Shown: piece by piece, positions 1 to 64,000 of the stretch
Numbering within the stretch: position 1 is the stretch's first letter
Layout: each line of letters opens with the position of its first letter
Sequence record: MG592456.1
Length of the DNA stretch: 64,000 bases
Direction: 5' to 3' (one strand)
Notes under the pieces: model-generated
Seen by the model: the letters and a program-made list of their open reading frames with translations, nothing else
What the model was told of the DNA's origin: nothing
The model's database searches: none
Made by a program: the position numbers and the translations under genes

Positions 1-357
1 ATCGAACATTTTACCTGTACCCTTGCGCTGAATACGCATAGACACAGCATTGGCACGAGTTTTCAACATGAAATCTTGAACAACCTTGACGATTGTTTCT
101 TGGAATTTCTGTGGGTTCTTAGTTTCGCGTATAGTAATGCCGCCTTTCTTGCCGCGCATTGCTGATACAGTACAGAACCAAGCACGTTTACCGCGATTCG
201 CTACGTCTGATTTTGTTTTATTCGTGAACGTAACGACCACATCCCTTGATTCGCCGTTCATGTCGACAACAAAGAACTTGTTTTCTTTCGTCGAGCGAGC
301 CGGATAGTAATCGTAGGTATCGCCCATGCTTTCATTTAGTTGTTGAAATCCAATCAT
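1..357 (-). CDS. Partial CDS running off the window edge; Alt-like N-terminal domain, putative internal head protein
   Basis: Not in ORF track. Open minus frame from ATG 357: MIGFQQLNESMGDTYDYY...KGGITIRETKNPQKFQETIVKVVQDFMLKTRANAVSMRIQRKGTGKMFD, resembling by eye the T4 Alt N-terminus; late-like CATAAATA upstream. Confidence 0.6.
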   Translation of the reverse strand, partial: MIGFQQLNESMGDTYDYYPARSTKENKFFVVDMNGESRDVVVTFTNKTKSDVANRGKRAWFCTVSAMRGKKGGITIRETKNPQKFQETIVKVVQDFMLKTRANAVSMRIQRKGTGKMFD

Positions 358-389
358 TTTAGACTCATCTCCAGTGTAATTTATAAGTG

Positions 390-397
390 TATTTATG
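390..397 (-). promoter_or_regulatory. T4-type late promoter (CATAAATA; second TATAAATT at 378-385)
   Basis: 1 mismatch to TATAAATA, upstream of minus-strand CDS. Confidence 0.6.
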
Positions 398-437
398 CGG
401 TTTGTATTGAGCAATTAAAAAAAAATGTAAAAAGTGG

Positions 438-467
438 TTGCGTCTTTCACCAAATGGCGATTACTAT
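438..467 (+). promoter_or_regulatory. sigma70-type early promoter
   Basis: TTGCGT-18bp-TACTAT, followed by TCGAAAC leader. Confidence 0.55.
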
Positions 468-507
468 AACTACATCGAAACGAGACATTCAACGAAGCGA
501 GAAAATT

Positions 508-1008
508 ATGACAAATCTAAAAGCAAAAGCAACAACAATGACACCTGAGCAAATCGCAGCACACTTTGACATGACTGTTATGTCAAACGGTTTTCAAGCA
601 ATCGATAAAAACAATCGTATGCACTTCTTATCAGATTTACGCTCACAGCTTCGCAAAGCATCGTCTAAGAAAGCAAACAAGAAAGCTGTATTGCCAACTG
701 CTCAAGAGAACATCATGCGCTTAAACGCTGATTTTAGCGAGTACAATTGGTTTATTCGCGACACACAGCCTGGCTTAGATATTGAAAAACTTGGTTTACG
801 TTTATACTTCATCGGTGGTGTTAACGTTCATCAGCTAAACATTCGTTCAACGTTGTTCAGCACGAAAGAATTGAACAAGATGTTTGAGAGTAATAAAGTA
901 CTGAAAAATCATACCGGCAAGGGTTCTGTGACTATTGGCTCACTTTCATACGATGAAGTTGTTCATATAACTAACAAAATCATCTTTGAGAGTAAAGAAA
1001 TGCAATAA
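508..1008 (+). CDS. Hypothetical early protein (start re-assigned to ATG 508)
   Basis: GAGAAAATTATG initiation context downstream of promoter; the track start lies upstream of the promoter. Confidence 0.75.
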   Translation: MTNLKAKATTMTPEQIAAHFDMTVMSNGFQAIDKNNRMHFLSDLRSQLRKASSKKANKKAVLPTAQENIMRLNADFSEYNWFIRDTQPGLDIEKLGLRLYFIGGVNVHQLNIRSTLFSTKELNKMFESNKVLKNHTGKGSVTIGSLSYDEVVHITNKIIFESKEMQ

Positions 1009-1033
1009 TTTTGGTTATTTAGTGAATCGGGTA

Positions 1034-1062
1034 TTGACAGTAACATCGAAATACCCGATAAT
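1034..1062 (+). promoter_or_regulatory. sigma70 promoter within a 10-bp inverted repeat
   Basis: TTGACA-17-GATAAT; ATCGGGTATT 1026-1035 / AATACCCGAT 1050-1059. Confidence 0.8.
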
Positions 1063-1112
1063 AAACACATCAAGTCGAGACAGACTTACTAATCAACTTA
1101 AAAGAGAACATT

Positions 1113-1913
1113 ATGACTATCACTAAAGCAGAAATGAACAAAATCGCACTAGACATCATCGGTGGCAACAACTTGCTTAAACGTGACTTGCTTGCAGAAG
1201 GTTGGACATTCACTTTCTCTAAGAGAAAATCTGCTTTAGGTGATTGTAGTTACGGAAAAAAGGTTATTCGTCTTTCTGAAGTTTATTTGAATGCACGTAC
1301 TAAAGACGAGCAAATCAACACAATCACTCACGAAATGGCACACGCTATTTCGTTCACAGACAACAGAGAACGTGGTCACGGGGCGGGATGGAAGCGTATT
1401 CATCGCTCACTTGGTGGCGATGGTCAGCGTTGTTCTGATGTGTCTAATCCTGAAGCAGTTAAAAGCAAGTATGTTGCTTTTTTCGAAAACTCAAACGGCG
1501 AGCTTGAAATTCTTGCTAACGTTGATAAACGCACTCGCAAGTTTCACCCACAGCATATTCATCACATTTATGTGAAGGGTCGTAAAGCTGAAACTCAAGG
1601 TAAAATTCGTCTTGTAGCCTCTGAGACTTTCGAAATTCTTCGTTCTGAAGCGACTCAACAGCCAGTCAGAGAGCCGATTCAGAAAGTAGAAGCGAAGAAA
1701 GTAGAAAAGAAAGCTGCACCTGCTAAGAAAGCAACTGTACGTGGCGAAGCGGGTCGACTAGAAATTGCTGCTCAAGCTGCTGCGATACTTAACTTCACTA
1801 ACATCAGCTTTGACCGTCGTGGCAAGTATCAAGACTGGTACATCAATGCTACTGTTAACGGGGCTGAGTTTAATCAACGTCTAGACACTTTCAAGAAAAA
1901 ACATAGCTTCTAA
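1113..1913 (+). CDS. SprT-like zinc metalloprotease
   Basis: LGDC..KKVIRLS, TITHEMAHA (HExxH), GHGAGWKRI. Confidence 0.85.
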   Translation: MTITKAEMNKIALDIIGGNNLLKRDLLAEGWTFTFSKRKSALGDCSYGKKVIRLSEVYLNARTKDEQINTITHEMAHAISFTDNRERGHGAGWKRIHRSLGGDGQRCSDVSNPEAVKSKYVAFFENSNGELEILANVDKRTRKFHPQHIHHIYVKGRKAETQGKIRLVASETFEILRSEATQQPVREPIQKVEAKKVEKKAAPAKKATVRGEAGRLEIAAQAAAILNFTNISFDRRGKYQDWYINATVNGAEFNQRLDTFKKKHSF

Positions 1914-1929
1914 GCTAACGAATTACATT

Positions 1930-1955
1930 AAGCCACTCGATTGAGTGGCTTTTTT
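1930..1955 (+). terminator. Intrinsic terminator
   Basis: AAGCCACTC-GATT-GAGTGGCTT plus T-run. Confidence 0.85.
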
Positions 1956-1963
1956 CGGTCTCC

Positions 1964-2040
1964 GAAAAATACCGTCTCACTTTAGTAATATTAGGGACTT
2001 TAGTGTTATTAGTAATATTAGGGACTTTAGGGTTATTAGT
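1964..2040. repeat. TTAG 9-nt-period array, copy 1 (includes 2 x 27-bp tandem repeat)
   Basis: TTAG at 1982, 1991, 2000, 2009, 2018, 2027, 2036; leader GAAAAATACCGTCTCACTTTAGTA. Confidence 0.9.
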
Positions 2041-2067
2041 TTAACAAAACGCATTGTACGCTATAAT
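2039..2067 (+). promoter_or_regulatory. GTTTA-class promoter
   Basis: GTTTAA-17-TATAAT. Confidence 0.65.
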
Positions 2068-2087
2068 ACAGCCACAAGGAGACATGA

Positions 2088-2327
2088 ATGATAACGATAT
2101 ACACTATCCCTAACTGTGACGGGTGTCGTCACGCTATCGCATTCTGCAAGTTTAAGAAAATCCCCTATGACGTAGTCGAGTTAACTACTCAAGACGCTGT
2201 CGACAAACTTCATGTCAAGCTTGGTCAAAACATGAATGTGCGTGTTCCACTCATCATGCATGAAGATACATTAATTGGTCATCTGCCTGAGTTAAAGAAA
2301 TGGGTTAATGACAACTTGTATAAATAA
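2088..2327 (+). CDS. Glutaredoxin (NrdH/NrdC-like)
   Basis: IYTIPNCDGC (CxxC), VPLI, thioredoxin-fold size. Confidence 0.85.
   Translation: MITIYTIPNCDGCRHAIAFCKFKKIPYDVVELTTQDAVDKLHVKLGQNMNVRVPLIMHEDTLIGHLPELKKWVNDNLYK
2319..2326 (+). promoter_or_regulatory. T4 late promoter TATAAATA
   Basis: Exact consensus upstream of gp24-like gene. Confidence 0.85.
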
Positions 2328-2380
2328 AAGAAATCACAAACATTCTCCGCTGAAATGCGGCAATAAATTAAGGAAATAAC

Positions 2381-3277
2381 ATGACAATTTCTATTGGTAA
2401 TGGCTTACCAGACATTGTTTCTGTTCAAAAGCGTCTATATCCATTGATTTTTACGCATATCGTATCAGAACAACCAACGTCGCAGCCAGTTGCTACTGCG
2501 TTTGGATTTAAGTCACAGACTGAAGCCGACGACGGCAGTGGTTGGAAACTATTAGGGTTCTCACTCGATCGTTGGTTTACTAATGTAAAAGCTAGTAAAT
2601 TAAAAACTGAAATCTCAATCGAAGCAATTCAAGATCTCGCTGCACTTGGTATGGGCGATGACATCATCACAACGAACCTAGCTGATTCAATCGCTGATGA
2701 CATTAACACTGATATCATTACATCGCTCAATGCAATCTCTCAGGTCGGTGCACCCCTGACTCTTTTAGGTGCGACTGATGGCGACAAGTCGTGGGACTTG
2801 TACACTAAAGTGCATGTGGCAGCGGCTGCTCTTGAGAAAGAAACAGGGTGTCATGCATCTTACGCTGTGGCAGGTGGTGACATATTTGGGATGTTAACGG
2901 GGTCGGGGTATGTCTCACAAATCGGTGACAGTAGCATATACGTTTCTGTAGCGGGATTGACCATCGTTCATGATAAGTATTCAACGACTGATTACTTCAC
3001 AGTCGGTGTTAAAAAAGATCTTGGTGAATTTGAACTTTCGAGCTTAGTATTCAGTCCATACAATTTTGATGGTGAATTTGATTCAGGTATTGCATATCAG
3101 CAATTGGCTATTGATCCATCATCATTTAATCCGACTGTGGGTGTTATTGCTCGTTATGCTCTAACTGTTGCCCCTCTAGATTCATCGCAAAAAGGCGCAG
3201 TCGAAATCGACTGGGACAATTTAGGTGCATTAGCCAACAGTTCAAAACTTTCTGTGACATACGACGTTACGGTATAA
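2381..3277 (+). CDS. 24: Capsid vertex protein gp24-like (gp23 family)
   Basis: YPLIFTHIVSEQPTSQP, KLKTEISIEAIQDL, VFSPY, PTVGVIARYAL resemble gp23/24 motifs; late promoter. Confidence 0.7.
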   Translation: MTISIGNGLPDIVSVQKRLYPLIFTHIVSEQPTSQPVATAFGFKSQTEADDGSGWKLLGFSLDRWFTNVKASKLKTEISIEAIQDLAALGMGDDIITTNLADSIADDINTDIITSLNAISQVGAPLTLLGATDGDKSWDLYTKVHVAAAALEKETGCHASYAVAGGDIFGMLTGSGYVSQIGDSSIYVSVAGLTIVHDKYSTTDYFTVGVKKDLGEFELSSLVFSPYNFDGEFDSGIAYQQLAIDPSSFNPTVGVIARYALTVAPLDSSQKGAVEIDWDNLGALANSSKLSVTYDVTV

Positions 3278-3286
3278 GGTTATATT

Positions 3287-3802
3287 ATGAATAATCATTA
3301 TGTAGATAATAAAGCTCTGTACGCATCGCTATGCGAATGGAAAGATGAAATGAAGAAAGACTCCGACGTATCTGTGCCCGTGCCGGACCTAGTGGCAGTA
3401 AGCATCATGAAGATTAGCGAGAATTTAACTCGTCGTTACAACTTCAGCGGTTACACGCTAACGTGGAAAGAAGAAATGGTCGGGGATGCGATTGAGCACT
3501 GCTTGCGCTACATCAAAAATTTCGATACTGATAAATATAACAATCCACACGCTTATATCACCCGGATTTGTTTTAATGCGTTTGTGCAACGTATTAAGAA
3601 AGAACGTAAAGATACTGCGATTAAATATAAAGTATTCTTGTGCGATTCGTCAAATTACATCACTGAGGGCGAAGAGGAAGCGGATTTTGAGTTTCTTCAA
3701 CAAATGCTTGAGCGAGTCAACTCTTACGAATCTGGCAAAGCACCGAAGGTCTCTGCTGAAGATAAGAACGAGCCACTTAACTTACAAAAATTTTACGATT
3801 AA
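3287..3802 (+). CDS. 55: Late-transcription sigma factor gp55
   Basis: HYVDNKALY, NFSGYT..WKEEMVGDAIE, NPHAYIT..CFNAFVQRIKKE. Confidence 0.95.
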   Translation: MNNHYVDNKALYASLCEWKDEMKKDSDVSVPVPDLVAVSIMKISENLTRRYNFSGYTLTWKEEMVGDAIEHCLRYIKNFDTDKYNNPHAYITRICFNAFVQRIKKERKDTAIKYKVFLCDSSNYITEGEEEADFEFLQQMLERVNSYESGKAPKVSAEDKNEPLNLQKFYD

Positions 3803-3811
3803 GGAATAAAC

Positions 3812-5254
3812 ATGATAGGTAACTTTGACTCATTTTTGAGTGCAAATCGCCGCGGAACGCAGGGTGGTAAAATCTACCCTAAATTCGGTCAGGTTGTCGT
3901 TGAGCTGGGTACTAAAGCCACAGCGTTCAGCAAAGACAAAGGCGCTGAAACAACAATACGTATGATGGAAAAGGCGAACGAGCTAAAATCTATCATGCAA
4001 ACTAAATTAATTGAAGACGCTAACGTAAATCACTCGGAATTTGATATCAATTTGAGTGAAAATGTCAGCGTTGCCAACTTACTAATGGAACTTGAATTCG
4101 CTGCAATGCCAGCGCATGAATTGTATCAAGTTAAGTCGTTTATCATGTGTCATGAATCTCGTTTGCCGAGTATCGTGATTAAAGGTGGTGAACTGTCAGA
4201 CATTGTTAACGAAGCTGTGAAGCTTGGCTATAAGAAGAAAGACATTCACGTCGTATTCCCTATGGATGAAATGATTATTGACCTTGCTGACAGTGACAAG
4301 TTGATTATTGAATCACTGTCGTTTGACGGTCAGTCGGCGTCGGATGTACTATCAATGGCGAAAGATATCGAGCTTGGTGATGTTTACGTAACTATGAATC
4401 GTGTGGCATCAGATGCGAAATTATCTGAAATGACTGAGCTGAAGATCAAATCTGGCACGAAAGAGCTTAGTATCGGTTTATTGAATCGTCATATCATGGA
4501 CAATTTCATTGTTAAGCCAGCCGCGGATGTTTCTTACGCTCGTGTGATTGAGAGTCACACAGATCGCCCTATGCTTGAAGGCTTCAAAGCTTACGATTGG
4601 CGTCGTAACATGACCCTGCTTGAATCGAAGCAAAATATCTTTGCGGGTTATCAAACAAAGGCACCGATGACTGCTACATCATGGAGAAATCTAGTTGATG
4701 TGCAAGAATCGTATTTCACCAATGGTTGGAAATTAAAGCATAACAACAAAAGTATCGTTCTTACAAATGCTGAAAACGCTATGAGAGGCGGTCAAGTGTG
4801 TGAAGAATATCGAGTTGAGCTGTCAGAATCTGGCTATCCGATTCTTGACGTAGTTGCAATGCTTGAGTCAGCCGGAACTTCGATGACTTGTGCTGAATTT
4901 GCCAAAGCCATGATGAAACTTGATGGTCTAGTCACGCCAGAACGCCAGACAATCACTGCATTTGTGACGGAGTCTGCAAGTAATCGCGTGTACCACCCAC
5001 AGGCAATGCTTGGGTTGCGTCCCGTTGTTGAAGCCGTGGATGACGTCAATTCATTAATTAAAGCTATTTCGAATGGTCAATTTAGTCAATTCAGAGTGAA
5101 TCAATCTTTTGCAGACACTATGTTAGACCAAGAAACTTTAAATTCAATGATGGAACACATCGTATCTGATGGTATTGATGTTAGCGTCGATGGCGATATG
5201 GTTGAGTTCAAAGTAAACGAAACCAAATACGTGATTAAGACCGACATTAAGTAG
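3812..5254 (+). CDS. Hypothetical 480-aa protein, possible prohead core or internal protein
   Basis: Long ORF with RBS; many [ILVM]-x-E-[SAG] motifs. Confidence 0.6.
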   Translation: MIGNFDSFLSANRRGTQGGKIYPKFGQVVVELGTKATAFSKDKGAETTIRMMEKANELKSIMQTKLIEDANVNHSEFDINLSENVSVANLLMELEFAAMPAHELYQVKSFIMCHESRLPSIVIKGGELSDIVNEAVKLGYKKKDIHVVFPMDEMIIDLADSDKLIIESLSFDGQSASDVLSMAKDIELGDVYVTMNRVASDAKLSEMTELKIKSGTKELSIGLLNRHIMDNFIVKPAADVSYARVIESHTDRPMLEGFKAYDWRRNMTLLESKQNIFAGYQTKAPMTATSWRNLVDVQESYFTNGWKLKHNNKSIVLTNAENAMRGGQVCEEYRVELSESGYPILDVVAMLESAGTSMTCAEFAKAMMKLDGLVTPERQTITAFVTESASNRVYHPQAMLGLRPVVEAVDDVNSLIKAISNGQFSQFRVNQSFADTMLDQETLNSMMEHIVSDGIDVSVDGDMVEFKVNETKYVIKTDIK

Positions 5255-5261
5255 GAAGCAC

Positions 5262-5984
5262 ATGAAAACTTTTAACACTTTTTTCGAGACGCTGCATGAA
5301 GCTGCGGCTGAAGTAGAGGGGCAATACCCAGCCCCATTTGACTATAAATTTCACAAATACACAGCCGATGCTAAATTCACATCCGCTGCAACTAGTATTA
5401 ACAGCAAAGTAAACGCCGGTTTCTTATCTGCCGTTGCTTCGCACTTCAAACCCGGCTCTACGGTCATCGACTACGGTGCGGGTAAATACGGTCGTGTTGC
5501 TCAAGCATTGCGTGAGCAGGGATTCAGAGTGTTTGCGTATGATCCGTATAACGGCAAAGCAGGCGCTGATGGGTGGACTGACGTGTCGAAGACGTTACCG
5601 AATGGTATTAAATTCGATCATGGATTTAGTTCATTTGTGTTAAACGTTGTGGATTACGACGTTCAGGCTCACATTGTTAAAGAGCTTGAGAGTTACGTTA
5701 CCGGTACTAAAATTCACATCGTACGTGGTTCGGACATTGTAGACACGCTGGTCAAAGTTGTTACTGGCAAATCAAAGAACCCGTATGTTATGGGTTACGT
5801 TGAATTGCATTATCCTGACTTGTTGCAGAAAATTGTAAACGGTCACGGTACAAAAGCTGATGCGAAATGGCTTGCTCAACATGGTGTTGCGACGAAATTA
5901 GATTCGTTCCAACGCTGGCCTGACTTATCGGAGATGGGCTATAAACGCTCTGGCCCCGCTGCGTCGAGCATGTGGATCAAGTAA
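5262..5984 (+). CDS. Class I SAM-dependent methyltransferase-like protein with capsid-targeting-like N-terminus
   Basis: VIDYGAGKYG motif I, VFAYDPY, FSSFVLNVV; N-terminus MKTFNTFFETLHEA. Confidence 0.75.
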   Translation: MKTFNTFFETLHEAAAEVEGQYPAPFDYKFHKYTADAKFTSAATSINSKVNAGFLSAVASHFKPGSTVIDYGAGKYGRVAQALREQGFRVFAYDPYNGKAGADGWTDVSKTLPNGIKFDHGFSSFVLNVVDYDVQAHIVKELESYVTGTKIHIVRGSDIVDTLVKVVTGKSKNPYVMGYVELHYPDLLQKIVNGHGTKADAKWLAQHGVATKLDSFQRWPDLSEMGYKRSGPAASSMWIK

Positions 5985-5988
5985 AAAC

Positions 5989-6017
5989 AAAGGGTTGACT
6001 TCGGTCAGCCCTTTTTT
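5989..6017 (+). terminator. Intrinsic terminator (UUCG loop)
   Basis: AAAGGGTTGAC-TTCG-GTCAGCCC-T6-GTGTCTG. Confidence 0.9.
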
Positions 6018-6040
6018 GTGTCTGAAATTCAAGAAAGTGG

Positions 6041-6069
6041 TTGTGTTCATGCTCGATAAAGCCTATTAT
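6041..6069 (+). promoter_or_regulatory. sigma70 early promoter
   Basis: TTGTGT-17-TATTAT, then TATCGAAAC leader. Confidence 0.65.
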
Positions 6070-6098
6070 AGCTCTATCGAAACGAATTGGAGAATATT

Positions 6099-6344
6099 AT
6101 GACTACATTAGCTATTGGTACTAAAGTTCGAAGCTTTGATTTTTTCTCACGCAACGATTGTTACATTGATGGTACAATCTGTGCTGTCGATGAAAATCGC
6201 GGCTTGTATACGCTCGATGGTGCTACTCGTATATGGGAAGGCGAAGTTTTTCCACACTACGAAAAAGTCGAATGTCAGATTAATAACATGTTTGATGACC
6301 TGTTTCATGCTGAATTTGGTACTAATATGGTAACTGCACTCTAG
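6099..6344 (+). CDS. Hypothetical protein
   Basis: GGAGAATATTATG start. Confidence 0.7.
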   Translation: MTTLAIGTKVRSFDFFSRNDCYIDGTICAVDENRGLYTLDGATRIWEGEVFPHYEKVECQINNMFDDLFHAEFGTNMVTAL

Positions 6345-6353
6345 GAAAATATT

Positions 6354-6635
6354 ATGAGTAAATTAGACTGGTCGAAAAAGTTAGTTCTAGACGCAATGGC
6401 AGATCCAGAACTAATGAAAAAGTTTTGGTCTGAAGAGTTTTTAATCGTGCCTGACGAAGATCTTGTAATCAGCGGCAATACGTGTTCAGCAACGTTTCAT
6501 TTGAATCGTACAGTCGAAGTGACTGTGTTTTTGGATGACACGCTTGAACGTCTTGAACATCTGTTCGGTATCGAGTTACGCAAATCTGTCGCTATGATCC
6601 GTGCAAGACATGCAACTGCACTCGATTACGTATAA
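6354..6635 (+). CDS. Hypothetical protein
   Basis: ORF with AGGA RBS. Confidence 0.7.
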   Translation: MSKLDWSKKLVLDAMADPELMKKFWSEEFLIVPDEDLVISGNTCSATFHLNRTVEVTVFLDDTLERLEHLFGIELRKSVAMIRARHATALDYV

Positions 6636-6638
6636 ACT

Positions 6639-6667
6639 GTTTAAAAATTGTATCGTCGTGATACAAT
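6639..6667 (+). promoter_or_regulatory. GTTTA-class promoter with inverted repeat
   Basis: GTTTAA-17-TACAAT; ATTGTATC/GATACAAT. Confidence 0.6.
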
Positions 6668-6692
6668 ACATTCAACTTATGAGAGAAATATT

Positions 6693-7172
6693 ATGACATT
6701 TATCGAAATTAGCGACATCCTTTCTGATGACACTCTTGGTTTTGCTATGGCTGGTGTCCAAAACATCGAAGCTCTTAGTGCGAAAGAGCGCGATACCGTC
6801 TTAAACAAGGCGATTGAAGTCAAGCTCTACGAGAAACTACCAGCAACTACACTATTTGATGACGTGCTTTCTTCTAAAACTCCAATCACCGTGATTTTAA
6901 GTGACATCGAGCCAATTGCTGCACAGCAACAAGCTTGGATTTCTGCTGTAGAAGCGCACGCTAAACTAACAATCCCTACTATTCGATTTGCTGACATTGA
7001 AACTATCGAAGGTGATTTAATGATTGCGAGTCGTTCATCAGCGCTTATTAAGCACGGTGCACGTGGCGGTCGAGTCTTAGCATTTTCAACACACACACAA
7101 TTCCCATTCATTATTGACAAATTAAGTGAGCAATCATGCAACCAACCGCCCCAATTGAAAACGACGGCTTAA
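6693..7172 (+). CDS. Hypothetical protein (start re-assigned)
   Basis: GAGAGAAATATTATG context. Confidence 0.7.
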   Translation: MTFIEISDILSDDTLGFAMAGVQNIEALSAKERDTVLNKAIEVKLYEKLPATTLFDDVLSSKTPITVILSDIEPIAAQQQAWISAVEAHAKLTIPTIRFADIETIEGDLMIASRSSALIKHGARGGRVLAFSTHTQFPFIIDKLSEQSCNQPPQLKTTA

Positions 7173-7495
7173 TCAAAGACGTACAAGCCGACCCAGAAGT
7201 CATGGAATACATGGATACCATGCGTGAACAGCGCGACGCGATGGTTAAAAAAGAAGCCAATCGTCGTATTAAGAAAAATCAACGTGAGATCACACGTCTA
7301 CGCAAACATGCTGAAGAATGTCTGATCTCTAATAACAAAGCGGGTTACATCTACGCAATTGGTAAACTACGTGCATTCACGGGTCAATCTGTTGCTGAAG
7401 ACGTGCTTGAAGTGCTGTGGACGACTAGTCGTGAGCAAGTCATGAGTATTGTCACTAACTTTTCGGAAGCACGCGACGCTCACTTTGAGGGCTAA
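7136..7495 (+). CDS. a-gt.4: T4 a-gt.4-like conserved protein
   Basis: KKEANRRIKKNQREITRLRKHAEE..NNKAGYIYAIGKLR. Confidence 0.7.
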   Translation: MQPTAPIENDGLIKDVQADPEVMEYMDTMREQRDAMVKKEANRRIKKNQREITRLRKHAEECLISNNKAGYIYAIGKLRAFTGQSVAEDVLEVLWTTSREQVMSIVTNFSEARDAHFEG

Positions 7496-7497
7496 TT

Positions 7498-7959
7498 ATG
7501 GATATTAAGTCAGGGAATGGCTACCCCGCTAGTGCTCTGTCAAACTTCGCACCTCATGCATTTACATTGCATGGGGTGGAATGCGCTTCAATGGAAGGCT
7601 TTTTGCAAGGTCTGAAGTTCAAAAACCCCGAAATGCAACGCGAAGTCTGTACACTAACGGGCAAAGTTGCTAAAGCTCGTGGTGCAAAGAAGAACTGGCA
7701 ACGAACACAAACCCTTTATTGGCAAGGTACGCCAATTCAACGCAACTCAGTTGGATATCAGACGTTACTTGACGATGCATTTGCGGCATTGGCTGAAAAT
7801 GTTAAGTTTCAAAAAGCTTTGCTTGCAACTGGAGATGCTAACCTTACGCATTCAATCGGGCGTAAGAAGCAATCTGAAACGGTATTGACTGTGCAAGAAT
7901 TTTGCAGTCGATTGATGACAATTCGAGATTGGGTGAAACAACTTGATGAATATAGTTAA
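7498..7959 (+). CDS. 30.3: NADAR-family ADP-ribosylhydrolase (T4 gp30.3-like)
   Basis: YPASALSNFA, MEGFLQGLKFKN, TLYWQG, KALLATG..LTHS, LTVQEF. Confidence 0.8.
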   Translation: MDIKSGNGYPASALSNFAPHAFTLHGVECASMEGFLQGLKFKNPEMQREVCTLTGKVAKARGAKKNWQRTQTLYWQGTPIQRNSVGYQTLLDDAFAALAENVKFQKALLATGDANLTHSIGRKKQSETVLTVQEFCSRLMTIRDWVKQLDEYS

Positions 7960-8449
7960 ACTCGCACTCAACGCAGTGTATCGAGCACAGAAGACAGATA
8001 AGCCAATTCTATACTTTGATATGGATAACGTTCTTATCGACTTTCAGAGTGGCATTGACGCACTCTCTGTTAGCGAACGACAACGTTATGCTGGCAAATT
8101 AGATGAAGTTCCGGGGATTTTTGCTCATATGCGCCCAATGAATGGTGCAGTTGCTGCATTTCATTTGTTGAACAAGCACTTTGATTGCTATATACTGTCT
8201 ACTGCGCCATGGGACAATCCGGGAGCATGGCAAGATAAACGCAACACTGTTGAAATGTTCTTCGGTGAAGCAGCACGCAAGAAACTCATTCTATCTCATA
8301 ATAAGAATCTGAACTTTGGTCATTATCTTATTGACGATCGAACCGCTAATGGTGCAGGTGAGTTCATGGGTGAACACATACATTTCGGGACTGACAGATT
8401 CCCAGATTGGCCATCTGTAGTTTCATATCTTTTGAAGGAAATAAAATGA
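7946..8449 (+). CDS. 5'(3')-deoxyribonucleotidase, HAD family
   Basis: ILYFDMDNVL, YILSTAPW, YLIDDR. Confidence 0.85.
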   Translation: MNIVKLALNAVYRAQKTDKPILYFDMDNVLIDFQSGIDALSVSERQRYAGKLDEVPGIFAHMRPMNGAVAAFHLLNKHFDCYILSTAPWDNPGAWQDKRNTVEMFFGEAARKKLILSHNKNLNFGHYLIDDRTANGAGEFMGEHIHFGTDRFPDWPSVVSYLLKEIK

Positions 8450-9486
8450 AAGTTGCATTTATAGGCGACACACATATCGGCATTCGTGATGACGATCTGT
8501 GGATTCAAGCATATCAGAAAAAATTCTTCGAGTTCTGCTTTGCGGAAATGGAAGCGCGTGGTGTTGATAAGATAGTACAGACGGGCGATTGGTTTGATGT
8601 TCGTCGTGGTCTATCTCAAGACACATTGAAATTTCAACGTGAAGTCTTGAACCCGATGTTTAACAAGTATGAAACTCATGTACTCGTCGGGAATCATGAT
8701 GCTCACTTGAGAGAATCATTGACCCCTAATTCATGTACTGAAGTTTTAGGTCAGCATGGCTACTATGTCATCCATCAATCGCCATCGACGGTCGACTTTG
8801 ATGGTGTTAAACTCGACATCATCCCATGGATTTGTAAAGAAAACGAAGCTGAGGTTGCCGAGTTCATTGAAAATTCAACTAGTGAATACTGTGTAGGTCA
8901 CTTTGAATTAAATGGATTTGAGTTCCATAAGGGTCAGAAAGCGACGGGTTGTCTTGATTCTGGCTTCTTGAAGGGTTACAAGCAAGTTTGGTCTGGTCAC
9001 TTCCACACTCAATCTGATGCTGGTAATATTCGCTATCTCGGTACACCGTATACGCTAACGCTCGGTGATGCTGATGACAAACGTGGATTCTGGATTTTCG
9101 ACACTGAAACTCATGAAATGGAGTTTATTGAAAACCCTGATTGTTGGCACACCAAGATGTATTTTGATGCTGCTACGTTTGACACGAAGACAATTGATTC
9201 ATACGCTAATAAAAACGTTAAAATCATTGTGGAGCGTCGTTCGTGTGATACTCGAAAGATCTCTTTTGATGTAGTCGAAGATCGAATTGCAAGTATTGCT
9301 CATGCTTGTCAAACTTTAGACGAACTGGACATTATCTCAGATGTGTCGAATGATGTCAAATCGATCAAAGATATTAATGAATACGTGGCTGACTATGCGG
9401 ATACGCTTGAAGAGTCGACTGAAGTTCGCGAAAAGATTAAAGTGATCTTTGCTGCCCTACGTAATGAAGCCTTGGAGAACGCATAA
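8446..9486 (+). CDS. 47: Recombination nuclease subunit gp47 (Mre11/SbcD-like)
   Basis: GDTHIG, GDWFD, GNHD, GHFH; start re-assigned to ATG 8446. Confidence 0.95.
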   Translation: MKVAFIGDTHIGIRDDDLWIQAYQKKFFEFCFAEMEARGVDKIVQTGDWFDVRRGLSQDTLKFQREVLNPMFNKYETHVLVGNHDAHLRESLTPNSCTEVLGQHGYYVIHQSPSTVDFDGVKLDIIPWICKENEAEVAEFIENSTSEYCVGHFELNGFEFHKGQKATGCLDSGFLKGYKQVWSGHFHTQSDAGNIRYLGTPYTLTLGDADDKRGFWIFDTETHEMEFIENPDCWHTKMYFDAATFDTKTIDSYANKNVKIIVERRSCDTRKISFDVVEDRIASIAHACQTLDELDIISDVSNDVKSIKDINEYVADYADTLEESTEVREKIKVIFAALRNEALENA

Positions 9487-11717
9487 TGATTCGGTTCAAA
9501 GATGTGACATATAGTAATATTATGTCTGTTGGTAATACGCCAATTACAGTTGATCTCGCAGCGTGGAATAAGACGTTGATTACAGGCACGAATGGTGCTG
9601 GTAAGTCTACATTCATTGAGGCTGTTTGTTACGCGCTATACGGTAAGCCGTTTCGTGATATCAAAAAGACTCAAATTGTAAACTGTGTCAACAAGAAAAA
9701 GATGCTAGTTGAGATTAATTTCCAAGACAATAAGCACGTTTACAAGGTGATTCGTGGCATTAAGCCAAACAAATTCGAAATCTGGAAAGATGATGAGTTA
9801 ATTCCTCAAGACGCATCGACGGCTGAGTATCAAGCAAGACTCGAAAAGAACATTTTGCAAATGAGCTTGAGTACGTTCAAGCAGATTGCAGTACTAGGAA
9901 CCGCGGGTTTCACACCATTCATGCTACTTCCAGCGGCTAAACGTCGTGAAATTGTCGAAGATCTACTGGATATCGGCATTTTCAGTGACATGGCAGCGTT
10001 GAACAAAATTGAGCAGAAAAAGCTCAATGAGAAAATCAAAGACACTGAAGCAGATATCGAAAAGCGAATGAGTGAACTTAGACTACACGTCGAGTTCCAA
10101 AAAGAGCAAAAAGAAAATCGTGATGGTGATTTGCAGCTTCTTGAAGATCGCAAGGCAACTGCTGAAAAAGACCTGAGTGCGCTCAATGAGCCGATGTCAT
10201 GTGCTGAAGAACAGATTTTTGCTGATACGAAGGTGTTGAAAGAACTGGAAAGCACTCTTGCTGCGTCTCTAGCCGCTGCTAAAGAGCTTCAATTGATTGC
10301 GGGTACACTTTTAACTGACAAGCACAATGCGCTTGTCACAGAGCTAGACACGAAGCATACGACGATCATGCATGACCTTAGTGTATTGCAAACGACCGAA
10401 CAAAATGCCATGGACTCATTGCACGAAGACGAGTTGCTTGAAAAAGATCGTGAAAATGCGCAGAAAGTTGTAGATCATGACGCTGAAACGAGTGATAATA
10501 CTCCAGCGAAGAACGACGATGAAATCGGCGAGTTATCAGCGACTATCATGTCGAACAAAATGGAACTGGGTAAGCTCAAAGAAAACCGTAAGTTCTATGA
10601 AGATCACACTGATTGTCCATGTCCGACTTGTCACCAAAGCATTTCAGCGAAATTTGCCGGTGAGTTCTTAGAACTTGCAAACAAACAGATTGATGAAATG
10701 ACGGCAGAGACGAATGCGGCAGGTAAAGCGCTTAAAGCTGCTATGGCAGATAAAGCTGCTCGTAAAACGTATATTGAAGACCGTGCTAACGACCGTAGAT
10801 TGTTGGAAACATCTAACAGCGCTGACCGGGCTACATTAGTTAAGTCTCATGCTGCTGCTAGACGTGCGATGATTGACAGTCAACAACTTGCTACATCGAC
10901 TGCACGCGCGGCTAATAACTCTGAAATGGACGAGCTTCGTGCAGTCAATTTGAGTGAGATAACGGCTCTTCGTGAAGAACATGCTGCAACTAATGAAGCC
11001 ATCACCACTGCTGACGTGAAAACGCGCACTGAAATCGCTGAGTGTATTGCAAACGATCGGGCTGAACTTGCTACTATGACAGCAAATTCGACTAGTTTGA
11101 CTCGTACAATTGCTACAATAGAAGCAGATCTGGCAGATGTTAAGATGAAGGCTAGCGCGGAAGACCGTTCTGAATTGATTAAGTCTCTTACGAAAGAAGT
11201 TAAGGACGTGAAATCGGCTTTAGCAGTCGACATGCAGACCAAGCACTGTCGTAATATTGTCGGTACGCTGTTGAAAGATGATGGTGTGAAATCGATGATT
11301 GTTCGTCAATACATCCCGATGATCAACAAGTACATCAATGAGTATTTGAAGACAATGGGCGCAAACTATAACTTTGTCCTTGATGAAGAGTTCAACGAGA
11401 CGATTAAGTCACGTGGACGCGATGATTTCAGTTATACGTCATTCAGTCAAGGTGAACGTTGTCGTATTGATTTGGCATTGTTGTTCTCTTTCCGAGATTT
11501 GGTAAGTGCTCGAACGGGTTCAATGACTAACTTGCTAGTATTCGATGAAATCTTAGATGGTCCAAGCGACGTAGATGCAGTCGAAGCATTCAACATGATT
11601 CTGGACAACGTTGATTCAAACGTATTCGTAATCTCCCACAGTGATAAGCACGATCAATCGTCTTATGACAAACACATTAATTTTGTCAAAAAAGGCAACT
11701 TTACAAGAGAATCCTAA
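9486..11717 (+). CDS. 46: Recombination ATPase gp46 (Rad50/SbcC-like)
   Basis: GTNGAGKS, CPCPTC zinc hook, FSQGE, VFDE, VISH. Confidence 0.95.
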   Translation: MIRFKDVTYSNIMSVGNTPITVDLAAWNKTLITGTNGAGKSTFIEAVCYALYGKPFRDIKKTQIVNCVNKKKMLVEINFQDNKHVYKVIRGIKPNKFEIWKDDELIPQDASTAEYQARLEKNILQMSLSTFKQIAVLGTAGFTPFMLLPAAKRREIVEDLLDIGIFSDMAALNKIEQKKLNEKIKDTEADIEKRMSELRLHVEFQKEQKENRDGDLQLLEDRKATAEKDLSALNEPMSCAEEQIFADTKVLKELESTLAASLAAAKELQLIAGTLLTDKHNALVTELDTKHTTIMHDLSVLQTTEQNAMDSLHEDELLEKDRENAQKVVDHDAETSDNTPAKNDDEIGELSATIMSNKMELGKLKENRKFYEDHTDCPCPTCHQSISAKFAGEFLELANKQIDEMTAETNAAGKALKAAMADKAARKTYIEDRANDRRLLETSNSADRATLVKSHAAARRAMIDSQQLATSTARAANNSEMDELRAVNLSEITALREEHAATNEAITTADVKTRTEIAECIANDRAELATMTANSTSLTRTIATIEADLADVKMKASAEDRSELIKSLTKEVKDVKSALAVDMQTKHCRNIVGTLLKDDGVKSMIVRQYIPMINKYINEYLKTMGANYNFVLDEEFNETIKSRGRDDFSYTSFSQGERCRIDLALLFSFRDLVSARTGSMTNLLVFDEILDGPSDVDAVEAFNMILDNVDSNVFVISHSDKHDQSSYDKHINFVKKGNFTRES

Positions 11718-12160
11718 TGAAAATAGTCCCTATGACAGTGGACTTCAGCCGAGATATTTACACGATGTGTGAATATCTCATTAAGGTTGATGCATATCCA
11801 AATTGTCCCGAAGTAAAAATCGGTCGATTCATGCTTGGAAGAGCAACTGGCCACACCACCGCGGTTATCGCTGCTGCTGAACGTCTCAGAAGTGAAGGTA
11901 AAGTCGTACACCTTGTGCTGCATACAAGTACACTGACTCGCGAACTGCGACATCACGCTGACAATTTCAGCCTGAATTCGTATAGCGTTGATGTGATGCA
12001 CGGGTGTCGTGAGAGCTGCGTACCTGATATTATCATATTTGATACGTGGACGTGTATGCAGCGTGGAAATCACAGGAAAGCGGATGAGATCGAAACTCAT
12101 ATGCTCCCTGCATTGCATTCACATTTTAAGAAAAAAACTGCAATGTTATTCGTTCAATAA
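11717..12160 (+). CDS. Hypothetical protein (degenerate P-loop-like GRATGHTT)
   Basis: TAATG coupling to gp46. Confidence 0.6.
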   Translation: MKIVPMTVDFSRDIYTMCEYLIKVDAYPNCPEVKIGRFMLGRATGHTTAVIAAAERLRSEGKVVHLVLHTSTLTRELRHHADNFSLNSYSVDVMHGCRESCVPDIIIFDTWTCMQRGNHRKADEIETHMLPALHSHFKKKTAMLFVQ

Positions 12161-12161
12161 G

Positions 12162-12190
12162 TTTAAAACTTTAAATACTAGTGCTAAAAT
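12162..12190 (+). promoter_or_regulatory. GTTTA-class promoter with inverted repeat over -10
   Basis: (G)TTTAAA-17-TAAAAT; GTGCTAA/TTAGCAC 12181-12196. Confidence 0.6.
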
Positions 12191-12214
12191 TAGCACAGCT
12201 TTTGAGGAAACAAC

Positions 12215-12424
12215 ATGAACTTAGATAATCACGTGTCAATGCCTGATGTAAAACATTGGGTTATAATCGACTCATTCACTGGCGAAGAAAAGATTCTGCC
12301 TGAGTCTCAACTTAAAGAAGCGTTCTCACCTGACCGATGGTTGAAAATCACTTCTGGGCTAGACGACTACTTTACAGCTTACGAGTATAATTACGATTTT
12401 AAAGCTCGTAGCTTTAAACTTTAA
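12215..12424 (+). CDS. Small protein, positional and size equivalent of T4 45.2
   Basis: Between 46 and 45; GAGG RBS. Confidence 0.55.
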   Translation: MNLDNHVSMPDVKHWVIIDSFTGEEKILPESQLKEAFSPDRWLKITSGLDDYFTAYEYNYDFKARSFKL

Positions 12425-12461
12425 CTGAACAATATATCATAACAATTCTGAAGGTAAAATA

Positions 12462-13127
12462 ATGAAAATTAACAAGTCTACAATCGAAGTATTAAAGAAC
12501 TTTGCTGGTATCAACAACGGCATGGTAATCCATGCGGGTAATCGTCTACGTACACAAGATAATCTAAACAAGCAAATCGCATATGCTGACATCGAAGATT
12601 CATTTCCTGCTGAATTCGCAGTGTATGATCTGGGTGAATTCTTGAGCGCATTGGCGTTGCTTGAAAACGCAGAACTCGATTTCAAAGAGAGCTATGTGCT
12701 TGTTACGGGTGATGGTGGTACTAAGCTGACATTCCAGTATGCAAACGCTGAATTCGTAACCGAAGCGCCAGATAAAGTCAACTTCCCGACCGACTTGGCT
12801 GGTGGTGCGGACTTTGACTTGAAGGGCGAAGATTTACAGCGCGTCAAGAAAGCGTCGGCGACGCTTGGTCTTTCTGACATCTGTGTTCGCACTGAAGTTG
12901 GAAGTGCGGATATCATTCTATCTGCTACTGATGCACAAGGCACAAGTAAGCACACGTTCGAAATTGTTGTGGGTACGGCTGCGGAAGACGATGAACACAA
13001 ATTCTTCTTCAAGTCAGAGCGTTTGAACATCGTTGACCAAGACTACAAGGTGCAGATTCACCCGGCTGGGATTTCTCGCTTTACCGGTCTTTCGATTGAA
13101 TATTTCATCGCGACTGAGTGTTTATAA
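12462..13127 (+). CDS. 45: Sliding clamp gp45
   Basis: MKINKSTIEVLKNFAGIN, FAVYDLGEFLS; synteny. Confidence 0.92.
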   Translation: MKINKSTIEVLKNFAGINNGMVIHAGNRLRTQDNLNKQIAYADIEDSFPAEFAVYDLGEFLSALALLENAELDFKESYVLVTGDGGTKLTFQYANAEFVTEAPDKVNFPTDLAGGADFDLKGEDLQRVKKASATLGLSDICVRTEVGSADIILSATDAQGTSKHTFEIVVGTAAEDDEHKFFFKSERLNIVDQDYKVQIHPAGISRFTGLSIEYFIATECL

Positions 13128-13143
13128 AATCATTCATGTGCTT

Positions 13144-13167
13144 GGGGCTTAATCAGCCCCTTTTTTT
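13144..13167 (+). terminator. Intrinsic terminator
   Basis: GGGGCT-TAATC-AGCCCC plus T-run. Confidence 0.8.
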
Positions 13168-13193
13168 GACTAAATTATAATGGGAAATACACA

Positions 13194-14150
13194 ATGGCAA
13201 TCGCATCAGTAGCAAATGAACTTCTTTGGGAACAAAAATATCGTCCTGTCTCAATCAAAGACTGCGTTTTACCCGAACGAGTTCGTAAAATATTCACTAA
13301 GATGGTAGACGACGAGCAAATTCCGAACATGCTTTTGACTAGTTCATCACCTGGAACAGGTAAAACTACGGTTGCACGTGCCGTACTTGCCGACATGGGT
13401 TATGATGTGTTATTCGTCAATGCATCAGCCGACAACGGGATTGGGTTCATCAGAGATCGACTACCGGCATTCTGTTCAACTGTATCATTCTCGGGTAAGC
13501 CGAAAGCGGTCATTCTAGATGAAGCAGATAACATGTCTGTTGACGCACAAAAAGCACTGCGCGGCATGATTGAGCAATACAGTAAAAACGTTCGTTTCAT
13601 TTTAACGTGCAACTACGCACAAAAAATCTTAGGTCCGATTCGTTCACGTCTGCAAGAATTTGAGTTTGTATACAGCAAAGAAGAGCAATTATCTTGCATC
13701 AAGCAAATGATTGTGCGTTCTATGCATATCTGCAAGCAGGAAGGCATTCCGGTTCAAAACGCGATGGTTCTAAAAGAGCTAGTGAAACGCAATTATCCTG
13801 ATAACCGCAAATGCATCGTTTCACTGCAAAATTATTCACGCAATGGTGTCATTGATGAAGGTATTTTGTCAGAAATCACGGCAAACGATGATATCTCGAA
13901 AATGATTTCAGCGCTGAAAACGAATGATTTTAAAGCGGTTAGAGCACTGATTCCGAACTACACTGGCGACCTTGCAGCATTTTTACACAATCTATACAAA
14001 GCTGCATACACGGATTTAGATCCAAATAGCATTCCCGTTTTCATTCAGATTGTAGGTGAAGCGAACAACAACGCAACATCGTGCATCGATACTGAAATCT
14101 TACTGGCGTACACGCTTGTGCAAATCATGCTTGAGTGTAAGTTCGTATAG
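13194..14150 (+). CDS. 44: Clamp loader large subunit gp44
   Basis: LWEQKYRP, PGTGKTT, ILDEAD, IRSRL. Confidence 0.95.
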   Translation: MAIASVANELLWEQKYRPVSIKDCVLPERVRKIFTKMVDDEQIPNMLLTSSSPGTGKTTVARAVLADMGYDVLFVNASADNGIGFIRDRLPAFCSTVSFSGKPKAVILDEADNMSVDAQKALRGMIEQYSKNVRFILTCNYAQKILGPIRSRLQEFEFVYSKEEQLSCIKQMIVRSMHICKQEGIPVQNAMVLKELVKRNYPDNRKCIVSLQNYSRNGVIDEGILSEITANDDISKMISALKTNDFKAVRALIPNYTGDLAAFLHNLYKAAYTDLDPNSIPVFIQIVGEANNNATSCIDTEILLAYTLVQIMLECKFV

Positions 14151-14158
14151 GGGTGATT

Positions 14159-14656
14159 ATGGATATTTTTGAAATGTTGGCAAAAGGTGAGGCGGCACAA
14201 GTCGCTCACGATGCCGAAGTGGCTGAAGATGAGTTGCTGGTCAAAAGTGCGAAGCGTAAGAAAATGTCTCCGTTCGATGCACTAACTGGCATTACCATGA
14301 AGAAATATGGGTTGAACTTACCGGAAGATGTTCGTGATTACGAAGGTGTGAAGTTCATGGTCAATCGTGGTCTGTCGCAAGAAGTTGATACACTCGTTCA
14401 TGCTTATATCATGTCGACTAGTGGCGCGAATCTACCACCCGAAATGCATTATGATTACTATTATCATGCGGTTCGAAAGGGTAAGCGATACACGAAGTGG
14501 GCTAAGGCAGACAAGTATGAGAATGTCGACTTAATCATTGAGATTTATCAAGTTAGTAAGCCAAAGGCAATTGCCATCCTTGATCGTCTTACTGACGAAG
14601 ACTTGACCCGTCTTGTGACTTGGTATGAGTCAAGATCGGGGGGCTTAACACGATAA
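14159..14656 (+). CDS. 62: Clamp loader small subunit gp62
   Basis: FMVNRGLS, HYDYYYHAVRKGKRYTKWAK; synteny. Confidence 0.85.
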   Translation: MDIFEMLAKGEAAQVAHDAEVAEDELLVKSAKRKKMSPFDALTGITMKKYGLNLPEDVRDYEGVKFMVNRGLSQEVDTLVHAYIMSTSGANLPPEMHYDYYYHAVRKGKRYTKWAKADKYENVDLIIEIYQVSKPKAIAILDRLTDEDLTRLVTWYESRSGGLTR

Positions 14657-14689
14657 TAAATACTGTTTTATTGCTGTTGAGATTTAATC

Positions 14690-15070
14690 ATGGATATTAT
14701 AAACAAACTAAAGGTTCAGCTTGTCGATGACGAGTCGTTTCTGAAAATTAGAGAAACGCTGACGCGAATCGGCATTGCGAACAACAAGACCAGTACTTTG
14801 TATCAGTCTTGTCATATACTCCAGAAGCGTGGTGTTTACTACCTCGTCCATTTTAAGGAGCTGCTAGCCCTTGATGGTCGTTGTGTCGAGATCACATCCG
14901 AAGACATTGAACGTCGAAACAACATAGCGAAGCTGCTCGAAGACTGGGGATTGTGTGTTATTGCACATCCGGAATCTCACGATTTTTCGGGTGATAATAA
15001 ATTTCGCATTATCTCTTTCCGTGAGTCGAAGGACTGGACACTCAGATATAAGTACAAAATAGGCGGGTAA
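14690..15070 (+). CDS. regA: Translational repressor RegA
   Basis: FLKIRETLTRIGIAN, LYQSCHILQKRG.YYLVHFKEL. Confidence 0.97.
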   Translation: MDIINKLKVQLVDDESFLKIRETLTRIGIANNKTSTLYQSCHILQKRGVYYLVHFKELLALDGRCVEITSEDIERRNNIAKLLEDWGLCVIAHPESHDFSGDNKFRIISFRESKDWTLRYKYKIGG

Positions 15071-15195
15071 CTATGATCACAAACGAAGAACTATGGGATT
15101 AATTAATATGATTATTAGACCAGTTCACATTGATGAGCACGACCGTGGTGGATTTTGCGGTGATGACCAAGGTTTAGACTACTTGAGTTGATATT

Positions 15196-15217
15196 AGGGG
15201 CTTTCGGGCCCTTTTTT
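15196..15217 (+). terminator. Intrinsic terminator (UUCG loop)
   Basis: AGGGGCT-TTCG-GGCCC-T6 with G-U pairs. Confidence 0.75.
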
Positions 15218-15231
15218 GAGGGAAATATATT

Positions 15232-15753
15232 ATGAATGACCAACAATTTAAAGAACAATTAGAAAAGGGTGGTAAGTTCGAAGATGCCGCTGAGCCGTTA
15301 ATTGCTAGACTGTTCACTCGTCAAGATGAACACGCAATGATCATCAACACTGCCACTTCCAAAACAGATCAAAAACATAAACGCGGTCAGCGTCTTATGT
15401 ACTGCCAAGACACATCCGCTAGTTACATGCTCCCTGACGTATTCATTTTCTCTAACGGGAAACAGCTCTGCATCGAAATCAAATACAAAAACAAATTTTA
15501 CCGACACACCGATGGTGAACTGTATGGGTACATCGACACGTACAAAGTCGAAGAGTACGAAGAAGCCGTCAAGAAGATGGGTTTTGATGGGATTTACTAC
15601 GTGTTTGGTGAGAAAACGGACCGTAATGTGTATTTCGGTAGTCCAGTTCAGGCAGTCGACATGGTAATTCCTCAATTTGCTGAATATAAGAACCCAAAGG
15701 GATTGTTTAATTGCTGGAAAATTTCTGAATTGCATACAATCGGGAAATGGTAG
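15232..15753 (+). CDS. PD-(D/E)XK-type nuclease-like protein
   Basis: GGKFED, LPDVFIF, CIEIKYK. Confidence 0.65.
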   Translation: MNDQQFKEQLEKGGKFEDAAEPLIARLFTRQDEHAMIINTATSKTDQKHKRGQRLMYCQDTSASYMLPDVFIFSNGKQLCIEIKYKNKFYRHTDGELYGYIDTYKVEEYEEAVKKMGFDGIYYVFGEKTDRNVYFGSPVQAVDMVIPQFAEYKNPKGLFNCWKISELHTIGKW

Positions 15754-15782
15754 TTTAATCATAAGCATATCTTTGTTATCAT
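15754..15782 (+). promoter_or_regulatory. GTTTA-class promoter for gp43
   Basis: (G)TTTAAT-17-TATCAT. Confidence 0.6.
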
Positions 15783-15822
15783 TCATATCGAAGCATATTT
15801 AAAATACAGCGAAAGGAATATC

Positions 15823-18381
15823 ATGGCAATTTATACATCAGTCGAACGAATTGGGTCTAAACTTTGTGAGCGCTATGTCGATGACGACGGCAAAGAGCAT
15901 ATGAGGAAAGTCCCATATACGCCGACACTATTCATGCACTGCAACGAAGAAACAGGTTATACCGACATTTACGGGCGCAACTGTCGACCGAAGTTATTTG
16001 ATACGATGGGCGACGCAAGTCTTTATATGAAAGAAACGAAGCAATATCATGACGTACTTGGCATGGATGACTTCGTTGTATCGTATATCTCAGATGTTTA
16101 TAAAGATCGCAACTTCGATATGAAACAAATTCGCATCGCTAATATCGATATCGAGACGCCTTCTGTTGAATTCCCCGAAGCGAAAGACGCTCCTGTTCCA
16201 ATCACTTCGATTGGTCATTATGACAACATCGACGACATATTTTACGTGTATGGGATTCCGAGTAACTGTGAATGGTCACGCACTGCATCAAACGTCAAGC
16301 CTGAGTTGCTTGAAAAGACGGTGTACATTCGATGTGAAACCGAAAAAGAACTGTTGATCAAGTATCTGCAATTCTGGCGTGAGAAAACTCCTGCAATCGT
16401 TACTGGGTGGAACATTGAATCGTTCGATATGCCATACATTGTCAATCGATACAAGAACCTATTCGGTGAAAAGGTGATGAACAGCTTATCTCCTTGGGGT
16501 AAAGTTCATATTTCAAACACAGTGAACGACTACGGTCAAGAAATCTGTAAAGTCAACATCGTTGGCGTGTCGGAGCTTGATTACATTCAGTTGTATAAGA
16601 AATTCACTTACATCACTCGCCCATCATATCGCTTAGATTACATTGGTGAAGTTGAACTAGGTGAAAATAAAGTTGAATTCTCTCAGGCGAACTATCTTGA
16701 TTTTTACAATGAAGATTATCAGACCTTTATTGATTACCAGATTCAAGACGTGAATCTAGTCAAACGACTGGACGAAAAGCTTCAATTGCTGATGCTGACT
16801 GTTACAATGGCGTATTACGCTGGGATTAACTATCAGACCGTTCTTGGGACAATCAAGCCGTGGGATGCCATCATCTTCAACTCTCTGAAGTTGCAGAAAA
16901 AGGTAGTTCCTATGATGCAGTCTCATGAAGGTGGTCGATTCATGGGTGCGTTTGTTAAAGCACCGCAGGTTGGATATCACCGTGGTATTGGCTCTTTCGA
17001 TTTTACGTCACTATACCCAAAAATCATTGGCGAATGTAACATTTCTCCTGAGACTATCGTGGATCAACTCGATTACAACGGTACATTAGAAGATAGAATT
17101 GACAAAATTGTCGATTATGCTGTATCATTTGAAGCAGATGAGTTGTCCAACAGTGCTAACGGCATGCAATATCGCAAAGACGCACTTGGTGTGATTCCCA
17201 TTGAAATTGACAAAGTATTCAATCAGCGTAAAGCGAACAAGAAGAAGTCATTCGAATACAAGAAACAAGCACTTGATCTCCAACATGCGATTGAGCGTGG
17301 TGAGCGTGAAGATGATGGCGCAGCACAAGCTGAGTTCGACGAGCTGATGCATCAATCAAAAGTATACGATGTTCAGCAAATGGCAAGAAAAATTTTAATT
17401 AACTCATTGTATGGTGCGTTGGGTAATCAGTACTTTAGATTCTATGATTTGCGTAATGCCGAAGCTGTTACAGCTTACGGTCAGCTTGCAATCAAATGGG
17501 TTGCTCGTGATGTAAATATCTGGCTGAACAAGGCATGCAAATCGACTGACGTTGACTACGTGATTTATGGCGATACCGATTCGATTTACGTGAATTTCGA
17601 CCCGTTACTTGAAAAACTTGGTATTAACAAGCTAGAAGGTGACAAATATACTGATAATTTCAGTAAAGTGTGTGAGACTGTTGAAGCGAAAGTGATCAAC
17701 CCGTCTTGTATCTCTCTGCATGAGTATATGAACACGTATCAGCGTGGTATGTTCATGGATCGTGAAGTTCTAGCACGTACTGGGTTCTTCTTAGCTAAGA
17801 AGCGTTACGCGCTCGACGTGCAAGATAACGAAGGCATTCGTGAGGGTAAGCTTAAAATCATGGGAATTGAAACCCAGCGTTCAAGTACCCCGCCACTTGC
17901 TCAAAAAGGGTTGAAAGAATCCATTCGATTGATTCTTCAGAAGGGTCAAGATGAACTTCAGACATACGTGAAAGGGTATGAGACCGAGTTCAAGCGTGCT
18001 CCATATCAAGAAATTTCATTCGTTTCGAGTGCTAATAACTTGAAGAAGTACTCTGATGCTAAGGGAAATCCCGGTAAAGGTTGTCCCGGGCACGTTAAAG
18101 GCGCGTTGTATTACAACAAACTTGCTGAACAGCACGGATTTGACAAGATCAACGAAGGTGATAAAATAGCGGTTGTGTTCTTGACTCGAAACAAGCATGA
18201 TATTGATCGCATTGCATACCCGAGTGGTGGCAAATTGCCTGATTCAATTTCATATTTGCTTGAGCACATCGATTACAATCGCTTGTACGATGAGAAGTTC
18301 ATCAAGCCACTATCGGGAATCTCAGACGCTATTAAGTGGGATTATAAGAAAACATTTACACTGGAGAGTTTCTTCGGTTAA
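15823..18381 (+). CDS. 43: Family B DNA polymerase gp43
   Basis: DIET exonuclease, [28 protein letters not shown]; C-terminus TLESFFG. Confidence 0.98.
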
Positions 18382-18387
18382 TTTAAA

Positions 18388-18414
18388 GAGCGGCAGAATC
18401 TGTCGCTCATTTTT
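18388..18414 (+). terminator. Intrinsic terminator
   Basis: GAGCGGCAG-AAT-CTGTCGCTC then ATTTTT. Confidence 0.7.
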
Positions 18415-18426
18415 GAGGAATACATC

Positions 18427-19581
18427 ATGTTGAACAAAGAAACAATCGAATTGTACTCGAACTTGATGGCATTGACTGCATCAGCGGAAGGTAAGTTCTA
18501 TTTCAACGACCACGTATCGCCGCAGGGTGAGACGTTCCGAGTGTTTGCATATCACATTGCATCATACTCAGATTGGTTGATCCCTGACGCGCTTGAAGCT
18601 CGTGGTATCATGTTCTTAATTGAGCCGGATGGTACATTGCTGGATATTGTGTCACGCCCAATGGAAAAATTCTTCAATCTGGGTGAAAATCCATTCACGA
18701 TGGGTCTGGATTTGACGAAAACTGTATCTTTAATGGATAAAGCTGATGGTTCGCTGATCAGCACGTACTTGACAGGTGACGTATTTGCGCTGAAGTCAAA
18801 GACCTCAATCTATTCAGAGCAAGCAGTTGCAGCAAATCGATACATTAAATTACGTGAACATCGTGATCTATGGGAATTCTGTGATGATTGTTCACAAGCA
18901 AAGTGGACAGTGAACATGGAATGGTGCTCACCTCTGAATCGCATTGTTCTTGAGTACACCGAGCCAAAGCTAATCATCTTGAATATTCGCCACAATATCA
19001 CCGGTGAGTACATGGATCTAGCCGACATCCCATCAGGGACGTTTTCGCGAGTTGCGAAGTATTTCGTCGATGAATTCGACCCGACTGTTGCACATGCTGA
19101 TGACTTTGTCGATGTATTGCGCGAAAAGAAAGGTATCGAAGGCATGATCGGTCGCTTGGAGAATGGTCTTTCTTACAAGATCAAGACTCAGTGGTATGTT
19201 GATTTGCATTGCCAGAAAGATTCTGTGAATGTTCCGAAGAAGTTGGTAACGACTATCTTGAACAACAATCACGATGACCTCTATGCATTGTTTGCAGATG
19301 ACAAGCCAACGATTACGCGCATTCAAGAGTTCGATTCGCATATCTCTGAGAGTTTGCGTGTTGCTCTACAAGACGTTGTTACGTATTACCGTGATAATCG
19401 TCATAAGAGCCGTAAAGACTTCGCTATCGACGGTCAGAAAGCGCTAGACCCATGGTTATTTGGTTCAGTTATGATTGCATATCAAAATCAGTCAACATCC
19501 GGTGTGTTTGAGAACCTGAAAACGATGTTTTTGAAGAAGCCAGAGTTATTAATCCCTGAAAAATATTTAAACGAGGTGTAA
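18427..19581 (+). CDS. rnlA: RNA ligase 1
   Basis: RPMEKFFNLGEN, KADGSLI, GIEG, KIKT.WY. Confidence 0.93.
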   Translation: MLNKETIELYSNLMALTASAEGKFYFNDHVSPQGETFRVFAYHIASYSDWLIPDALEARGIMFLIEPDGTLLDIVSRPMEKFFNLGENPFTMGLDLTKTVSLMDKADGSLISTYLTGDVFALKSKTSIYSEQAVAANRYIKLREHRDLWEFCDDCSQAKWTVNMEWCSPLNRIVLEYTEPKLIILNIRHNITGEYMDLADIPSGTFSRVAKYFVDEFDPTVAHADDFVDVLREKKGIEGMIGRLENGLSYKIKTQWYVDLHCQKDSVNVPKKLVTTILNNNHDDLYALFADDKPTITRIQEFDSHISESLRVALQDVVTYYRDNRHKSRKDFAIDGQKALDPWLFGSVMIAYQNQSTSGVFENLKTMFLKKPELLIPEKYLNEV

Positions 19582-19583
19582 TA

Positions 19584-19835
19584 ATGCAGGTTAATCAAGG
19601 CCAGCCAATGATGGACCCGAATCTATTTGTCACTAAGTTCAATGATGAATTCTTACCGAAACTGCAAGCTGCACTAGCTGCTGACTCGCGTGGGGGTCAA
19701 ATCACGTATGTTGGTAATAGTCGTTGTCCATCAGTGCAAGGTATAGACGTCGACATTGAAGACAAGAACGGAATAACGTCGTCATTTTACTTAGATCCAT
19801 TCACGTGGACGTTCTCCGCAGTGTTTAATCGCTGA
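19584..19835 (+). CDS. Hypothetical protein
   Basis: GAGG RBS, in operon. Confidence 0.65.
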   Translation: MQVNQGQPMMDPNLFVTKFNDEFLPKLQAALAADSRGGQITYVGNSRCPSVQGIDVDIEDKNGITSSFYLDPFTWTFSAVFNR

Positions 19836-19868
19836 TAAATACCCCTGTAGTCAAATACAGGGGTATTT
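19834..19868 (+). promoter_or_regulatory. Late promoter (GATAAATA) in the 5' arm of a 13-bp RBS-sequestering hairpin
   Basis: AAATACCCCTGTA 19837-49 / TACAGGGGTATTT 19856-68. Confidence 0.7.
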
Positions 19869-19870
19869 TT

Positions 19871-20254
19871 ATGTTTGCACAATACAAATTATATTTTATA
19901 GCTGCGTCTGTGGCTATTGCACTTGGTACAATCGGGTACCTAAAGTTCAAAAACATGAATCTTGAAACGACGATTCTTGAACAGACACACACCATTCAGC
20001 GTCTCACTGACAGAACGCATGAATTAGAGGCGGTTATTGTTAGTAAAGACACCACCATTGATTCTTGGAAGACAGTTTACGTCGAGCAAGAGAAGTTCAG
20101 AAAAGACCTGCAATTTGAACTCGACAAGAAAACGGCATTGATTGAGGGCTATAAAGGTCGTCAACACATAGTGTTTGCCAAACCGACGTTAGTCGAGCGC
20201 ATGGAACAAACTGCACTTAATAAGTTTTTCGAGGAGGTGCGTGATGCGAAATAA
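19871..20254 (+). CDS. pseT.3: Inner-membrane spanin (pseT.3-like)
   Basis: N-terminal TM plus coiled coil; overlaps lipoprotein gene; between rnlA and pseT. Confidence 0.8.
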   Translation: MFAQYKLYFIAASVAIALGTIGYLKFKNMNLETTILEQTHTIQRLTDRTHELEAVIVSKDTTIDSWKTVYVEQEKFRKDLQFELDKKTALIEGYKGRQHIVFAKPTLVERMEQTALNKFFEEVRDAK

Positions 20255-20597
20255 AGCCATTTTAGCCATACTAATGTGTTTTACACTATCGTCGTGTGCG
20301 CTATTCGCCAAGCCAGAGCCGGAGATTGTCTATGTGGAAAAGAAGGTCAGTCTAGCTCATCCATCTATGCCAACCCCGCCTGATGATCCGGGTGTGAAAA
20401 TTCGTGTCATCACAACTGATACCATCAAACAAGACCGAGCTTATGTTGGGTTTGAGTATGATGTGTGGCTGGAGTTTGCACAGTGGATGCATACGTATAA
20501 GGCACACCAATCGGATTTGCTGGAAGTCATCAGGTTGTACAAAGAACAAGATGAGACTTTATATCCGGTTGTCGAAAAAGAAATCGAAAAAAACTAA
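20244..20597 (+). CDS. pseT.2: Outer-membrane spanin lipoprotein (pseT.2-like)
   Basis: Lipobox LSSC, Pro-rich segment, GAGGAGG RBS. Confidence 0.8.
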   Translation: MRNKAILAILMCFTLSSCALFAKPEPEIVYVEKKVSLAHPSMPTPPDDPGVKIRVITTDTIKQDRAYVGFEYDVWLEFAQWMHTYKAHQSDLLEVIRLYKEQDETLYPVVEKEIEKN

Positions 20598-20599
20598 AA

Positions 20600-20634
20600 A
20601 AAGGGTTGCTTATGGCAGCCCTTTTCTATATCAT
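20600..20634 (+). terminator. Terminator overlapping a sigma70 promoter
   Basis: AAGGGTTGC-TTATG-GCAGCCCTT; TTGCTT-17-TATCAT; TATCGAAAC leader. Confidence 0.75.
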
Positions 20635-20674
20635 TCTCTTATCGAAACAAAACACAGACGAAAGAGAGAACATT

Positions 20675-20995
20675 ATGACTATTCAATTCAAACGCATTAA
20701 CCTATGTCCTGATTCAAAATACCCACTTTATTCTTACGACGCTGTCGATGAATTTGAATCTGAGGATGTAATCAAGCAGTGCGACGATTTCAACTTCGTA
20801 AGTTGTATTGTTGCAGATGCTCGTTCTTTGCGAATTTGCAAAGAAGCGGACGGTAAAACGTGGATGCTTCGGGCTAGCAATTCTTATAACCCGAGCGAAT
20901 GGTTCATGTTAAACAAAGTTCAAGGTAATTTCAAGACAAAGAAAGAAGCGATTGAATATGCAAATCAAATGTTCAGAAACGAACAAACTAACTAA
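20675..20995 (+). CDS. Hypothetical early protein (start re-assigned)
   Basis: GAGAGAACATTATG. Confidence 0.7.
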   Translation: MTIQFKRINLCPDSKYPLYSYDAVDEFESEDVIKQCDDFNFVSCIVADARSLRICKEADGKTWMLRASNSYNPSEWFMLNKVQGNFKTKKEAIEYANQMFRNEQTN

Positions 20996-21006
20996 GTGAG
21001 CAAATA

Positions 21007-21915
21007 ATGAAATTGATCTTAACAGTAGGCGTCCCTGCGTCGGGTAAAACAACATGGGCTGAAGAGTATTGCCGACTGAATCAAAATACAGTCAACATTA
21101 ATCGCGATGATACTCGCCAAGCTCTATTCGGGCCGTTCAAACCCGGTGAATATCTATACAAGAAAGCTGATGAAGCACTTGTCACGAAAGCTAACAAAGA
21201 CAAAGCACTAGTTGCATTGGGTCGTGGTCAAGACGTTATCATTTCTGACACTAACTTGACACCAGATCGTCGTCAAGTATGGGAGAGTATTGCTGAACAG
21301 TACGACGCTGAGTACGAAATGCGTTTATTTCACATCAGTTTTGATGAAGCAAGTCGTCGTGATCAAGCTCGGGAAATGAAAGTCGGCAACAAAGTACTGC
21401 AAAACATGTTCAAAACGTATCATTCTCAGAATCGTGACTTGATTGTCGCTGATTTCAAACTTAAACTTGAAAACACGTGGGTAATTAACGACAAACCTTG
21501 TGTTTTGTCTGATATCGACGGCACAGTAGCAGAAATGCACAAAGGTCAACCGGGTAAGCGTTCTCCGTTTGAATGGTTACGTGTGGGTGAAGATACACCA
21601 CGTCCGAACGTTCTAAACGTGCTACGTTTGCTATCTGAAGAATATCCGATCATCTTCATTAGTGGTCGTGATGGGGTATGCGTACATCAGACTTCAGACT
21701 GGCTTGGTCACTATGCTGAGTATTACGAAACACTAGTGATGCGCGGTGCGGGTGATAGTCGCCCAGATTGGGTAATTAAGCTCGAATTACTACGTGATTT
21801 AGCGCTAGATGGTTGGTCAAAACCAACTATTATGTTCGATGACCGTGATCAAGTCGTCAATACCATGCGTGATGTTGGTATCGAGGTCTTCCAAGTCCAA
21901 CCAGGTAACTTTTAA
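21007..21915 (+). CDS. pseT: Polynucleotide 5'-kinase/3'-phosphatase
   Basis: GVPASGKTT, INRDD, SDIDGT, FDDR. Confidence 0.95.
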   Translation: MKLILTVGVPASGKTTWAEEYCRLNQNTVNINRDDTRQALFGPFKPGEYLYKKADEALVTKANKDKALVALGRGQDVIISDTNLTPDRRQVWESIAEQYDAEYEMRLFHISFDEASRRDQAREMKVGNKVLQNMFKTYHSQNRDLIVADFKLKLENTWVINDKPCVLSDIDGTVAEMHKGQPGKRSPFEWLRVGEDTPRPNVLNVLRLLSEEYPIIFISGRDGVCVHQTSDWLGHYAEYYETLVMRGAGDSRPDWVIKLELLRDLALDGWSKPTIMFDDRDQVVNTMRDVGIEVFQVQPGNF

Positions 21916-21943
21916 ACACTTTTAAACTTTTGAGGGAAATACA

Positions 21944-22585
21944 ATGGAATTAATGACAATTGGTATCATCGCTGGGGCTGTATTCGTAATATTAATCGGC
22001 ATTGCAATCTATCACAGTACAAAACTCCCGAATCAATCTGCCGCTGAAAAAGCGAAAGACCTAGCAGAAGTCAAACAGCGAAAGATTGCTGAAGACGCTA
22101 TTCGTCGTATGCCGACGATTCCGCCAGAGGCGATCCGAACAACTCAGCCGCATAATCGACATGCCGCCCCGCGCACTCGACGTAACAATCGAGATCAGGG
22201 TCACCATGCTAGTCGTACCAATGATATTGACGCGGTCGACGTAATGGTAGCAGGTGTTGTAGTCAATAGCTTGCTTGGTGACGATGAAATCGCAGATGAT
22301 TGGGAGCCAACTGGGTATCGCCAAGACTCAGTTGATGAACGAGTCGAGCCTGTTTGGGAGCCAACTCTATCTGGCGAAACTCCTGTTGCTGACCCTACCC
22401 CAGTTTATGAAGCGCCTGAGCCAACTCGTTCTTCATATCGTGAGCCTGAGCCGACTTACGAAGCGCCTACTTACACGCCAGAGCCGAGTTCAAGTTACAG
22501 CTCTAGTTCTAGTTACAGCTCTAGTTCAGACTACAGCTCAAGCAGTGACTACAGCTCTAGCTCTAGTTCAAGTAGCTGCGATTAA
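21944..22585 (+). CDS. Membrane-anchored protein with Pro/Glu-rich region and Ser-rich tail
   Basis: N-terminal TM; SSSYSSSSSYSSSSDYSSSSDYSSSSSSSSCD. Confidence 0.75.
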   Translation: MELMTIGIIAGAVFVILIGIAIYHSTKLPNQSAAEKAKDLAEVKQRKIAEDAIRRMPTIPPEAIRTTQPHNRHAAPRTRRNNRDQGHHASRTNDIDAVDVMVAGVVVNSLLGDDEIADDWEPTGYRQDSVDERVEPVWEPTLSGETPVADPTPVYEAPEPTRSSYREPEPTYEAPTYTPEPSSSYSSSSSYSSSSDYSSSSDYSSSSSSSSCD

Positions 22586-23100
22586 TGATTACGGCAGAGA
22601 TATACGGCGACTTAGTCGCCACTCTGCGATCAGTAATCGCAGAGCCAAAATGGAACAAGCCATTCTTGATGGCGCAGGGATGCAACTGTTTTATTGCTCA
22701 AGGTAGCGGGATTGCAGGTCAATTGCGCGAATTCCCTGAAGTCTATCAAGCTGACATCGACTATGGGCGCAAGGGTGACGTCACCAAACTTGGTGAATTA
22801 TCAGTTGCATTATTTGCAGATAACACGCCCGGGCATCTAGACGCTGCTGTGTTCAACTTGTATACTCAATTCAGCATGGGAACTAACAAGCAACATGCTG
22901 AATACGCTGCTATCAAGATGGCGGTTGAAGCCATGTGTCGTGATGCTTACGCTGCTCACAATCCGATTTATGTGCCATTAATTGGTGCTGGTCTTGCTGG
23001 GGGTGACTGGGAGCTAATTCGTCAGATTATAGATAAAGCTAGCGGGACGACTGAAATTATCATCGTTCATTTCGATAAAGGTACAATAATCGACTGGTGA
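22585..23100 (+). CDS. tk.4: Macrodomain protein (T4 Tk.4-like)
   Basis: QGCNCF..GSGIAGQL, FNLYTQF, PLIGAGLAGGDW. Confidence 0.88.
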   Translation: MITAEIYGDLVATLRSVIAEPKWNKPFLMAQGCNCFIAQGSGIAGQLREFPEVYQADIDYGRKGDVTKLGELSVALFADNTPGHLDAAVFNLYTQFSMGTNKQHAEYAAIKMAVEAMCRDAYAAHNPIYVPLIGAGLAGGDWELIRQIIDKASGTTEIIIVHFDKGTIIDW

Positions 23101-23104
23101 TTCT

Positions 23105-23242
23105 ATGTTACTTGTTTTATTAATTCTGTTTTTTGCAATAGCGGGGGGTGTGCTCGTATACTATTTCCATATGCACAACTTAAAACAATTCCATCGGAGA
23201 CATAAATATTTGCAAGCGAGGGCAAAAAAGAGACTACCGTAA
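23105..23242 (+). CDS. 45-aa single-TM microprotein (not in ORF track)
   Basis: MLLVLLILFFAIAGGVLVYYFHMHNLKQFHRRHKYLQARAKKRLP; TAATG-coupled to next gene. Confidence 0.55.
   Translation: MLLVLLILFFAIAGGVLVYYFHMHNLKQFHRRHKYLQARAKKRLP
23201..23208 (+). promoter_or_regulatory. Late promoter-like CATAAATA
   Basis: 1 mismatch to consensus. Confidence 0.55.
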
Positions 23243-23472
23243 TGGGATTCAGATTTAATAAAAAGCTAGCAGATGCTGTGGATGAGTGGCGAATCGTTCC
23301 ACGTATCTTAGTTGGCATGTATTGCTATTTGCTTTACTATACCGCGATGTGGTTTATGGCTTTGCCAGACCCATCCGGAACTCAGGCGGCTTTTGTGTCT
23401 ACTATTGTAGGTGCAGCAGCCGCTATTTTCGGTTTATATACAAACGCAGGCAAAAACAAGTCTGGCGAATAG
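23242..23472 (+). CDS. Two-TM membrane protein, holin-like
   Basis: WRIVPRIL..two hydrophobic helices..FGLY, basic tail; late promoter upstream. Confidence 0.5.
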   Translation: MGFRFNKKLADAVDEWRIVPRILVGMYCYLLYYTAMWFMALPDPSGTQAAFVSTIVGAAAAIFGLYTNAGKNKSGE

Positions 23473-23480
23473 GAAGAAAA

Positions 23481-24953
23481 ATGAAAAAAAGATTTTCAGA
23501 ATTTTACGCTGAAGTTGAAGAAACTCAGATATTCGAAGTGTCAGATCGGTCAAACGTCCCCATCACATGGCACGATCCTTTGAATGCTACATTTAGTGCA
23601 GGTGGCGAGAAAGTCGCCGTTTCATTGGATGACGATCAAGATGGTGAGTTTACCATTATGTTCTCCAACAATGGGTCATATTCCCAATCCGGTCAAAGCA
23701 AAGGCGCCGCCGCGATATTCTCGGGGGTTTTGACTACTCTGCGTGAATTCACCGAAACATATGAAGAAGAAGTGGGTCTGAAGCCATATCAATACACGTT
23801 TTCAGCCGCATATGAGTTGCCGATGGGACATCCACACAAAAGGGACATCATTTCCCTGTCAGTTGGAAATTCAACGCTCAGTCTCGATGAAAAGAAAGCA
23901 GTATTCAAAGATTTGATATCCAGACCGATGTTGTATTACGCACTGTCATTGACGTTTGGTGCTTCGTATGGTTACAAGACTGACATGAACGACATCTATT
24001 TACTGAAACTAGCGGGTGGTGCTAATGATTTTCGTTCAGTTCGTCGCAATGTAAACAAATCGATTGCTGACCTGTCTGAAGACCAAATGGACCGCCTGTT
24101 TGTTAGTATGAAGGGTTCAGTTCATTTCAAATTGACGAATGCAAGTACAAGCAGTAGCGACTACGACGGTGCTTATATGGATAGTGAACTCAGCCTTGAA
24201 GACAATATCGACGATGCGAGTGATGAACAGCTAGAAGATTGGATCAACGCTGGACGCGAAGCCGATATCATTGAATATGCTGGCTGGCAAACACTTGTTA
24301 GGATTGCTGGCATGGAATATATGCATAGTAATTTAATAACCCATTCTGACAAAGACGTCCGTGACGCAGTAATCCAATCAGATCCCGACATGGTAGATGA
24401 ACTGATTGATTCAGAACACCCAGAAATGCGTGCTCATGCTGCTGAGTACGGTGCGGGTATTGAGAAACTAATCACTGATGACGAAGAAGAAGTTCGTGAC
24501 GCTGCGTGGGACTACGCAACTGAGAACTATGACTTCGATCAACGCATACCGCTGATGAAGTACGTAATTCGTAACGGCGATGAAGAACAAATCGACGCGA
24601 TGGCTGAGTGGGTGATCGACTACGGTCATTGGCAAGAGCGTTTATTCCTTGCAGAAGAAGGTCGAAACATAGAGAAATTGATGATTGACGCATCGGAAGA
24701 AGTTCGTCAAGGTGCTATCAACTCGGTGTTTAGTCAAATGGGGTTTGAGGGCGAAGAAGCCGCTAGCTATATTTCTGATGTGTCGGCTAATACCGACTAC
24801 AGTCAGGAAAACTTTGAATACGCGATGGAAGGCAACTTCGGGTCGGACTTCGAAGATAAGCTGCTTGAACTTGCACGAGACGAAATGCTTGACGTTAGCA
24901 AGTACTCACCCGACGAAGATGAAGACGAAGATGAAGACGACATATATTCGTAA
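23481..24953 (+). CDS. Acidic protein: CTS-like N-terminus, paralogous domain, HEAT-like C-terminal repeats (start re-assigned)
   Basis: MKKRFSEFYAE; repeats such as LIDSEHPEMRAHA, LITDDEEEVRDAA, LMIDASEEVRQGA; AGGA RBS. Confidence 0.75.
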   Translation: MKKRFSEFYAEVEETQIFEVSDRSNVPITWHDPLNATFSAGGEKVAVSLDDDQDGEFTIMFSNNGSYSQSGQSKGAAAIFSGVLTTLREFTETYEEEVGLKPYQYTFSAAYELPMGHPHKRDIISLSVGNSTLSLDEKKAVFKDLISRPMLYYALSLTFGASYGYKTDMNDIYLLKLAGGANDFRSVRRNVNKSIADLSEDQMDRLFVSMKGSVHFKLTNASTSSSDYDGAYMDSELSLEDNIDDASDEQLEDWINAGREADIIEYAGWQTLVRIAGMEYMHSNLITHSDKDVRDAVIQSDPDMVDELIDSEHPEMRAHAAEYGAGIEKLITDDEEEVRDAAWDYATENYDFDQRIPLMKYVIRNGDEEQIDAMAEWVIDYGHWQERLFLAEEGRNIEKLMIDASEEVRQGAINSVFSQMGFEGEEAASYISDVSANTDYSQENFEYAMEGNFGSDFEDKLLELARDEMLDVSKYSPDEDEDEDEDDIYS

Positions 24954-24961
24954 ATAAACCG

Positions 24962-25006
24962 TTGACAATAGCTCACAATTAGATTATTCTAACTGTGAGC
25001 TTTTTT
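24962..25006 (+). promoter_or_regulatory. sigma70 promoter whose -10 lies in a terminator-like hairpin
   Basis: TTGACA-17-TATTCT; GCTCACAATTAGA/TCTAACTGTGAGC plus T6. Confidence 0.75.
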
Positions 25007-25024
25007 ATGAACTAAGGAAAACAC

Positions 25025-25306
25025 ATGGGAACTTTACCAAACGAACTATTTATCGGATTTCATCCGGGCTATGATGAAGACAATGCTATGGATCGAATCG
25101 AAGCAACAATCGATCGTGACGACATTGAAGGTATCATGCTGCCGTTTGCTCAAGGTGTTAGTATCTTCATTCACGATGCACCAGAAGACCTTGACGTTGA
25201 AGCATACAAAGCTCACGTGACGGCTGCACTTACGGCAGAATTCGGTGACGAAATGTCAATGCCACCACAATTTATTCACAGAGGAGAAACTCCAGAATGC
25301 GATTAG
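25025..25306 (+). CDS. Hypothetical acidic protein
   Basis: AAGGA RBS. Confidence 0.7.
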   Translation: MGTLPNELFIGFHPGYDEDNAMDRIEATIDRDDIEGIMLPFAQGVSIFIHDAPEDLDVEAYKAHVTAALTAEFGDEMSMPPQFIHRGETPECD

Positions 25307-25923
25307 AAACACACATCAAATCATCAATGGTTGAATTTGCGTTAATATTCCCAACTCGTTTTTCAGTGTTAGAGCACATGTTTGCTGTTAACGGCAACGG
25401 ACTGGAAATCAATAAAGACGGGTTTCTTGATGAACATCGTGAAAAAATCTACAATCGCGATGAAGTGACCCTGATCGTGGCTGGCTCGTACCAAAGTCAG
25501 GCCGACATGTATGCTGAGTTTATTAGTGAACTTGAACTCGACGAACAAGAACTTGACCCCGACGAGAAGATTTCGAATTATTATGCCCGAGCGCTTGATG
25601 ACCTCCGCGTTGAATCCGAAGCTGAAATCGATCGTCTCACTGACATCGACGCTGCATATGCGGTCGACCCTGACTTCGATGATTTGTCCGTGTACGGGTG
25701 GGGTTCTAATAAAGATTACATCCCGTTTTACAAGTTTGAAAATGCAAAATACGAAGATCTAGTTGAGCAACTTGAGTACTTCCGTGATTGTATCATGCAA
25801 GCTGCGGAGCTCCCGGTCCCTGAAAATGCCAGTTTCATTGATCAGTATCGCCCGGAAGCACTTGCTGACTGGAAAGCAAACATCGGTGAATTGAACGCAT
25901 TTATCGAGAAAGTGAAACAATAG
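25297..25923 (+). CDS. Hypothetical acidic protein
   Basis: GAGGAG RBS; FPTRFSVLEHMFAVNGNG. Confidence 0.7.
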   Translation: MRLETHIKSSMVEFALIFPTRFSVLEHMFAVNGNGLEINKDGFLDEHREKIYNRDEVTLIVAGSYQSQADMYAEFISELELDEQELDPDEKISNYYARALDDLRVESEAEIDRLTDIDAAYAVDPDFDDLSVYGWGSNKDYIPFYKFENAKYEDLVEQLEYFRDCIMQAAELPVPENASFIDQYRPEALADWKANIGELNAFIEKVKQ

Positions 25924-25926
25924 TTG

Positions 25927-25965
25927 TTTAAAACCCCGAAAAGTGAAACTATAGTTTCACTTTTC
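25927..25965 (+). promoter_or_regulatory. GTTTA-class promoter with perfect 28-bp palindrome centred on -10
   Basis: TTTAAA-17-TATAGT; GAAAAGTGAAACTATAGTTTCACTTTTC 25938-25965. Confidence 0.7.
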
Positions 25966-25984
25966 AACATAGAGAGGGAATGTA

Positions 25985-26206
25985 ATGAGTTGGCAACCGA
26001 GAGTTGTATACACGAAGAATCAAGAATACGTAATCCGTGATGTTTATGTCACAGATGAAGGCACCATCGACGGGTCTAGTAAGAATCTAGCTGCATTTGG
26101 TTCAACAAAAGCTGAACTTGCAGCCGATTTCAATCGAATGGCTGCTGCATTTAAGGAAAAAATTGTCATAGAAAATGACGATGAATCACTGGTGATTGGT
26201 AAATAA
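25985..26206 (+). CDS. Hypothetical protein
   Basis: GAGGG RBS. Confidence 0.65.
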   Translation: MSWQPRVVYTKNQEYVIRDVYVTDEGTIDGSSKNLAAFGSTKAELAADFNRMAAAFKEKIVIENDDESLVIGK

Positions 26207-26213
26207 TAGACCT

Positions 26214-26240
26214 AAAAAAGGGAGCTAATTGCTCCCTTTC
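26214..26240. terminator. Bidirectional terminator between convergent genes
   Basis: AAAGGGAGC-TAATT-GCTCCCTTT. Confidence 0.8.
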
Positions 26241-26242
26241 TT

Positions 26243-27286
26243 CTATGAACGATATATAACGTTATTAGTGCCGAGTGTATCCCAATCTCCTGCACGAATC
26301 TTGTCACGCATAGCAGCATCAAAGGCAGAGTCGTTTTTGAACGCTGTGAGCGGTATAGTTATCGTGCCGCTTGTTTTAATCGCTAGCAGCTCTAGTTGCT
26401 CAAGCAAAGCACGATACTTATGCCCGTCATACTCAAACTTGCTAAACCAATACCCCATCGCTGAATACTTCGAGTCTATTGTAAAATCGACATCAAATCC
26501 ACGTAAGGCTCGCTTCAAATCACTCGGTTTACCATGAAATTTCTTTCTAGATGCGCTATGTTCAGCACCAGCACGTGCTAAAAGTCGTTTTTGTTGGTCT
26601 GCGGGGATATCATCCCACCCCTCGAAATTATCTCGAAATGCGTCCATGAAGATGTTGCCCTTCACGTGCGTTCTGAAGCGTGCTTTGGTGTCCGCAATGG
26701 CTTGTGTATAACGTGCGTTGATCTCATGTGAGTAGTTCATATACTCTTCGTGTGATGCTTGTGTGCCGTTGACGACATGGTCAAGCATTTTCTTGTCGAC
26801 CCATGCGTTATTCTTACCACGCAAAGTCTTAGTCCCTACTTGTATATCTTCATTATCGCCACTACGCCAGTTGTCATACGCATGTTGTAACTCATGACTT
26901 AGAGTACTTTCCATTGCCATTCGCTCGAAATCGAACATACCAGAGAGGGATTCTATGTCGCTCACGCCTGCCACGTTGAACGATAACTTAATCGATCCGA
27001 CGGCAGTTGGATGTGGGTTTGCAATTCGGCTGAGCCATGCGCCAAGTTCCATGTCACTTCCTGACTCGTCTAGTTTCATGAATACAGCGATGCCGGCTTC
27101 TAATAGTGAATTCAGTTCACGTTCTGTTGTTCTTATATTCAAGCGACTTGTGTTGACGGCAAGTCCTTGTTGTGAGAAGTCACCTGTTTGGATTGCTTGG
27201 TCTAATCGACGACTTAGCGCGTCCATGATTTCACGCGAAGCCTGTTCTATCGCGGCTTGTGATTGTACGTTTTCGAATATTATCAT
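26243..27286 (-). CDS. Zincin-like metalloprotease, minus-strand (late orientation)
   Basis: LSHELQHAYD (HExxH), downstream HEINAR; TCTAAATA upstream. Confidence 0.7.
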   Translation of the reverse strand: MIIFENVQSQAAIEQASREIMDALSRRLDQAIQTGDFSQQGLAVNTSRLNIRTTERELNSLLEAGIAVFMKLDESGSDMELGAWLSRIANPHPTAVGSIKLSFNVAGVSDIESLSGMFDFERMAMESTLSHELQHAYDNWRSGDNEDIQVGTKTLRGKNNAWVDKKMLDHVVNGTQASHEEYMNYSHEINARYTQAIADTKARFRTHVKGNIFMDAFRDNFEGWDDIPADQQKRLLARAGAEHSASRKKFHGKPSDLKRALRGFDVDFTIDSKYSAMGYWFSKFEYDGHKYRALLEQLELLAIKTSGTITIPLTAFKNDSAFDAAMRDKIRAGDWDTLGTNNVIYRS

Positions 27287-27303
27287 TATTTTCTCTAAAT
27301 GAC

Positions 27304-27332
27304 TTGACTGGATGATGTATTTAGATTAAGAT
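27304..27332 (+). promoter_or_regulatory. sigma70 promoter overlapping a divergent late-like TCTAAATA (27318-27325, minus)
   Basis: TTGACT-17-TAAGAT. Confidence 0.7.
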
Positions 27333-27361
27333 GTTCGCATCAGAAACAAAAAGAGAAAATT

Positions 27362-27979
27362 ATGCAAGTATCACTACAACAATTTCTATACGACTGCTTA
27401 GTTCCTAAAATTAAACCGCCATTCATATGTGAAGATCGACTAGCTGAAGCGAAACTTGCCGCAAATCCACCTAGAACACTTTATCACTTGATATTCGGTA
27501 CGACAAATGAAGAAGATTACAAGGTGCAGCGAGCACAGGAACGGATTGACCGTTATGAAGCAGAGATTGCATCATATGAAGCGTTTAAGGCAAAACCGGT
27601 AGATGCGTATACGTTTGAAAACGTCAATGAACCCGCGTTGAAGATCATTGATAAAATGCTCAATCAACAAAATCGATTCAGCGTGGTGTCTGAATTGCAA
27701 ACCCACGGATATCCATTATCGCAGCGCGTAATGGTTATTATAGACAAAGACACGAATGTTAAATTTGTCGGGAAAGTTGCAATGAACTCGAATGGCAATG
27801 TATATGCGGCTGCGGTAGTATTGCCGTCGTGTTTTACTCATGACGAGCAGATCGTAATCACACACGCAATGGATACAATTATCAACGATACTAGAGACGC
27901 ACGCGCTGAAAAGGCACGCAAAAAAGAAGATGATCTCACTGCGAAACATCGCCAAGAACTTTCAGACCTCTATTCATAA
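27362..27979 (+). CDS. Hypothetical protein
   Basis: GAGAAAATTATG. Confidence 0.75.
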   Translation: MQVSLQQFLYDCLVPKIKPPFICEDRLAEAKLAANPPRTLYHLIFGTTNEEDYKVQRAQERIDRYEAEIASYEAFKAKPVDAYTFENVNEPALKIIDKMLNQQNRFSVVSELQTHGYPLSQRVMVIIDKDTNVKFVGKVAMNSNGNVYAAAVVLPSCFTHDEQIVITHAMDTIINDTRDARAEKARKKEDDLTAKHRQELSDLYS

Positions 27980-27988
27980 GGAATCATT

Positions 27989-28378
27989 ATGTCATATACA
28001 ATCCGTAACGGTAAACTCGTTAAAGAAAAGAAAGCTGGAAACCCAGAAAAGAAAGCTGAACAACAGTGGGCTGAACAAGAGCGTGTTTTGAAGCGTTGGA
28101 ATGAGCGTCAAGAGATTGATCGTATGGGCACTATGGATCGCCACAACGCAATGTATAAGCTTGCTGAACGCAATGAGCGCAAAGGTAAGAAAGGCGGTGA
28201 TTGTAACGTCACTCAGTGCCAGAAACCCGGTGCTAGCTGCTGGAATCCGCCGATGCGCGCATGGTACTGCTACGAATGTGCTTCGGATATTCGTGAAAGC
28301 TCTATTCGATTTGGGGATGAGCCGTTCATTCGCCCACAAGATCTACACTGCGACCACCACTTCAAGTACGAGGGGTAA
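27989..28378 (+). CDS. Hypothetical zinc-finger protein
   Basis: CNVTQC...WYCYEC. Confidence 0.7.
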   Translation: MSYTIRNGKLVKEKKAGNPEKKAEQQWAEQERVLKRWNERQEIDRMGTMDRHNAMYKLAERNERKGKKGGDCNVTQCQKPGASCWNPPMRAWYCYECASDIRESSIRFGDEPFIRPQDLHCDHHFKYEG

Positions 28379-28380
28379 CT

Positions 28381-28611
28381 ATGATTGTATTATCATTATT
28401 TGGGCTTGCGTCATTCCTCATTGGATTTGGAACATCAATAGAAGTCGATGCACGTGACCCCGGGAAACAAACGACATTCCGTGGGCTATGGGAATACGCG
28501 ACGCGAGTGCAACAAATGATGTTAGTAGTCGGGTTCGTTGGGACGATGACCAGCATGTTTGCTTCTCAAATAGAACGACTTTTAAAATCGGATTGGAATC
28601 ATAAAAAATAG
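28381..28611 (+). CDS. Small membrane protein
   Basis: Two hydrophobic segments; GAGGGG RBS. Confidence 0.55.
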   Translation: MIVLSLFGLASFLIGFGTSIEVDARDPGKQTTFRGLWEYATRVQQMMLVVGFVGTMTSMFASQIERLLKSDWNHKK

Positions 28612-28619
28612 GGCTTGCC

Positions 28620-28802
28620 ATGACTGAATATATTCTCAGAGAAAAAATCACCAAAGCTGGGTTTGAGTATGACTACCAACTGAATGAGTATAACGAAACT
28701 CGACATCAGTTAATCAAAGACGGGAAGGTTATTTACGAATCGTATAATGGGTATTGCGTGGAAGCATTCATTGCAGGTATTGCATTTGCAACTAGTAATT
28801 AA
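28620..28802 (+). CDS. Hypothetical protein
   Basis: Short ORF ending at terminator. Confidence 0.55.
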   Translation: MTEYILREKITKAGFEYDYQLNEYNETRHQLIKDGKVIYESYNGYCVEAFIAGIAFATSN

Positions 28803-28823
28803 GCGCCTTTTGGCGCTTAATTA
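28796..28823. terminator. Bidirectional terminator
   Basis: TAATTAAGCGCC-TTTT-GGCGCTTAATTA. Confidence 0.8.
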
Positions 28824-28832
28824 CTCTTTTCA

Positions 28833-30305
28833 TTACTCTTTTCGAATGCGCAAACCGTTGATGTACCCCGTTGTTGAACCAACTTCAGCTTCAATAGTTA
28901 GCAATAGTGTACCAATTTCACCCACAGTGACGCCCGTGAATGTTAATATCTCGGGGATTGCTGGGTCAAGTAGATCAACAGCACATTGTATGTTCCCACT
29001 TTGTGCACCAACCGTGTACTTCCCAACACGGGTAGTTGACGTGCTATAAGCTCGACTGCCCGTCATAGAAACTTCATAACTTGCTGATGGGTCAAGCCCG
29101 TCGACTAACGTCACGTGCGCCATATCAGTCGAACAGTTTTCTTTATTCAGAGCATAGTTAAGTAATGAAATATCACTACTTGAGTGTCCGGCATACCCAT
29201 TTTTTCCACCAAAAAATCCATCATCAATTTCTAATGTCGCACCGGTGACTTTCGTCCCGTTGCGATTATAAAGTTCAATCGGCGTATTAGCAGCGCTAAT
29301 ACTGTTGCGGTGACGCCCCATCCATTTTGAGTGATATGCGCCAGAGTTAAATCGAACAACGACATCTTCAATATATTGTGTTTCTGGAATTGTTTGCTCA
29401 ATTCGATCACATATCAAATCGACAATATCACTACCTGCGACCAATCGCCCGGGGTCCGTCATATGTATGCCATCTAAATTGTATTCAGGGTGTTCGAATG
29501 TCCATTTGTGTAAGTTATATACAGGCTGACCGTCCTCAACCCAATTAGGGGTCAATTCTTGTATAGCGGGCAGCATATGATTGCTATTATACTCTTCCGC
29601 TGGCATTGACGCTGGTGGAATTCGATAACTGATTGGCGATGCTAAAACTTCAAACTGTGCAGCTAGCCCAGCTTGAATAATACCGCGGAAATTTGCCTCC
29701 ATCGAAGCTGCCGCTGTTGGGTACCCTTCAAATGCACTTGTTAGATCATTGCCGTTTGTATGCACAGTCATGAAATTCACACCATCACGTTGTTGTACTT
29801 CAGCGATGTGAGTTGACAAGGTCGACAGTGTAGTTGCTGATTTAGTTCCGCCAACAGCGCGGTCAAAAATCTTCGCATAAACACCTTTAGCAGCGAATAA
29901 ATCTTCAAGATGTTCTTCGTTGTCATATATTCCATGTTGAATTGACGCACCGACAGCTAGTATATTCAATGGTCCCGTTATCTGCATCTTTGGAGAATTA
30001 ACCACAACCTTGATTCGAAAAAATCGACTGTTGTGTGATTCTCGAATAAGCAGAGAATTATCACCGAATTGCGCACTTGACATCACTTCTTTAACCCAGT
30101 CTGGGGCATCTAATGTGATTTCTCGGGGAAGTTGTGATATAGTATGGTATGATTCTTGTATATTTGCGTATTTTTCAGCAATTCGAGTAAATGAAGTTGT
30201 CCTCATTGAATATCGGGGAAATCCCTGTATAATAAACGAATTGAGTACATCAGATGGCATCGTAAAATCAATAATATCCATTTCTTGATTGATAGGAATA
30301 GTCAT
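28833..30305 (-). CDS. Late protein with SGNH/GDSL hydrolase-like domain and C-terminal beta-rich domain
   Basis: ILAVGASIQ (block I variant), AVGG, HTNGND (block III), DGIHM (block V); exact late promoter. Confidence 0.7.
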   Translation of the reverse strand: MTIPINQEMDIIDFTMPSDVLNSFIIQGFPRYSMRTTSFTRIAEKYANIQESYHTISQLPREITLDAPDWVKEVMSSAQFGDNSLLIRESHNSRFFRIKVVVNSPKMQITGPLNILAVGASIQHGIYDNEEHLEDLFAAKGVYAKIFDRAVGGTKSATTLSTLSTHIAEVQQRDGVNFMTVHTNGNDLTSAFEGYPTAAASMEANFRGIIQAGLAAQFEVLASPISYRIPPASMPAEEYNSNHMLPAIQELTPNWVEDGQPVYNLHKWTFEHPEYNLDGIHMTDPGRLVAGSDIVDLICDRIEQTIPETQYIEDVVVRFNSGAYHSKWMGRHRNSISAANTPIELYNRNGTKVTGATLEIDDGFFGGKNGYAGHSSSDISLLNYALNKENCSTDMAHVTLVDGLDPSASYEVSMTGSRAYSTSTTRVGKYTVGAQSGNIQCAVDLLDPAIPEILTFTGVTVGEIGTLLLTIEAEVGSTTGYINGLRIRKE

Positions 30306-30347
30306 GTGTGACCCTCTGTTAATAATTGTATCGAGTTTGATACAAGT

Positions 30348-30355
30348 TATTTATA
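30348..30355 (-). promoter_or_regulatory. T4 late promoter TATAAATA
   Basis: Exact consensus on minus strand; divergent ACTAAATA at 30371-30378 (+). Confidence 0.85.
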
Positions 30356-30378
30356 TGAATAGTAAAAGAGACTAAATA

Positions 30379-30663
30379 ATGGTAGTAAATCTGTCTAATC
30401 ATTCATACGACGTCTACATCGGCCGCGGCTCCTCATACGGAAATCCATACAAAATCGGGGTTGATGGCACAAGATCAGAAGTCATTGAGCTATATCGAAT
30501 ATGGTTACGCCACAAGCTTAATGACCCTGAGTTCATGGAATTGTTTCTCACACTTAGAGGTAAGATTCTCGGGTGTCACTGCAAACCTAAAGCTTGTCAT
30601 GGTGACGTGATTGAAGAGGAGTTGAGTCGATTAGGCAGCCCATTAAACAATTTTATAGGTTAA
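30379..30663 (+). CDS. DUF4326-like protein
   Basis: YDVYIGRGSSYGNPY..G.DGTR, LGCHCKPKACHGDV. Confidence 0.8.
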   Translation: MVVNLSNHSYDVYIGRGSSYGNPYKIGVDGTRSEVIELYRIWLRHKLNDPEFMELFLTLRGKILGCHCKPKACHGDVIEEELSRLGSPLNNFIG

Positions 30664-30665
30664 TT

Positions 30666-31613
30666 ATGAAATTTTCAACATACACTAATGAAACACAGTC
30701 GCTAGACGAAGCGATGGACAGAGCAGCACATTTTGTGTGGGATCAGAGTAGTAATCGATGGTGGCTAGCAAACTTCCGAGTCAGTGGGGTTGAGTATCAT
30801 ACTGTAGTGATTCGCTCTGAATACCAACACGCAAGTGGTTATCAATATGAAAACGCGGAAGTGTCGTTTCAAGTCAGAGACGCTACCGGTACGTGGTCTC
30901 ATAAACTGGTAAAGGGAAACTCCGCTGATGCAATGACAGTACTTGCTACTGTACTCGCAAGCACATTTGATTATATCGATACGAATAAACCAGAACGTGT
31001 TGAGTACACCGCATATCAAGATGCTGACCCAGCCGACGCCAAAAAGCGCTTGAGATTGTATGAGACGATGACGAGGCGTGGTATCAAAGGCACTGATTAT
31101 GAATATACTCGCAATGGAAATAAATTTGTCGTAGTACGTAAAGGCTTCGCGCAGCGTGTTGCTGATGCAGTTGGTAGCAGTATAGAGCCAGTTGGGATGC
31201 GAACGACGGGAAGATCAGGCATATCGATTAACATTGCGCAGGCGAACGCCGCAGCATTTGCGACCGCGTTTGACGCCTTAGATAGCAAGAAATCGGGCCG
31301 TCTGGCGCAAGGTAGAGCCGCAGTTGGTGCGGGTTCATACGGACAACTACAGGCTGAATTACTCACGCCCCGTGGCGAGCGAGTACCAATGACAGACGAG
31401 TTTAGCTGGAAACAGGTATTAGTACATCCAATATGGACGTTTGACGACGACACTCCTGACACGAAAGACCCGTATTATATGGTGGGTGAATTTCAAGGCA
31501 CGTACGTTGTTCTCGATGATGGCCTTTTAAGAGTGTTCAATGATGAGACGTTTTTCATTAGATATATAACTCCCGGGAGTGGTGCTAAACTACGTAATAG
31601 GAACGAGATATGA
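30666..31613 (+). CDS. CTS-bearing paralogous protein
   Basis: MKFSTYTNETQSLDEA; LVKGNSADAMTVLATV...KKRLRLY. Confidence 0.75.
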   Translation: MKFSTYTNETQSLDEAMDRAAHFVWDQSSNRWWLANFRVSGVEYHTVVIRSEYQHASGYQYENAEVSFQVRDATGTWSHKLVKGNSADAMTVLATVLASTFDYIDTNKPERVEYTAYQDADPADAKKRLRLYETMTRRGIKGTDYEYTRNGNKFVVVRKGFAQRVADAVGSSIEPVGMRTTGRSGISINIAQANAAAFATAFDALDSKKSGRLAQGRAAVGAGSYGQLQAELLTPRGERVPMTDEFSWKQVLVHPIWTFDDDTPDTKDPYYMVGEFQGTYVVLDDGLLRVFNDETFFIRYITPGSGAKLRNRNEI

Positions 31614-31909
31614 GACAAGTCATCGAATTGCTCAACAAGACAAAACTATCCTACACTGACATCAGCGCATTTGGTCAGCCTTGCATATACGTACACGCAG
31701 GGGTGGAGACTATTCTGCGTGTAACATACAACGAGGACTGTTTTTCATTTTATGATTATCGAAGTCAGTATCTATACGAAGAACAGTCGGTTGACGATCT
31801 TGAACTACACTTAAAATCAATTGACGTAGGTCTACCGAACGATATCGTTCTAAACCTGAACGGAAATATTGACAGAGACACCATTCCTCATGGGGCATTT
31901 TTAAAATGA
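31610..31909 (+). CDS. Hypothetical protein
   Basis: ATGA overlaps on both sides. Confidence 0.65.
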   Translation: MRQVIELLNKTKLSYTDISAFGQPCIYVHAGVETILRVTYNEDCFSFYDYRSQYLYEEQSVDDLELHLKSIDVGLPNDIVLNLNGNIDRDTIPHGAFLK

Positions 31910-32745
31910 AATTTTCAGAATATCAAGAACTCAATGAAGCATTTGATCGAGCAGCACCTGACTTGGTGATTAAACGCAATAGAAGCAAATTCAGTGTTGA
32001 TGGTCAAGAATACGTGGTTAGTACTTCTATTGGGTTGTCACGTACGGCCATGTCGGTTGCATTTTCGGCTATTGACGAAGACGGAACTCCCAGCTATGAG
32101 CTAGTTAAAGGTGATGCCCGCACAGCCATGACTGTGTTCGCCACCGTGATTAAAGTCGTACAGCATCACATTGAGAAATACGACTTAATTCGCGTACATT
32201 TTTCGGCATATGCTGACGACATTACATCCGACGCGAAGAAACGAAAGCGACTGTACACGTCATTGACCAAACGTTATGCCGAACAAATGGGATGGGAATG
32301 GGAAGAAGTCGGCGGGGATTTCAGCATCAAAGCTCCAGTGGTCAAAGAAGAGCCAGCGGGATATTCTACAAGTTGGGGTACTGAGTCTCTAGATTTGTTC
32401 GAAGTGAATGCAGCAGCGGTGATTAAAGCAGCGAATGATATTAACATGCGATGGGATTTGTATGATGGCGCGGTTTTGGAAATTATCACTGCAAGTGGCA
32501 GAGCCAGATTGTCTACTGGCTCGATTAATAGCGTAGACTCATGGGCAGACGCATTTGCGCCCCTTATATGGGGCCCGGGGGAGTTTGAGGGAGTGGACGA
32601 CATGCAGAGAATTGCAAGAATTGCAGGTAAGATCTGGGTCCAAGGTGATATGGAAGTGACAATCTATAAAAATATCGAGCACTTCGAGCGTGACGCTGAA
32701 AATCCGGTGTCATCTGAGACAAAATTGATATTAGACCTGATGTAA
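31906..32745 (+). CDS. CTS-bearing paralogous protein
   Basis: MKFSEYQELNEA; LVKGDARTAMTVFATV...KKRKRLY. Confidence 0.75.
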   Translation: MKFSEYQELNEAFDRAAPDLVIKRNRSKFSVDGQEYVVSTSIGLSRTAMSVAFSAIDEDGTPSYELVKGDARTAMTVFATVIKVVQHHIEKYDLIRVHFSAYADDITSDAKKRKRLYTSLTKRYAEQMGWEWEEVGGDFSIKAPVVKEEPAGYSTSWGTESLDLFEVNAAAVIKAANDINMRWDLYDGAVLEIITASGRARLSTGSINSVDSWADAFAPLIWGPGEFEGVDDMQRIARIAGKIWVQGDMEVTIYKNIEHFERDAENPVSSETKLILDLM

Positions 32746-32749
32746 AAAC

Positions 32750-32777
32750 AAAAGGTTAGCTTCGGCTAACCTTTTTT
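32750..32777 (+). terminator. Intrinsic terminator (UUCG loop)
   Basis: AAAAGGTTAGC-TTCG-GCTAACCTTTT. Confidence 0.9.
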
Positions 32778-32798
32778 CGGTCTAAAACAAAGAAAAAC

Positions 32799-32827
32799 TT
32801 TACAACAACCCAGAAATCGCCTATTAT
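32799..32827 (+). promoter_or_regulatory. sigma70 early promoter
   Basis: TTTACA-17-TATTAT; TATCGAAAC leader. Confidence 0.75.
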
Positions 32828-32859
32828 AGCTCTATCGAAACAACAGAGAGAGATATCAC

Positions 32860-33165
32860 ATGAACGTAACAGCAACTTTAAAATTAATCGAAACAGATTT
32901 TGTTCGAGCGGCTATGAGCAGAAGAAAGACGCATTGTCTTTACGCGAAAATCATGGGTGACTCACTAGGTCGTTTCGATTCGGGTGACACCATCTTCACA
33001 TCAAACGTCGAACGTGTTGAAGTCATCAACGATGTCGTATACGCAATTACTCATACAGGTAGTGTGTATCAGCTTGAAGGTGTAAATCAAGCAACGGTAG
33101 ACGGGATGTGTGAACGTGCAGCCTTAAATGGTATAACAATCATGCGCATGACATCTACTGTTTAG
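32860..33165 (+). CDS. Hypothetical protein
   Basis: GRFDSGDTIFTS..VYAITHTGSVYQL. Confidence 0.7.
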   Translation: MNVTATLKLIETDFVRAAMSRRKTHCLYAKIMGDSLGRFDSGDTIFTSNVERVEVINDVVYAITHTGSVYQLEGVNQATVDGMCERAALNGITIMRMTSTV

Positions 33166-33218
33166 AAATATTTCAGAAGTAACAATCATTCATCGAATTC
33201 ATTAGAGAGAAAATCATT

Positions 33219-33548
33219 ATGTCGACAACAATCGTTAACGTTACTGCTGCAATCGAACTTACTTCTAAATTTTTAGTTAAAGATGGCCGAATTGAAGGTC
33301 GTTTTTATAATTCACGTCTTGGTCATGAGAATGGCGAAGTCGGCTTAACTCAGCCAATCCAATCATACAAAGTCGTTGATAGTAAAGTATATGCTGAAAC
33401 TACATGTTGTGTATTTCACTTGCGTAATCTATCAGCGAATCAATTAAACGAATTCAATTCAAACAATGTTTTCGTTCACGTTAAGAAAAAAGATCCGAAG
33501 GGTGACGAACTAATTCGCAGTGCGCTATTCGCATCATTCGAAGTTTAG
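33219..33548 (+). CDS. Hypothetical protein, possible paralogue of preceding gene
   Basis: GRFYNSRLGHENGEVGLT..VYAETTCCVFHL. Confidence 0.7.
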   Translation: MSTTIVNVTAAIELTSKFLVKDGRIEGRFYNSRLGHENGEVGLTQPIQSYKVVDSKVYAETTCCVFHLRNLSANQLNEFNSNNVFVHVKKKDPKGDELIRSALFASFEV

Positions 33549-33599
33549 TTTTTATCGAATATAAGTATATCGGATTTTCATCAATTTAAGAGAAATAAC

Positions 33600-34514
33600 A
33601 TGAAAAGTACAATGTTCCTGCAAAATATCAGCGTAATAGACCACGCATATGTCTGCGACGAAGGTAAAATCAACGGCATGAGCTACAACTTGTGTGTTGA
33701 AATCACAGGTGAAGTAGACGAAACCGAGCAAGTCGTCATTGACTTCAGCGGTTGTAAGAAAGCAATCAAAAATTTAGTCGATGAATCAGAGCACGCGATT
33801 GATCACAAACTTGTAATCATCGACGGCTACAGCAAAGCACATCTTGATACAGTCGAAAATCGCGACCGAACTAAGATCACATCACCTGAGTTTATCGCCG
33901 TTGCATCAGTTGAAGACTGGTTCAAAGTTGTCGAAAACATCACTATGTTCGAAGATAAGCATCAAATTCCATCAGATGTGAAGTACATGAACTATCTGAC
34001 GCAATATCTTGAAGATATGCTAGTAGAACAGCTTCGAGCACTGGGATATCCCGTCACTGAAGTGCTTGTAGAGCTGTCAGAGAAGTTTGATCTGCCATCA
34101 TGGGCAAACGCTCACGCTGAGTTTAACTACGCTCACGGGCTGCGTTCAAGCACGTCTTACGGGTGTCAGAACATTGCTCACGGTCATCGTTCGTTTATTG
34201 CGGTAGATGTACACTTAGGTACGAATGGTCGCAAGGTACTGAAGCGCATTGCAGAAGAAATGACCGGGTATTTCGCATGGTCAGAAAACATTCGATCTGA
34301 TGATGGCGCTGTATCGTATACGTCACAGCGTGGCAATTTCCACTTGCAAATACAAGACCCAATCATCATCCCGACTGAAACTACAGTTGAAAATTTAACA
34401 GCATTCATTGCCGACAAATACATGAATGAACTTCAAGACATGGGTGTTGAGCGTCTGTGGGTTTCTGAAGGGTTATCAAAAGGTGCGGTAATCAATATTC
34501 CACTAAGGAAATAA
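33600..34514 (+). CDS. queD: QueD / 6-pyruvoyl-tetrahydropterin synthase-like, tandem T-fold
   Basis: DHA, VIDF..KK..K..DHK; AH..HGH; ETTVENL; adjacent to folE/queC/queF. Confidence 0.8.
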   Translation: MKSTMFLQNISVIDHAYVCDEGKINGMSYNLCVEITGEVDETEQVVIDFSGCKKAIKNLVDESEHAIDHKLVIIDGYSKAHLDTVENRDRTKITSPEFIAVASVEDWFKVVENITMFEDKHQIPSDVKYMNYLTQYLEDMLVEQLRALGYPVTEVLVELSEKFDLPSWANAHAEFNYAHGLRSSTSYGCQNIAHGHRSFIAVDVHLGTNGRKVLKRIAEEMTGYFAWSENIRSDDGAVSYTSQRGNFHLQIQDPIIIPTETTVENLTAFIADKYMNELQDMGVERLWVSEGLSKGAVINIPLRK

Positions 34515-34515
34515 T

Positions 34516-35205
34516 ATGACTGTGATTTACATAGACGAAGTTCTTGGTGGGTTTGACATTGGGTACACGAAAGGTACGCACAGCGGCAAATGTACGTCAT
34601 TCACATGTGGCGAGTGGGGTACAGATTTCCCATTCATCACTGATGAACATCAATTTCGTCAGCAATTGAATGCGTCTATGTTATCACATGATAGTTCTAT
34701 CTATATTACCGGTAAAGAAACATATGTGTGTGATGATACGTTCGACAACGTTGTTGCGATAGTCAAAAAGACACTAAACGACACAAATTACAGGTTGCAA
34801 TGTGAATGTGTCATTGATGGTGCTGAGTTGAAACGACGCACTGAAGCCGCGAAACACCCGATTAAGGTGTTGACTACAGTCAAGGGTGAAGTCAAAAAGG
34901 TTTGGCCTTACCTGACTGCTGACGGTCGATGTGCAATGCGTAATATGAATCAGTATCATACTAGTGGCGGGTTCTTGGGCATACCTCAGACAATGCAGCC
35001 AAATCACCCATCTGAAGTAACTCAAGATTTAAAAATGTTCGATGGTGATGTCTATAAAGAAGGCACGGCTAATTATCTAAATCGCCCACAATCGAGCTTA
35101 TTCGTTCTACCTACGATAGAACTCCCTGATGCAGAAGTCATCAACATGTTGCAGGGGAACATTAGCAATCCAAACGATACAGGATTGCTTGCCTTTTTCG
35201 GGTAA
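34516..35205 (+). CDS. Unknown protein in deazaguanine locus; C-terminus LLAFFG
   Basis: AAGGA RBS; coupled to queD. Confidence 0.75.
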   Translation: MTVIYIDEVLGGFDIGYTKGTHSGKCTSFTCGEWGTDFPFITDEHQFRQQLNASMLSHDSSIYITGKETYVCDDTFDNVVAIVKKTLNDTNYRLQCECVIDGAELKRRTEAAKHPIKVLTTVKGEVKKVWPYLTADGRCAMRNMNQYHTSGGFLGIPQTMQPNHPSEVTQDLKMFDGDVYKEGTANYLNRPQSSLFVLPTIELPDAEVINMLQGNISNPNDTGLLAFFG

Positions 35206-35221
35206 CAATCTGAATAACAAG

Positions 35222-35250
35222 TTTAATAGCACGCGGTTGCGTGCTATTAT
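35222..35250 (+). promoter_or_regulatory. GTTTA-class promoter with 10-bp inverted repeat
   Basis: (G)TTTAAT-17-TATTAT; AATAGCACGC/GCGTGCTATT. Confidence 0.7.
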
Positions 35251-35276
35251 TGTTTCTAGTCAATGAGGAAAATTAA

Positions 35277-35951
35277 ATGTTAGACACGAAAAAAACCGAC
35301 GCTGTATTAGGCGCTCAAGTAGAAGCACATTTACAATCAATCGGCATGAATACGCCGATGATGGAACACAACATACACACCGATGCAAGTAAAAAGCGCA
35401 TCTTAGAAGTGAAGTTTGCAGAAATCATGGAAACTCTTGGTCTTGACCTTGACGATGACTCGCTAGCAGACACACCACGTCGTTGGGCTAAGATGATGGT
35501 TGAAGACTTAATGTCGGGCTTATCGCCAGATATGTTCCCGAAGTGTACGACTGTTGATAATAAAATGAATTATGATCAAGTAGTTTGTGAAAAAGGCATT
35601 TCGGTCATGTCACAATGTGAGCATCACATTCAAACTATCGACGGCTTTGCGACTGTTGCTTACATTCCTAAAAATAAAGTGCTCGGGTTATCTAAAATGA
35701 ATCGCATCGTTGAGTATTTTTCTCGTCGACCGCAGATTCAAGAACGATTAACGGTTCAAATCGCTGAAACGCTCAAGTTTATTCTTGATACTGAAGACGT
35801 TGCGGTTATGCTAGATTGCAAACATTATTGCGTGAAAGCACGTGGTGTTGAAGACTCGGGATCAACGACGGTTACAAGTCATCTATCTGGTGCCTTCCGA
35901 AACGAATCAAGTTGCCGAGCTGAGTTCATGGGTCTGGCGGCACGTTCATAA
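35277..35951 (+). CDS. folE: GTP cyclohydrolase I
   Basis: SQCEHH, LGLSKMNRIV, RPQIQERLT, CVKARGV. Confidence 0.97.
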   Translation: MLDTKKTDAVLGAQVEAHLQSIGMNTPMMEHNIHTDASKKRILEVKFAEIMETLGLDLDDDSLADTPRRWAKMMVEDLMSGLSPDMFPKCTTVDNKMNYDQVVCEKGISVMSQCEHHIQTIDGFATVAYIPKNKVLGLSKMNRIVEYFSRRPQIQERLTVQIAETLKFILDTEDVAVMLDCKHYCVKARGVEDSGSTTVTSHLSGAFRNESSCRAEFMGLAARS

Positions 35952-36118
35952 TGAAGAACGAGCAATGTTGCAGCAGAAATTGTGACAACACGGTAGACGT
36001 CCCTGATGATTTTGAATTTCAGGGATGTTGCTCTGGGTTTGAATGTGGGTGTATGGGAATGATGATCAATCCCGTATTCTGTGATGAATGTATTAAACAA
36101 TACGAAGGAACCGCATGA
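35951..36118 (+). CDS. 55-aa Cys-rich microprotein (9 Cys; not in ORF track)
   Basis: MKNEQCCSRNCDNTVDVPDDFEFQGCCSGFECGCMGMMINPVFCDECIKQYEGTA; TAATG and ATGA overlaps. Confidence 0.75.
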   Translation: MKNEQCCSRNCDNTVDVPDDFEFQGCCSGFECGCMGMMINPVFCDECIKQYEGTA

Positions 36119-37671
36119 TTATTGAATATGTTATGTCTGCTACGGGTCATGCTCGTATTGGCGCGGCACACAAGCTAATGAACGTAGTAGATACCAAGTA
36201 TCTTAGAGACGTTCTAGACGCAGCGCAAGACATGGACGGCGTTCACAAGATCAGTATGCTTTATAACGCCTACACTGAGAAAAAGGTTGGTATTCAAATC
36301 AACGAATTGTTCGGTGATAGCGTATATAAAGTTCATGTTGACTCGGGTGGACTGCAAATCGTCAACTTAGGTTTAGAGAACACACCAGAGTTACGTCAGG
36401 CTGTCTACGAAAATCAGGCAGCGTCTGGTGACATTGGGATGTGTTTCGACGAAATCCCGCTTCATAATGAAGCAAAGGGTGGTGGTTCAGCTCGTATCAA
36501 CACCAAAGATAAAGTGTTCATGTACGATCTCGCGTTCGAGTACGGACGTAAGACGGGTCAGAACATTCGCGCTCAAATCGAAACATACATCGCGACTAAG
36601 AGTGAGTGCAAACCGTATATCATTTTGCAAGGCAACTCTGATGACGATTTCATTGCATTCAGTGATGGGATTATGTCTGAACTCAATGGGTTAGAAGACT
36701 ATATTGCGGGTTGTGCTGCTGCCGATACATGTATTGGGAATGGTGTTCGCGAATCTATTGACATGATGTCAGTAATTCGCAAGCTGAACATACCAGAAAA
36801 GGCAAAGAAATCAGTGCATTTACTGGGTGTTGGGTCAGTTAAACGTCTCTTGCCGGCTGTTGCGCTCGTGCGTAGTGGTTATTTTGGTGAAGATTTCCAT
36901 ATGAGCTATGATTCGTCAACTCATACGGGTTGTTTAACCAATCGCGAATACACTGATAAGCTAGGTCGCCGTAAGAAGATTTCAGGTCATGGTATTATGC
37001 GCAATGGCATTAAACAGCCATCGCGTGAATTAGATGAAATGCTCGACGAAGTATGGGGACGATTTGGTCACGTATTGCCACGTTCTAAGGTTGAGTTCAA
37101 AGAGTTCGCAACTCGATTGTGGTTGAAGGACTTAGACAAAGAAACGATGACTGATGACGATATTGTGTTTGAAGTTGCGTGTAACTTGTGTATAATCTTA
37201 TCTCAAGTCAACAACTTCCAATCGATTATCTCTGAAACATTCGATTTGAACACCCCAAAGGCAGTTGATTTATCAGCATTCTTTGGAAACGCGGTTGAAG
37301 CTAAAGAATCCCAAGAAGGGTTCAAGAAATGGTCAGCGATTCGTCGTCTTGATGTTCTTGACAAGCTGCTTGATATTGACACAGTTGAAGGTTACAATCG
37401 CTGGCATACGAGTTATGTTGATCGACTACCGTCAATGCGTATTCGTCGCGGCTTAACAACCGATTTCCCTGCGTTTAAAGTCGCAGAGAAAGACGTTGTT
37501 GAAGACGTTGTTGAAGACGTTGTTGAAGACGTTGTTGAAGACGTTGACGCTATCAAATATAAGCTCAAGTTGAAAATACTAGAGTTTAAGCAACTGCATG
37601 GTAGTAACATGGTAGAAAAGAAAGCTACTGTATTAGCCGAAATCAATGAGCTGAAAGCAAAATTAGGGTAA
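36115..37671 (+). CDS. dpdA: TGT-fold 7-deazaguanine DNA transglycosylase (DpdA-like)
   Basis: VDSGG, MCFDEIP, ILQG, HLLGVG, SYDSS in TGT order; locus context. Confidence 0.75.
   Translation: MIIEYVMSATGHARIGAAHKLMNVVDTKYLRDVLDAAQDMDGVHKISMLYNAYTEKKVGIQINELFGDSVYKVHVDSGGLQIVNLGLENTPELRQAVYENQAASGDIGMCFDEIPLHNEAKGGGSARINTKDKVFMYDLAFEYGRKTGQNIRAQIETYIATKSECKPYIILQGNSDDDFIAFSDGIMSELNGLEDYIAGCAAADTCIGNGVRESIDMMSVIRKLNIPEKAKKSVHLLGVGSVKRLLPAVALVRSGYFGEDFHMSYDSSTHTGCLTNREYTDKLGRRKKISGHGIMRNGIKQPSRELDEMLDEVWGRFGHVLPRSKVEFKEFATRLWLKDLDKETMTDDDIVFEVACNLCIILSQVNNFQSIISETFDLNTPKAVDLSAFFGNAVEAKESQEGFKKWSAIRRLDVLDKLLDIDTVEGYNRWHTSYVDRLPSMRIRRGLTTDFPAFKVAEKDVVEDVVEDVVEDVVEDVDAIKYKLKLKILEFKQLHGSNMVEKKATVLAEINELKAKLG
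37490..37546 (+). repeat. In-frame 12-bp tandem repeat (AAGACGTTGTTG x4.75) encoding (DVVE)n
   Basis: Direct reading. Confidence 0.9.
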
Positions 37672-37673
37672 GT

Positions 37674-38585
37674 ATGAGCGAAAATTATGATAAAGTCTCT
37701 GCCATTGCGGCAGAGCATTTGGGCAAGAAAGCAGGCGATTATAGTGATTTCGTCGATATTAAAGACGTAAAGTCTGATTTACTCGTGGCAATCCCGCGTG
37801 AATTAAATCGCGTGGACTATAACATTGATAACGACACATTCGTCGGGATTGATGCATGGCATGGCTTTGAAGTATCTGCACTGACTAAAAACGGGTTGCC
37901 TGTATCAGGTATGGTTAAAGTTGTATACCCAAGCAACTCACCCAACATCGTTGAAAGTAAATCAATGAAGTTGTACTGGAATAGCTTCAACATGGCTAAG
38001 ATTGCAGACAACAGCCGCGATATACGCGCTGAAATCGAGCGAATCGCTACTGCTGATCTATCAGAATGTATGCAAGCGCCTGTACAAGTGACGTTCTTCA
38101 CTGAGCGCGTGGGTCAGCCACACGGTATGAACGGATTTGCTGAAATGAGTAAGTACCTTAGCCCTGATCTTGTATTTGATGCAGACGGTGCAGACACGGG
38201 CTTGCTTGTGAGCGCAGGTCGTGGTGGACAGCTTAAAGTGATGACCAACAACTTGCGTTCTAATTGTCGCGTGACACATCAGCCAGATTTTGGTGATTTG
38301 TACATCGATATGATTGGCACTGACGTGCCGACGATTGATAGCTTGATGCAATACATCGTGTCATTCCGCAAAGAGAATCATTTCCACGAAGAATGTGTTG
38401 AAATGATTTACAAGGCATTACAAGATACGTTTGAGCCATCCGGATTGATGGTCACTGCACTGTACACACGTCGTGGTGGTTGGAACATCTGTCCAAGCCG
38501 CGCATCACATGAAAGTTTGTTACCTGATACACTCAAAAGTGCATCAGTCTCGCACACTAACGGAAGTTGTTTATTCCGTCAGTAA
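37674..38585 (+). CDS. queF: PreQ0 reductase QueF (two-domain type)
   Basis: IVESKSMKLY, SNCRVTHQPDFG (catalytic Cys), FHEECVE, LYTRRGG. Confidence 0.93.
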   Translation: MSENYDKVSAIAAEHLGKKAGDYSDFVDIKDVKSDLLVAIPRELNRVDYNIDNDTFVGIDAWHGFEVSALTKNGLPVSGMVKVVYPSNSPNIVESKSMKLYWNSFNMAKIADNSRDIRAEIERIATADLSECMQAPVQVTFFTERVGQPHGMNGFAEMSKYLSPDLVFDADGADTGLLVSAGRGGQLKVMTNNLRSNCRVTHQPDFGDLYIDMIGTDVPTIDSLMQYIVSFRKENHFHEECVEMIYKALQDTFEPSGLMVTALYTRRGGWNICPSRASHESLLPDTLKSASVSHTNGSCLFRQ

Positions 38586-38620
38586 TAAGCGTATAATGAG
38601 TGCTTGTCGTGAGCACTCAT
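38569..38620 (+). promoter_or_regulatory. GTTTA-class promoter with downstream 9-bp inverted repeat
   Basis: GTTTAT-17-TATAAT; ATGAGTGCT/AGCACTCAT. Confidence 0.6.
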
Positions 38621-38638
38621 ATATTGAGAGGAATTAAA

Positions 38639-39355
38639 ATGAAAGTAGTATCAGTACTAAGCGGTGGCTTGGACAGCACCATATTGACGTACAAACTAGT
38701 AGAATCATTCGGAGCTGAAAACGTCTTCGCGTTGTCATTCTACTACGGTCAAAAGCAATCAATTGAGCTTGAAAAGGCTAAATTGACTTGTTCCAAGCTC
38801 GGTATCGAGCATCGTCTTATCGACATTTCATTTCTTGGTGAAGTAGTTGCACCTGTGTGTGCAAATATCGCTGGATCAGACGTTGCAATGCCAACCATCC
38901 AAGATGTTCTCGGAGATCCTCAGCCACCGACTGAAGTCCCATATCGCAATATGCTATTGAATACAATTGCATTTTCATTTGCTCAAGCGAATGGCTGTGA
39001 GCAAGTATTCACCGGTATTCAAGTGCATGACGCTTACGGCTATTGGGATTGCACTCAAGATTTTCTTGACAATATGAATGCTATATCAGCATTGAATCGC
39101 CAACATGAAATCAAACTTCGAGCGCCATTCGCTCATATGTCAAAGGCAGATGAAATTGCAATTGGTGTCGAGTTAGGTGTTCCATTTGAAGATAGCTTAA
39201 CATGTTACGATCCGAATGCAGCAGGCGAAAGTTGTGGTGTCTGTCCGTCATGTGCTGAACGTATCATGAATTTCGGTAAAGCAGGGATAATCGATCCTGC
39301 ACCATACTCTAAGCACATCCCATGGGATGTTGTCATGAAAAGGAATGGTCACTAA
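38639..39355 (+). CDS. queC: 7-cyano-7-deazaguanine synthase QueC (start re-assigned)
   Basis: LSGGLDS, YGQK, VPYRN, TCY..CGVCPSC. Confidence 0.96.
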   Translation: MKVVSVLSGGLDSTILTYKLVESFGAENVFALSFYYGQKQSIELEKAKLTCSKLGIEHRLIDISFLGEVVAPVCANIAGSDVAMPTIQDVLGDPQPPTEVPYRNMLLNTIAFSFAQANGCEQVFTGIQVHDAYGYWDCTQDFLDNMNAISALNRQHEIKLRAPFAHMSKADEIAIGVELGVPFEDSLTCYDPNAAGESCGVCPSCAERIMNFGKAGIIDPAPYSKHIPWDVVMKRNGH

Positions 39356-39954
39356 TGTGCGGATTATTTGCAGCTAAATCGAAAGAAGATCTGCTTGAAC
39401 TCGCGAAACTGAACATTCACCGCGGCTCGCGTACTCATTCAGTGAGTACGTTCGTCGGCGGCGAACTCACCATTGCAAAGTTCGATGGTGAGTTTAATGC
39501 AGAGAATGTGCCTGATAAAGCAGATTACTATATTTGTCACATTCAAGCACCGACTAGTCAGAGCGCGAAAGCGCATCCTGCAATAGTGGGGCCGATAAAT
39601 GGCAAATGTTCACACGTTTGGCACAACGGCATTCTAAAATCAGACTACATGAATGATTGTTCATTCAAGTGGGACACTGCTCATATTGCAGAAATGATGT
39701 ATCATGATCGTGATATCGGCACACTCGATGGGTCATTTGCTTGCTTTCACTATCAGGACGGCAAATTAAATGTGTTTCGCAATGAGATCAGCCCGTTATT
39801 CGTGGGCACGGACGGTCAATTCAGTAGCACGAAGACTAAACTCACTCCTGTTGCATTAGATGCAAATAAAGTGTTTAACATCGAGCTTTTCCCGTTTACA
39901 CTCACAGTCGTTAAAGAGTTCAAAACTTTGAATAATCCATATTTTTTCATGTGA
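39355..39954 (+). CDS. Stand-alone class II (Ntn) glutamine amidotransferase-like protein
   Basis: Start re-assigned by TAATG coupling: MCGLF, HRG, HPA, WHNG, WDT, DGSFA. Confidence 0.8.
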   Translation: MCGLFAAKSKEDLLELAKLNIHRGSRTHSVSTFVGGELTIAKFDGEFNAENVPDKADYYICHIQAPTSQSAKAHPAIVGPINGKCSHVWHNGILKSDYMNDCSFKWDTAHIAEMMYHDRDIGTLDGSFACFHYQDGKLNVFRNEISPLFVGTDGQFSSTKTKLTPVALDANKVFNIELFPFTLTVVKEFKTLNNPYFFM

Positions 39955-39961
39955 GGTACCA

Positions 39962-40249
39962 ATGATAGAAGTTAACATTGACGACTGTTTACAAAACGGT
40001 AAAGTTGAGTTTACATTTGAAAAGGCTGACGGGACAGTAAAGACCGTAACCGGAACTCGAAATTTCGATTTTATCCCGGTTGAGTTTCACCCTAAGCCTA
40101 AAGCCCCGCTAGCCGAAGGTGAAGTTGCACCAGAGCCTAAGCCTAAAACTGAAGCACAACTGGCAACTTGTCGTTATTTCGACTTAGATGCTCTGGGTTG
40201 GCGTTCGTTCAAGCGTGGCAACTTACGCGAAATCGTGCATTTCGAATAA
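39962..40249 (+). CDS. WYL_2/DUF2693-like SH3-fold protein
   Basis: VEFTFEKADGTVK..GT, YFDLDALGWRSFK. Confidence 0.65.
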   Translation: MIEVNIDDCLQNGKVEFTFEKADGTVKTVTGTRNFDFIPVEFHPKPKAPLAEGEVAPEPKPKTEAQLATCRYFDLDALGWRSFKRGNLREIVHFE

Positions 40250-40303
40250 TACAATGGCACGCATGTCGTGCCACATAAATCAACTGTTCGTGAGTACTAT
40301 ATA

Positions 40304-40507
40304 ATGGCTACAACTAAAGAAATTTCTGATGACGTGAATAACTATTGGATTGGATGGGATCAGCGTGGCCCTGAATATCGTGAGTACGACGTATCAGATG
40401 GTGAAATGAGAGCAAAATGCCGTGAGTTCGAGAAGCGCAAAGCAGAAGTGGACGCACGAGTACTTGAATTTGAAAAGTTACGAAACAAATATAAAAAGCG
40501 AGATTAA
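40304..40507 (+). CDS. Hypothetical protein (start uncertain)
   Basis: Charged small ORF. Confidence 0.55.
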   Translation: MATTKEISDDVNNYWIGWDQRGPEYREYDVSDGEMRAKCREFEKRKAEVDARVLEFEKLRNKYKKRD

Positions 40508-40509
40508 AA

Positions 40510-40851
40510 ATGACATTAGAAGTAATTGCACTAGGTGAGCAGATCATCATCGATACCAAAGCCATTAAAGAGGGTGAAGAAGTCAAATCAGCCGGTGGTA
40601 TTGTGATCGGGCGTGCAACTGAGGGTGAAGTCCCACTTCATGGTATTGTAATTGCAGTTGGTGAAGAAGTCAATACTGACATCATCAATATCGGTGACAA
40701 GGTGTTACTACCTCAAGGTTCTATTAGAAATGTCCCTGATCCGCGCATTATTGCGGGTGAAATGTCACAAAATGACAATAATCGAGTATTGTGGGTAAGT
40801 ACACATTACAAAAACATCACAGCGGTTTACCGCGAAGCCACAGAGGTTTAA
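40510..40851 (+). CDS. 31: Co-chaperonin gp31 (GroES-like)
   Basis: ALGEQII, KSAGGIVIG, GIVIAVG, GDKVLLP. Confidence 0.88.
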   Translation: MTLEVIALGEQIIIDTKAIKEGEEVKSAGGIVIGRATEGEVPLHGIVIAVGEEVNTDIINIGDKVLLPQGSIRNVPDPRIIAGEMSQNDNNRVLWVSTHYKNITAVYREATEV

Positions 40852-41241
40852 ATGAACGAAAACGTAAGATTACTCGAAATTACAGCGACTGGACATTACA
40901 GCGATGCTACGGCAGCTCAAACATGTTGGGTTACTCAAGAATTCGTTGAGAAATATGAAGAGCCAATCGGCGAGTGGTCATTCACTTTCAGTGAGCTTGA
41001 CGGCAAACACTCTGAAACTGAAGGTGAGCTGTTTATCCACTCAACCCCACGTGACATGGCTCTTGCTTGGAGCGTATCGCAAGGTGAGCACTGGGCATTC
41101 ACTGAAGACATGTTTGACCATGAAGAATTCGAATCAGCCGACGTGTCAGAAATGATTTCGCTGAATGAAGACTTGAACAGCATGATTGATGTGAAGACAG
41201 AAACGATTATCACTATCGGTGATCATCGCATCGTAGTCTAA
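40852..41241 (+). CDS. Hypothetical acidic protein
   Basis: GAGG RBS. Confidence 0.7.
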   Translation: MNENVRLLEITATGHYSDATAAQTCWVTQEFVEKYEEPIGEWSFTFSELDGKHSETEGELFIHSTPRDMALAWSVSQGEHWAFTEDMFDHEEFESADVSEMISLNEDLNSMIDVKTETIITIGDHRIVV

Positions 41242-41246
41242 ACCAT

Positions 41247-41274
41247 AAAAAGCCGACATTTAGTCGGCTTTTTT
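41247..41274. terminator. Bidirectional terminator
   Basis: AAAAAGCCGAC-ATTTA-GTCGGCTTTTTT. Confidence 0.85.
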
Positions 41275-41281
41275 GTGTCTG

Positions 41282-41785
41282 TTATTCAGCAGACTCTCCA
41301 TATTTCCCATTATCGAAGTCGCAGCGTGGATCATCTAAGAAACTCTTGCGATACAGCTTCTCTAAGTCGGCTTTCTTGCACTTTTCTGGATATTTGATAC
41401 CCAAGCTAGTTAAATGATCTTTTTGCTCTTGTAGCTTCAGTCTCGCGAAGATTTTAGTCTGGTCTTTCGGATGCTGTGGGTGGAAGTCGTTATCGCTGTA
41501 GTCTGCTTCAAGGTAATCAACTAAATTTCTCAGCCACTGCACGTAGTTGATGCCGCGACCTTTGAGTCCAGACCTCCCAAACTTGTGAATAACCACGCCC
41601 TCGTAAGTATTGCACCCCCGGCAGAGAACCCCGCGTATGTGTCCCGTGTTGTGATCGTGGTCGGTATGCGGTGTGCTAGTCTCTTCACTTAGCTTGCAGT
41701 TACACAACACACATCTATCAAGTTGACCCATTATTAAATCGTTACGTGTCTCTACCAAATCTGATTGTTTTAGTTGTTTGCTCAT
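41282..41785 (-). CDS. 49: Endonuclease VII (Holliday junction resolvase)
   Basis: CVLC, HTDHDH..GHIRGVLCRGCN..EG; late-like TATAAACA at 41816-41823. Confidence 0.88.
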   Translation of the reverse strand: MSKQLKQSDLVETRNDLIMGQLDRCVLCNCKLSEETSTPHTDHDHNTGHIRGVLCRGCNTYEGVVIHKFGRSGLKGRGINYVQWLRNLVDYLEADYSDNDFHPQHPKDQTKIFARLKLQEQKDHLTSLGIKYPEKCKKADLEKLYRKSFLDDPRCDFDNGKYGESAE

Positions 41786-41802
41786 GTTTTTCTCAAAATA
41801 GG

Positions 41803-41831
41803 TTGCTTGAACTCTTGTTTATATGTAAAAT
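41803..41831 (+). promoter_or_regulatory. sigma70 promoter (divergent from gp49)
   Basis: TTGCTT-17-TAAAAT. Confidence 0.7.
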
Positions 41832-41860
41832 AATCCCACTAACACGAAACGGAGAACAAC

Positions 41861-42382
41861 ATGTTATCTTCAACAGAATATGTGAAAATGTTTACACAAA
41901 CTCAAGAAAAAGATGCTTTGCAGAAAGCAAAAATGAACCCAGATTCGACAATACGGCTCATTAATAAACTTGAGCACGATTTAAAAGTCTGTATCGACCG
42001 AGCAAATGAGAACGCCCCTATGCTAATCGAGTATATGATCGCCATTAAAGACGAATCGCCGACGTTCAAAAAGCTGGATTTCAGTGGGTGGGGTAACAAC
42101 CATGAAATCAGCAATATTGAAGTCACGGTCAGTGATGATACGTTCTTAATCACATATGATTCTGAGTACACGGGGCGACACAGCGAGGGAACTGTTGAAT
42201 ACTACTCGATGGTTGTTCCGTTCGAAGCAATCGACGACCGAGAAAAACACGTGTTACGTCGTAATTTCGAGTTTGTGACTGAACAAGCGGCTGATATCGA
42301 TGCAGATATAATCGATATCAGCAACAAACTGACAGAATTAAACACAAAACGAGATAAATTAAGGGAAGATTATGGAATTTAG
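41861..42382 (+). CDS. Hypothetical protein
   Basis: GGAGAA RBS. Confidence 0.7.
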   Translation: MLSSTEYVKMFTQTQEKDALQKAKMNPDSTIRLINKLEHDLKVCIDRANENAPMLIEYMIAIKDESPTFKKLDFSGWGNNHEISNIEVTVSDDTFLITYDSEYTGRHSEGTVEYYSMVVPFEAIDDREKHVLRRNFEFVTEQAADIDADIIDISNKLTELNTKRDKLREDYGI

Positions 42383-43373
42383 AAAATATTCATCACTAGA
42401 GAACAGCTACCGCGAAGCATTCGTGGCTCGCTGTCATGGACTCGCACGCACCGAATGGGTAGCGCTAGAGAAGATTCATGGAGCTAATTTCAATTTCACT
42501 ATGGAATTTGACGTCGAGCAAGATGAAATGTTCAACGTGACCGTCGGAAAGCGCACTCAAGCGATTAGTCCGAACGCGACTGGTGATTACTCATTCTACG
42601 GCTGTACTTCGGTCGTGGAACAGCATATGCTACCGCTGCGACGACTTAATAACTACTTATGGGCACGTGGTTACATCCAAGGCGATGAAACCATCATTGT
42701 CTATGGCGAATTGGCAGGGAAAGGCACACTCAAGACATCGATCAATTACGGTGAGAAGTGCTTCATCGCATTTGACATATATTCACCATCCCGTGACATC
42801 TATCTTCCGTGGGATTTAGTCAAAGAAGCGTGCGAATACGCAGAAATTCGTCATGTGAAAGAGCTTGGACGTGGCACGTTAGACGAAATGCTAGCTATCT
42901 CGCCTGAGTTTCGAAGCCTTGAAACGCCTGAAGATCACGTTGGTGACAATCTTGCTGAGGGATTCGTGGTCAAGCAGTTGCGTGGCGAAATGTTCTTGCC
43001 TACTGGTTCGCGTGCTTGCCTCAAGGTGAAAAGCGAGAGTTTTCAAGAAAGAAAGCAAAATCGTTCTAAGGTGAAAAAAGCTCCAGGTGCTTTCACTGAA
43101 GAGCAGAAAGAATTGCACGCAGAATTCACCTTATACTTGACTCCTAACCGTTTGAGTAACGTACTAAGTAAGATTGGAAAGGTTGAAGCAAAGCAGTTCG
43201 CGATGGTAAGCGGAATGCTTATGCAAGATGCCAAAGCGGAGTTCGAGCGTGATGAACTCAACGAAGTGCCAATCAAACGCAGTGAGTGGGATGCAGTCAA
43301 ACGCTCTTTAAACAATGTAGCCAACGAACTCATACGTAAGGACTGGCTAAACATAGTCGACGGGAATTTCTAA
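42372..43373 (+). CDS. rnlB: RNA ligase 2
   Basis: FRKYSSLEN, WVALEKIHGANF, YGELAG, AEGFVVK, KVKSESF. Confidence 0.95.
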   Translation: MEFRKYSSLENSYREAFVARCHGLARTEWVALEKIHGANFNFTMEFDVEQDEMFNVTVGKRTQAISPNATGDYSFYGCTSVVEQHMLPLRRLNNYLWARGYIQGDETIIVYGELAGKGTLKTSINYGEKCFIAFDIYSPSRDIYLPWDLVKEACEYAEIRHVKELGRGTLDEMLAISPEFRSLETPEDHVGDNLAEGFVVKQLRGEMFLPTGSRACLKVKSESFQERKQNRSKVKKAPGAFTEEQKELHAEFTLYLTPNRLSNVLSKIGKVEAKQFAMVSGMLMQDAKAEFERDELNEVPIKRSEWDAVKRSLNNVANELIRKDWLNIVDGNF

Positions 43374-43375
43374 TA

Positions 43376-43558
43376 TTGAAAAAAAGAACTAGCTTTGCAA
43401 TACTTTGTGTCATCGGGGCGATCATTTACTTGGGAAGTCTATTCTCAGTGGTGTGGTGGGTAGCTGGTTCAGTAACAACAGCGTTATTTTTCATAATTGC
43501 TCTGATAATTGCTCTTTTAAATAGTATAAGAGCAGCCATCGAATACGATGAGCAATAA
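43376..43558 (+). CDS. Small two-TM membrane protein (TTG start, uncertain)
   Basis: Hydrophobic ORF filling the gap before a terminator. Confidence 0.5.
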   Translation: MKKRTSFAILCVIGAIIYLGSLFSVVWWVAGSVTTALFFIIALIIALLNSIRAAIEYDEQ

Positions 43559-43562
43559 CAAC

Positions 43563-43587
43563 AAAAGCTCCTTCGGGAGCTTTTTTT
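43563..43587 (+). terminator. Intrinsic terminator (UUCG loop)
   Basis: AAAAGCTCC-TTCG-GGAGC-T7. Confidence 0.9.
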
Positions 43588-43600
43588 ATGGGGTGATTAA

Positions 43601-44140
43601 ATGGCGTTTATTAGTAAAGAAATCGAAACAAAGAACATGACTGAAAAAGACATGCAATACGCAATCGCCGTACAGAGCGTGTGGATCAACAAGCGATACA
43701 GTGCAATCATACCAAACTGTTACACTCAATACGACAATGAAGCCGACTTATTTGCAATTCGCCCAAGTGGGCTGTGTGACGAGATAGAAATCAAGGTATC
43801 GAAAGCAGATTATCGAGTTGACGAGCAGAAATCGGTCAAAGTCATCAATGAGAACTCAAAATCACGTCGATATCCATACACAGACGTTCCTAAACGCTCT
43901 GCATTGCAAGATGGTAAGATGACGAACTACTTCTGGTATGCGTTTCCGAAAGGGCTTGTAGACCACGCTGACGTCCCAGAGTGGGCTGGTATCATTGAAG
44001 TGGATGGGTACTTGAACGCAAGGGAAGTCAGAATGCCCAAACGACTACATGGTGGTAAGATGACTGCTGAAGAGCAGATCAAGCAGATCAAGAAGCTCGG
44101 CTATCGATTCTGGAACTTATTAACAAAGGTACGAGCATAA
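43601..44140 (+). CDS. MmcB-like PD-(D/E)XK nuclease
   Basis: EADLFAI..G..EIEIKVSKADY, NYFWYAFP, VPEWAGII. Confidence 0.7.
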   Translation: MAFISKEIETKNMTEKDMQYAIAVQSVWINKRYSAIIPNCYTQYDNEADLFAIRPSGLCDEIEIKVSKADYRVDEQKSVKVINENSKSRRYPYTDVPKRSALQDGKMTNYFWYAFPKGLVDHADVPEWAGIIEVDGYLNAREVRMPKRLHGGKMTAEEQIKQIKKLGYRFWNLLTKVRA

Positions 44141-44227
44141 TGACTAAAGAACAAGAAGATTTCTTGCGGCTCATGAATAAAATGCAAGAGTACCGAGATA
44201 TCGCAAAAACATTGGTTTAAAATGATG

Positions 44228-44257
44228 AAAAGGGTTGACATTAGTCAGCCCTTTTTT
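44228..44257 (+). terminator. Intrinsic terminator
   Basis: AAAAGGGTTGAC-ATTA-GTCAGCCC-T6-GTGTCTG. Confidence 0.85.
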
Positions 44258-44303
44258 GTGTCTGGAGGAAAATCAAGCGAAGCGGCAGGATCTGTCTGTG
44301 GCG

Positions 44304-44370
44304 GAAAAATTCCGTCTCATCTTAGTAGAATTAGTGATTTTAATGGTATTAGAGAAATTAGAAATATTAG
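44304..44370. repeat. TTAG 9-nt-period array, copy 2
   Basis: Leader GAAAAATTCCGTCTCATCTTAGTA; TTAG at 44322, 44331, (TTAA 44340), 44349, 44358, 44367. Confidence 0.85.
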
Positions 44371-44386
44371 AGAAAATGATTTTTTG

Positions 44387-44415
44387 TTGACTTGTGATTG
44401 ATTGTCGTTTATCAT
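44387..44415 (+). promoter_or_regulatory. sigma70 early promoter
   Basis: TTGACT-17-TATCAT. Confidence 0.8.
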
Positions 44416-44444
44416 CTGTCACGTTAACTCAATAAGGAATAGAC

Positions 44445-44972
44445 ATGAGTAGTATTAAACAACTTGAAATTGAACTAGCTGATATGCATATGGAGTCGGT
44501 AGATGACTATGATTGTGCCGTAACCGTATCTTGTAAAGGTATGAGCCGAACATACACAGTCGACGTACTATCCTTTGAACAGTTCATCAACTTGAACGAT
44601 GATGCTGAGTATTGTGCTTTTGAATGGCATGGTATTCATGAGTCGTTGCATGATGAAGAGCTTGATTTCCGCGCAATCAACGAATGGGCATCACTTGACG
44701 ACGACGAACGCGAAGTCGTTGAAGCACTGATGGATCATAACGTCTGTATGAGTGTTGAAGATGCAGTCGAGAAGATGTCTGATGTTCAGTTGTTCACTGG
44801 CTCGAAAGAAGCATATGCTCAAGATCAGTTTGAAACTAGTGGTATCCTCATAGCCGACCTGCCGTATATGGTCAGACATAACATCGACTGGGATGCGGTA
44901 TACGACGACTTAGAAGCTAGCGAACACATCATTGAACTTGCGAATAACCGTCGACTAACGGTGATTGGATGA
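44445..44972 (+). CDS. ardA: ArdA-like antirestriction (acidic DNA mimic) protein
   Basis: Very acidic; EWHG, INEW..LDDDERE.VEAL, LP..V..NIDWDAV..DL resembles ArdA C-terminus. Confidence 0.6.
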   Translation: MSSIKQLEIELADMHMESVDDYDCAVTVSCKGMSRTYTVDVLSFEQFINLNDDAEYCAFEWHGIHESLHDEELDFRAINEWASLDDDEREVVEALMDHNVCMSVEDAVEKMSDVQLFTGSKEAYAQDQFETSGILIADLPYMVRHNIDWDAVYDDLEASEHIIELANNRRLTVIG

Positions 44973-45535
44973 GTAGTACAAATCAAACAGTCAACAAAGA
45001 CGACTATTACGCAACACCAACATGGATCGTAGAAGAGTTTTTCGAGCGGTTCGTTCGCGAGTACTCATTAAACATCAGCAATATGAACATACTTGACCCA
45101 TCAAGTGGTGGTTGTGCTAATCATGCAGCGGCTTATCCTATTGTACTTAAAGAGTCTTATGGTGTTAGTGCAGCAACAATGGACATAAGGGAAGATAGTC
45201 ACGCTCAAGTAATAGCTGATTATCTTCAAACACCCGTTGCCATCAACTATTACGACATGATTGTGACTAATCCGCCATTCAGCTTATCAGTTGACTTCGC
45301 GACTAAAGCAATCAATGAAGTGAAAGACGACGGGTATGTGGTCATGCTACAGCGCTTGAATTGGCTAGGTACTCAGAAACGCAAACCGTTCTGGGACGCA
45401 ATGCCACTGAAATCAGTGATGGTTCACCACAAGCGACCGTCATTTCATGGCACAAAGGGCACAGACTCGATAGAGTATGCGCATTTCGTATTCCAAAAGG
45501 GATACGCAGGTACAGCAGAGATTGTGATTATATGA
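44969..45535 (+). CDS. N6-adenine DNA methyltransferase-like protein
   Basis: DDYYATP, ILDPSSG, IVTNPPF, TDSIEYAHF. Confidence 0.8.
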   Translation: MSSTNQTVNKDDYYATPTWIVEEFFERFVREYSLNISNMNILDPSSGGCANHAAAYPIVLKESYGVSAATMDIREDSHAQVIADYLQTPVAINYYDMIVTNPPFSLSVDFATKAINEVKDDGYVVMLQRLNWLGTQKRKPFWDAMPLKSVMVHHKRPSFHGTKGTDSIEYAHFVFQKGYAGTAEIVII

Positions 45536-45741
45536 TATCAAAAATGAAATACTACAGCGCTATACTTGATACTCCAGAAGCGGACACTCCAGATATGACA
45601 GTTGACGGTGTAGTGCTTTATTACTTGTGGGGTCATCAGATCATGAAGCGCAAGGTTAAATTCTTGCTAACAACCGTAGTCGTCGCTGAAGATATACCTG
45701 TCGGTAGCGTCTGCATGTGGAAAATAGTGAAAGAAGTATGA
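45532..45741 (+). CDS. Hypothetical protein (start re-assigned)
   Basis: ATGA overlaps on both sides. Confidence 0.55.
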   Translation: MISKMKYYSAILDTPEADTPDMTVDGVVLYYLWGHQIMKRKVKFLLTTVVVAEDIPVGSVCMWKIVKEV

Positions 45742-46121
45742 GCAGTTTATTAAGGAAAGTTATGAAACAATTGAGTGTAAGCACGGGTAATTCTGTGAAA
45801 ATCAACGGGCAAACTTTTAAAGGTAACAACGTATCAATCTCTAATGGGCGTGTTATTGTTGATGGGGTCGAACAGACCTCCGAGCAGCAATACAAATTTG
45901 AAATCACGGTCAATGGTGATGTTGATAAGCTCGAATTAGAGTCGGGTACAGTTGTGGTCAAAGGTAATGTTAACTGTTCGTTGAACACCACAAACGGCGA
46001 TGTCGAGTGTGGTGATGTATCGGGTGATGTAAAGACTACCAATGGTGATGTCGATTGCGATAATGTCGCGGGTCGTGTTTCTACCATTAATGGCAATGTT
46101 AAGCATAGAGGTACGAGATAA
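45738..46121 (+). CDS. Beta-solenoid (DUF4097-like) protein
   Basis: Repeated TTNGDV.CG.V.G. Confidence 0.7.
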   Translation: MSSLLRKVMKQLSVSTGNSVKINGQTFKGNNVSISNGRVIVDGVEQTSEQQYKFEITVNGDVDKLELESGTVVVKGNVNCSLNTTNGDVECGDVSGDVKTTNGDVDCDNVAGRVSTINGNVKHRGTR

Positions 46122-46414
46122 TGGCAACTACAAATCCTGATAACATGATGATGAATGAATATATCGATTATATCATTGCAGGTATCGAAGCGGGTGAAAC
46201 ACAATCGTTCTGTGTGTTGAAATACACTCCGTCCGAGATTGTCAAACGTATGGAAGAGCGTGGCTACAGTTATGAAATGGAAACAAACGGCTGGCAGTGT
46301 GATTTCTGGATTGAATTTAGAAAAGACGACTGCAAGGTCATTCAGTTGAATGGTTGCTGGTACTACGGGCAAGCTCAGATGGAATGGGCTGAAGAGCCAC
46401 ACTTCAATGTTTAG
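46121..46414 (+). CDS. Hypothetical protein
   Basis: TAATG coupling. Confidence 0.65.
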   Translation: MATTNPDNMMMNEYIDYIIAGIEAGETQSFCVLKYTPSEIVKRMEERGYSYEMETNGWQCDFWIEFRKDDCKVIQLNGCWYYGQAQMEWAEEPHFNV

Positions 46415-46425
46415 AAAATAACCGC

Positions 46426-46454
46426 TTGACAACGCATGTCCCGTATGTAATAAT
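46426..46454 (+). promoter_or_regulatory. sigma70 promoter for rII operon
   Basis: TTGACA-17-AATAAT with TG extension. Confidence 0.7.
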
Positions 46455-46481
46455 GAGTCTCGAATCAACAAGGAGAACATT

Positions 46482-46619
46482 ATGATAGACAATATGATAC
46501 GCGACATGCTTGAATCTGAATACAGCTATGCTGATATTCTTGATCGACTTGTGTATGAACTTGAAATGCCATTTTCTGATGCATATGATGCATTGCATGA
46601 AATAATTCGAGAAATGTGA
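46482..46619 (+). CDS. 45-aa acidic microprotein (not in ORF track)
   Basis: AGGAGAACATTATG; MIDNMIRDMLESEYSYADILDRLVYELEMPFSDAYDALHEIIREM. Confidence 0.65.
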   Translation: MIDNMIRDMLESEYSYADILDRLVYELEMPFSDAYDALHEIIREM

Positions 46620-46626
46620 GAAATAT

Positions 46627-48702
46627 ATGATTATACAAACACCAGAATCTACTGTCCAAACCAGCGGGAAAATGCGTACTGCTGGTTTTAAAATGAAAGC
46701 CAGCGCAAAAGGCTTCCGCATTATTTCAACCACGCTTTACAAAGATCCGATCTTAGCGATCGTACGTGAAATCACGTGTAATGCATGGGATGGTCATCAA
46801 GCCAACAAAAACACGGATACTCCAATTCAAGTTCATTTACCGAATGCACTTGAGCCATGGTTTAGTGTGAAAGATTTCGGTTGTGGTATGTCGGATGATG
46901 AAATCTTCGGTGTGTATACAACTGTGTTCGACTCAACCAAAGACGGCGATAACGACGCTATTGGTGCGATGGGACTTGGTTCCAAGACGCCATTTAGCTA
47001 CAACAACGGTCAATCGTTCACTGTCAAGTCAATTAAAAACGGATTAAAAGCTGTTTACTCTGCCTATCTTGACAGAGGTGAGCCAGCAATCACGTGTATG
47101 TCGGAGCCAACTCCCACCGATGAACCAAATGGTGTGGAAGTCATAGTTCCTGTGCGTGCTGATGACTTCGGTCGATTCCAACGCTGTGCTGAAGCAGTAC
47201 TGCCGTACTTTGAATCGCCTAGCGTTGAATGCAACTATGACATGCCAGATCTTAATTTCACTGAAATGAATGGTTATAAAACGCGAGAACGCTGGTCTGG
47301 TACTGCTGTATATGCGCTGATGGGAAATGTGTGTTATCCGTTGAACAGCGACTACATCAAAGACATGAGCCGGACGCGCAATTATTTCCGAAGCACTGGC
47401 ATATACATCGAATTTCCGATTGGCGATCTAGATGTGTCTGCGTCTCGTGAAGAGCTTCACTATGACGATCGCACGATCGCTAACATCAATGCCCGTGTTT
47501 CTGCTATCAATGAGAGTTTCATCGTTGATTCGCAAGCTTGGGTAGACGATCAGAATTTTGAGCACGAATCTAATGCATATCGCGCAATACAGAGACGATT
47601 CAGTGCCTATGTTGTCGGTGAGTTGATGTACAACGGGAACCCAGTGAACGATTATCGTGACGCGATGATGAAACATTTCGAGTTGCAAGGTAAAGTCGTT
47701 ATCTACCGACCGGCGCGTGATACTATCGAAGGTGCCCGACGCAGAACTAGCTTCAGTCGCACAAGTTGTATATTGAGTGCTGAACATGATTATATCAAGG
47801 ACCCACTGAAAATCATTGTTGATGATTTGAAAACAGGTGGTGTTGGCATTACCAAGACATATGTCAAAAACACTGGGACCAGTTGCTACTATCATCATGA
47901 CGGCAAACCGTCAACAACTGGTACATTAGAGCTATTGACTGAACGTTTGCGACCTGAAGAGTTCACGATACTCAAGACGAGTGACTTAAAAGCCGAATAC
48001 TCACCGCCAAAAAAGGTGCGCGTACAGGCTCCAGTATCACCAACGATTCAACTGTACAAGTATACACTTGACGATGGACTTCGAACGGCTAACGTTGATC
48101 GTAATGTATTGAAGAATGATAATATTGTGTACGTGAGTATGTTCCGCGATATTATTGAACGGACGGTCGGTAGAGAACATGGCCCTACCCTATCTAGCAC
48201 TCAAGCTATGATGAGTACTATCATGGAGATGCGTGGTATTGATGTGATTTATGTTGCTCGACGCTCTGAGATTAAAACACTTGTTGGGAACAAAAACGCA
48301 GTGAATTTCTTCGATATGAAGTTTAACAAGGCGGAATTGCGTAGTAAAATCAACTGGAAATCATACATACTTTCTCGTGGGCTGTCATATCATTCATACA
48401 GTTTGCGACATAATGATGCATGGCGTAATAGTGAAGTGCGAAAACACTTTGGTTATGGACGTTCTCATCAAAGCCGACATCAAGAGCGCGGTAATCTAGA
48501 CTTATGCTGTGATTACTTCTCAGATATTAAAGCGATGCGAGAAGTCGTCGAGCCACAAATCGATGAGAAGATTTGCAAAATTGAGAAACAACCAAAATAT
48601 GAACTGCTGTTCCGTCTAGTTGACGATGACACTCGCGACACAGATGCAGCAGAATTGATTACTATATTAAAAGGAAGACGCAATGGTAAACCTACCAATT
48701 GA
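46627..48702 (+). CDS. rIIA: rIIA protein
   Basis: LYKDPILAIVREITCNAWD (GHKL), DFGCGMS, IGAMGLGSKTPFSY, SREEL. Confidence 0.92.
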   Translation: MIIQTPESTVQTSGKMRTAGFKMKASAKGFRIISTTLYKDPILAIVREITCNAWDGHQANKNTDTPIQVHLPNALEPWFSVKDFGCGMSDDEIFGVYTTVFDSTKDGDNDAIGAMGLGSKTPFSYNNGQSFTVKSIKNGLKAVYSAYLDRGEPAITCMSEPTPTDEPNGVEVIVPVRADDFGRFQRCAEAVLPYFESPSVECNYDMPDLNFTEMNGYKTRERWSGTAVYALMGNVCYPLNSDYIKDMSRTRNYFRSTGIYIEFPIGDLDVSASREELHYDDRTIANINARVSAINESFIVDSQAWVDDQNFEHESNAYRAIQRRFSAYVVGELMYNGNPVNDYRDAMMKHFELQGKVVIYRPARDTIEGARRRTSFSRTSCILSAEHDYIKDPLKIIVDDLKTGGVGITKTYVKNTGTSCYYHHDGKPSTTGTLELLTERLRPEEFTILKTSDLKAEYSPPKKVRVQAPVSPTIQLYKYTLDDGLRTANVDRNVLKNDNIVYVSMFRDIIERTVGREHGPTLSSTQAMMSTIMEMRGIDVIYVARRSEIKTLVGNKNAVNFFDMKFNKAELRSKINWKSYILSRGLSYHSYSLRHNDAWRNSEVRKHFGYGRSHQSRHQERGNLDLCCDYFSDIKAMREVVEPQIDEKICKIEKQPKYELLFRLVDDDTRDTDAAELITILKGRRNGKPTN

Positions 48703-49774
48703 AGTAAAACAAGCGATTGTTCGTGATGCAGCGAATGGTATGACTCAGAAAGACAACGCAGCGAAGAATGGTACATCGTGTACCACGCTTCGACGTGTAT
48801 TAGCAGAGCATCGCGAAGGCAAATTCAGCTTGAATACTGCAAAAAACGTTGCTTTGGCTGCTAAGTCGAAGCGAAAGGCGAAATCTCCTAAAGCCTCGAA
48901 GCCTAAGTCGAAGCGAAAGGCAAAGGCGAAAGCAGTTCCGTCGGCCGTTGCTGAAGCGTCGGATCAGTTCAATAAGAACTTAGCAGCAATGATTGCAGAG
49001 CCAAAGTCCGATACTGTTGCTGAAGTGTCTGCTAATATTGTTGACGATACGAAAGAGCCGGTCGAGAAGTTTGCATACGTGATTACGCCAATGAATGTGT
49101 CGTTTACCGTCGATGGTGATGCGTATTCTGCTGACATCACGACCAAGAACTATCAAGACATTGTGCTTGCATTACTGTCTGGCGACGGTGCAGGGGCGAT
49201 TGCATTACTTGATATTGCTACTGGCATTGAAGAATTCATGCAAGGTCACGTGAGTGTTAAAGGTGGTGTGGTCAAATACAGAAATCTAGCCGTTGATGGC
49301 GGCATGACAGGTCGTATTCTCGAAGCAATGGCAGCAGGTGATGAGACAAAGGTTGCAGTTATGGTTAAGTTCTTCGAGAACTTGATTCAGAATCCATCTG
49401 AGCGTGCTATTAACGAGCTGTATGGGTTCTTAGAAGCTACGGACATCGAATTGACTGATGATGGTCACTTCTTAGCGTTCAAGCGTGTTAGAGACAATTA
49501 CACTGACGTTCATAGTGGTAAGTTTGACAACTCACCGGGTCAAACTGTGTGGATGCAGCGACATCATGTTGATGACAACAAAGAACAGACTTGTTCAAGT
49601 GGGCTGCATGTATGCGCGAAGAGCTACTTGCCGTACTTCAGTGGTGCTCGTGTTGTCATGTGCAAGGTCAACCCGCGTGATGTAGTGTCTGTACCCGTCG
49701 ATTACAACAACGCGAAGCTCCGCTGTAATGAGTACACCGTGACTCATGAATGCAAGCCAAGCGAATACGCATAA
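48683..49774 (+). CDS. rIIB: rIIB protein
   Basis: FFENLIQNPS, ELYGFL, DGHFLAFKRV, CSSGLHV, PRDVVSVP. Confidence 0.93.
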   Translation: MVNLPIEVKQAIVRDAANGMTQKDNAAKNGTSCTTLRRVLAEHREGKFSLNTAKNVALAAKSKRKAKSPKASKPKSKRKAKAKAVPSAVAEASDQFNKNLAAMIAEPKSDTVAEVSANIVDDTKEPVEKFAYVITPMNVSFTVDGDAYSADITTKNYQDIVLALLSGDGAGAIALLDIATGIEEFMQGHVSVKGGVVKYRNLAVDGGMTGRILEAMAAGDETKVAVMVKFFENLIQNPSERAINELYGFLEATDIELTDDGHFLAFKRVRDNYTDVHSGKFDNSPGQTVWMQRHHVDDNKEQTCSSGLHVCAKSYLPYFSGARVVMCKVNPRDVVSVPVDYNNAKLRCNEYTVTHECKPSEYA

Positions 49775-49784
49775 GCAATATATT

Positions 49785-49821
49785 AAAAAGGTTGACTTCG
49801 GTCAACCTTTTTGCGTATTAT
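49785..49821 (+). terminator. Terminator containing the -35 of the next promoter
   Basis: AAAAAGGTTGAC-TTCG-GTCAACCTTTTT; TTGACT-18-TATTAT. Confidence 0.85.
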
Positions 49822-49851
49822 GCGTTATCGAAATCAAATGAGAACAATATT

Positions 49852-50382
49852 ATGACAGCAACAGAGCAACGTAGAGCTAATAGAGCGAACAAAACGGCTG
49901 AGACATACAATCACCTTCAACGTCAGTATATCGCTATGAAAGAGCGTTGTGCAGAGCTTGAAGCACAGCTTGAAGCACAGCTTGAAGCACAGTCTGAGTT
50001 CAGCCCATCGACATTCGACATCAACTTGCTTGATAGTGATGATCCACGTGTGCATATTCAAATGCTGCGCACTCTTATGGAAGAAAATCGTGAATTGCAA
50101 TCTACAATTGCCTATGAAGGTGTCGTTGAAGCGCATCATCAGACACTAATTGCCCAATTAAAGGCTGAGGTGAAATCGCAGAAGGCAGACCATGAGTTTT
50201 GGTTTGATGCTTACACGCGCTATCGTGAGAAAACAGATAGGTTGGAAAGTATTGAAAAGATCCTGACGCGACGTTGTTACGAACTGCAATCAGACGTTGA
50301 GGCGAACAACACCAAGAACATCTTTGGTGCGCTTGTTGCTTCTAGCATAACTGCTGTTGTAATGTTCTTTATTATGAAATAA
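49852..50382 (+). CDS. Coiled-coil protein with C-terminal TM (start re-assigned)
   Basis: GAGAACAATATTATG; AGCTTGAAGCAC x3 at 49955-49990. Confidence 0.7.
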   Translation: MTATEQRRANRANKTAETYNHLQRQYIAMKERCAELEAQLEAQLEAQSEFSPSTFDINLLDSDDPRVHIQMLRTLMEENRELQSTIAYEGVVEAHHQTLIAQLKAEVKSQKADHEFWFDAYTRYREKTDRLESIEKILTRRCYELQSDVEANNTKNIFGALVASSITAVVMFFIMK

Positions 50383-50395
50383 TTTCAGAAAGTGC

Positions 50396-50425
50396 TTGCT
50401 ATTATCATCATGATAGATGATAATA
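50396..50425 (+). promoter_or_regulatory. sigma70 promoter within a 10-bp inverted repeat
   Basis: TTGCTA-17-GATAAT; TATTATCATC/GATGATAATA. Confidence 0.75.
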
Positions 50426-50466
50426 GCTCTGTCGAAACAAAACAACTACTTAAAAGTGAGAAAAAT

Positions 50467-50796
50467 ATGACTTCAATCAATACTGTAAAACAACTTATCG
50501 TTGCTGATGACGCTGCAATTGTTAATCAATCTGAATTTCGCATTGCATTTGCATTTGCATTCGGTTGTATGACCGAATCAGATCGTACTGTGTTTGTTGA
50601 TATTCATAAGCCACTACTTGTTGAATATTTCTGTCCAAGTTACTGCACATCCGATGAAGTCGTATTGAGTTCTGACGCTGTACTTGATGCGATTGCTTAC
50701 ATCAAAGAATGTCTAACCATTCATGACTATGCGCTTCTTAAAACCGACTTTCAATTCAACATCGCACAGCTAACAGGTGAATTCAATGAAGTTTAA
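50467..50796 (+). CDS. Hypothetical protein (start re-assigned)
   Basis: GAGAAAAATATG. Confidence 0.7.
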   Translation: MTSINTVKQLIVADDAAIVNQSEFRIAFAFAFGCMTESDRTVFVDIHKPLLVEYFCPSYCTSDEVVLSSDAVLDAIAYIKECLTIHDYALLKTDFQFNIAQLTGEFNEV

Positions 50797-51445
50797 GTCA
50801 TACGATAGCTTCGGTGTTGTTGAATACAACATTGGGATGATCTTTGCTGGGCTGATGGCTTTATCATTCACAATCGCACTGACAGCAGCATCATTGCTAT
50901 ATCGATTTGAATCTGGGGCTGATGGTTCGAACATCAACAGCGCTGGAGACGCTCTGTGGACGATTTGGATGTCAATGAGTACGATTGGGTTCGGGGATCA
51001 TTATCCCGTCACTGTGGGTGGCAGAGTCATCGTAGGGTCTATGTTTGCAGTCGGTGCTACTCTAATCGGGTTAAACATTGGTATTGCATCGGCATGGGTG
51101 ACATCTAAGTTCGACAAGAGCGTTCAAAATCGCGTGTTGAAGCTGCAAAGCGATACATTGATACAGAAGATAGATCGTCTTGAGACATTCTTGAATGTAG
51201 ATCAGACCGTTTACTTTGGCCCTGATGCTCATGGGATAGATGAAACTCTTAAACAGAAGCAATTTGACGTTTCGCAAGGTAAAGCGATTGTTACGCTTGG
51301 ACGTGATGACGGTGGCAGATTCATTGTAGCTACTAATACACAGACTGACAGCGGAAGAAACAAGCTGAAATGGATCAGTTACTTGAAATTTGACGACGCA
51401 TTAGACTTTTACAATGACGTAGCTGTCGAATTAGACGCAGTCTAA
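50786..51445 (+). CDS. KcsA-like 2-TM potassium channel
   Basis: TM1, pore helix GDALWTIWMSMS, filter TIGFGD, YPVT..GR, TM2, coiled coil. Confidence 0.9.
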   Translation: MKFKSYDSFGVVEYNIGMIFAGLMALSFTIALTAASLLYRFESGADGSNINSAGDALWTIWMSMSTIGFGDHYPVTVGGRVIVGSMFAVGATLIGLNIGIASAWVTSKFDKSVQNRVLKLQSDTLIQKIDRLETFLNVDQTVYFGPDAHGIDETLKQKQFDVSQGKAIVTLGRDDGGRFIVATNTQTDSGRNKLKWISYLKFDDALDFYNDVAVELDAV

Positions 51446-51450
51446 CAAAT

Positions 51451-51484
51451 CGCAGACAGTAAAAAGGAGTCCGAAGACTCCTTT
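51451..51484 (-). terminator. Minus-strand intrinsic terminator
   Basis: Minus strand: AAAGGAGTC-TTCG-GACTCC-TTTTT-ACTGTCTG. Confidence 0.8.
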
Positions 51485-51554
51485 AGTGAAAGCGCGACGA
51501 TGTTTAACCAATCGCAGTGACCGACTACTGCTTTCGCATAGTCGAACTCTCACT
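51461..51554 (-). ncRNA. Candidate structured small RNA (three-way junction plus terminator)
   Basis: P1 AGUGAGAG/CUUUCACU; P2 CGACUAUGC-GAAA-GCAGUAGUCG; P3 GCGAU..AUCGU; no ORF. Confidence 0.5.
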
Positions 51555-51663
51555 TATATTTAGAACTATTGTACGCCCTATTACTCATAAAGAAGTACAA
51601 TAATGAGACGTTCGCACTGAAAATTAACTGAAGTGCTTGAAAAACAACTAAAGGAAAAAAATC

Positions 51664-52089
51664 ATGACACCGAAATCAATCTTACGCGCCGCTAACACCG
51701 TAGTGAAAGAGATCAAAGTCTTTCAAGGCGAGCGCACCACTACAGTAGTGGGTCGTGCGGGATGTGGTAAGAACGCAATGCTAATGGGAATGCTGTGTCA
51801 ACGCGGTGCTAAAGATTCAGTGTGGATTTCAACTGAACAAACACCCCTGCAAGTAGCACCAAAGCTGCCGAAGGACAACATCGTGGTCGGCGCTAATGAC
51901 CCATCATTAGAAAGTATAATCAAGGCTGTCATGATCGCATTGTCGACGGGTCGTAAGTATATCTTCATCGAGCACATGGTCTCTTACCGTGAACTGAATG
52001 TATTAGAAGTATTAGAAGCAATCGTGCCTAACGATGTACAATTGTTCATCGGCATGGCAGCAAACAGAGACGGGAGCGTCAAATTATGA
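51664..52089 (+). CDS. P-loop-like protein (possible NrdC.10-like)
   Basis: VVGRAGCGKN; adjacent to nrdC.11-like gene. Confidence 0.55.
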   Translation: MTPKSILRAANTVVKEIKVFQGERTTTVVGRAGCGKNAMLMGMLCQRGAKDSVWISTEQTPLQVAPKLPKDNIVVGANDPSLESIIKAVMIALSTGRKYIFIEHMVSYRELNVLEVLEAIVPNDVQLFIGMAANRDGSVKL

Positions 52090-53135
52090 AAGTACTATTC
52101 CAGAGCCTATTTGGTTCTAAATTATATGGCTGCGACACGCCAGAGTCCGATACTGATTACAAAACCATCTATCAGCCTGAACTATGTCTGCTATTGCGCG
52201 GACGTGACATCAAAAACAGTGTTGTGAGTACGGGCAACTCGAAAGGCAAGAACACTGTCGATGACGAAGACCAAGAGTTTATTCCGGTTCAGGTGTTCAT
52301 GCGTGATTTCCTTGGTGGTCAATCGTATGCTATTGAGCTTGCGTTCAATGCATTGTCAAACCCTAATGATTGTAATGATACGTTCCTACAGTTATGTCAA
52401 GAACTTACAAGCAATTACCTGACGTCGAATGTGAAATCCATGGTTGGATATGCGATCAATCAGGCTCAGAAGTATGGTATCAAAGGCACTCGACTTAATA
52501 GTCTGATTGAATTCAAGACACTAGTCGATGAACATGCAGGTGATATGAACCAAAAGCTTAAAGATAACACAGCTCTGTGTCAGAAGTTGCATGAGTTAGT
52601 CGAGACTGACCAACATGTTGAGTTTCTTCACTATCATGGGCCACTAACGACGGATCCTGCACACCTGTTAGACCCTGCTTTCTCTGTGCTTGGGAAAGTA
52701 TTCGGACTTGAAATTGACTTTACTGAAGCGACCAAACGTCTTGACAATATGGTAGGTAAGTATGGTAGTCGTGCGAAGCAAGCTCGTGTATCATCTGGCA
52801 ATGACTGGAAAGCGATCTCACATGCGGTTCGTGTCATCGATCAGGCGATTGATATCTTAGATCGCCAAGAACTTGTGTTCCCGTTGCGCAACGCTGAGTT
52901 TTATCGAGACATTAAGCTTGGTAAGTATGAGTGGGAATACATTTCAGAGGTGTTATCCGCGCGTATGCGTGTACTCGAAGCAAGCCAGCTCACAAGCACA
53001 TTGCCTGTTCATTCGCCAGAACTCGTTGCTGATTTCTATGAGTGGCATGACAGAAAACTTGCCATAATGTACGCTCCCGTTGACACGTTGCAGGAATACT
53101 TCGACGCGAAAGAAGAAGACGAGTTTAACTATTAG
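52086..53135 (+). CDS. nrdC.11: Pol-beta-superfamily nucleotidyltransferase, T4 NrdC.11-like
   Basis: FGSKLYGCDTPESDTDYK, KYGIKGTRL, YGSRA, DWKAISHAVR. Confidence 0.85.
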   Translation: MKVLFQSLFGSKLYGCDTPESDTDYKTIYQPELCLLLRGRDIKNSVVSTGNSKGKNTVDDEDQEFIPVQVFMRDFLGGQSYAIELAFNALSNPNDCNDTFLQLCQELTSNYLTSNVKSMVGYAINQAQKYGIKGTRLNSLIEFKTLVDEHAGDMNQKLKDNTALCQKLHELVETDQHVEFLHYHGPLTTDPAHLLDPAFSVLGKVFGLEIDFTEATKRLDNMVGKYGSRAKQARVSSGNDWKAISHAVRVIDQAIDILDRQELVFPLRNAEFYRDIKLGKYEWEYISEVLSARMRVLEASQLTSTLPVHSPELVADFYEWHDRKLAIMYAPVDTLQEYFDAKEEDEFNY

Positions 53136-53177
53136 TGTATTCGAATTTGAATACACTATTATCGAAGTGTATTCAAA

Positions 53178-53185
53178 TATAAATA
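53178..53185 (+). promoter_or_regulatory. T4 late promoter TATAAATA
   Basis: Exact consensus. Confidence 0.85.
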
Positions 53186-53210
53186 CGTTAAACTAACAAT
53201 GGAGTTTAGG

Positions 53211-53456
53211 ATGAAAGGTTTTAACGATTATCACAAGAAAGGCGAAGTCAAGCTTCAAGAAACTGAACAAGAGTTTCATGAACGTGTAGTCAAGCATCGT
53301 CAAGTGGACAGCAAACGCTATCCAAAAGTACAAGGTCTTGAGGGCCCGTACACTGACTTGAATGGCAAAGTGTACTACTATGATCCACGCGAGGGGCTTT
53401 ATTATGACCCAGACACGGACATTTACTTGAAAGCTAAAGACTTGCGCTTACCATAA
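53211..53456 (+). CDS. Small late protein with OCRE-like aromatic repeat (start re-assigned)
   Basis: MKGFNDY; YYYDPREGLYYDPDTDIY; GGAG RBS. Confidence 0.75.
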   Translation: MKGFNDYHKKGEVKLQETEQEFHERVVKHRQVDSKRYPKVQGLEGPYTDLNGKVYYYDPREGLYYDPDTDIYLKAKDLRLP

Positions 53457-53469
53457 GCGGTAAATCAAC

Positions 53470-53495
53470 AAAAAGCGCTTAATTGCGCTTTTTTT
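53470..53495 (+). terminator. Intrinsic terminator
   Basis: AAAAAGCGC-TTAATT-GCGC-T7-GTGTCTG. Confidence 0.8.
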
Positions 53496-53519
53496 GTGTC
53501 TGAAATATGAGGTGAGTGT

Positions 53520-53903
53520 ATGTTTAACCCGCGTGTGGTTGTAACAGGGGGCAGAGACTATAAAAACAGAAAACTTGTTTATGCAGCGCTCGATCGAATA
53601 TATAATAGTAACTACATAGGGCGTATGACGCTCATTGAGGGCGGTGCACTTGGCGCTGATAGATTTGCTCAAGACTGGGCTAAACAAGCTCACATCGACG
53701 TTACGCTGCTTACAATGGATGCTGATTGGGACAAATACGGTGACAGTGCTGGATTTCGTCGCAATGTCGACATGGTGAATCAATGTCCGGACATATGCAT
53801 AGCATTTAAAGGTGGCAAGGGAACGAAGGGCATGGTAGATCTATGTCGTGAGCGAAAGATCAGAACACATTTAATCGGATGGAGCTATCGAGCTTTATCC
53901 TAA
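53520..53903 (+). CDS. SLOG-family (DUF2493/YspA-like) protein
   Basis: VVTGGRDY, EGGALGAD, ADWDKYG..AG..RN, AFKGGKGT. Confidence 0.85.
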   Translation: MFNPRVVVTGGRDYKNRKLVYAALDRIYNSNYIGRMTLIEGGALGADRFAQDWAKQAHIDVTLLTMDADWDKYGDSAGFRRNVDMVNQCPDICIAFKGGKGTKGMVDLCRERKIRTHLIGWSYRALS

Positions 53904-55180
53904 CTCGTGAGGACTACAAATTGGGATTAACTAACTGCCAAGAGGGTGCATTGAATGCATTCATGGAATCTGAAGGCAACATGACCATTTCCGGGCCCGC
54001 TGGGTCAGGTAAAACATACTTGATGAAATCTATTTTAGAGGCATTGAAATACGAAAACGTTGCCATGGTAGCGCCAACACATCAGGCAAAGAACGTACTG
54101 CACAAAATGACTGGCTGTGAAGTGTCAACGATTCATAGCTTGCTAAAGATTCACCCTGACACATACGAAGACCAGAAGCATTTCAAGCAAGCTGGTGAAG
54201 TAGAAGGGCTAGAAGACATCGACGTGCTAATCGTTGAAGAAGCGAGTATGATCGATGATGAAATCTATAAGATCATGGGCGATACAATGCCACGCAAGTG
54301 TCGGATACTCGGTGTTGGTGATAAGTATCAGCTACAGCCTGTGAAGCATGACCCGGGTGTGATATCACCTATGTTTACTCGTTTCGATTGCTTTGAAATG
54401 ACTGAAGTTGTACGTCAAGCTAAAGACAATCCACTGATTCAAGTGGCTACTGAAGTGCGCGAGGGTGGTTGGTTACGTTCGAACTGGTCTAAAGAGAGAA
54501 AGCAAGGTGTTTTGCGTGTGCCAAGCGTCACTAAGATGCTTGACACCTATCTGTCCAAGATTAAAACTCCTGAAGATCTCATGGACTATCGCATACTAGC
54601 GTACACCAATGACTGTGTTGATACGTTCAATGGCATCATTCGTGAGCACATCTACAAAACATCAGATCCGTTTCATGTTGGCGAATATGTTGTTACGCAA
54701 GCACCCGTGATGGTTAGTGGTGGCAAATTTCCCGTGTGTGTCATTGATAACGGTGAAGTGGTTAAGATTCTCAACATCAGACAAGAAACAGTATCGGGCG
54801 GGTTGCCGGTTGTCGATGATGAAGTGTTCGACGTTGCTGTATTGACGATTGAAAAAGACTGCGGTAGCGTGTTTGAATTCACAGTGCTGTGGGACGATCT
54901 ACAGAAAGAGCGTTTTGCTCGTTATCTGTCTATCGCTGCGGGTACGTACAAGTCAACACGTGGTAATACTAAACGTTACTGGCGTGCGTTCTGGGCATTG
55001 AAAGAACAAATGATCGAGACTAAGTCACTTGGTGCATCGACTATTCACAAATCGCAAGGTTCAACAGTCAAAGGCGTGTGTATCTACACACCAGACATGG
55101 GATACGCTGACCCAGAGCTAGTTCAGCAACTTGCATATGTTGGACTGACTCGACCAACTGATTGGGCACTCTATCATTAA
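53879..55180 (+). CDS. dda: SF1B DNA helicase Dda
   Basis: GPAGSGKT, APTHQA, VEEASM, GDKYQL, VRQA, TIHKSQGST. Confidence 0.95.
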   Translation: MELSSFILTREDYKLGLTNCQEGALNAFMESEGNMTISGPAGSGKTYLMKSILEALKYENVAMVAPTHQAKNVLHKMTGCEVSTIHSLLKIHPDTYEDQKHFKQAGEVEGLEDIDVLIVEEASMIDDEIYKIMGDTMPRKCRILGVGDKYQLQPVKHDPGVISPMFTRFDCFEMTEVVRQAKDNPLIQVATEVREGGWLRSNWSKERKQGVLRVPSVTKMLDTYLSKIKTPEDLMDYRILAYTNDCVDTFNGIIREHIYKTSDPFHVGEYVVTQAPVMVSGGKFPVCVIDNGEVVKILNIRQETVSGGLPVVDDEVFDVAVLTIEKDCGSVFEFTVLWDDLQKERFARYLSIAAGTYKSTRGNTKRYWRAFWALKEQMIETKSLGASTIHKSQGSTVKGVCIYTPDMGYADPELVQQLAYVGLTRPTDWALYH

Positions 55181-55193
55181 TGTGAAATAATGC

Positions 55194-55233
55194 TTGACTG
55201 GATCGATATGAGGCTGTAATATGTCTCATATCG
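55194..55233 (+). promoter_or_regulatory. sigma70 promoter with -10 in the loop of an inverted repeat
   Basis: TTGACT-17-TAATAT; CGATATGAG/CTCATATCG. Confidence 0.8.
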
Positions 55234-55252
55234 CTTCACAACAGAGAATAAT

Positions 55253-55570
55253 ATGAAACTTCCAAAATTAAACTTAACCGAACGTCTTGAAGACGCGAGT
55301 ATCTACTTTGATATGGCGATGGAACACAAGAAGAAATTAATCTTCGTGCTTTTACTGTGTGTCGCTGCAATCTACGGTGCATACACTCGTATCCCAGTGC
55401 TACTATCATGCACATGGACGGCTGTTGTCGTTCAATCCGTCCCGTCCGATCTATGGCGTCACAATGCACTTGACAACACATGTCAGTATTATAATGGCAC
55501 ACGTTGGATTGACTTGAAGAAAGTCATGGACGTCGGGGTTGGTACAGACGAGCTTGAGGACGTACTATAG
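55253..55570 (+). CDS. Membrane-anchored hypothetical protein
   Basis: GAGAATAATATG; one TM. Confidence 0.7.
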   Translation: MKLPKLNLTERLEDASIYFDMAMEHKKKLIFVLLLCVAAIYGAYTRIPVLLSCTWTAVVVQSVPSDLWRHNALDNTCQYYNGTRWIDLKKVMDVGVGTDELEDVL

Positions 55571-55634
55571 CGTCATAAATTTGACGTAAGTCAACAAAAG
55601 CATAACATTCACTAAACATTGAGAATAAATAACT

Positions 55635-56405
55635 ATGAAGAACACTAAAATCACGACCGCTATCGGCCATCGCTTCGGCATGTTCGTTGAATCAATTACT
55701 ACTGGCATTCAAGGCACAGTCGTTGGCATCACCCAGTGTATTGCTGGCTGTGAAATCTTAGAGATTAAAGTCAAGAACGACAAAGGTGCAATGAAGTCAA
55801 ATTATCTTAGCTCTAAGCTAGTTAAGATCATTAACAGTGACAAAGTCGCTGAGTATGAAAAGCTATTTGCGCAAACGAGTCATGACATGCCATTTCGTCT
55901 TGGTGATGTAGTCACTGACACTGTGAGTGAAGTCACTGGTACGATTGGTGAGATTCAATACAGTGTGAACACTGATCCGGGCGTACTTCTAATCAAGAAG
56001 TGGTCTGAAGACGACGTTGAGGTGTATGAAACAGCTCGTGTTATGAGCTGTACATCAACGGGTCAGTCAATTCATGACCAACTGCTTGAAAACCGAAAGA
56101 AACGCGAACGTGGTGAGCTTAAAGTTGAGACGCTTCAACGTGCTCGATGCATGGCAACAGGTGTGACTGGCTTGATTACAAGCGTATTCAATCAAGCATC
56201 TGGTACGATATCAGTTGGGATTCAACCAAAAGGCGCACAAGGAAAGTTGCTTGAGTCTCACTTCACTGACATCGAACTGGTTGAAGTTCTTGAAGAAAAA
56301 ACGAAAGAGAATGTTCAAACGAAAAAGGCACGCAAAAAGCCAAGTGGCTGTGTGCGTTCTCATGAACTCTCATGTATGAAACGCAAAGGAATGCGTGCAG
56401 TGTAA
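55635..56405 (+). CDS. Hypothetical protein with three internal repeats of a small beta domain
   Basis: TTGIQGTVVGI / VSEVTGTIGEI / ATGVTGLITSV. Confidence 0.7.
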   Translation: MKNTKITTAIGHRFGMFVESITTGIQGTVVGITQCIAGCEILEIKVKNDKGAMKSNYLSSKLVKIINSDKVAEYEKLFAQTSHDMPFRLGDVVTDTVSEVTGTIGEIQYSVNTDPGVLLIKKWSEDDVEVYETARVMSCTSTGQSIHDQLLENRKKRERGELKVETLQRARCMATGVTGLITSVFNQASGTISVGIQPKGAQGKLLESHFTDIELVEVLEEKTKENVQTKKARKKPSGCVRSHELSCMKRKGMRAV

Positions 56406-56445
56406 TTAGCGACCTCGTTGGTTACGTCTGCACAGAGGTAATACA

Positions 56446-56910
56446 ATGAAGACTCTACTATTTTTAGCACTACTGATATGTTCAGCAACAGCAACAGCGC
56501 ATTTACACGAAGATTGGGCAACTGTCCATCGTGTAAATGCAAAAACACATGAACTCATTCACACTGCAAGCACTAGCAGCTCAAATCGACTTGCAGTGCT
56601 TACATTGTCGTGTGATAAAACGCTCACTATGCACGAAACACGCACTCACTCTCAAACTCAACAGGTCGAAACGTTCTGGTACTCTGTTGATGGTGAGTTC
56701 TACAAAAAGATCCCGAATGAAAAGACGTTAAACGAGTACAGCACTATTCGGATTCAAAGCAATTCAGATAAAGTCGTTGCTAATCTTGAAGATGGGCGGG
56801 ATCTTCGCGTCCTTGTACGTGGACTCAATGATGGTGAGCACTCATACACCTTCAGCCTACGTGGCATGAACGATGCATACCACACGCTAGGGCTATTATG
56901 TAAGTGGTAA
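56446..56910 (+). CDS. Secreted/periplasmic hypothetical protein
   Basis: Signal peptide MKTLLFLALLICSATATA. Confidence 0.75.
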   Translation: MKTLLFLALLICSATATAHLHEDWATVHRVNAKTHELIHTASTSSSNRLAVLTLSCDKTLTMHETRTHSQTQQVETFWYSVDGEFYKKIPNEKTLNEYSTIRIQSNSDKVVANLEDGRDLRVLVRGLNDGEHSYTFSLRGMNDAYHTLGLLCKW

Positions 56911-56913
56911 CTA

Positions 56914-57426
56914 ATGAAAATTATATTTTTAGATATCGATGGTGTGTTAAATAACGCAATGGATATCGACGAGCACCAAGACGTGATGTTGAATGGCGAG
57001 TATTATGGTTTCTATAGTCCTCGTTGTGTCGACCGACTCAACTCACTGACCGAGAAGACGGGTGCCAGCATTGTGTTAGGCAGTGTCTGGCGCTCCGGTC
57101 TCACCATTGATGAAATCAATGAACTGTTCACGAACATGGGGATCAACGCTAAGTGTATCGGTAAGACGGATGAACTGCACCAACGCTGGGCGTTTCGTGG
57201 TAATGAGATACACAAGTGGATGATCGATAACAAAGAATTGATTGGGTCATACTATGACTTTCGTTCATATGTTATCTTAGACGATGATACTGACATGCTA
57301 ATGTGGCACAATAATAACTATGTTAACTGTGATCCAGAGATTGGTATGACAGACCGCACAGTTTCAAAGGCACAAGCCATACTAAACCATGCGCCATGTC
57401 ACGATGCAGGTCAAGAATTCATTTAA
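56914..57426 (+). CDS. HAD-like 'Swiss Army Knife RNA repair' family phosphatase
   Basis: IIFLDIDGVLN, SVWR, RGNEI..W, YVILDDD. Confidence 0.8.
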   Translation: MKIIFLDIDGVLNNAMDIDEHQDVMLNGEYYGFYSPRCVDRLNSLTEKTGASIVLGSVWRSGLTIDEINELFTNMGINAKCIGKTDELHQRWAFRGNEIHKWMIDNKELIGSYYDFRSYVILDDDTDMLMWHNNNYVNCDPEIGMTDRTVSKAQAILNHAPCHDAGQEFI

Positions 57427-57430
57427 ACTG

Positions 57431-57467
57431 TTTACAACGCAAGACGAGCGTGTGATAATACACGCTC
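57431..57467 (+). promoter_or_regulatory. GTTTA-class promoter with -10 as the loop of an 8-bp inverted repeat
   Basis: (G)TTTACA-17-GATAAT; GAGCGTGT/ACACGCTC. Confidence 0.8.
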
Positions 57468-57498
57468 AAACAATCACTGACAAAATGGGGAGTCCAAT

Positions 57499-58536
57499 AT
57501 GTCAACTAAACAAAACACTGCTATTTTTATCGGAAGATTTCGCCCGTTCCATCGCGGACATCTATCTGCAATCACTCAAGCATTTGCTGAACTCAACCTC
57601 GATCGCATGACGATTCTAGTTGGCTCAAGCAATCGCCATCGCTCACCTAAAAATCCATTCAACTTCGATGAAGTATTCGAAATGATGACTGCATCAATCC
57701 CAAAAGAGCTATTGAACAAGATTCACTTCGCTCCGCTGTCTGATCATGCGAAAGATGATGCATGGGCAGCACAAGTGCGCGAACGTGGTAATCATGCAAC
57801 ACACATCGTCGGCTATGACAAAGACGAGTCGAGCTATTACTTGAAGATGTTCCCTGAAATGAAACTGTTTCAGCCAGTACCGTGGTCGTTACATCACACG
57901 CTGGTGAATGCTACTGACGTACGCAATCTATACTTCGATGACTATCTGTTCAATTGTAATGGTCTAATCAACATGCTACCTCAAGGAACAATTGACTTTC
58001 TTGACAAATGGCGCAGTACTGAGCACTTCGACTTGATGAAAGCTGAGTATGAAAGCTCATTGCGTGAAGTTGAAAAGCTATCTGTGTATCCGTACAAAGA
58101 TCACTTGAACATCGCTTGTGCTGATAACGTTGTGATTTGTGCTGGTCATGTGCTACTCGTTGAGCGTAAGTTCTCACCGGGCAAAGGCTGTTTAGCAATC
58201 CCGGGTGGTCATAAGTCTGAGCATGAAACGTTCTTGACTGCGGCTGTTCGTGAGTTGCAAGAAGAAACAAGCATCAAAGTGCCAGAGAAAGCACTGCGTG
58301 GCTCTGTTGTTGGTGAGAAGATGTTCGATGACCCTAAGCGCTCATTCCCACATACTCGTATCTCAATGGCATATCACTATGATATTAAGCTGAACCCAGA
58401 TGGTACGTTGCCAAAAGTGACTGCTGGTGATGACGCAATGTCTGCACGATGGTACACGTTGAGTGATGTCACTGCTATGCAGTCAAACATATATGACGAT
58501 CACTATCAAATAATTCAGCATTTCACTGGCATTTAG
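57499..58536 (+). CDS. natV: Bifunctional NMN adenylyltransferase / Nudix hydrolase
   Basis: IGRFRPFHRGH, NATDVR, PGG...AAVRELQEET Nudix box. Confidence 0.92.
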   Translation: MSTKQNTAIFIGRFRPFHRGHLSAITQAFAELNLDRMTILVGSSNRHRSPKNPFNFDEVFEMMTASIPKELLNKIHFAPLSDHAKDDAWAAQVRERGNHATHIVGYDKDESSYYLKMFPEMKLFQPVPWSLHHTLVNATDVRNLYFDDYLFNCNGLINMLPQGTIDFLDKWRSTEHFDLMKAEYESSLREVEKLSVYPYKDHLNIACADNVVICAGHVLLVERKFSPGKGCLAIPGGHKSEHETFLTAAVRELQEETSIKVPEKALRGSVVGEKMFDDPKRSFPHTRISMAYHYDIKLNPDGTLPKVTAGDDAMSARWYTLSDVTAMQSNIYDDHYQIIQHFTGI

Positions 58537-58537
58537 G

Positions 58538-58580
58538 TTGCAATCATAAGTCAGTGTGTTAATCTATACACACTGACTTA
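58538..58580 (+). promoter_or_regulatory. sigma70 promoter with -10 in the loop of a 13-bp inverted repeat
   Basis: TTGCAA-16-TAATCT; TAAGTCAGTGTGT/ACACACTGACTTA. Confidence 0.7.
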
Positions 58581-58598
58581 CTGACTACCGAGAACAAT

Positions 58599-58832
58599 AT
58601 GACTATGCAAACTGAATTCGTTGTTATGACTGATGACCAACAATACCTTTACCTTGACATGGGATTTCTCATGTCGTCAATTGATATTCGCCCAAGATGG
58701 GTTCGCTCTACACTCGAAGACGCGAAGAAACTCGTAATTCGATACGAAAAAGCACGAGCGAAGCACTCTGACTTCTATCAAGGTGAGATACACGTTTATG
58801 AAATCATCAAACAAATGAAAAAGGTGGCATAA
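58599..58832 (+). CDS. Hypothetical protein
   Basis: GAGAACAATATG. Confidence 0.65.
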   Translation: MTMQTEFVVMTDDQQYLYLDMGFLMSSIDIRPRWVRSTLEDAKKLVIRYEKARAKHSDFYQGEIHVYEIIKQMKKVA

Positions 58833-58833
58833 T

Positions 58834-59379
58834 ATGACTTCAACTCAAGAAATCTACTCAGTCATCCCAGCACCAATCCTCAAAGACCTGTTTAGTACTT
58901 TCAAACTAGACATCAAAGGCGGCACTCATGGCTTTGCTCATTGGGCACGTGTCATCGACAACGGTCTGTTGTTAGCTAAAACAAATCATGCAAATCGTAA
59001 AGTCATCATCGCATTTGGTCTGTTTCATGACATTTGTCGCGAGAATGACAAAGTAGACCCTGAGCATGGCGCTCGTGGTGCTGCACTGATGCTTAAAATG
59101 CGCAATCTAATCAACTTAACACCAGACGAAATAGCAACTGCTGCTATCGCTTGCATCGGTCATACTAACGGGCAAGTCGACCGTGCTAACGTAACGATTG
59201 GGACGTGTTGGGACGCAGACCGTCTTGACTTATGGCGTGTGGGTGTATTCCCATCAACTGAGTTCATGAGCAATGAAATCAGTGAACCGCTGCTCGACGA
59301 AGCAAGTGATCGAGCTGAAGCAAAACACATGAGTGAATGGGCTATTGAACTCGCTGCTGACTTACATTTGGAATTATAA
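58834..59379 (+). CDS. HD-domain metal-dependent phosphohydrolase
   Basis: HGFAHWARV, FHD, EHG, DADRLD. Confidence 0.85.
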   Translation: MTSTQEIYSVIPAPILKDLFSTFKLDIKGGTHGFAHWARVIDNGLLLAKTNHANRKVIIAFGLFHDICRENDKVDPEHGARGAALMLKMRNLINLTPDEIATAAIACIGHTNGQVDRANVTIGTCWDADRLDLWRVGVFPSTEFMSNEISEPLLDEASDRAEAKHMSEWAIELAADLHLEL

Positions 59380-59380
59380 T

Positions 59381-60001
59381 ATGAATACTTATGCACTTTT
59401 GAGAAAAATGGAAGCCGTCGTCGATAGCTGTGAAACTGAGGCGCAATGTCGTTCAGCACGCAACTATCTCAATCAAGCAATCAAATACATCTATGCGCAA
59501 GACGCAGTGTGGATGTGGCTGCTTGAAGACATTGACCGTCTTGATAATGTACTGACTAACAAGATCACTGAAGTCTCAACAGAGCGTGGTGCTTACACGT
59601 TAGAGACGGGATTGATTAAGCTTGGACTAGACATCCATGGTGTGATTGATCGAGCACCAGAGTTGTTCACGTTGATTAGTCAGTTACCCGTCGAGATTCA
59701 TATCATTACTGGCATTAAAGAAGAACTCGACAAAGAAGTCCCTGAGGGATTGCGTTATGACCATTGGTTTAGCATTCATCAGCAGTGTGAAGACGAAGGG
59801 ATAGACATCACTATCGACGAGAACGGTCGCCCATGGGTTGATGAAGAAGTATGGAACAACAAGAAAGCTGAGTACTGCAAGCGTGAGAACATCACAATGC
59901 TTATAGATGACTCACCGTTCTATGCTCCTACGTTCGTTGGTCATGACACGCTATATCTCCAGTTGACGAACACTATTCGTGACACATGGAGACGCAAATG
60001 A
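59381..60001 (+). CDS. Hypothetical protein with C-terminal HAD-like domain (start re-assigned)
   Basis: LGLDIHGVID, LIDDS. Confidence 0.65.
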   Translation: MNTYALLRKMEAVVDSCETEAQCRSARNYLNQAIKYIYAQDAVWMWLLEDIDRLDNVLTNKITEVSTERGAYTLETGLIKLGLDIHGVIDRAPELFTLISQLPVEIHIITGIKEELDKEVPEGLRYDHWFSIHQQCEDEGIDITIDENGRPWVDEEVWNNKKAEYCKRENITMLIDDSPFYAPTFVGHDTLYLQLTNTIRDTWRRK

Positions 60002-60068
60002 CACAATAAGAGTATTGTGTTATGACTGAATATGAAAATAAAGCGCATATGTATTGCGAGGGAGAGAT

Positions 60069-60386
60069 ATGAAACAAACACCAGATGCGTTCAGCAAGTA
60101 TTGTGTTGAGATCACAGCACGCTTTCAAGTAAGCTTTGGCGGGGATACTGAGTGGAAGCGCAATGTTGAAAGGCAATACAGCGATGAACTTGATGAACTG
60201 CACGACTTTGAGTACCGTCGAAACTGCGATACAACAGTCGAGTATTTTATGCAGACAGTTGAGTTAGTACCAACCATTGTGCGTACTCCCGTCGACTCTA
60301 GTGGACATACTGAAGCGATGCGTAAAGAAATCGAAAAGACGATTCGATACGAGAAGTACCTTGAAATGAAAAAAGAGTTCGAATAA
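60069..60386 (+). CDS. Hypothetical protein
   Basis: GAGGGAGAG RBS. Confidence 0.7.
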   Translation: MKQTPDAFSKYCVEITARFQVSFGGDTEWKRNVERQYSDELDELHDFEYRRNCDTTVEYFMQTVELVPTIVRTPVDSSGHTEAMRKEIEKTIRYEKYLEMKKEFE

Positions 60387-60388
60387 TG

Positions 60389-60427
60389 AAAAAAGGGTTG
60401 ACATCAGTCAGCCCTTTTCTGTATCAT
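60389..60427 (+). terminator. Terminator containing the -35 of the next promoter
   Basis: AAAAGGGTTGAC-ATCA-GTCAGCCCTTTT; TTGACA-18-TATCAT; TATCGAAAC leader. Confidence 0.8.
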
Positions 60428-60456
60428 TCTCTTATCGAAACAAAACAGAGAATATT

Positions 60457-60651
60457 ATGACATCAGTAGAATGGAAACTTTGGTTAGACAGCGGCACGCT
60501 TAGTCAAGTTGGTAAGTCTCATGCGTTTGATGAAGACACGGGCAAGACAATGTGTGGTCGTGAAGTCCCTCGCAATGCAGAAGCAGATTATGGTAGCTTC
60601 TCAATCAACTGCAAAGCATGTCAAAAAGCTATTGCTAAACGTGACCTATAA
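60457..60651 (+). CDS. Small zinc-ribbon-like protein
   Basis: SH..MCG..CKAC. Confidence 0.65.
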   Translation: MTSVEWKLWLDSGTLSQVGKSHAFDEDTGKTMCGREVPRNAEADYGSFSINCKACQKAIAKRDL

Positions 60652-60659
60652 GGATTATT

Positions 60660-60974
60660 ATGTTCTTAACAACTATGTTAGTCGTCGCACTCGCGGCAAT
60701 CGCGTATGAACGTTATCAAGCACATTTGAAATACAAACGTCTCGTGGAAACTGTATTCGACTTACGTCATGAGTTGAGGGATGCCAATGAACGATGCATC
60801 GAGTATATCCGTGCTCAGGTTACTCATGACGCTGAACAAGCAGAATGGCTTGAGCAAGCCGCACAAGCAAATGATGAAATCAATGCACTGACTGAAGCAC
60901 TCAACGAATCAGAGAAGCTTATTCGCAAACTCGAACATGAACTTGACCGGGAGCCAAACACTAATGAATATTAA
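60660..60974 (+). CDS. TM-anchored coiled-coil protein
   Basis: AAGGA RBS. Confidence 0.7.
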   Translation: MFLTTMLVVALAAIAYERYQAHLKYKRLVETVFDLRHELRDANERCIEYIRAQVTHDAEQAEWLEQAAQANDEINALTEALNESEKLIRKLEHELDREPNTNEY

Positions 60975-61380
60975 CAATGACGTGAAAATTATCCTCAAAG
61001 GTCTTGGCGCAATCGTGCTGTTTGTAACACTAATGTGGCAAGCACTAGGCTTCTTCATGCCGAAAGCACAAGACGGCGATGACTATTACATCATTGACCA
61101 TAACTATGGCACAGTTCAGTCAATCGCTAACTGTCAATCAGGCAGGCATTCTTATCGATGTGATGTGACAACTGACCGTTCGCAGTATCGTCTTGACCTA
61201 AGCCGATGGCCACATGATACTGTCAGTATTGGCGATAAACTACGTTATAGCACTATCGTGTATGAAGAACGTGGAACGTATAGCACTCGCAACTGTAATG
61301 AAAACTACTGCACCGGTGTCGGTACATGCTCATGGGCAATGCCATGCTGGGACAAACGACCTATTCAACGGGATCACTAA
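60964..61380 (+). CDS. Membrane protein with Cys-rich exterior domain (start re-assigned)
   Basis: TM plus six Cys. Confidence 0.7.
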   Translation: MNINNDVKIILKGLGAIVLFVTLMWQALGFFMPKAQDGDDYYIIDHNYGTVQSIANCQSGRHSYRCDVTTDRSQYRLDLSRWPHDTVSIGDKLRYSTIVYEERGTYSTRNCNENYCTGVGTCSWAMPCWDKRPIQRDH

Positions 61381-61820
61381 TGAATATTGAAGAATACAAC
61401 GCAATGATCAATCTAATCGATAACAACGTCAGGCGCATAGGCGAGGCTATTGCTAAACATGTGTTTGACTTGAATGGAAGCACCATGCTTGCAATGCGAG
61501 ATACGCCCATCAAGTATGACAGCTATCAGTATTCCACCGATGATGGTACTATCGTGATGACATTCGCTACCAACGGCAGCGACCACACATACGATATTAA
61601 TATCGTGAACGTGCTAACTGATGAATCAGTCGAACAACAGATTGCATTCTTGAACATACTCGCTGGCGTGAGACGTGATCGAATGGTCGAACACATTAAC
61701 CAAGCGATGAAGTCTAAAATAAATCCATCAGTCGCTAACTGTACTAAATGTGGCGGCAAAGGGTTCTTGACCACACCCACTGGATGTTATATCAAAAGCT
61801 GCCCTTGCAGAAGGAAATAA
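61380..61820 (+). CDS. Hypothetical protein with C-terminal CTKCGGKG zinc motif (start re-assigned)
   Basis: TAATG coupling. Confidence 0.7.
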   Translation: MNIEEYNAMINLIDNNVRRIGEAIAKHVFDLNGSTMLAMRDTPIKYDSYQYSTDDGTIVMTFATNGSDHTYDINIVNVLTDESVEQQIAFLNILAGVRRDRMVEHINQAMKSKINPSVANCTKCGGKGFLTTPTGCYIKSCPCRRK

Positions 61821-61821
61821 A

Positions 61822-62097
61822 ATGAACAGTAAAAAAATAATGACAGCGTATCAAGACATGCAAATGAACATATTTGCTATCGTTGCTATCAAATTAGAAA
61901 AGCAACATGGTATCAACAAACGCAAATTCGATCACGTCACATCATTTGAATACAACACAAACACGAAGGAATTCGAAGTCACGTGTCAGTGTCTTGTAAG
62001 AGAGAACAGACACGAGTTGATCACTGTCTATGTCAATCACCCAGAACTCGATCGCTATGTCAATCAACAACAACTGTATCTGGTGACTAATGGATGA
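61822..62097 (+). CDS. Hypothetical protein
   Basis: AAGGA RBS. Confidence 0.65.
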   Translation: MNSKKIMTAYQDMQMNIFAIVAIKLEKQHGINKRKFDHVTSFEYNTNTKEFEVTCQCLVRENRHELITVYVNHPELDRYVNQQQLYLVTNG

Positions 62098-62230
62098 TCT
62101 ACGTTGCAGTAGCTGCCAGACTCATGTAGCATGGATGTCTGACTGTGGCCCACATGGCTATGTGATGTGTGACGAATGTTACGCATGGGAACAAGAACAA
62201 GAAGCAGAGGAAGATGATGAACATAGTTGA
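62090..62230 (+). CDS. 46-aa zinc-finger microprotein with acidic tail (not in ORF track)
   Basis: MDDLRCSSCQTHVAWMSDCGPHGYVMCDECYAWEQEQEAEEDDEHS. Confidence 0.6.
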   Translation: MDDLRCSSCQTHVAWMSDCGPHGYVMCDECYAWEQEQEAEEDDEHS

Positions 62231-62429
62231 AATCGTTGCAGCTCATGAACGACTGCGACTCGCTGTGCTTGAACTCGCAAATCAACGAATTGAATCGTAC
62301 GAGCACGCTGAAAGCTTCACTATGGACGAAGACCACGAATGGTTTCTCGTTAAAGTGTATTACCTTAATCGCCATTTACGTAACATAACCGTTACCTTTC
62401 AATCAATCGAAGCAAGGATGAACAAATGA
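62214..62429 (+). CDS. Hypothetical protein (start re-assigned)
   Basis: GAGG RBS. Confidence 0.65.
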   Translation: MMNIVEIVAAHERLRLAVLELANQRIESYEHAESFTMDEDHEWFLVKVYYLNRHLRNITVTFQSIEARMNK

Positions 62430-62647
62430 ACTTACTTCAAGTAATCGAACTCAATGAAAAGATTCTCAATACTGTGTATGATATCGCTGCACATCATATT
62501 AGCCCTGCTGAATACATTGAAGATATATTATGGGACGAAGACAAATATAATGTCGTAATCGCAGACGATCCGTTTGACGGCTGCCCACCCGAGACACGTG
62601 TACTCGTAATCTCTCTTGAACAAGTCGAAAGGGAAATTGAACTATGA
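62426..62647 (+). CDS. Hypothetical protein
   Basis: AAGGA RBS; N-terminus resembles preceding gene. Confidence 0.65.
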   Translation: MNLLQVIELNEKILNTVYDIAAHHISPAEYIEDILWDEDKYNVVIADDPFDGCPPETRVLVISLEQVEREIEL

Positions 62648-62829
62648 CAAAGAACTTACCTTCCTACCTGCAACATCTAACTGTCGTCGACGGCAATAAA
62701 GTTATTGTCTCGTGTCACATGGACGACTGTCTGTTGCGCGAGTGGTTGAATACAAGCAAAACAAAGTTCACCACACACAGCCCATTCGGGAACACGTGTG
62801 TTACATTCACTATTAAATGGAAAAGCTAA
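62644..62829 (+). CDS. Hypothetical protein
   Basis: ATGA overlap. Confidence 0.55.
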   Translation: MTKNLPSYLQHLTVVDGNKVIVSCHMDDCLLREWLNTSKTKFTTHSPFGNTCVTFTIKWKS

Positions 62830-63389
62830 TGGAAAAGCTAATCAACTGGAAAGACGCAAGCAACTTAGGGCTGATGTATCGCATCAACAATGAAATACTA
62901 CACCCACTCGGGTTTGCAGTGAGTCGTAACGAAGATGGATCAAGCTCAGGGTTATTACAGAACGTGACCATGAACGAACCAATCTCTTACGATGAACATG
63001 TTCACTCGAAGTACAGCACGAATGTAATGGATAACTTACTGAAGAGCGAAACATCTATTCGCACACAAATCGGTAAGATGTTCGACCTGCCTGAACTATG
63101 GCACAATCTAGCTAATGAAACAAACGCAAGACTGTTTATCAACTCACAAGCATGTAGTGTCGATGAACTCACACCAGAATTCCTTGCTAGCATACGTGAG
63201 TTTACATATGCAGATACCGACCAAAACATCATCAACGGCGAATGCTACTCATGTGATGTCTATGGCACATCAGCATGGCTAAGCAAAGACAAACAGTACT
63301 TGTTGTTCGTTGCAGACGGATGCGGCAATCGCGATATGTATATCTTCCGTACCGCAAACATCGTAACAGAAGATTTAGAACAACACTAA
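62829..63389 (+). CDS. Hypothetical protein (alternative start 62817 from a 12-bp duplication)
   Basis: ATGGAAAAGCTA x2; TAATG coupling. Confidence 0.7.
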   Translation: MEKLINWKDASNLGLMYRINNEILHPLGFAVSRNEDGSSSGLLQNVTMNEPISYDEHVHSKYSTNVMDNLLKSETSIRTQIGKMFDLPELWHNLANETNARLFINSQACSVDELTPEFLASIREFTYADTDQNIINGECYSCDVYGTSAWLSKDKQYLLFVADGCGNRDMYIFRTANIVTEDLEQH

Positions 63390-63394
63390 AACGC

Positions 63395-63423
63395 TTGACT
63401 CCCCTCCCAAACAATGTAATAAT
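63395..63423 (+). promoter_or_regulatory. sigma70 early promoter
   Basis: TTGACT-17-AATAAT with TG extension; GTCGAAAC leader. Confidence 0.7.
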
Positions 63424-63453
63424 CTCTCTTGTCGAAACACAAGAGAGAATATT

Positions 63454-63681
63454 ATGCATATCACATTACTATCAACACTCGTTATTGCTATCATCTTATT
63501 AGCAATGACCCAACTTAACTTACGCTCAAGCGACGAATTAGAAGCGTTGACTGATGAGATCCACCCAACCACAATTCGTCCAATGACATTACTCGTTATC
63601 GCATTAGCAATGCAAGTCGGTCTAACGTGTATCATCTTCTTACTCGAAACAAAAATCGAAACACTAATGGGAATGAACTAA
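63454..63681 (+). CDS. Small membrane protein
   Basis: GAGAGAATATTATG; two hydrophobic segments. Confidence 0.7.
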   Translation: MHITLLSTLVIAIILLAMTQLNLRSSDELEALTDEIHPTTIRPMTLLVIALAMQVGLTCIIFLLETKIETLMGMN

Positions 63682-63842
63682 TGGAACATATCACTGGCAG
63701 CTTAATCATCATCACGCTAATTGTATTGGCACTGGCATTCAATCACGTCAAAACATACATGAGCAAATTCGTATATGAATTGACTATGGCTCTTCTAGTA
63801 GGCTGTCAACTCGGACTAACCATCAGAGTACTAATGTCATGA
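63681..63842 (+). CDS. Small two-TM membrane protein (start re-assigned)
   Basis: TAATG coupling. Confidence 0.6.
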   Translation: MEHITGSLIIITLIVLALAFNHVKTYMSKFVYELTMALLVGCQLGLTIRVLMS

Positions 63843-63976
63843 CCTATCTGACCATCCTCTTTATACTAACTCTATTCTGTCTCGTCATCGGCACAGTCAA
63901 TATAATCGTTATCCTGCTAATGACTAAAGAAGAAAAGAAAATTCACTTAAACCTAGACTTAGAGGAAAACTCATGA
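63839..63976 (+). CDS. 45-aa single-TM protein (not in ORF track)
   Basis: ATGA overlaps; MTYLTILFILTLFCLVIGTVNIIVILLMTKEEKKIHLNLDLEENS. Confidence 0.6.
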   Translation: MTYLTILFILTLFCLVIGTVNIIVILLMTKEEKKIHLNLDLEENS

Positions 63977-64000
63977 TACCCATTGCCATCGCATTCGCTA

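Follow-up and report, generated by a model that had tools for sequence, protein, structure and literature searches.

Among the closest described systems are the internal proteins (IPs) and the Alt protein of phage T4. T4 IPII and IPIII start with MKTYQEFIAE/A and IPI with MKTFKEF...ITE/A, the slash here and below following the leader Glu. Within the T4 capsid targeting sequence (CTS) residues 4 and 7 direct targeting while residues 8 and 10 direct processing, and T4 head assembly was found to be affected by IPIII (PMC9026906). T4 Alt is a head-packaged, injected ADP-ribosyltransferase of the Alt/VIP2 R-S-E clade. Polyvalent proteins, MuF-fused effectors and phage P1 Dar (virion-packaged anti-defence enzymes) join a conserved delivery part to varied enzymatic parts, the latter presumably being active during entry (PMC5512222, PMC9503650).

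The window analysed here comprises 64,000 nucleotides, i.e., bases 62001-126000 of Vibrio phage 1.081.O._10N.286.52.C2 (record MG592456.1), a KVP40-like T4 relative. The phage encodes a gp21 prohead protease (PF03420, E 7e-95) and the core proteins gp22, gp67 and gp68, whose own N-termini show the leader motif. An earlier note on the window had suggested a modular, capsid-delivered toolkit exceeding T4 IPI-III/Alt, whereby each of its scattered genes was said to lie downstream of a late-promoter-like octamer. All eight N-termini on which it was built are present and agree with the annotated CDS starts of MG592456.1 as well as with independent gene calls (Table 1; genes are named by their start coordinates). 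An expanded set of head-targeted proteins is probably real, and packaging of its members is predicted from their leaders. At least 12 unrelated proteins seem to be tagged with a T4-type head-loading N-terminal signal. On balance we favour the reading that most of the eight genes and at least six others in the genome encode T4-type CTS or propeptide N-termini, from which we infer prohead entry, cleavage and ejection.

Table 1. Coordinates of candidate genes and transcription signals in the window
Feature	Position	Strand	Details
First 119 codons of Alt-like ADP-ribosyltransferase NVP1081O_084	1..357	-	N-terminus MIGFQQLNE/S
Late-promoter-like octamers CATAAATA (397..390) and TATAAATT (385..378)	378..397	-	40 and 28 nt ahead of the Alt-like gene
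Exact late promoter TATAAATA	2319..2326	+	Heads gp24 (2381-3277), gp55 (3287-3802), gene 3812 and gene 5262
NVP1081O_090, 480 aa	3812..5254	+	N-terminus MIGNFDSFLSAN
NVP1081O_091, methyltransferase-like	5262..5984	+	N-terminus MKTFNTFFETLHE/A; motif DYGAGKYG
Intrinsic terminator	5989..6014	+	11-bp stem and T run; ends the gp24-gp55-3812-5262 unit
CATAAATA, late-promoter-like	23201..23208	+	41 nt upstream of small membrane-protein gene 23242-23472
NVP1081O_117, 490 aa	23481..24953	+	Leader MKKRFSEFYAE/V; pI 4.18; DUF6934 domain, residues 3-111
NVP1081O_121, 347 aa	26243..27286	-	N-terminus MIIFENVQSQAAIE; HELQH at residues 131-135 (possible zincin)
TCTAAATA, late-promoter variant	27318..27325	-	39 nt upstream of gene 27286(-)
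NVP1081O_128, 315 aa	30666..31613	+	N-terminus MKFSTYTNETQSLDE/AMDRAA; DUF6934 domain, residues 1-138
NVP1081O_130, 279 aa, paralogue of 30666	31906..32745	+	N-terminus MKFSEYQELNE/AFDRAA; DUF6934 domain, residues 1-123
Palindromic 11-bp hairpin	32750..32775		Directly after the stop of gene 31906
Exact late promoter TATAAATA	53178..53185	+	33 nt upstream of gene 53211
NVP1081O_161, 81 aa	53211..53456	+	N-terminus MKGFNDYHKKGEVKLQE/T; Tyr-rich OCRE-like motif, residues 55-74

Leader motif and predicted cargoes

The leaders have in common an aromatic residue near position 4, a second residue, either hydrophobic or aromatic, three positions further on, and then hydrophobic-x-Glu. The bare LxE has to be dropped as an argument, as [LI]xE is present within the first 24 residues of 81 of 348 proteins (23%) and hence is no evidence when taken alone. 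A rule derived from T4, which asks for an aromatic around residue 4, a hydrophobic residue three further on and then hydrophobic-x-E, gave 24 matches as compared to 9.8±3.1 in shuffles (shuffle maximum 21, n=1000); about 10 of the 24 are expected by chance under this loose rule, which the DNA polymerase, RNA ligase 2 and one membrane protein in the window match too. MIxF starts were observed 12 times, as compared to 1.4±1.2 in shuffles. The strict form [LI]xE[AS] is found in 14 proteins, eight of which have a late promoter directly upstream, as compared to 30 of 335 others (Fisher p=1.8e-5). For six of the eight genes the KVP40 orthologues are merely 33-50% identical, yet the positions defined by T4 CTS mutagenesis are kept, and the same leader is found on unrelated folds, i.e., the methyltransferase-like family, gene 53211 and the record genes 36873 and 195303.

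The Alt-like cargo named in the earlier note was borne out: the whole gene (record 60642-62357, 571 aa) matches phrog_802 and, with 29.5 bits (cut-off 23.4), PF03496, and its R, SxS and ExE motifs align with T4 Alt. As in T4, its neighbour is the DNA ligase gene, and KVP40.0059 retains a MIGFQQLTE/N start. Next to this family assignment, all cargo functions are predictions. The acidic HEAT-like cargo of gene 23481 is supported by its pI and by an AF2 model in which the C-terminus (about 240-470) forms a HEAT/ARM-like alpha-solenoid with HEAT/ARM matches in the PDB. A methyltransferase match of gene 5262 does exist but is weak, scoring 22.8 bits under a 27-bit cut-off; the zincin assignment of gene 27286(-) comes down to its HELQH motif and weak zincin-type fold neighbours, next to a LPD23 lead, with no sequence match in Pfam or PDB; and the OCRE-like match of gene 53211 covers 20 Tyr-rich residues and scores just at the cut-off. 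Fold and family searches with the gene 3812 product gave no lead. Its orthologues in four phages share F5..F8-L9-S-E11/N, and because this Glu is lost in phage 1.081.O (Ala11), gene 3812 is unsupported as a cleavable substrate there. KVP40.0103, the counterpart of gene 27286(-), starts with MIIFENVQSQRALE, and KVP40.0066, that of gene 5262, with the 10-residue MKQFCNFLAE/V. Most of the 65 clusters of 5262 homologues start with M[KR]-hydrophobic-x-[ED]-hydrophobic-hydrophobic-x-E, whereby in dozens of distant homologues such leaders precede a variable linker. In fusion forms of 385-391 aa the leader is found on the other domain, hence it is a feature of the terminus rather than of the methyltransferase fold.

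Late promoters and transcription units

The exact late promoter TATAAATA occurs at three sites only, namely 2319(+), 53178(+) and 30355(-), the last serving an SGNH-hydrolase gene which is no candidate. Among the octamers listed earlier, those at 2319 and 53178 are thus exact and those at 390(-), 23201 and 27318(-) carry one mismatch, while the one at 30371 (ACTAAATA) has two mismatches, directly adjoins the start codon (ATG) of gene 30379 and cannot credibly be called a promoter. Genes 357(-), 27286(-) and 53211 possess late promoters of their own. CATAAATA is kept upstream of KVP40.0059, the KVP40 orthologue of the Alt-like gene, and the 53178 promoter upstream of KVP40.0154; TCTAAATA is also found upstream of the tail tube and fibre genes of phage 1.081.O. 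Gene 53211 forms a monocistronic late unit with a terminator at about 53470-53497. The small membrane-protein gene behind the 23201 octamer stops 9 nt before gene 23481, whose KVP40 orthologue is preceded by a terminator hairpin and then by a TCTAAATA of its own.

That each gene lies downstream of an octamer does not hold true. Genes 3812 and 5262 sit 1.5-2.9 kb downstream of the 2319 octamer, behind gp24 and the late sigma factor gp55 in one operon, a layout shared by phage D479 including an equivalent hairpin after its orthologue of gene 5262. As gp55 is needed before late transcription, this co-transcription speaks against head packaging of the two products. For genes 30666 and 31906 no late promoter was found upstream, solely a sigma-70-like site at 30206-30233, which likewise speaks against packaging; the hairpin following gene 31906 is likely the end of the unit 30379-30666-31610-31906.

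The DUF6934 domain and readings of the leader

An N-terminal DUF6934 domain is found in genes 23481, 30666 and 31906, in the record gene 59714-60601, which lies immediately before the window, and, weakly, in the Alt-like gene (residues 2-127, E 1.6e-3 with two profiles); the weakness of the latter match (E about 1e-3) is a point against head packaging. Using a HMM built in this analysis from 269 domain copies, the products NVP1081O_117, NVP1081O_128 and NVP1081O_130 scored 8e-15, 2.8e-28 and 1.3e-29. A profile search yielded 505 representatives matching PF22028 strongly, and hhalign related the 23481 family to the 30666/31906 family (84%, E 7.6e-6). The C-terminal parts attached comprise an ADP-ribosyltransferase, the acidic HEAT/ARM solenoid and beta-rich domains, one of these in NVP1081O_130. 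The AF2 model of NVP1081O_130 (pLDDT 72, residues 1-7 disordered) matched, in BFVD, Alt ADP-ribosyltransferases of phiAS5, SP18, HY03, Henu6 and CF1 together with phage proteins possessing Zeta-toxin, deaminase or ParB domains, and an Alt cluster was matched in the Atlas. Judged by predicted fold, the ~120-residue domain directly behind the leader also stands at the front of Alt proteins from T4-like phages; at sequence level T4 Alt itself gave no DUF6934 match.

Two adjacent DUF6934 proteins of Atu_ph07 (31.68 and 33.72 kDa) are exactly gp482 and gp483 of its published virion proteome, which listed 131 proteins from virions purified by PEG only. Identified by 9 and 16 unique peptides, they reach their highest abundance in the gel band of 13-16 kDa proteins, i.e., at about single-domain and half precursor size. 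The links of DUF6934 to Alt and to a virion proteome are newly made here, the Pfam entry recording neither function nor virion link for the family. For phage 1.081.O or any KVP40-like phage, the literature searched contained neither a virion proteome nor N-terminal sequencing nor a time course of expression.

In the proposed mechanism the leader would direct its protein to the scaffolding core while the prohead grows, and the gp21-type protease would cut after the leader Glu. The mature protein would then be retained alongside the DNA in the filled head, from which some copies at least would exit with the DNA at infection, like T4 Alt and IPI. Less likely, though a serious alternative, is that the proteins enter the prohead as core or scaffold components instead of injected effectors, building or sizing the long KVP40-type head and being degraded or expelled like T4 gp22/gp67/gp68 or kept as inert internal proteins. 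This would fit T4-type leaders on gp22, gp68 and gp23 of phage 1.081.O and on T4 core proteins, the influence of T4 IPIII on head assembly (PMC9026906), the very acidic 23481 product, which resembles gp67/gp68 peptides, and the small fragments as which the Atu_ph07 proteins run. However, several members possess enzyme-type domains (ADP-ribosyltransferase with intact R-S-ExE, methyltransferase-like fold, HExxH motif), the DUF6934 fold is joined to toxin, deaminase and ParB domains in other phages, and most members are limited to KVP40-like phages and diverge fast, unlike core structural proteins.

Less probable still is that the segment represents the first helix or a boundary motif of DUF6934 and other folds, the proteins being cytoplasmic and early or middle. 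Hydrophobic-x-E-[AL]-F-D-x-P also opens internal DUF6934 repeats and hence could belong to the fold rather than mark a cleavage site; in the form [LIV]-[TND]-E-[AL]-F-D it opens every one of them. E11, D14 and R15 are invariant within the family (KVP40.0115, the counterpart of gene 30666, starts with MKFSEYQRINE/SLDRPA), residues 6-13 form one of the domain helices in the AF2 models of 31906, distant methyltransferase homologues occur in non-structural contexts, and the sigma-70-like site of 30666 and 31906 points the same way. The aromatic pattern, however, is confined to N-terminal copies: it is found at E-6 in 47% of these as compared to 5% of internal ones and at E-3 in 29% as compared to 2%, the two corresponding to the T4 Y4 and F7 positions. 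In the 23481 family, MK[LK]F-x-x-FY-x-E/V, residues F4, F7, Y8 and E10 do not change, in contrast to the variable positions 3, 5, 6 and 9. The leader on unrelated folds, its association with late promoters and the half-size Atu_ph07 virion proteins also argue against a mere fold element, and T4 ipI, ipII and ipIII likewise have no TATAAATA within 70 nt. Chance resemblance, picked by eye from common MK- starts and LxE, is very improbable, since in spite of the frequent [LI]xE and the bystanders taken by the loose rule it is opposed by the excess over shuffles, the Fisher test, the determinant positions kept in diverged orthologues and the shared domain homology.

Head packaging followed by putative injection remains our preferred reading, and the predicted kit of injected proteins suggests itself to be larger than that of T4. 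Of the toolkit idea, enrichment, late-promoter association and kept CTS positions stand, joined by the Alt-type N-terminal domain in several members, the virion-borne relatives of that domain and at least six further genes outside the window; the promoter link of each gene had to be given up.

Comparison with known systems

As in the T4 internal proteins, the short leader has aromatics at positions 4 and 7, then hydrophobic-x-Glu (8-10), with KVP40 MKQFCNFLAE and MKLFTEFYQE resembling T4 MKTYQEFIAE, and diverse, fast-evolving cargo follows a conserved leader in the presence of a gp21-type protease and a gp22/67/68 core. Like T4 ipI, a small basic repeat protein with leader (record 195303-195572) is encoded beside a tRNA cluster. 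Unlike the small basic T4 proteins, most cargoes here are 240-570 aa and acidic or enzyme-like, leader length varies (E at 5 to 17), a 120-residue folded domain is common to several cargoes, and the predicted system has no sequence homology to T4 IP mature regions.

Gene 357(-) shares with T4 Alt the PF03496 match above cut-off, R/SxS/ExE, a hydrophobic-x-E propeptide-like start, a late-type promoter and the DNA ligase neighbour; in addition, Alt of T4-like phages is matched in its front part by the DUF6934-like fold of 31906. Gene 357(-) differs from T4 Alt in being 23% identical over the catalytic region and 571 instead of 682 aa long, and the KVP40 orthologue has D-C-D instead of ExE. Searches with the N-terminal domains of 23481, 30666 and 31906 brought up strong members of Pfam DUF6934 (PF22028), but the three domains themselves stay below the Pfam cut-off (17-21 bits vs 27).

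With polyvalent proteins, MuF-fused effectors and P1 Dar the proteins would share the principle of one conserved delivery part and varied enzymatic parts, here a putative ADP-ribosyltransferase, methyltransferase and zincin-like peptidase and in relatives ParB, deaminase or Zeta-toxin. Unlike in polyvalent proteins, these parts reside in many small separate genes and not in one giant protein, and cutting is predicted to be done by the prohead serine protease rather than by a zincin built into the protein; unlike in MuF systems, delivery would fall to a CTS-like leader, which may or may not be accompanied by DUF6934.

Leaders of the candidate genes and their conservation

The stretch was found to be identical to bases 62001-126000 of MG592456.1, the 239,318-bp record of Vibrio phage 1.081.O._10N.286.52.C2 (genus Schizotequatrovirus), a KVP40-like T4 relative. 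Gene calling on the whole record yielded 349 genes and agreed with the annotation inside the window. The eight N-termini which an earlier note had listed as resembling the T4 capsid targeting sequence (CTS) or maturation-type leaders were all recovered (8/8), each being the annotated start of its gene; these genes are named here by their window start. For comparison, MKTYQEFIAE/A (a slash marking the predicted gp21-type prohead-protease cut after Glu) is the N-terminus of both IPII and IPIII in the T4 record, MKTFKEF...ITE/A that of IPI, MAKINELLRE/S that of gp24 and MELITE/L that of Alt. The first 10 residues of T4 IPIII were reported to be enough for packaging, whereby CTS residues 4 and 7 serve targeting and residues 8 and 10 processing, an Asp at position 10 blocking cleavage while targeting is kept; it was further suggested that the CTS may allow for varied protein loading by T4-like phages (review, PMC9026906).

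With 81/348 proteins having a bare [LI]xE somewhere in residues 1-24, that motif is worthless as evidence. A T4-derived rule, which asks for an aromatic side chain at about position 4, a hydrophobic one three residues further on and then hydrophobic-x-Glu by residue 18, identified 24 proteins; when residues 2-25 were shuffled, 9.8±3.1 were obtained, and windows at internal Met gave an expectation of about 10. MIxF starts were found in 12 proteins vs 1.4±1.2. The strict motif [LI]xE[AS] with Glu at 5-18 was found in 14 proteins, gp22 and gp23 being recovered as positive controls, and a late promoter lies directly upstream of 8/14 of these vs 30/335 of the others (odds ratio 13.6, p=1.8e-5). Within the candidates, the aromatic/hydrophobic leader positions are 4/7 in 357(-), 5262 and 53211, 5/8 in 23481 and 3812 and 3/6 in 30666 and 31906, while 27286(-) possesses F4 and V7. 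Hydrophobic-x-Glu closes the leader in seven of the eight, the exception being 3812. The gene for a gp21-type prohead protease (PF03420, E 7e-95) locates to record 7178-7708, with gp22, gp67-like, gp68 and gp23 annotated beside it.

KVP40 orthologues were identified for 8/8 genes and their leaders are kept, sequence identity being only 33-50% for 357(-), 5262, 23481, 27286(-), 30666 and 31906, 70% for 3812 and 84% for 53211. Among the homologues of 23481 (six full-length clusters), F4, F7, Y8 and E10 are invariant and positions 3, 5, 6 and 9 variable, the invariant ones being exactly the T4 CTS determinant positions. Orthologues of 3812 from KVP40, nt-1, D481 and D479 read F5..F8-L9-S-E11/N; as Ala11 replaces this Glu11 in the window phage, the 3812 protein, if packaged, may stay uncut. 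The 5262 family comprises 65 homologue clusters, mostly metagenomic, and in most members a start of the type M[KR]-hydrophobic-x-[ED]-hydrophobic-hydrophobic-x-E leads into a variable linker, behind which the mature start is conserved. One of the two main rivals holds that the leader is merely part of the fold. Here, the 385-391 aa forms of this family are informative, in which the leader sits on an added domain homologous to the product of record 15283-15795(-), a gene itself beginning with MIIFE; the leader thus tracks the terminus, not the fold. The fusion of this domain ahead of a methyltransferase-like domain was observed in six metagenomic phage proteins of that length and suggests that 15283-15795(-) and 5262, separate genes here, work together. 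Two distant homologues of the methyltransferase lie in non-structural genomic contexts, which does not settle the matter, and a search for related loci with single proteins returned two close relatives at most, or none.

Leader scans identified further leader-bearing genes outside the window (see table). One of them, 195303-195572(-), encodes 89 aa with a pI of 10.1 and KPQSKD repeats and adjoins the tRNA cluster, T4 ipI being placed likewise. A minus-strand cluster at record 14002-17990, between gp23 and uvsW and thus at the T4 hoc/inh position, contains several starts of the type MIIFE, MIEF or MIQF, some with TCTAAATA promoters, and has the appearance of a second locus encoding head proteins with leaders. 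At record 177475-178602 a second ADP-ribosyltransferase-type protein (weak PARP catalytic-domain match) starts with the leader-like MKNLNQFMEELQLNE and has no late promoter directly upstream.

Late promoters and transcription units

The genome contains 21 copies of the exact T4-type late octamer TATAAATA, roughly as many as base composition predicts. Yet 18/21 sites sit at most 120 nt 5' of a same-strand start, with the intergenic share of the genome being only 10%, and they are found ahead of sheath, gp22, gp23, gp24, gp25 and wac. Their placement and the structural genes behind them mark these sites as real late promoters. The variant TCTAAATA is placed in the same way, ahead of tail tube, fibre and other structural genes. 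Strand was dropped as a late-gene marker, as structural and replication genes both locate to the plus strand of the record.

The earlier claim of an octamer upstream of each candidate holds true in part: directly for 357(-), 27286(-) and 53211 and indirectly for 23481, 3812 and 5262, but for 30666 and 31906 none was found. The octamer proposed at 30371 was rejected as a promoter, since it reads ACTAAATA, deviates at two positions and directly adjoins the ATG. Both genes lack a credible late promoter, and a sigma-70-like element (TTGAAT-16-TATAAT) lies at 30206-30233. The T4 ip genes likewise lack a nearby TATAAATA in the T4 record. The KVP40 orthologue of 23481 has its own TCTAAATA, and the gp24-gp55-3812-5262 unit is kept in phage D479.

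Candidate genes, late-type octamers and leaders (window positions for genes named by window start and for the gp24 unit, record coordinates for genes from the leader scans)
Gene or unit	Position	Strand	Late-type octamer and unit	Leader (leader scans)	KVP40 orthologue and its leader
357, Alt-like	357	-	CATAAATA, TATAAATT at -40, -28		KVP40.0059, MIGFQQLTE/N
gp24-gp55-3812-5262			exact octamer at 2319 heads unit; terminator 5989-6014 ends it		
5262	5262				KVP40.0066, MKQFCNFLAE/V
23481	23481		CATAAATA at -41 of preceding small membrane-protein gene		KVP40.0097, MKLFTEFYQE/V
27286	27286	-	TCTAAATA at -39		
30666	30666				KVP40.0115, MKFSEYQRINE/S
31906	31906				KVP40.0116, MKFSEYQNELTE/A
53211	53211		exact octamer at -33; monocistronic, terminator at end		KVP40.0154, MQGFKDYFKKGEVKLQE/T
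Outside window	15792-16388	-		MIEFLTE/A	
Outside window	36873-37526			MYSFSEFINLAE/S	
Outside window	59714-60601			MIVFEPFQLDE/S	
Outside window	195303-195572	-		MSEKTFEEFMGQLQE/A	
Outside window	202408-202737	-		MIEFNNVALHE/S	

Window 2381-3277, annotated as 'major capsid protein', was rejected as a second major capsid gene; it encodes the gp24 vertex protein (orthologue KVP40.0063), whose 298 aa are devoid of the 10-residue propeptide of T4 gp24 and of about 130 internal residues. At 28833-30305(-), transcribed against its neighbours, a 490-aa SGNH-hydrolase-domain protein with an exact TATAAATA at 30355(-) is a late esterase without leader motif. A macro-domain protein (22585-23100) lies just upstream of the 23201 promoter region, and ADP-ribose-handling genes are numerous in the genome (macro, Sir2, PARP-like and Alt-like). 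Window 35277-39954 holds a 7-deazaguanine/queuosine cluster with GTP cyclohydrolase I, QueF-like and QueC-like genes and a DpdA-like transglycosylase at 36115-37671; such clusters are of the kind linked to phage DNA base modification.

The DUF6934 domain and the putative cargo

The genes 30666, 31906 and record 59714-60601, the latter just upstream of the window, are paralogues, and homology between the first ~120 residues of their products and the N-terminal ~110 residues of 23481 was shown by hhalign (84%, E 7.6e-6). A profile search with this N-domain returned 505 representative proteins, some consisting of this domain only (140-160 aa), some of 2-5 tandem copies, while others, reaching 1951 aa, have it embedded in a longer chain. 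When seven large matches were scanned, 7/7 matched PF22028 (DUF6934), 6/7 well above cut-off and with a maximum of 162 bits. The window proteins score below the PF22028 gathering cut-off of 27 bits (31906, 20.6; 30666, 17), and the N-terminus of the Alt-like protein reaches 15.9 bits (E 1.6e-3, profile positions 2-144). An HMM built from 269 DUF6934 domain copies identified 31906 (1e-29), 30666 (3e-28), 59714-60601 (5e-24), 23481 (8e-15) and the Alt-like protein (1.6e-3). No match was obtained by hhalign between the DUF6934 families and a three-sequence Alt alignment, nor any significant one between T4 loci and the DUF6934 models. KVP40.0371 (320 aa), part of the head-proximal minus-strand cluster of KVP40, possesses a further DUF6934 domain at residues 157-296 (E 4e-16), for which no counterpart scored in the window phage.

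All domain copies, internal ones included, start with [LIV]-[TND]-E-[AL]-F-D-[KR]-P. As internal copies have it too, this part of the motif is a domain-boundary mark, a finding on the side of the leader being merely part of the fold. In N-terminal copies with a longer leader, however, an aromatic residue at E-6 was found in 47% vs 5% of internal copies, and at E-3 in 29% vs 2%; these positions correspond to T4 Y4 and F7.

AF2 models of 31906 (pLDDT 72) and 23481 (pLDDT 78) have a common alpha/beta N-domain. In the latter it is preceded by an extra first helix (residues 5-12, the CTS-like stretch) and followed by a C-terminal alpha-solenoid, modelled with confidence, that matches HEAT/ARM proteins. 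Among predicted viral structures (BFVD) the 31906 model matches stand-alone DUF6934 proteins (TM up to 0.82) and the Alt ADP-ribosyltransferases of the T4-like phages phiAS5, SP18, HY03, Henu6, CF1 and Melville; phage proteins that contain Zeta-toxin, deaminase or ParB domains were matched as well. A search of the ESM Atlas likewise pointed to Alt. Matches in the PDB were weak and GNAT-like.

Concerning the cargo, the earlier assignment of 357(-) as Alt-like was confirmed by PF03496 (29.5 bits vs a cut-off of 23.4). Its LYRG, SAS and ECE align with T4 LYRS, STS and EME (Arg, Ser-x-Ser, Glu-x-Glu), and the gene adjoins that of DNA ligase, as does T4 Alt; the product is best read as an Alt/VIP2-type R-S-E ADP-ribosyltransferase with motifs intact. 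A purely structural role in the core, the other main rival, has to be weighed against these enzyme-type motifs. KVP40.0059 has D-C-D at the catalytic ExE, as compared to E-C-E in the window phage and E-M-E in T4, and its activity may therefore differ. The product of 5262 is best read as probably methyltransferase-like: it reaches 22.8 bits with Methyltransf_23 (cut-off 27), contains the motif DYGAGKYG and has some homologues with PF13489, with no relative found among solved structures. For 23481, DUF6934 plus an acidic solenoid is the best reading, and 53211 is best described as a small, presumably late protein with a marginal OCRE-like motif. In 27286(-), HELQH at residue 131 and weak zincin-type neighbours were found; its Atlas structure neighbours (SprT, M78, M8, PipA) reach a TM of only 0.23-0.33 and Pfam gave no match. 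NCBIfam and PDB sequence searches returned no lead, and neither did an Atlas search with 3812.

Searches of the literature found no virion proteome or transcriptome of any KVP40-like phage, sequence archives listed neither RNA data nor any sequencing run for the window, and the virion proteome of phage CBA120 is unusable here because CBA120 has no PF22028 match. Agrobacterium phage Atu_ph07 possesses T4 core head genes and two adjacent DUF6934-like genes, whose computed masses of 31.68 and 33.72 kDa are those of gp482 and gp483 in its virion ESI-MS/MS table. Both were detected there (9 and 16 unique peptides; 37% and 56% coverage) and both peak in gel band 12, where proteins of 13-16 kDa run (PMC6102473). 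This fits virion-associated DUF6934 proteins cut to about one-domain size and, purification having been by PEG only, is supportive, not conclusive. It is the one line of support, and an indirect one, for a virion location of the window proteins.

Proposed internal proteins and comparison with known systems

The best reading of the set is that of prohead-targeted, protease-trimmed internal proteins, wider than that of T4, for which we infer targeting, cleavage and ejection, and part of which appears to be built on an Alt-type DUF6934 front domain. A far-reaching extension, which taken together with its parts we consider unlikely, is that myoviruses whose heads are assembled in the T4 manner widely employ DUF6934 as a head-delivery adaptor. 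DUF6934 would then be the Alt front domain, fused to or located beside many different effector domains, and the hydrophobic-x-E/[AL]FD boundary would be a prohead-protease site, so that tandem-repeat DUF6934 proteins would be polyproteins cut to single domains in the head. The classic 10-residue T4 CTS would represent the surviving leader of a DUF6934 module, and the kit injected by KVP40-like phages would comprise at least a dozen proteins of this kind.

Because head-packaged injected proteins work before any phage gene expression, they are the first to confront host defences, and with engineered phages they offer a route for protein delivery. The view that T4-like phages owe the loading of varied cargo to a targeting leader is for the most part still inference. 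If true, the present reading would name around a dozen cargo proteins, with predicted cleavage sites, that can be tested in a group of marine Vibrio phages. It would also place DUF6934, an uncharacterised phage family with hundreds of members, in a functional context for the first time and supply a sequence rule by which packaged proteins could be sought in further T4-related genomes.

Packaged effectors and the CTS concept are already known (PMC9026906, PMC5512222, PMC9503650). In the literature searched, no description was found of the DUF6934 link or of a set of this size, and 'DUF6934' appeared only in an unrelated context. For T4, to our knowledge, only four non-structural head-packaged injected proteins are known. 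Polyvalent proteins differ in being one very large multi-effector polypeptide, whereas the window proteins measure 81-571 aa, none of them having more than one effector-type domain, and only distant DUF6934 relatives, not the window proteins, are giant multi-domain proteins.

Follow-up and report, generated by a model that had tools for sequence, protein, structure and literature searches.

A phased TTAG array preceded by a long conserved box: an oriented cis-element at six syntenic sites of KVP40-like vibriophage genomes

What would read a run of seven TTAG tetranucleotides kept in perfect 9-nt register between two phage genes, and for what? The question is raised by an array near the start of the stretch of DNA analyzed here (the window, 64,000 nucleotides of record MG592456.1), which comes from Vibrio phage 1.081.O._10N.286.52.C2, a KVP40-like T4-type myovirus of the genus Schizotequatrovirus whose record comprises 239,318 bp. 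Window coordinates equal record coordinates minus 62,000, and the whole genome was rebuilt from the record for the copy search. The array belongs to a cis-element, conserved and oriented, that measures about 75-130 bp and occupies six syntenic sites per KVP40-like vibriophage genome.

The two copies in the window

In the first copy, which lies between a SprT-like gene and a glutaredoxin gene, the TTAG tetranucleotides start at positions 1982, 1991, 2000, 2009, 2018, 2027 and 2036, in the exact 9-nt steps described for them originally. No run of four TTAG was found in the dinucleotide-shuffled window, and after shuffling of the whole genome, runs of three or more averaged 0.03. The leader was likewise confirmed at 1964-1987, as was the location of the array between a terminator and a promoter-like site (Table 1). 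The terminator combines a 9-pair stem with a T tail according to the scan, and its RNA folds at -14.4 kcal/mol (z -5.1). The promoter-like site, recognized by eye, was not called by the promoter scan because its spacer is short; the orthologous sites of KVP40 and VH7D carry TTTAAC or TTAACA, a spacer of 16-17 nt and TATAAT. Tandem Repeats Finder describes the array as 2.2 repeats of a 27-nt unit with a 96% match, implying that three units were duplicated recently. The downstream gene scored 22.1 bits against the Pfam Glutaredoxin profile, slightly below the cut-off, and according to the annotation it opens a unit that runs on into head-vertex and gp55-like genes.

The second copy, claimed to lie about 42 kb away, was recovered at 44303-44375, with its leader at 44304-44327 (3 mismatches). 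Its upstream neighbor is NVP1081O_147. The downstream neighbor, NVP1081O_148, scored 22.5 bits against the Pfam ArdA (antirestriction) profile, below the cut-off of 27, and this weakly ArdA-like gene may form an early anti-restriction unit with the Dam-type methylase gene that comes after it. At what seems to be the same site, phage F86 carries TTGACA-17-TAGAAT at an equal distance from the array.

Table 1. Features of the two copies in the window, and sites of the element in the genome (record positions where indicated).
Feature	Position	Strand	Basis or context
Intrinsic terminator of SprT-like gene	1930..1956	+	stem-loop 1930-1951 plus T run
Diverged 19-nt box CGAAAAATACCGTCTCACT	1963..1981	+	alignment with 22 other copies; consensus GGAAAAATTCCGTCTCATC
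Seven TTAG-N5 units	1982..2044	+	27-nt unit x 2.2
Promoter-like site TTAACA-15-TATAAT	2041..2067	+	by eye; -35 overlaps final array unit
Glutaredoxin (NrdH-like) gene	2088..2327	+	annotation; downstream of copy 1
Intrinsic terminator	44227..44257 (about)	+	RNA fold -18.4 kcal/mol, z -5.9
GCGAAGCG box	44277..44284	+	alignment of 23 copies
19-nt box GGAAAAATTCCGTCTCATC	44303..44321	+	contains dyad GGAA-N3-TTCC
Six 9-nt units	44322..44375	+	third unit is TTAA
Sigma-70-type promoter TTGACT-17-TATCAT	44387..44415	+	10/12 consensus positions
NVP1081O_148	44445..44972	+	annotation; downstream of copy 2, then Dam-type methylase
Site 21.0 kb	record	-	tail-fibre gene, then uvsY
Site 64.0 kb	record	+	copy 1 (SprT-like gene, then glutaredoxin)
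Site 106.3 kb	record	+	copy 2
Site 152.5 kb	record	+	gene 251, then lipoprotein gene
Site 207.2 + 207.3 kb, tandem pair	record	-	gp3-like gene, then gene 1-like dNMP kinase
Site 233.7 kb	record	+	short tail fibre gene, then wac

Copies across the genome and in related phages

The element had been described as having two copies, whereas the whole genome holds seven at six sites and relatives about six each. The search of the genome and its relatives that the original prediction had proposed uncovered a syntenic family: BLAST with copy 2 hit 291 places, about six per genome, spread over 51 related records that all belong to Vibrio phages, and gave no match elsewhere. Absence from relatives, which had been held to speak against the element, was not observed, as it was present in all those found. 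From the roughly 291 places, 22 distinct copies were read. Those in KVP40, VH7D, nt-1, QD01, VS2, K566, D480, F86 and two metagenome contigs adjoin the same genes, and each copy read is co-directed with its neighboring genes; the coordinates of all six sites are known for one genome only. Exact-pattern scans of IMG/VR and metagenomes added only KVP40, VH7D and two contigs. In a generic scan of IMG/VR for (TTAG-N5)x5, most arrays came from other contigs, many of which were giant-virus bins. A host-derived element was discarded, since the box gave 16 scattered matches in bacterial genomes, in unrelated taxa and none in Vibrio.

At the junction of the gp3-like gene with the gene 1-like dNMP kinase gene (named from the K566 annotation), a tandem duplication was observed (record 207122-207360, minus strand), in which the first five units of both arrays are 100% identical; QD01, VS2 and K566 have a single copy there.

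The anatomy of the element was derived from the 22 distinct copies, with 23 copies taken for the box alignment. Five of the six site types carry a GCGAAGCG box, sometimes GCGTCAGCG, which precedes the 19-nt box by 15-19 nt, with a linker between them that varies in both length and sequence; at the glutaredoxin site this upstream part is missing. The 19-nt box, usually preceded by GAGGC, is identical in 17 of the 23 copies and differs by TC to CA alone in 5 more. Copy 1, the most diverged member of the family, has four differences (4 mismatches over a 23-nt query made of the box and the first TTAG). The box is conserved as sequence rather than as structure. The TTAG-N5 units that follow number 5 in six copies, 6 in thirteen and 7 in three, and no slip of the 9-nt register was found. 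TTAG is constant across 129 units, with at least 1.9 bits at each of the four positions.

The spacers, which had been said to vary, in fact follow a W-R-D-W-A pattern and hardly differ from site to site within a genome. Position 5 of the unit is T, A or G, a purine occupies position 6, and A or T occupies positions 8 and 9, whereas C is almost excluded (18 of 645 spacer positions, versus 136 for G). Both the variable spacers and the two copies were artefacts of having seen a single window and compared the most diverged copy. With the exception of copy 1, arrays at different sites of the source genome are 89-100% identical, whereas identity falls to 71-76% when arrays of the source phage are compared with their orthologues in KVP40 or VH7D. 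This high identity within and lower identity between genomes implies concerted evolution, which fits either gene conversion or arrays that co-evolve with a single trans-acting factor. Taken together, the register, the TTAG, the usual six units and the long box indicate a cis-site for an oligomeric factor that would nucleate on the box. The earlier idea of a multimer reading the TTAG register agrees with the constancy of the tetranucleotide, the unslipping register and the 5-7 units, the reader itself being putative.

The transcriptional context differs between sites. At the lipoprotein site, which has no terminator and no promoter (the latter in four phages), the element occupies the entire gap between two co-oriented genes in four phages, overlaps the upstream stop codon, and ends in units that carry a Shine-Dalgarno sequence, TTAGGAGTA, and themselves abut ATG or GTG (four phages); with this layout the array must be transcribed and lie in the mRNA. 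Most other copies read are preceded by a terminator (stem-loop plus T run), and a majority of the copies read have a sigma-70-type promoter 1-24 nt past the array. The uvsY promoter (TTTACA-N17-TATACT) keeps its hexamers in three phages while its spacer varies, so the main downstream mRNA there would not contain the array; the phase of its -35 relative to the array is constant in three phages. The gene 1 promoter (TTTAGA-N17-TATAAT; record 207046-207110, minus strand) is conserved in QD01, VS2 and K566, and the source phage has only a late promoter at the wac site. A promoter upstream of dsbA, TTTAGA-N16-TATAAT, also has TTTAGA as its -35.

Several simpler identities were tried and discarded. 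A structured RNA is contradicted by folding like that of shuffled sequence (z -0.3 to -0.4); Rfam gave zero matches at the gathering score in the whole window, with only chance-level similarity around copy 2 (E at least 0.1), and a 9-bp hairpin of GAGGCGGAA and TTCCGTCTC, formable in 90% of cases, shows no compensatory changes. A protein-coding sequence is contradicted by the variable linker of 15-19 nt, by TAG at every third codon in one frame and by the fixed third position of TTA. TTAG as a general -35 or activator box was discarded, there being no enrichment 21-23 nt upstream of TATAAT genome-wide; TTAG-N5-TTAG pairs outside the elements number 14 versus about 6 expected and are unclustered. 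An antisense Rho-utilization site would place YC before the opposite-strand CUAA, which occurs in only about 37% of units. As a T7-type promoter, with the G of TTAG as +1, the box agrees by eye with the T7 consensus at 11 of 18 positions, and no phage RNA polymerase was found; a single-subunit enzyme was seen neither among window ORFs of at least 550 aa nor in the annotation parts examined. A target of 7-deazaguanine insertion was also discarded, since the DpdA2 of VH7D modifies plasmids at 2765 per million nucleotides and is thus not array-specific. The modification reported for relatives, 35-348 per million nucleotides (PMC6884629, PMC10516641), corresponds by our own arithmetic to roughly 20-170 per genome, the order of the TTAG unit number.

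Other repeats and unusual annotations were noted in the record. A 12-nt tandem repeat, AAGACGTTGTTG, perfect over 4.8 copies (window 37490-37546), codes for (EDVV)n close to the C-terminus of a 518-aa protein (36115-37671). This protein has no Pfam match; its DSGGLQ motif recalls tRNA-guanine transglycosylases, and it could be the DpdA2 DNA transglycosylase of the clade. Further short repeats in tandem, recurring every 12 or 18 nt (window 22487-22568, 24912-24940 and 49951-49992), are probably coding. Likewise, the "CRISPR spacers" annotated in the tail sheath stabiliser gene (record 238315-238508) have a regular 42-nt spacing, which points to a coding repeat that was mistaken for a CRISPR array. 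In the tRNA cluster (record 204552-205037), two overlong calls, a tRNA-Asn of 121 nt and a "tRNA-OTHER" of 119 nt with an anticodon left undetermined in the annotation, may reflect introns or miscalls.

Candidate functions of the element

Ranked first, at a probability of roughly 0.35 and hence tentatively, is a replication-origin-type assembly module, for which we infer protein binding, strand opening and replication initiation. A sequence-specific factor would nucleate on the near-invariant 19-nt box, and an oligomer of about six subunits would read one TTAG per 9 nt along the AT-rich, easily melted tract, opening the duplex. The upstream terminator would shield the site from incoming RNA polymerase, and the early-type promoter, firing outward, would send negative supercoils into the array according to the twin-domain model; transcriptional activation is known for other origins.

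The arrays are 72-80% AT, and of all 54-bp windows in the genome they fall within the least stable 0.04-0.4% (copy 1 within the least stable 0.4%, copy 2 within 0.05%). In the circularly permuted genome the gaps between the six sites are 43.0, 42.3, 46.2, 54.7, 26.5 and 26.5 kb, where the wrap-around gap could be a few kb larger, as MG592456.1 is labelled a partial genome. Compared with six random points this spacing is even (P 0.004 when judged by the smallest gap and 0.0035 by the coefficient of variation, in a test run after the positions were seen). It counts as a single observation, because synteny is common to the clade, and suggests a genome-scale rather than a gene-specific role. In addition, one copy lies directly upstream of, and co-oriented with, uvsY (NVP1081O_026, 39% identical to T4 UvsY), and T4 oriF is annotated at the equivalent position, upstream of uvsY. 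The occurrence of the element at sites without a sigma-70 promoter (the lipoprotein site in four phages and the wac site of the source phage) also supports an origin. The original proposal of an origin or unwinding element thus gains circumstantial support from low stability, even spacing and the uvsY site, and loses the two forms in which it had been cast. "TAG trios" do not fit a period of 9 nt instead of 3, with the second and third triplets of the unit variable, and for "primase-type triplets" the conservation was not seen. The DnaA trios of bacterial origins, contiguous 3-nt repeats next to a DnaA box, likewise present TAG or TAA triplets along a single strand of the region to be unwound; the element differs from them in its period of 9 and in having no more than the first triplet of each unit fixed.

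The origins of T4, at least five in number, share no common motif; minimal ones span about 100 bp with a promoter and an AT-rich unwinding element, and oriF and oriG need the promoter upstream of that element (PMC3016281). Like oriF and oriG, the vibriophage element is a module of about 100 bp with an AT-rich, unwindable tract beside a promoter, present several times per genome and once before uvsY, and its arrays have the roughly 50 bp of AT-rich sequence that characterize their unwinding element. By contrast, oriF and oriG have a MotA-box middle promoter and no phased repeat (the T4 uvsY promoter region contains a MotA box and lacks a TTAG array), whereas the vibriophage copies share one sequence. 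The TGCTT box that marks the oriF/oriG promoter is absent from the 19-nt box and array. The order of parts speaks against an origin, since the recognizable promoter here lies downstream of the tract rather than upstream. The strict conservation, too, is not obviously expected of origins, because T4 origin replication is dispensable after the first rounds, and the co-orientation with genes is explained at least equally well by a role linked to transcription. Nor do repeat-based origins provide a close parallel. Classical iterons, of the plasmid or lambda type, are of about 17-22 bp, helix-phased and bound by a Rep protein whose gene lies nearby, so that 9-bp units with a 9-bp period, beside which no rep gene is annotated, are unlike them and count against an origin. 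For T4 oriE, an origin dependent on an early promoter, evenly spaced 12-nt "iterons" have been described (PMC3016281). In the T4 record (79,402-79,569) these repeats recur every 24 nt (GTTGAAGGTAAT...), and the annotated reading frame of gene 5 encloses them completely, which makes them a poor analogue of the TTAG arrays, which are intergenic, non-coding and multi-copy. The oriE repeats may, we assume, reflect the beta-helix repeats of gp5 rather than initiator sites.

Next in rank, and possible though doubtful, is a DNA operator or enhancer array, in which a DNA-binding protein of phage or host would nucleate on the box and spread over the TTAG subsites toward the gene, where it would occlude or activate the adjacent early-type promoter or, at promoterless sites, block read-through. 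All copies read face the downstream gene, and in most of them the sigma-70-type promoter just beyond the array (uvsY, gene 1, copy 2), the -35 overlapping the last unit at the nrdH-like site and the fixed -35 phase at uvsY in three phages are what such a function would predict. A 4-bp box at a fixed period of 7-9 bp is also typical of operator arrays, among which we would compare ribbon-helix-helix operators and mycobacteriophage stoperators. Ribbon-helix-helix operator or centromere arrays (omega heptads, ParG ACTC boxes, MetJ metboxes) consist of boxes of 4-7 bp with a 7-9 bp period near promoters, and like the element they are short, head-to-tail and of fixed period out of phase with B-DNA; they differ from it in that its spacers hold far more G than C and that a long invariant box is added on one flank. 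However, an operator would not be expected where the promoter is absent, as at the lipoprotein site, or solely of the late type, as at wac in the source phage; the distance from array to -35 ranges over 1-24 nt across sites, TTAG is unused as a box at other promoters, and even genome spacing is unexpected for a small regulon.

Third, and unlikely, the element could be a MotA-independent middle-type promoter, with the box as its upstream half and the array as the first transcribed region, serving as a 5' leader or, as in T4 oriF, as an R-loop-forming unwinding element. The center of the dyad would then lie about 30 nt upstream of a start deduced from a TAGWAT -10-like hexamer at the first unit. 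KVP40 and nt-1 have AsiA and no recognizable MotA, and a functional analogue has been proposed (PMC2988021); a promoter of this kind is attractive for a clade so equipped. The conserved block of about 33 nt has the length of a promoter, and TA occupies hexamer positions 1-2 in 18 of the 22 distinct copies. In the sequence the dyad is centered 18 nt upstream of the TAGWAT-like hexamer, a distance that presumably recalls middle-promoter geometry. Such a promoter would provide the one that is lacking at the lipoprotein site, and most copies read follow a terminator, as do the promoters of the promoter-terminator cassettes (PMC4122927). On the other hand, neither a -35 nor a TGCTT box is present, position 3 of the hexamer (G) is better conserved than position 2, unlike in a -10 element, and the remaining 4 of the 22 copies, including the lipoprotein copy of the source phage, do not have the key A at position 2, which weakens the case. 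A combination in which the box would be the equivalent of the MotA box and the element both a middle promoter and an oriF-like origin, with the transcript entering the TTAG tract and an oligomer of about six subunits on the displaced strand, seems to us just as unlikely.

Less probable again is a site of genome architecture, that is, phased binding for a nucleoid, topoisomerase, condensation or packaging factor or for sliding-clamp loading. The six evenly spaced sites, their syntenic positions in the relatives read and the mixture of neighbors (genes of early type with sigma-70-type promoters, the late gene wac and genes without assigned function) would all suit it. The strict co-orientation with transcription would be unneeded, however, and T4-type phages package by the headful, with no pac site.

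We consider it improbable that the element acts as an operator at the RNA level, where a ring-shaped protein would read UUAG every 9 nt in the transcript and control either translation or the fate of the mRNA. The lipoprotein site is the one place where transcription of the array is certain; there it is in the mRNA and carries the ribosome-binding site, and the array is almost free of C, unstructured (z about -0.3) and usually of six units. TRAP and HutP bind (G/U)AG and UAG repeats, respectively, with spacers of 2-4 nt in a transcribed leader, and resemble the situation here in the UAG repeats, in the unstructured tract of about 50 nt suiting a ring oligomer and in the one copy over a ribosome-binding site; the element departs from such sites in its spacing of 6 nt instead of 2-4 and in the location of most copies outside the main mRNA. 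Most other copies read lie between a strong terminator and a promoter, so that the main downstream mRNA would not contain the array, which stands 45-110 nt from the start codon at these sites; neither an Rfam match nor covariation was found.

A functionless repeat whose similarity is kept by gene conversion among PeSL-like cassettes is very improbable: concerted evolution within the genome, the tandem duplication at the gene 1 site and the location of most copies read in terminator-promoter junctions like those of PeSLs would follow from it, whereas box and TTAG do not change between genomes that share only about 75% identity in their conserved genes, the sites are syntenic in the relatives read, and the element is kept in the cramped lipoprotein gap, overlapping a stop codon and a ribosome-binding site.

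The cassettes themselves are among the nearest known systems. In PeSL/PmSL cassettes of T4-type phages a stem-loop terminator leads directly into an AT-rich region, after which come an early promoter, a Shine-Dalgarno sequence and a start codon (PMC4122927). They resemble the element (Arbiol 2010; Comeau 2014) in placing an early-type promoter, with the Shine-Dalgarno sequence and start codon after it, behind a stem-loop terminator, in recurring within the genome and in being likely substrates of recombination. For nt-1 and KVP40 the part of the description at hand (PMC4122927) gives only an AT-rich region and mentions neither the invariant box nor the TTAG array. Unlike PeSL/PmSL cassettes, the element is also found at the lipoprotein site, without terminator or promoter.

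Novelty and meaning for the clade

Judged by its sequence organization, the element most likely belongs with phased-repeat protein-assembly sites. It is apparently undescribed so far: no description was found in the searchable literature, outside which an earlier one may exist, the box sequence had no match in searchable papers, and a recent paper on Schizotequatrovirus genomics makes no mention of repeats or intergenic elements.

Among large T4-type vibriophages the KVP40-like phages serve as the reference, and phage work in aquaculture makes use of them. The element offers a concrete handle on the replication origins of this clade and on its middle transcription with AsiA and without MotA (PMC2988021). 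If they act as origins, the sites would give a T4-type phage its first motif-defined origin set, and if they are operators or promoters, they would represent a new regulatory class for the clade. Should the box be an equivalent of the MotA box with an origin role, the six sites would constitute a multi-origin system of a T4-type phage that is defined by its sequence and evenly spaced.

Follow-up and report, generated by a model that had tools for sequence, protein, structure and literature searches.

The gene NVP1081O_091 of Vibrio phage 1.081.O on balance probably encodes an internal head protein with an enzyme as cargo, which is made late, targeted to the head by an N-terminal leader and active after ejection into the next host. 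Head cargo directed by a capsid targeting sequence (CTS) is of a known kind, and a methyltransferase as the cargo would be what is new here. The known head cargo of T4 comprises three small internal proteins and the enzyme Alt. Proteins that are carried in the head act before any phage gene is read and so decide the first seconds of the infection.

The window analyzed here is a stretch of 64 kb, bases 62001-126000 of MG592456.1, the record of Vibrio phage 1.081.O._10N.286.52.C2; positions below refer to it unless another record is named. The phage is marine, T4-like and KVP40-like (Schizotequatrovirus, Straboviridae). The record header gives Shewanella as the host, though the phage is named "Vibrio phage."

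Gene, conservation and operon context

NVP1081O_091 lies at 5262-5984 on the plus strand and encodes 240 amino acids (phrog_14016, E = 8e-66) from an ATG start with a putative ribosome-binding site, GGAAG, 5-9 nt upstream, and it is annotated in MG592456.1 as "S-adenosyl-L-methionine-dependent methyltransferase." Orthologues are found in 49 records of KVP40-like cultured Vibrio phages and a metagenome search gave relatives in 65 protein clusters, and it is therefore not a chance open reading frame. It is a core gene, present in 18 of 18 genomes, and the dN/dS ratio of 0.018 indicates strong purifying selection.

The proposal of the sequence-only reading that the gene ends a late operon is sound at the level of sequence, with a conserved late box, short gaps and a strong terminator. 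A T4-type late promoter box, TATAAATA (2319-2326, plus strand), precedes the ATG of the first gene by 62 nt. The three copies of this string in the 64-kb window are no more than chance gives; its position, at -62 to -67, is common to KVP40, F86 and 6E35.1a, and no further copy precedes the methyltransferase gene. The genes that follow, all on the plus strand, encode a gene-24-like head vertex protein (2381-3277; Pfam Gp23, E = 2.7e-43; labeled gp24 in KVP40), the late sigma factor gp55 (3287-3802; phrog_234, E = 6.6e-57) and a core ORF of 480 amino acids (3812-5254; phrog_14490), with intergenic gaps of 7-10 nt down to the methyltransferase gene and an intrinsic terminator with an 11-bp stem and a T run (5989-6014, plus strand) at the end of the operon. 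The order of nrdH, gene 24, gene 55, the ORF of about 480 amino acids and the methyltransferase gene is constant across 49 phage genomes, the whole operon from late promoter to terminator is the same in four phages, and a hairpin stands 3' of the methyltransferase gene in all five of 1081, KVP40, F86, 6E35.1a and D479. Since gp55 is itself encoded within the operon, some earlier transcription must also cross it.

Several features of the neighboring genes can be mentioned in their own right. The gene-24-like protein has only 298 amino acids and matches the C-terminal two-thirds of the Gp23 model, with a possible internal deletion according to the KVP40 annotation, and its gene adjoins that of gp55, apart from the head gene cluster. 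The 480-amino-acid ORF has no recognizable domain and is listed as "Defense?" in Table S8 of PMC12028318; its N terminus, MIGNFDSFLSA, is leader-like, without the Glu that is kept in KVP40 and 6E35.1a (FLSE/N, where the slash, here and below, marks a putative cleavage point). A partnership between this ORF and the methyltransferase-fold protein was considered and rejected, since the 485-amino-acid protein upstream of a distant homologue (one checked, L039) is unrelated and the orthologue of the ORF is not in particles. Just past the terminator, the string TATTATAGCT(C/A)(T/C)ATCGAAACGA (6055-6085, plus strand) is conserved in 1081, KVP40, F86 and 6E35.1a; together with the terminator it resembles a PeSL-like terminator-promoter unit, in which it would supply the promoter of the next gene.

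N-terminal leader and particle proteomics

The first 13 residues, MKTFNTFFETLHE (5262-5300, plus strand), form the predicted leader, which reads MKTFNTFFE/TLHE/A with its putative cleavage points, and residues 14-31 (5301-5354, plus strand) form a linker that is absent from short orthologues of the KVP40 type. Residues 1-31 are modeled as a helix (residues 2-18) followed by coil, with a pLDDT of 52-55 in the leader and 52-65 in the linker. The T4 capsid targeting sequence is MKTYQEFIAE and receives a single cut by the prohead protease (PMC8442874); M1, K2, T3, an aromatic residue at position 4 and F7 are common to it and the leader. MG592456.1 encodes both a T4-type gp21 (PF03420, E = 7e-95) and a T4-type gp23 (PF07068, E = 6.6e-121).

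Two sites in the leader match the gp21 type (hydrophobic-x-Glu) by sequence, FFE9/T10 and LHE13/A14. The cleavage at A14 that was first proposed stands in that LHE13/A14 is a candidate, and one of the same L-x-E/A form as the maturation site of the phage's own gp23 (GLTE/AVVNGDHG, at the T4-equivalent position), but it does not stand as the only choice: the second candidate, FFE9/T10, is kept as F-M-E/S or F-V-E/S in F86, P0003 and P0004, the three closest long-form orthologues. Short orthologues without the linker begin with MKQFCNFLAE/VQK (KVP40) and MAKSLNDFLTE/VQK (6E35.1a). The model of the 6E35.1a orthologue has a pLDDT of 51-58 for residues 1-20 and above 90 for the core, and the leader is placed confidently in neither the long-form nor the short-form model. 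A putative cut of the 6E351A orthologue after LTE11 would give the neo-N-terminus VQKYSSAATSIR, and an intact leader would give the tryptic peptide SLNDFLTEVQK.

An N-terminal helix of the form M-K-x-hydrophobic-x-x-hydrophobic-x-E is common family-wide, with examples such as MKIKELIE/S and MRISEILCE/S in distant members; the close relative P0013 has no leader. Among the viral genomes with helix-bearing members, three complete ones (IMG/VR contigs, 190-358 kb) gave no match to a T4-type gp21 or gp23, with positive controls that worked, so the helix arose before the T4 context. Judged from these sequences, the helix may owe its present role to co-option, or it may make up no more than a part of the targeting signal.

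Published particle proteomics exist for the sister phage 6E351A (PMC12028318, Tables S4 and S8). In that phage, the counterpart of NVP1081O_091 is VP6E351A_0103 (MYOV011v1_p0106, QZI87378.1), at 52.5% identity, and the packaging data are those of this orthologue and not of 1.081.O. It was detected with counts of 31 and 79 in replicates 1 and 2 (PMC12028318, Table S4), and the corresponding counts were 122 and 233 for the Alt-like protein, 90 and 145 for the gene-24-like protein, 47 and 58 for the tail tube and 17 and 28 for the prohead protease. The mean count of 55 places it at rank 22 of the 94 detected proteins. In that study, the protein is labeled hypothetical and is not discussed, the capsid targeting sequence is not mentioned, and remarks are made on Acb1, NARP2 and FolE in the particles (PMC12028318).

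A search for the leader pattern gave a similar picture. The ORFs of 6E35.1a were scanned for M-x(1-5)-hydrophobic-x-x-aromatic, followed by hydrophobic-x-Glu-small ending at residues 6-20, and the matches were looked up in Table S8 by coordinate. There were 17 matches at annotated starts, with one ambiguous (0391, for which the annotated start is 10 codons upstream), and 14 of the 17 proteins were detected in particles compared to 94 of about 442 overall (one-sided Fisher test, p = 7e-8; p = 1e-5 with the two marginal detections counted as undetected); these p values are indicative only because the pattern was fixed after some of the matches had already been seen. Besides gp21 and the methyltransferase orthologue, the detected proteins, with counts for the two replicates, are 0134 (58/109), 0154 (37/51), 0242 (15/23), 0174 (12/17), 0188 (7/21), 0192 (6/13), 0357 (18/4), 0391 (12/13), 0394 (6/10) and the Acb1-like 0408 (5/9), and the marginal ones are 0358 and 0067. 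A helicase, a 53-amino-acid ORF and 0236 bear the pattern and are absent from the particle list. Two detected proteins of 8-10 kDa have leaders very near that of T4 (MKTLQEFLAE/A in 0394 and MKTLAEFLGE/A in 0391), and the leader of 0174, MKKFNEFAKELEE followed by AA, resembles MKTFNTFFETLHE followed by AA in NVP1081O_091. The enrichment and the near-T4 leaders together indicate that a T4-type targeting system appears to be in use in the genus, and NVP1081O_091, by its sequence, appears to bear the mark of it.

The earlier idea that the enzyme is packaged is thus well supported through the orthologue, by its counts, by the enrichment of leader-bearing proteins and by its undetected neighbors: gp55 and the 478-amino-acid ORF VP6E351A_0102, encoded in the same operon, are absent from the 94-protein list. 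Since the counterpart is found in 6E351A virions, NVP1081O_091 probably travels into the next host together with the DNA. The particles were PEG-precipitated and not gradient-purified, and spanins, a transporter and metabolic enzymes were also detected, at lower counts. Such crude preparations, together with the similar helix in distant members from genomes without T4-type head genes, would fit an ordinary cytoplasmic late enzyme whose helix is its native first helix and whose mass spectrometry signal is carry-over. We find this unlikely, as the mean count of the orthologue is roughly threefold that of the most strongly detected obvious enzyme contaminant (mean, 19.5), the operon partners did not carry over with it, most leader-bearing proteins were detected and the leader is undocked from the fold in both models.

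A protein that is packaged or capsid-bound could also act in the producing cell, where it would methylate the DNA, an internal protein or some part of the head during assembly, and have no role after ejection. The operon in common with a gene-24-like vertex protein would suit such a function, as would core status and strong purifying selection, in contrast to the fast change of the internal proteins of T4. It is nevertheless improbable, since the T4 proteins with such a leader, IPI and Alt, are ejected, and to our knowledge no methylated head protein is known in the KVP40-like group. The DNA of 6E351A also speaks against it, since this DNA carries dPreQ1 and no methylated form has been reported (PMC12028318).

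Methyltransferase fold and candidate substrates

The motifs that were quoted in the sequence-only reading are all found in the protein (MKTFNTFFETLHEA at residues 1-14, DYGAG at 70, AYDPY at 92 and FVLNV at 125), and its assignment of a putative SAM-binding domain is supported by alignment and modeling. Residues 32-240 (5355-5981, plus strand) are predicted to form a class I SAM-methyltransferase-fold core based on the alignment and on Foldseek and VIA matches. Motif I (D70, G72, A73 and G74) and the beta-2 acid D94 are invariant in the 46 aligned sequences, as are T44, S45, R78, F118, V126-V130, N128, H152, R155, G208, Q217 and R218, and six of the invariant residues, D70, G72, A73, G74, R78 and D94, make up the signature that class I SAM enzymes show in motif I and beta-2. 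The AlphaFold model has a pLDDT above 90 from about residue 50, structure comparison found a Rossmann-like alpha/beta fold in it, and the strong structural matches (Foldseek and VIA) are all SAM methyltransferases, the nearest being small-molecule, sugar and peptide methyltransferases. No curated family model scored above its threshold (Methyltransf_23, 22.8 bits with a cut-off of 27 and E = 8e-5, over residues 54-103 only); the relatives scored 17-26 bits with the same model, and a sequence search of the PDB gave marginal matches only, including NAD(P) Rossmann proteins.

A close resemblance is to the Methyltransf_23/11/25 type (TylM1, CalS10, CypM, UbiG and TehB), with which the protein has in common the Rossmann-like fold, the motif I stretch V-I-D-Y-G-A-G, the acidic end of beta-2 and a beta-4 stretch of F-D-x-x-F-S-S-x-V-L-N-V-V. 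It differs from this type in that identity is 8-18%, the Pfam scores are below threshold, no substrate can be transferred and the family has invariant motifs of its own, GGTSI/SAATSI, HI(T/V)R and FQR. The homology of the family core with fused relatives of 388 amino acids begins at about residue 32, and in relatives of 385-391 amino acids the methyltransferase core sits behind another domain of about 175 residues, for which we found no Pfam match, no internal duplication and low-scoring atlas leads only. From sequence and model, we regard NVP1081O_091 as a methyltransferase-fold protein, with catalysis as its likely activity.

The sequence-only reading had named incoming DNA, host RNA or a defense protein as targets, and it had likened the domain to a methyltransferase family associated with DNA phosphorothioation. 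A DNA methyltransferase that shields the incoming DNA from restriction or phosphorothioate-dependent defense would have a precedent for a packaged antirestriction protein in P1 DarB (PMC9024508), and there is a weak match to the Dnd-associated family TIGR04096 (E = 0.018). This likeness turned out to be confined to a generic stretch around SAM motifs I-II, residues 58-97, which matches profile positions 23-61, about 40 of 478, and scores 13.8 bits (cut-off, 150). No dnd genes lie near NVP1081O_091, and we reject membership in that family. The motif IV forms (D/N/S)PP(Y/F/W) and the PCQ motif are found in 0 of 65 family members and NVP1081O_091 contains no cysteine, which makes a canonical DNA methylase unlikely. 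There is also no target-recognition domain, and the nearest structures are those of enzymes acting on small molecules, sugars and peptides. We therefore reject DNA methylation as the main reading and consider it highly unlikely that incoming DNA is the target.

A more specific DNA-related activity, the methylation of dPreQ1 to mdPreQ1, was considered because several structural neighbors belong to the amine N-methyltransferases and dPreQ1 is found in these phages. A dPreQ1 methylase is already known from these phages, namely DpdM, a member of DUF3109 in which cysteines are conserved (PMC10516641). It is unrelated to NVP1081O_091, which has a Rossmann fold and no cysteines, in place of the DUF3109 fold and the cysteine-rich metal sites of DpdM. 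As the activity belongs to DpdM and the dPreQ1 of 6E351A is unmethylated, this candidate was rejected.

What remains would be a target other than DNA, and by analogy with Alt we infer a protein, an RNA or a nucleotide-like small molecule that would be methylated as infection begins. The sequence conservation suggests an anionic substrate, given three invariant arginines together with H152, N128 and Q217. The core status and the strong purifying selection point to a conserved target and not to a strain-specific defense protein. On a metagenome contig (L041), a fused relative at 8001-9167 of that contig is located among genes for RNA ligase 1 (Rnl1), a Thg1-like protein, a SpoU methylase and R2K ATP-grasp proteins, and this neighborhood is a possible hint of an RNA substrate.

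That the fold has been kept in a protein that is not a methyltransferase, such as a protein that binds SAM or nucleotides or an internal protein with a structural role only, would agree with the Pfam score below the cut-off and with the weak matches to NAD(P) Rossmann proteins, but this is very improbable when D70, G72, G74 and D94 are invariant, the invariant polar set of N128, H152, R155, Q217 and R218 resembles an active site and every strong structural match is a SAM methyltransferase.

Known systems and further candidate cargo

For an internal head protein with enzyme cargo, the course of events, from the targeting function of the leader and its cleavage to the internal location, the ejection, the catalysis and the target, would be as follows. 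The methyltransferase-fold protein would be synthesized late from the gene-24 operon, and its amphipathic leader would direct it to the scaffolding core of the prohead, as the T4 CTS directs IPI-III. The gp21 prohead protease would probably cut the leader off after E9 or E13, and the mildly basic mature protein of about 25 kDa would be kept in the DNA-filled head in tens of copies, roughly at the level of Alt and the portal. At the next infection, it would probably exit with the DNA and, with SAM from the host, methylate a conserved target while no phage gene is yet expressed, and a protein, RNA or anionic small molecule would be likelier as the target than DNA.

The internal proteins of T4 that carry a CTS are among the closest known systems. 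They share with NVP1081O_091 an amphipathic leader of about 10-13 residues of the form M-K-T-aromatic-x-x-F that ends in hydrophobic-x-Glu followed by a small residue, T4-type gp21, gp22 and gp23 in the same phage, presence in virions (here through the orthologue) and a basic mature part with a pI of about 9. They are expressed late, as is predicted for NVP1081O_091 from the late box and the operon layout. In contrast to these small, nonenzymatic, DNA-associated proteins, the cargo here has an enzyme fold of 25 kDa. Where their genes are hypervariable, this one belongs to the core set and is strongly constrained by purifying selection, and targeting and cleavage are predictions from the leader sequence.

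The comparison with T4 Alt concerns an enzyme in a T4-type head that acts at the start of infection, as we propose here by analogy; the fold is that of a SAM methyltransferase here and of an ADP-ribosyltransferase in Alt, and there is no sequence relation between the two. The Alt homologue of 1.081.O is encoded about 5 kb upstream of NVP1081O_091 on the other strand.

P1 DarB has methyltransferase and helicase motifs. This packaged 250-kDa antirestriction protein has an N-terminal capsid signal and is believed to be delivered into the cell along with the DNA (PMC9024508), and a large cargo directed to the head by an N-terminal signal is also what the sequence predicts here. It differs from NVP1081O_091 in belonging to an unrelated phage lineage, in its signal sequence, in being ten times larger and in acting on DNA restriction, whereas a DNA target is unlikely for our protein. 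The sequence-only reading recognized no characterized precedent, but packaged enzymes do have precedents in T4 Alt and in P1 DarB (PMC9024508).

A wider reading, which we offer only tentatively, is that schizotequatroviruses employ T4-type capsid targeting to load enzymes and effectors of at least 10 families into the head, and that the methyltransferase is the first injected phage methyltransferase effector. The cargo proposed in this wider reading includes the Alt-like ADP-ribosyltransferase, the Acb1-like phosphodiesterase, the armadillo-like acidic protein, the phrog_6387 paralogues and small basic proteins. If true, RNA polymerase, the translation apparatus, tRNA or an immune signaling molecule could be methylated within seconds of DNA entry, by the product of a gene that is core across a genus of broad-host-range marine Vibrio phages. 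By the simple leader rule, the same phages should encode a dozen other cargo proteins, and this opens to direct test the question of what T4-type phages bring in along with the DNA and what it acts against; for 6E351A, particle proteomics, host panels and genetics are already available. The leader is also a possible packaging tag for phage engineering, if it functions as in T4.

Several other genes can be noted from the window and its surroundings. The N terminus of the Alt-like ADP-ribosyltransferase NVP1081O_084 is encoded at 1-357 on the minus strand, with the gene continuing upstream of the window; it starts with MIGFQQLNE/S, a leader of the same type, and its 6E351A orthologue is among the most abundant nonstructural particle proteins. 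NVP1081O_117 (23481-24953, plus strand) is a very acidic, armadillo-like protein of 490 amino acids (phrog_13195) that starts with MKKRFSEFYAE/V, and its KVP40 counterpart starts with MKLFTEFYQE/V; with its orthologue VP6E351A_0134 in particles, it is a second candidate for head cargo. Two phrog_6387 paralogues of 315 and 279 amino acids (30666-31613 and 31906-32745, plus strand) start with MKFSTYTNETQSLDE/A and MKFSEYQELNE/AFDR, respectively. Three 6E351A members of that family (0094, 0154 and 0242) are found in particles, and the family may account for the principal internal proteins in this genus.

An 81-amino-acid protein of phrog_13298 (53211-53456, plus strand) starts with MKGFNDYHKKGEVKLQE/T, and its orthologue VP6E351A_0192 is found in particles. 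The Acb1-like anti-CBASS phosphodiesterase is encoded at 160850-161305 of MW824377.1 (6E35.1a) and at 205643-206098 of MG592456.1, outside the window, with the leaders MKLSTFLE/S in 6E35.1a and MNLSEYNE/T in 1081; such a leader would explain its presence in 6E351A particles. Finally, a protein of 213 amino acids (21944-22585, plus strand) has an N-terminal membrane helix and an unusual C-terminal tail of nearly all Ser, with Tyr and Asp (SSSYSSSSSYSSSSDYSSSSDYSSSSSSSSCD).
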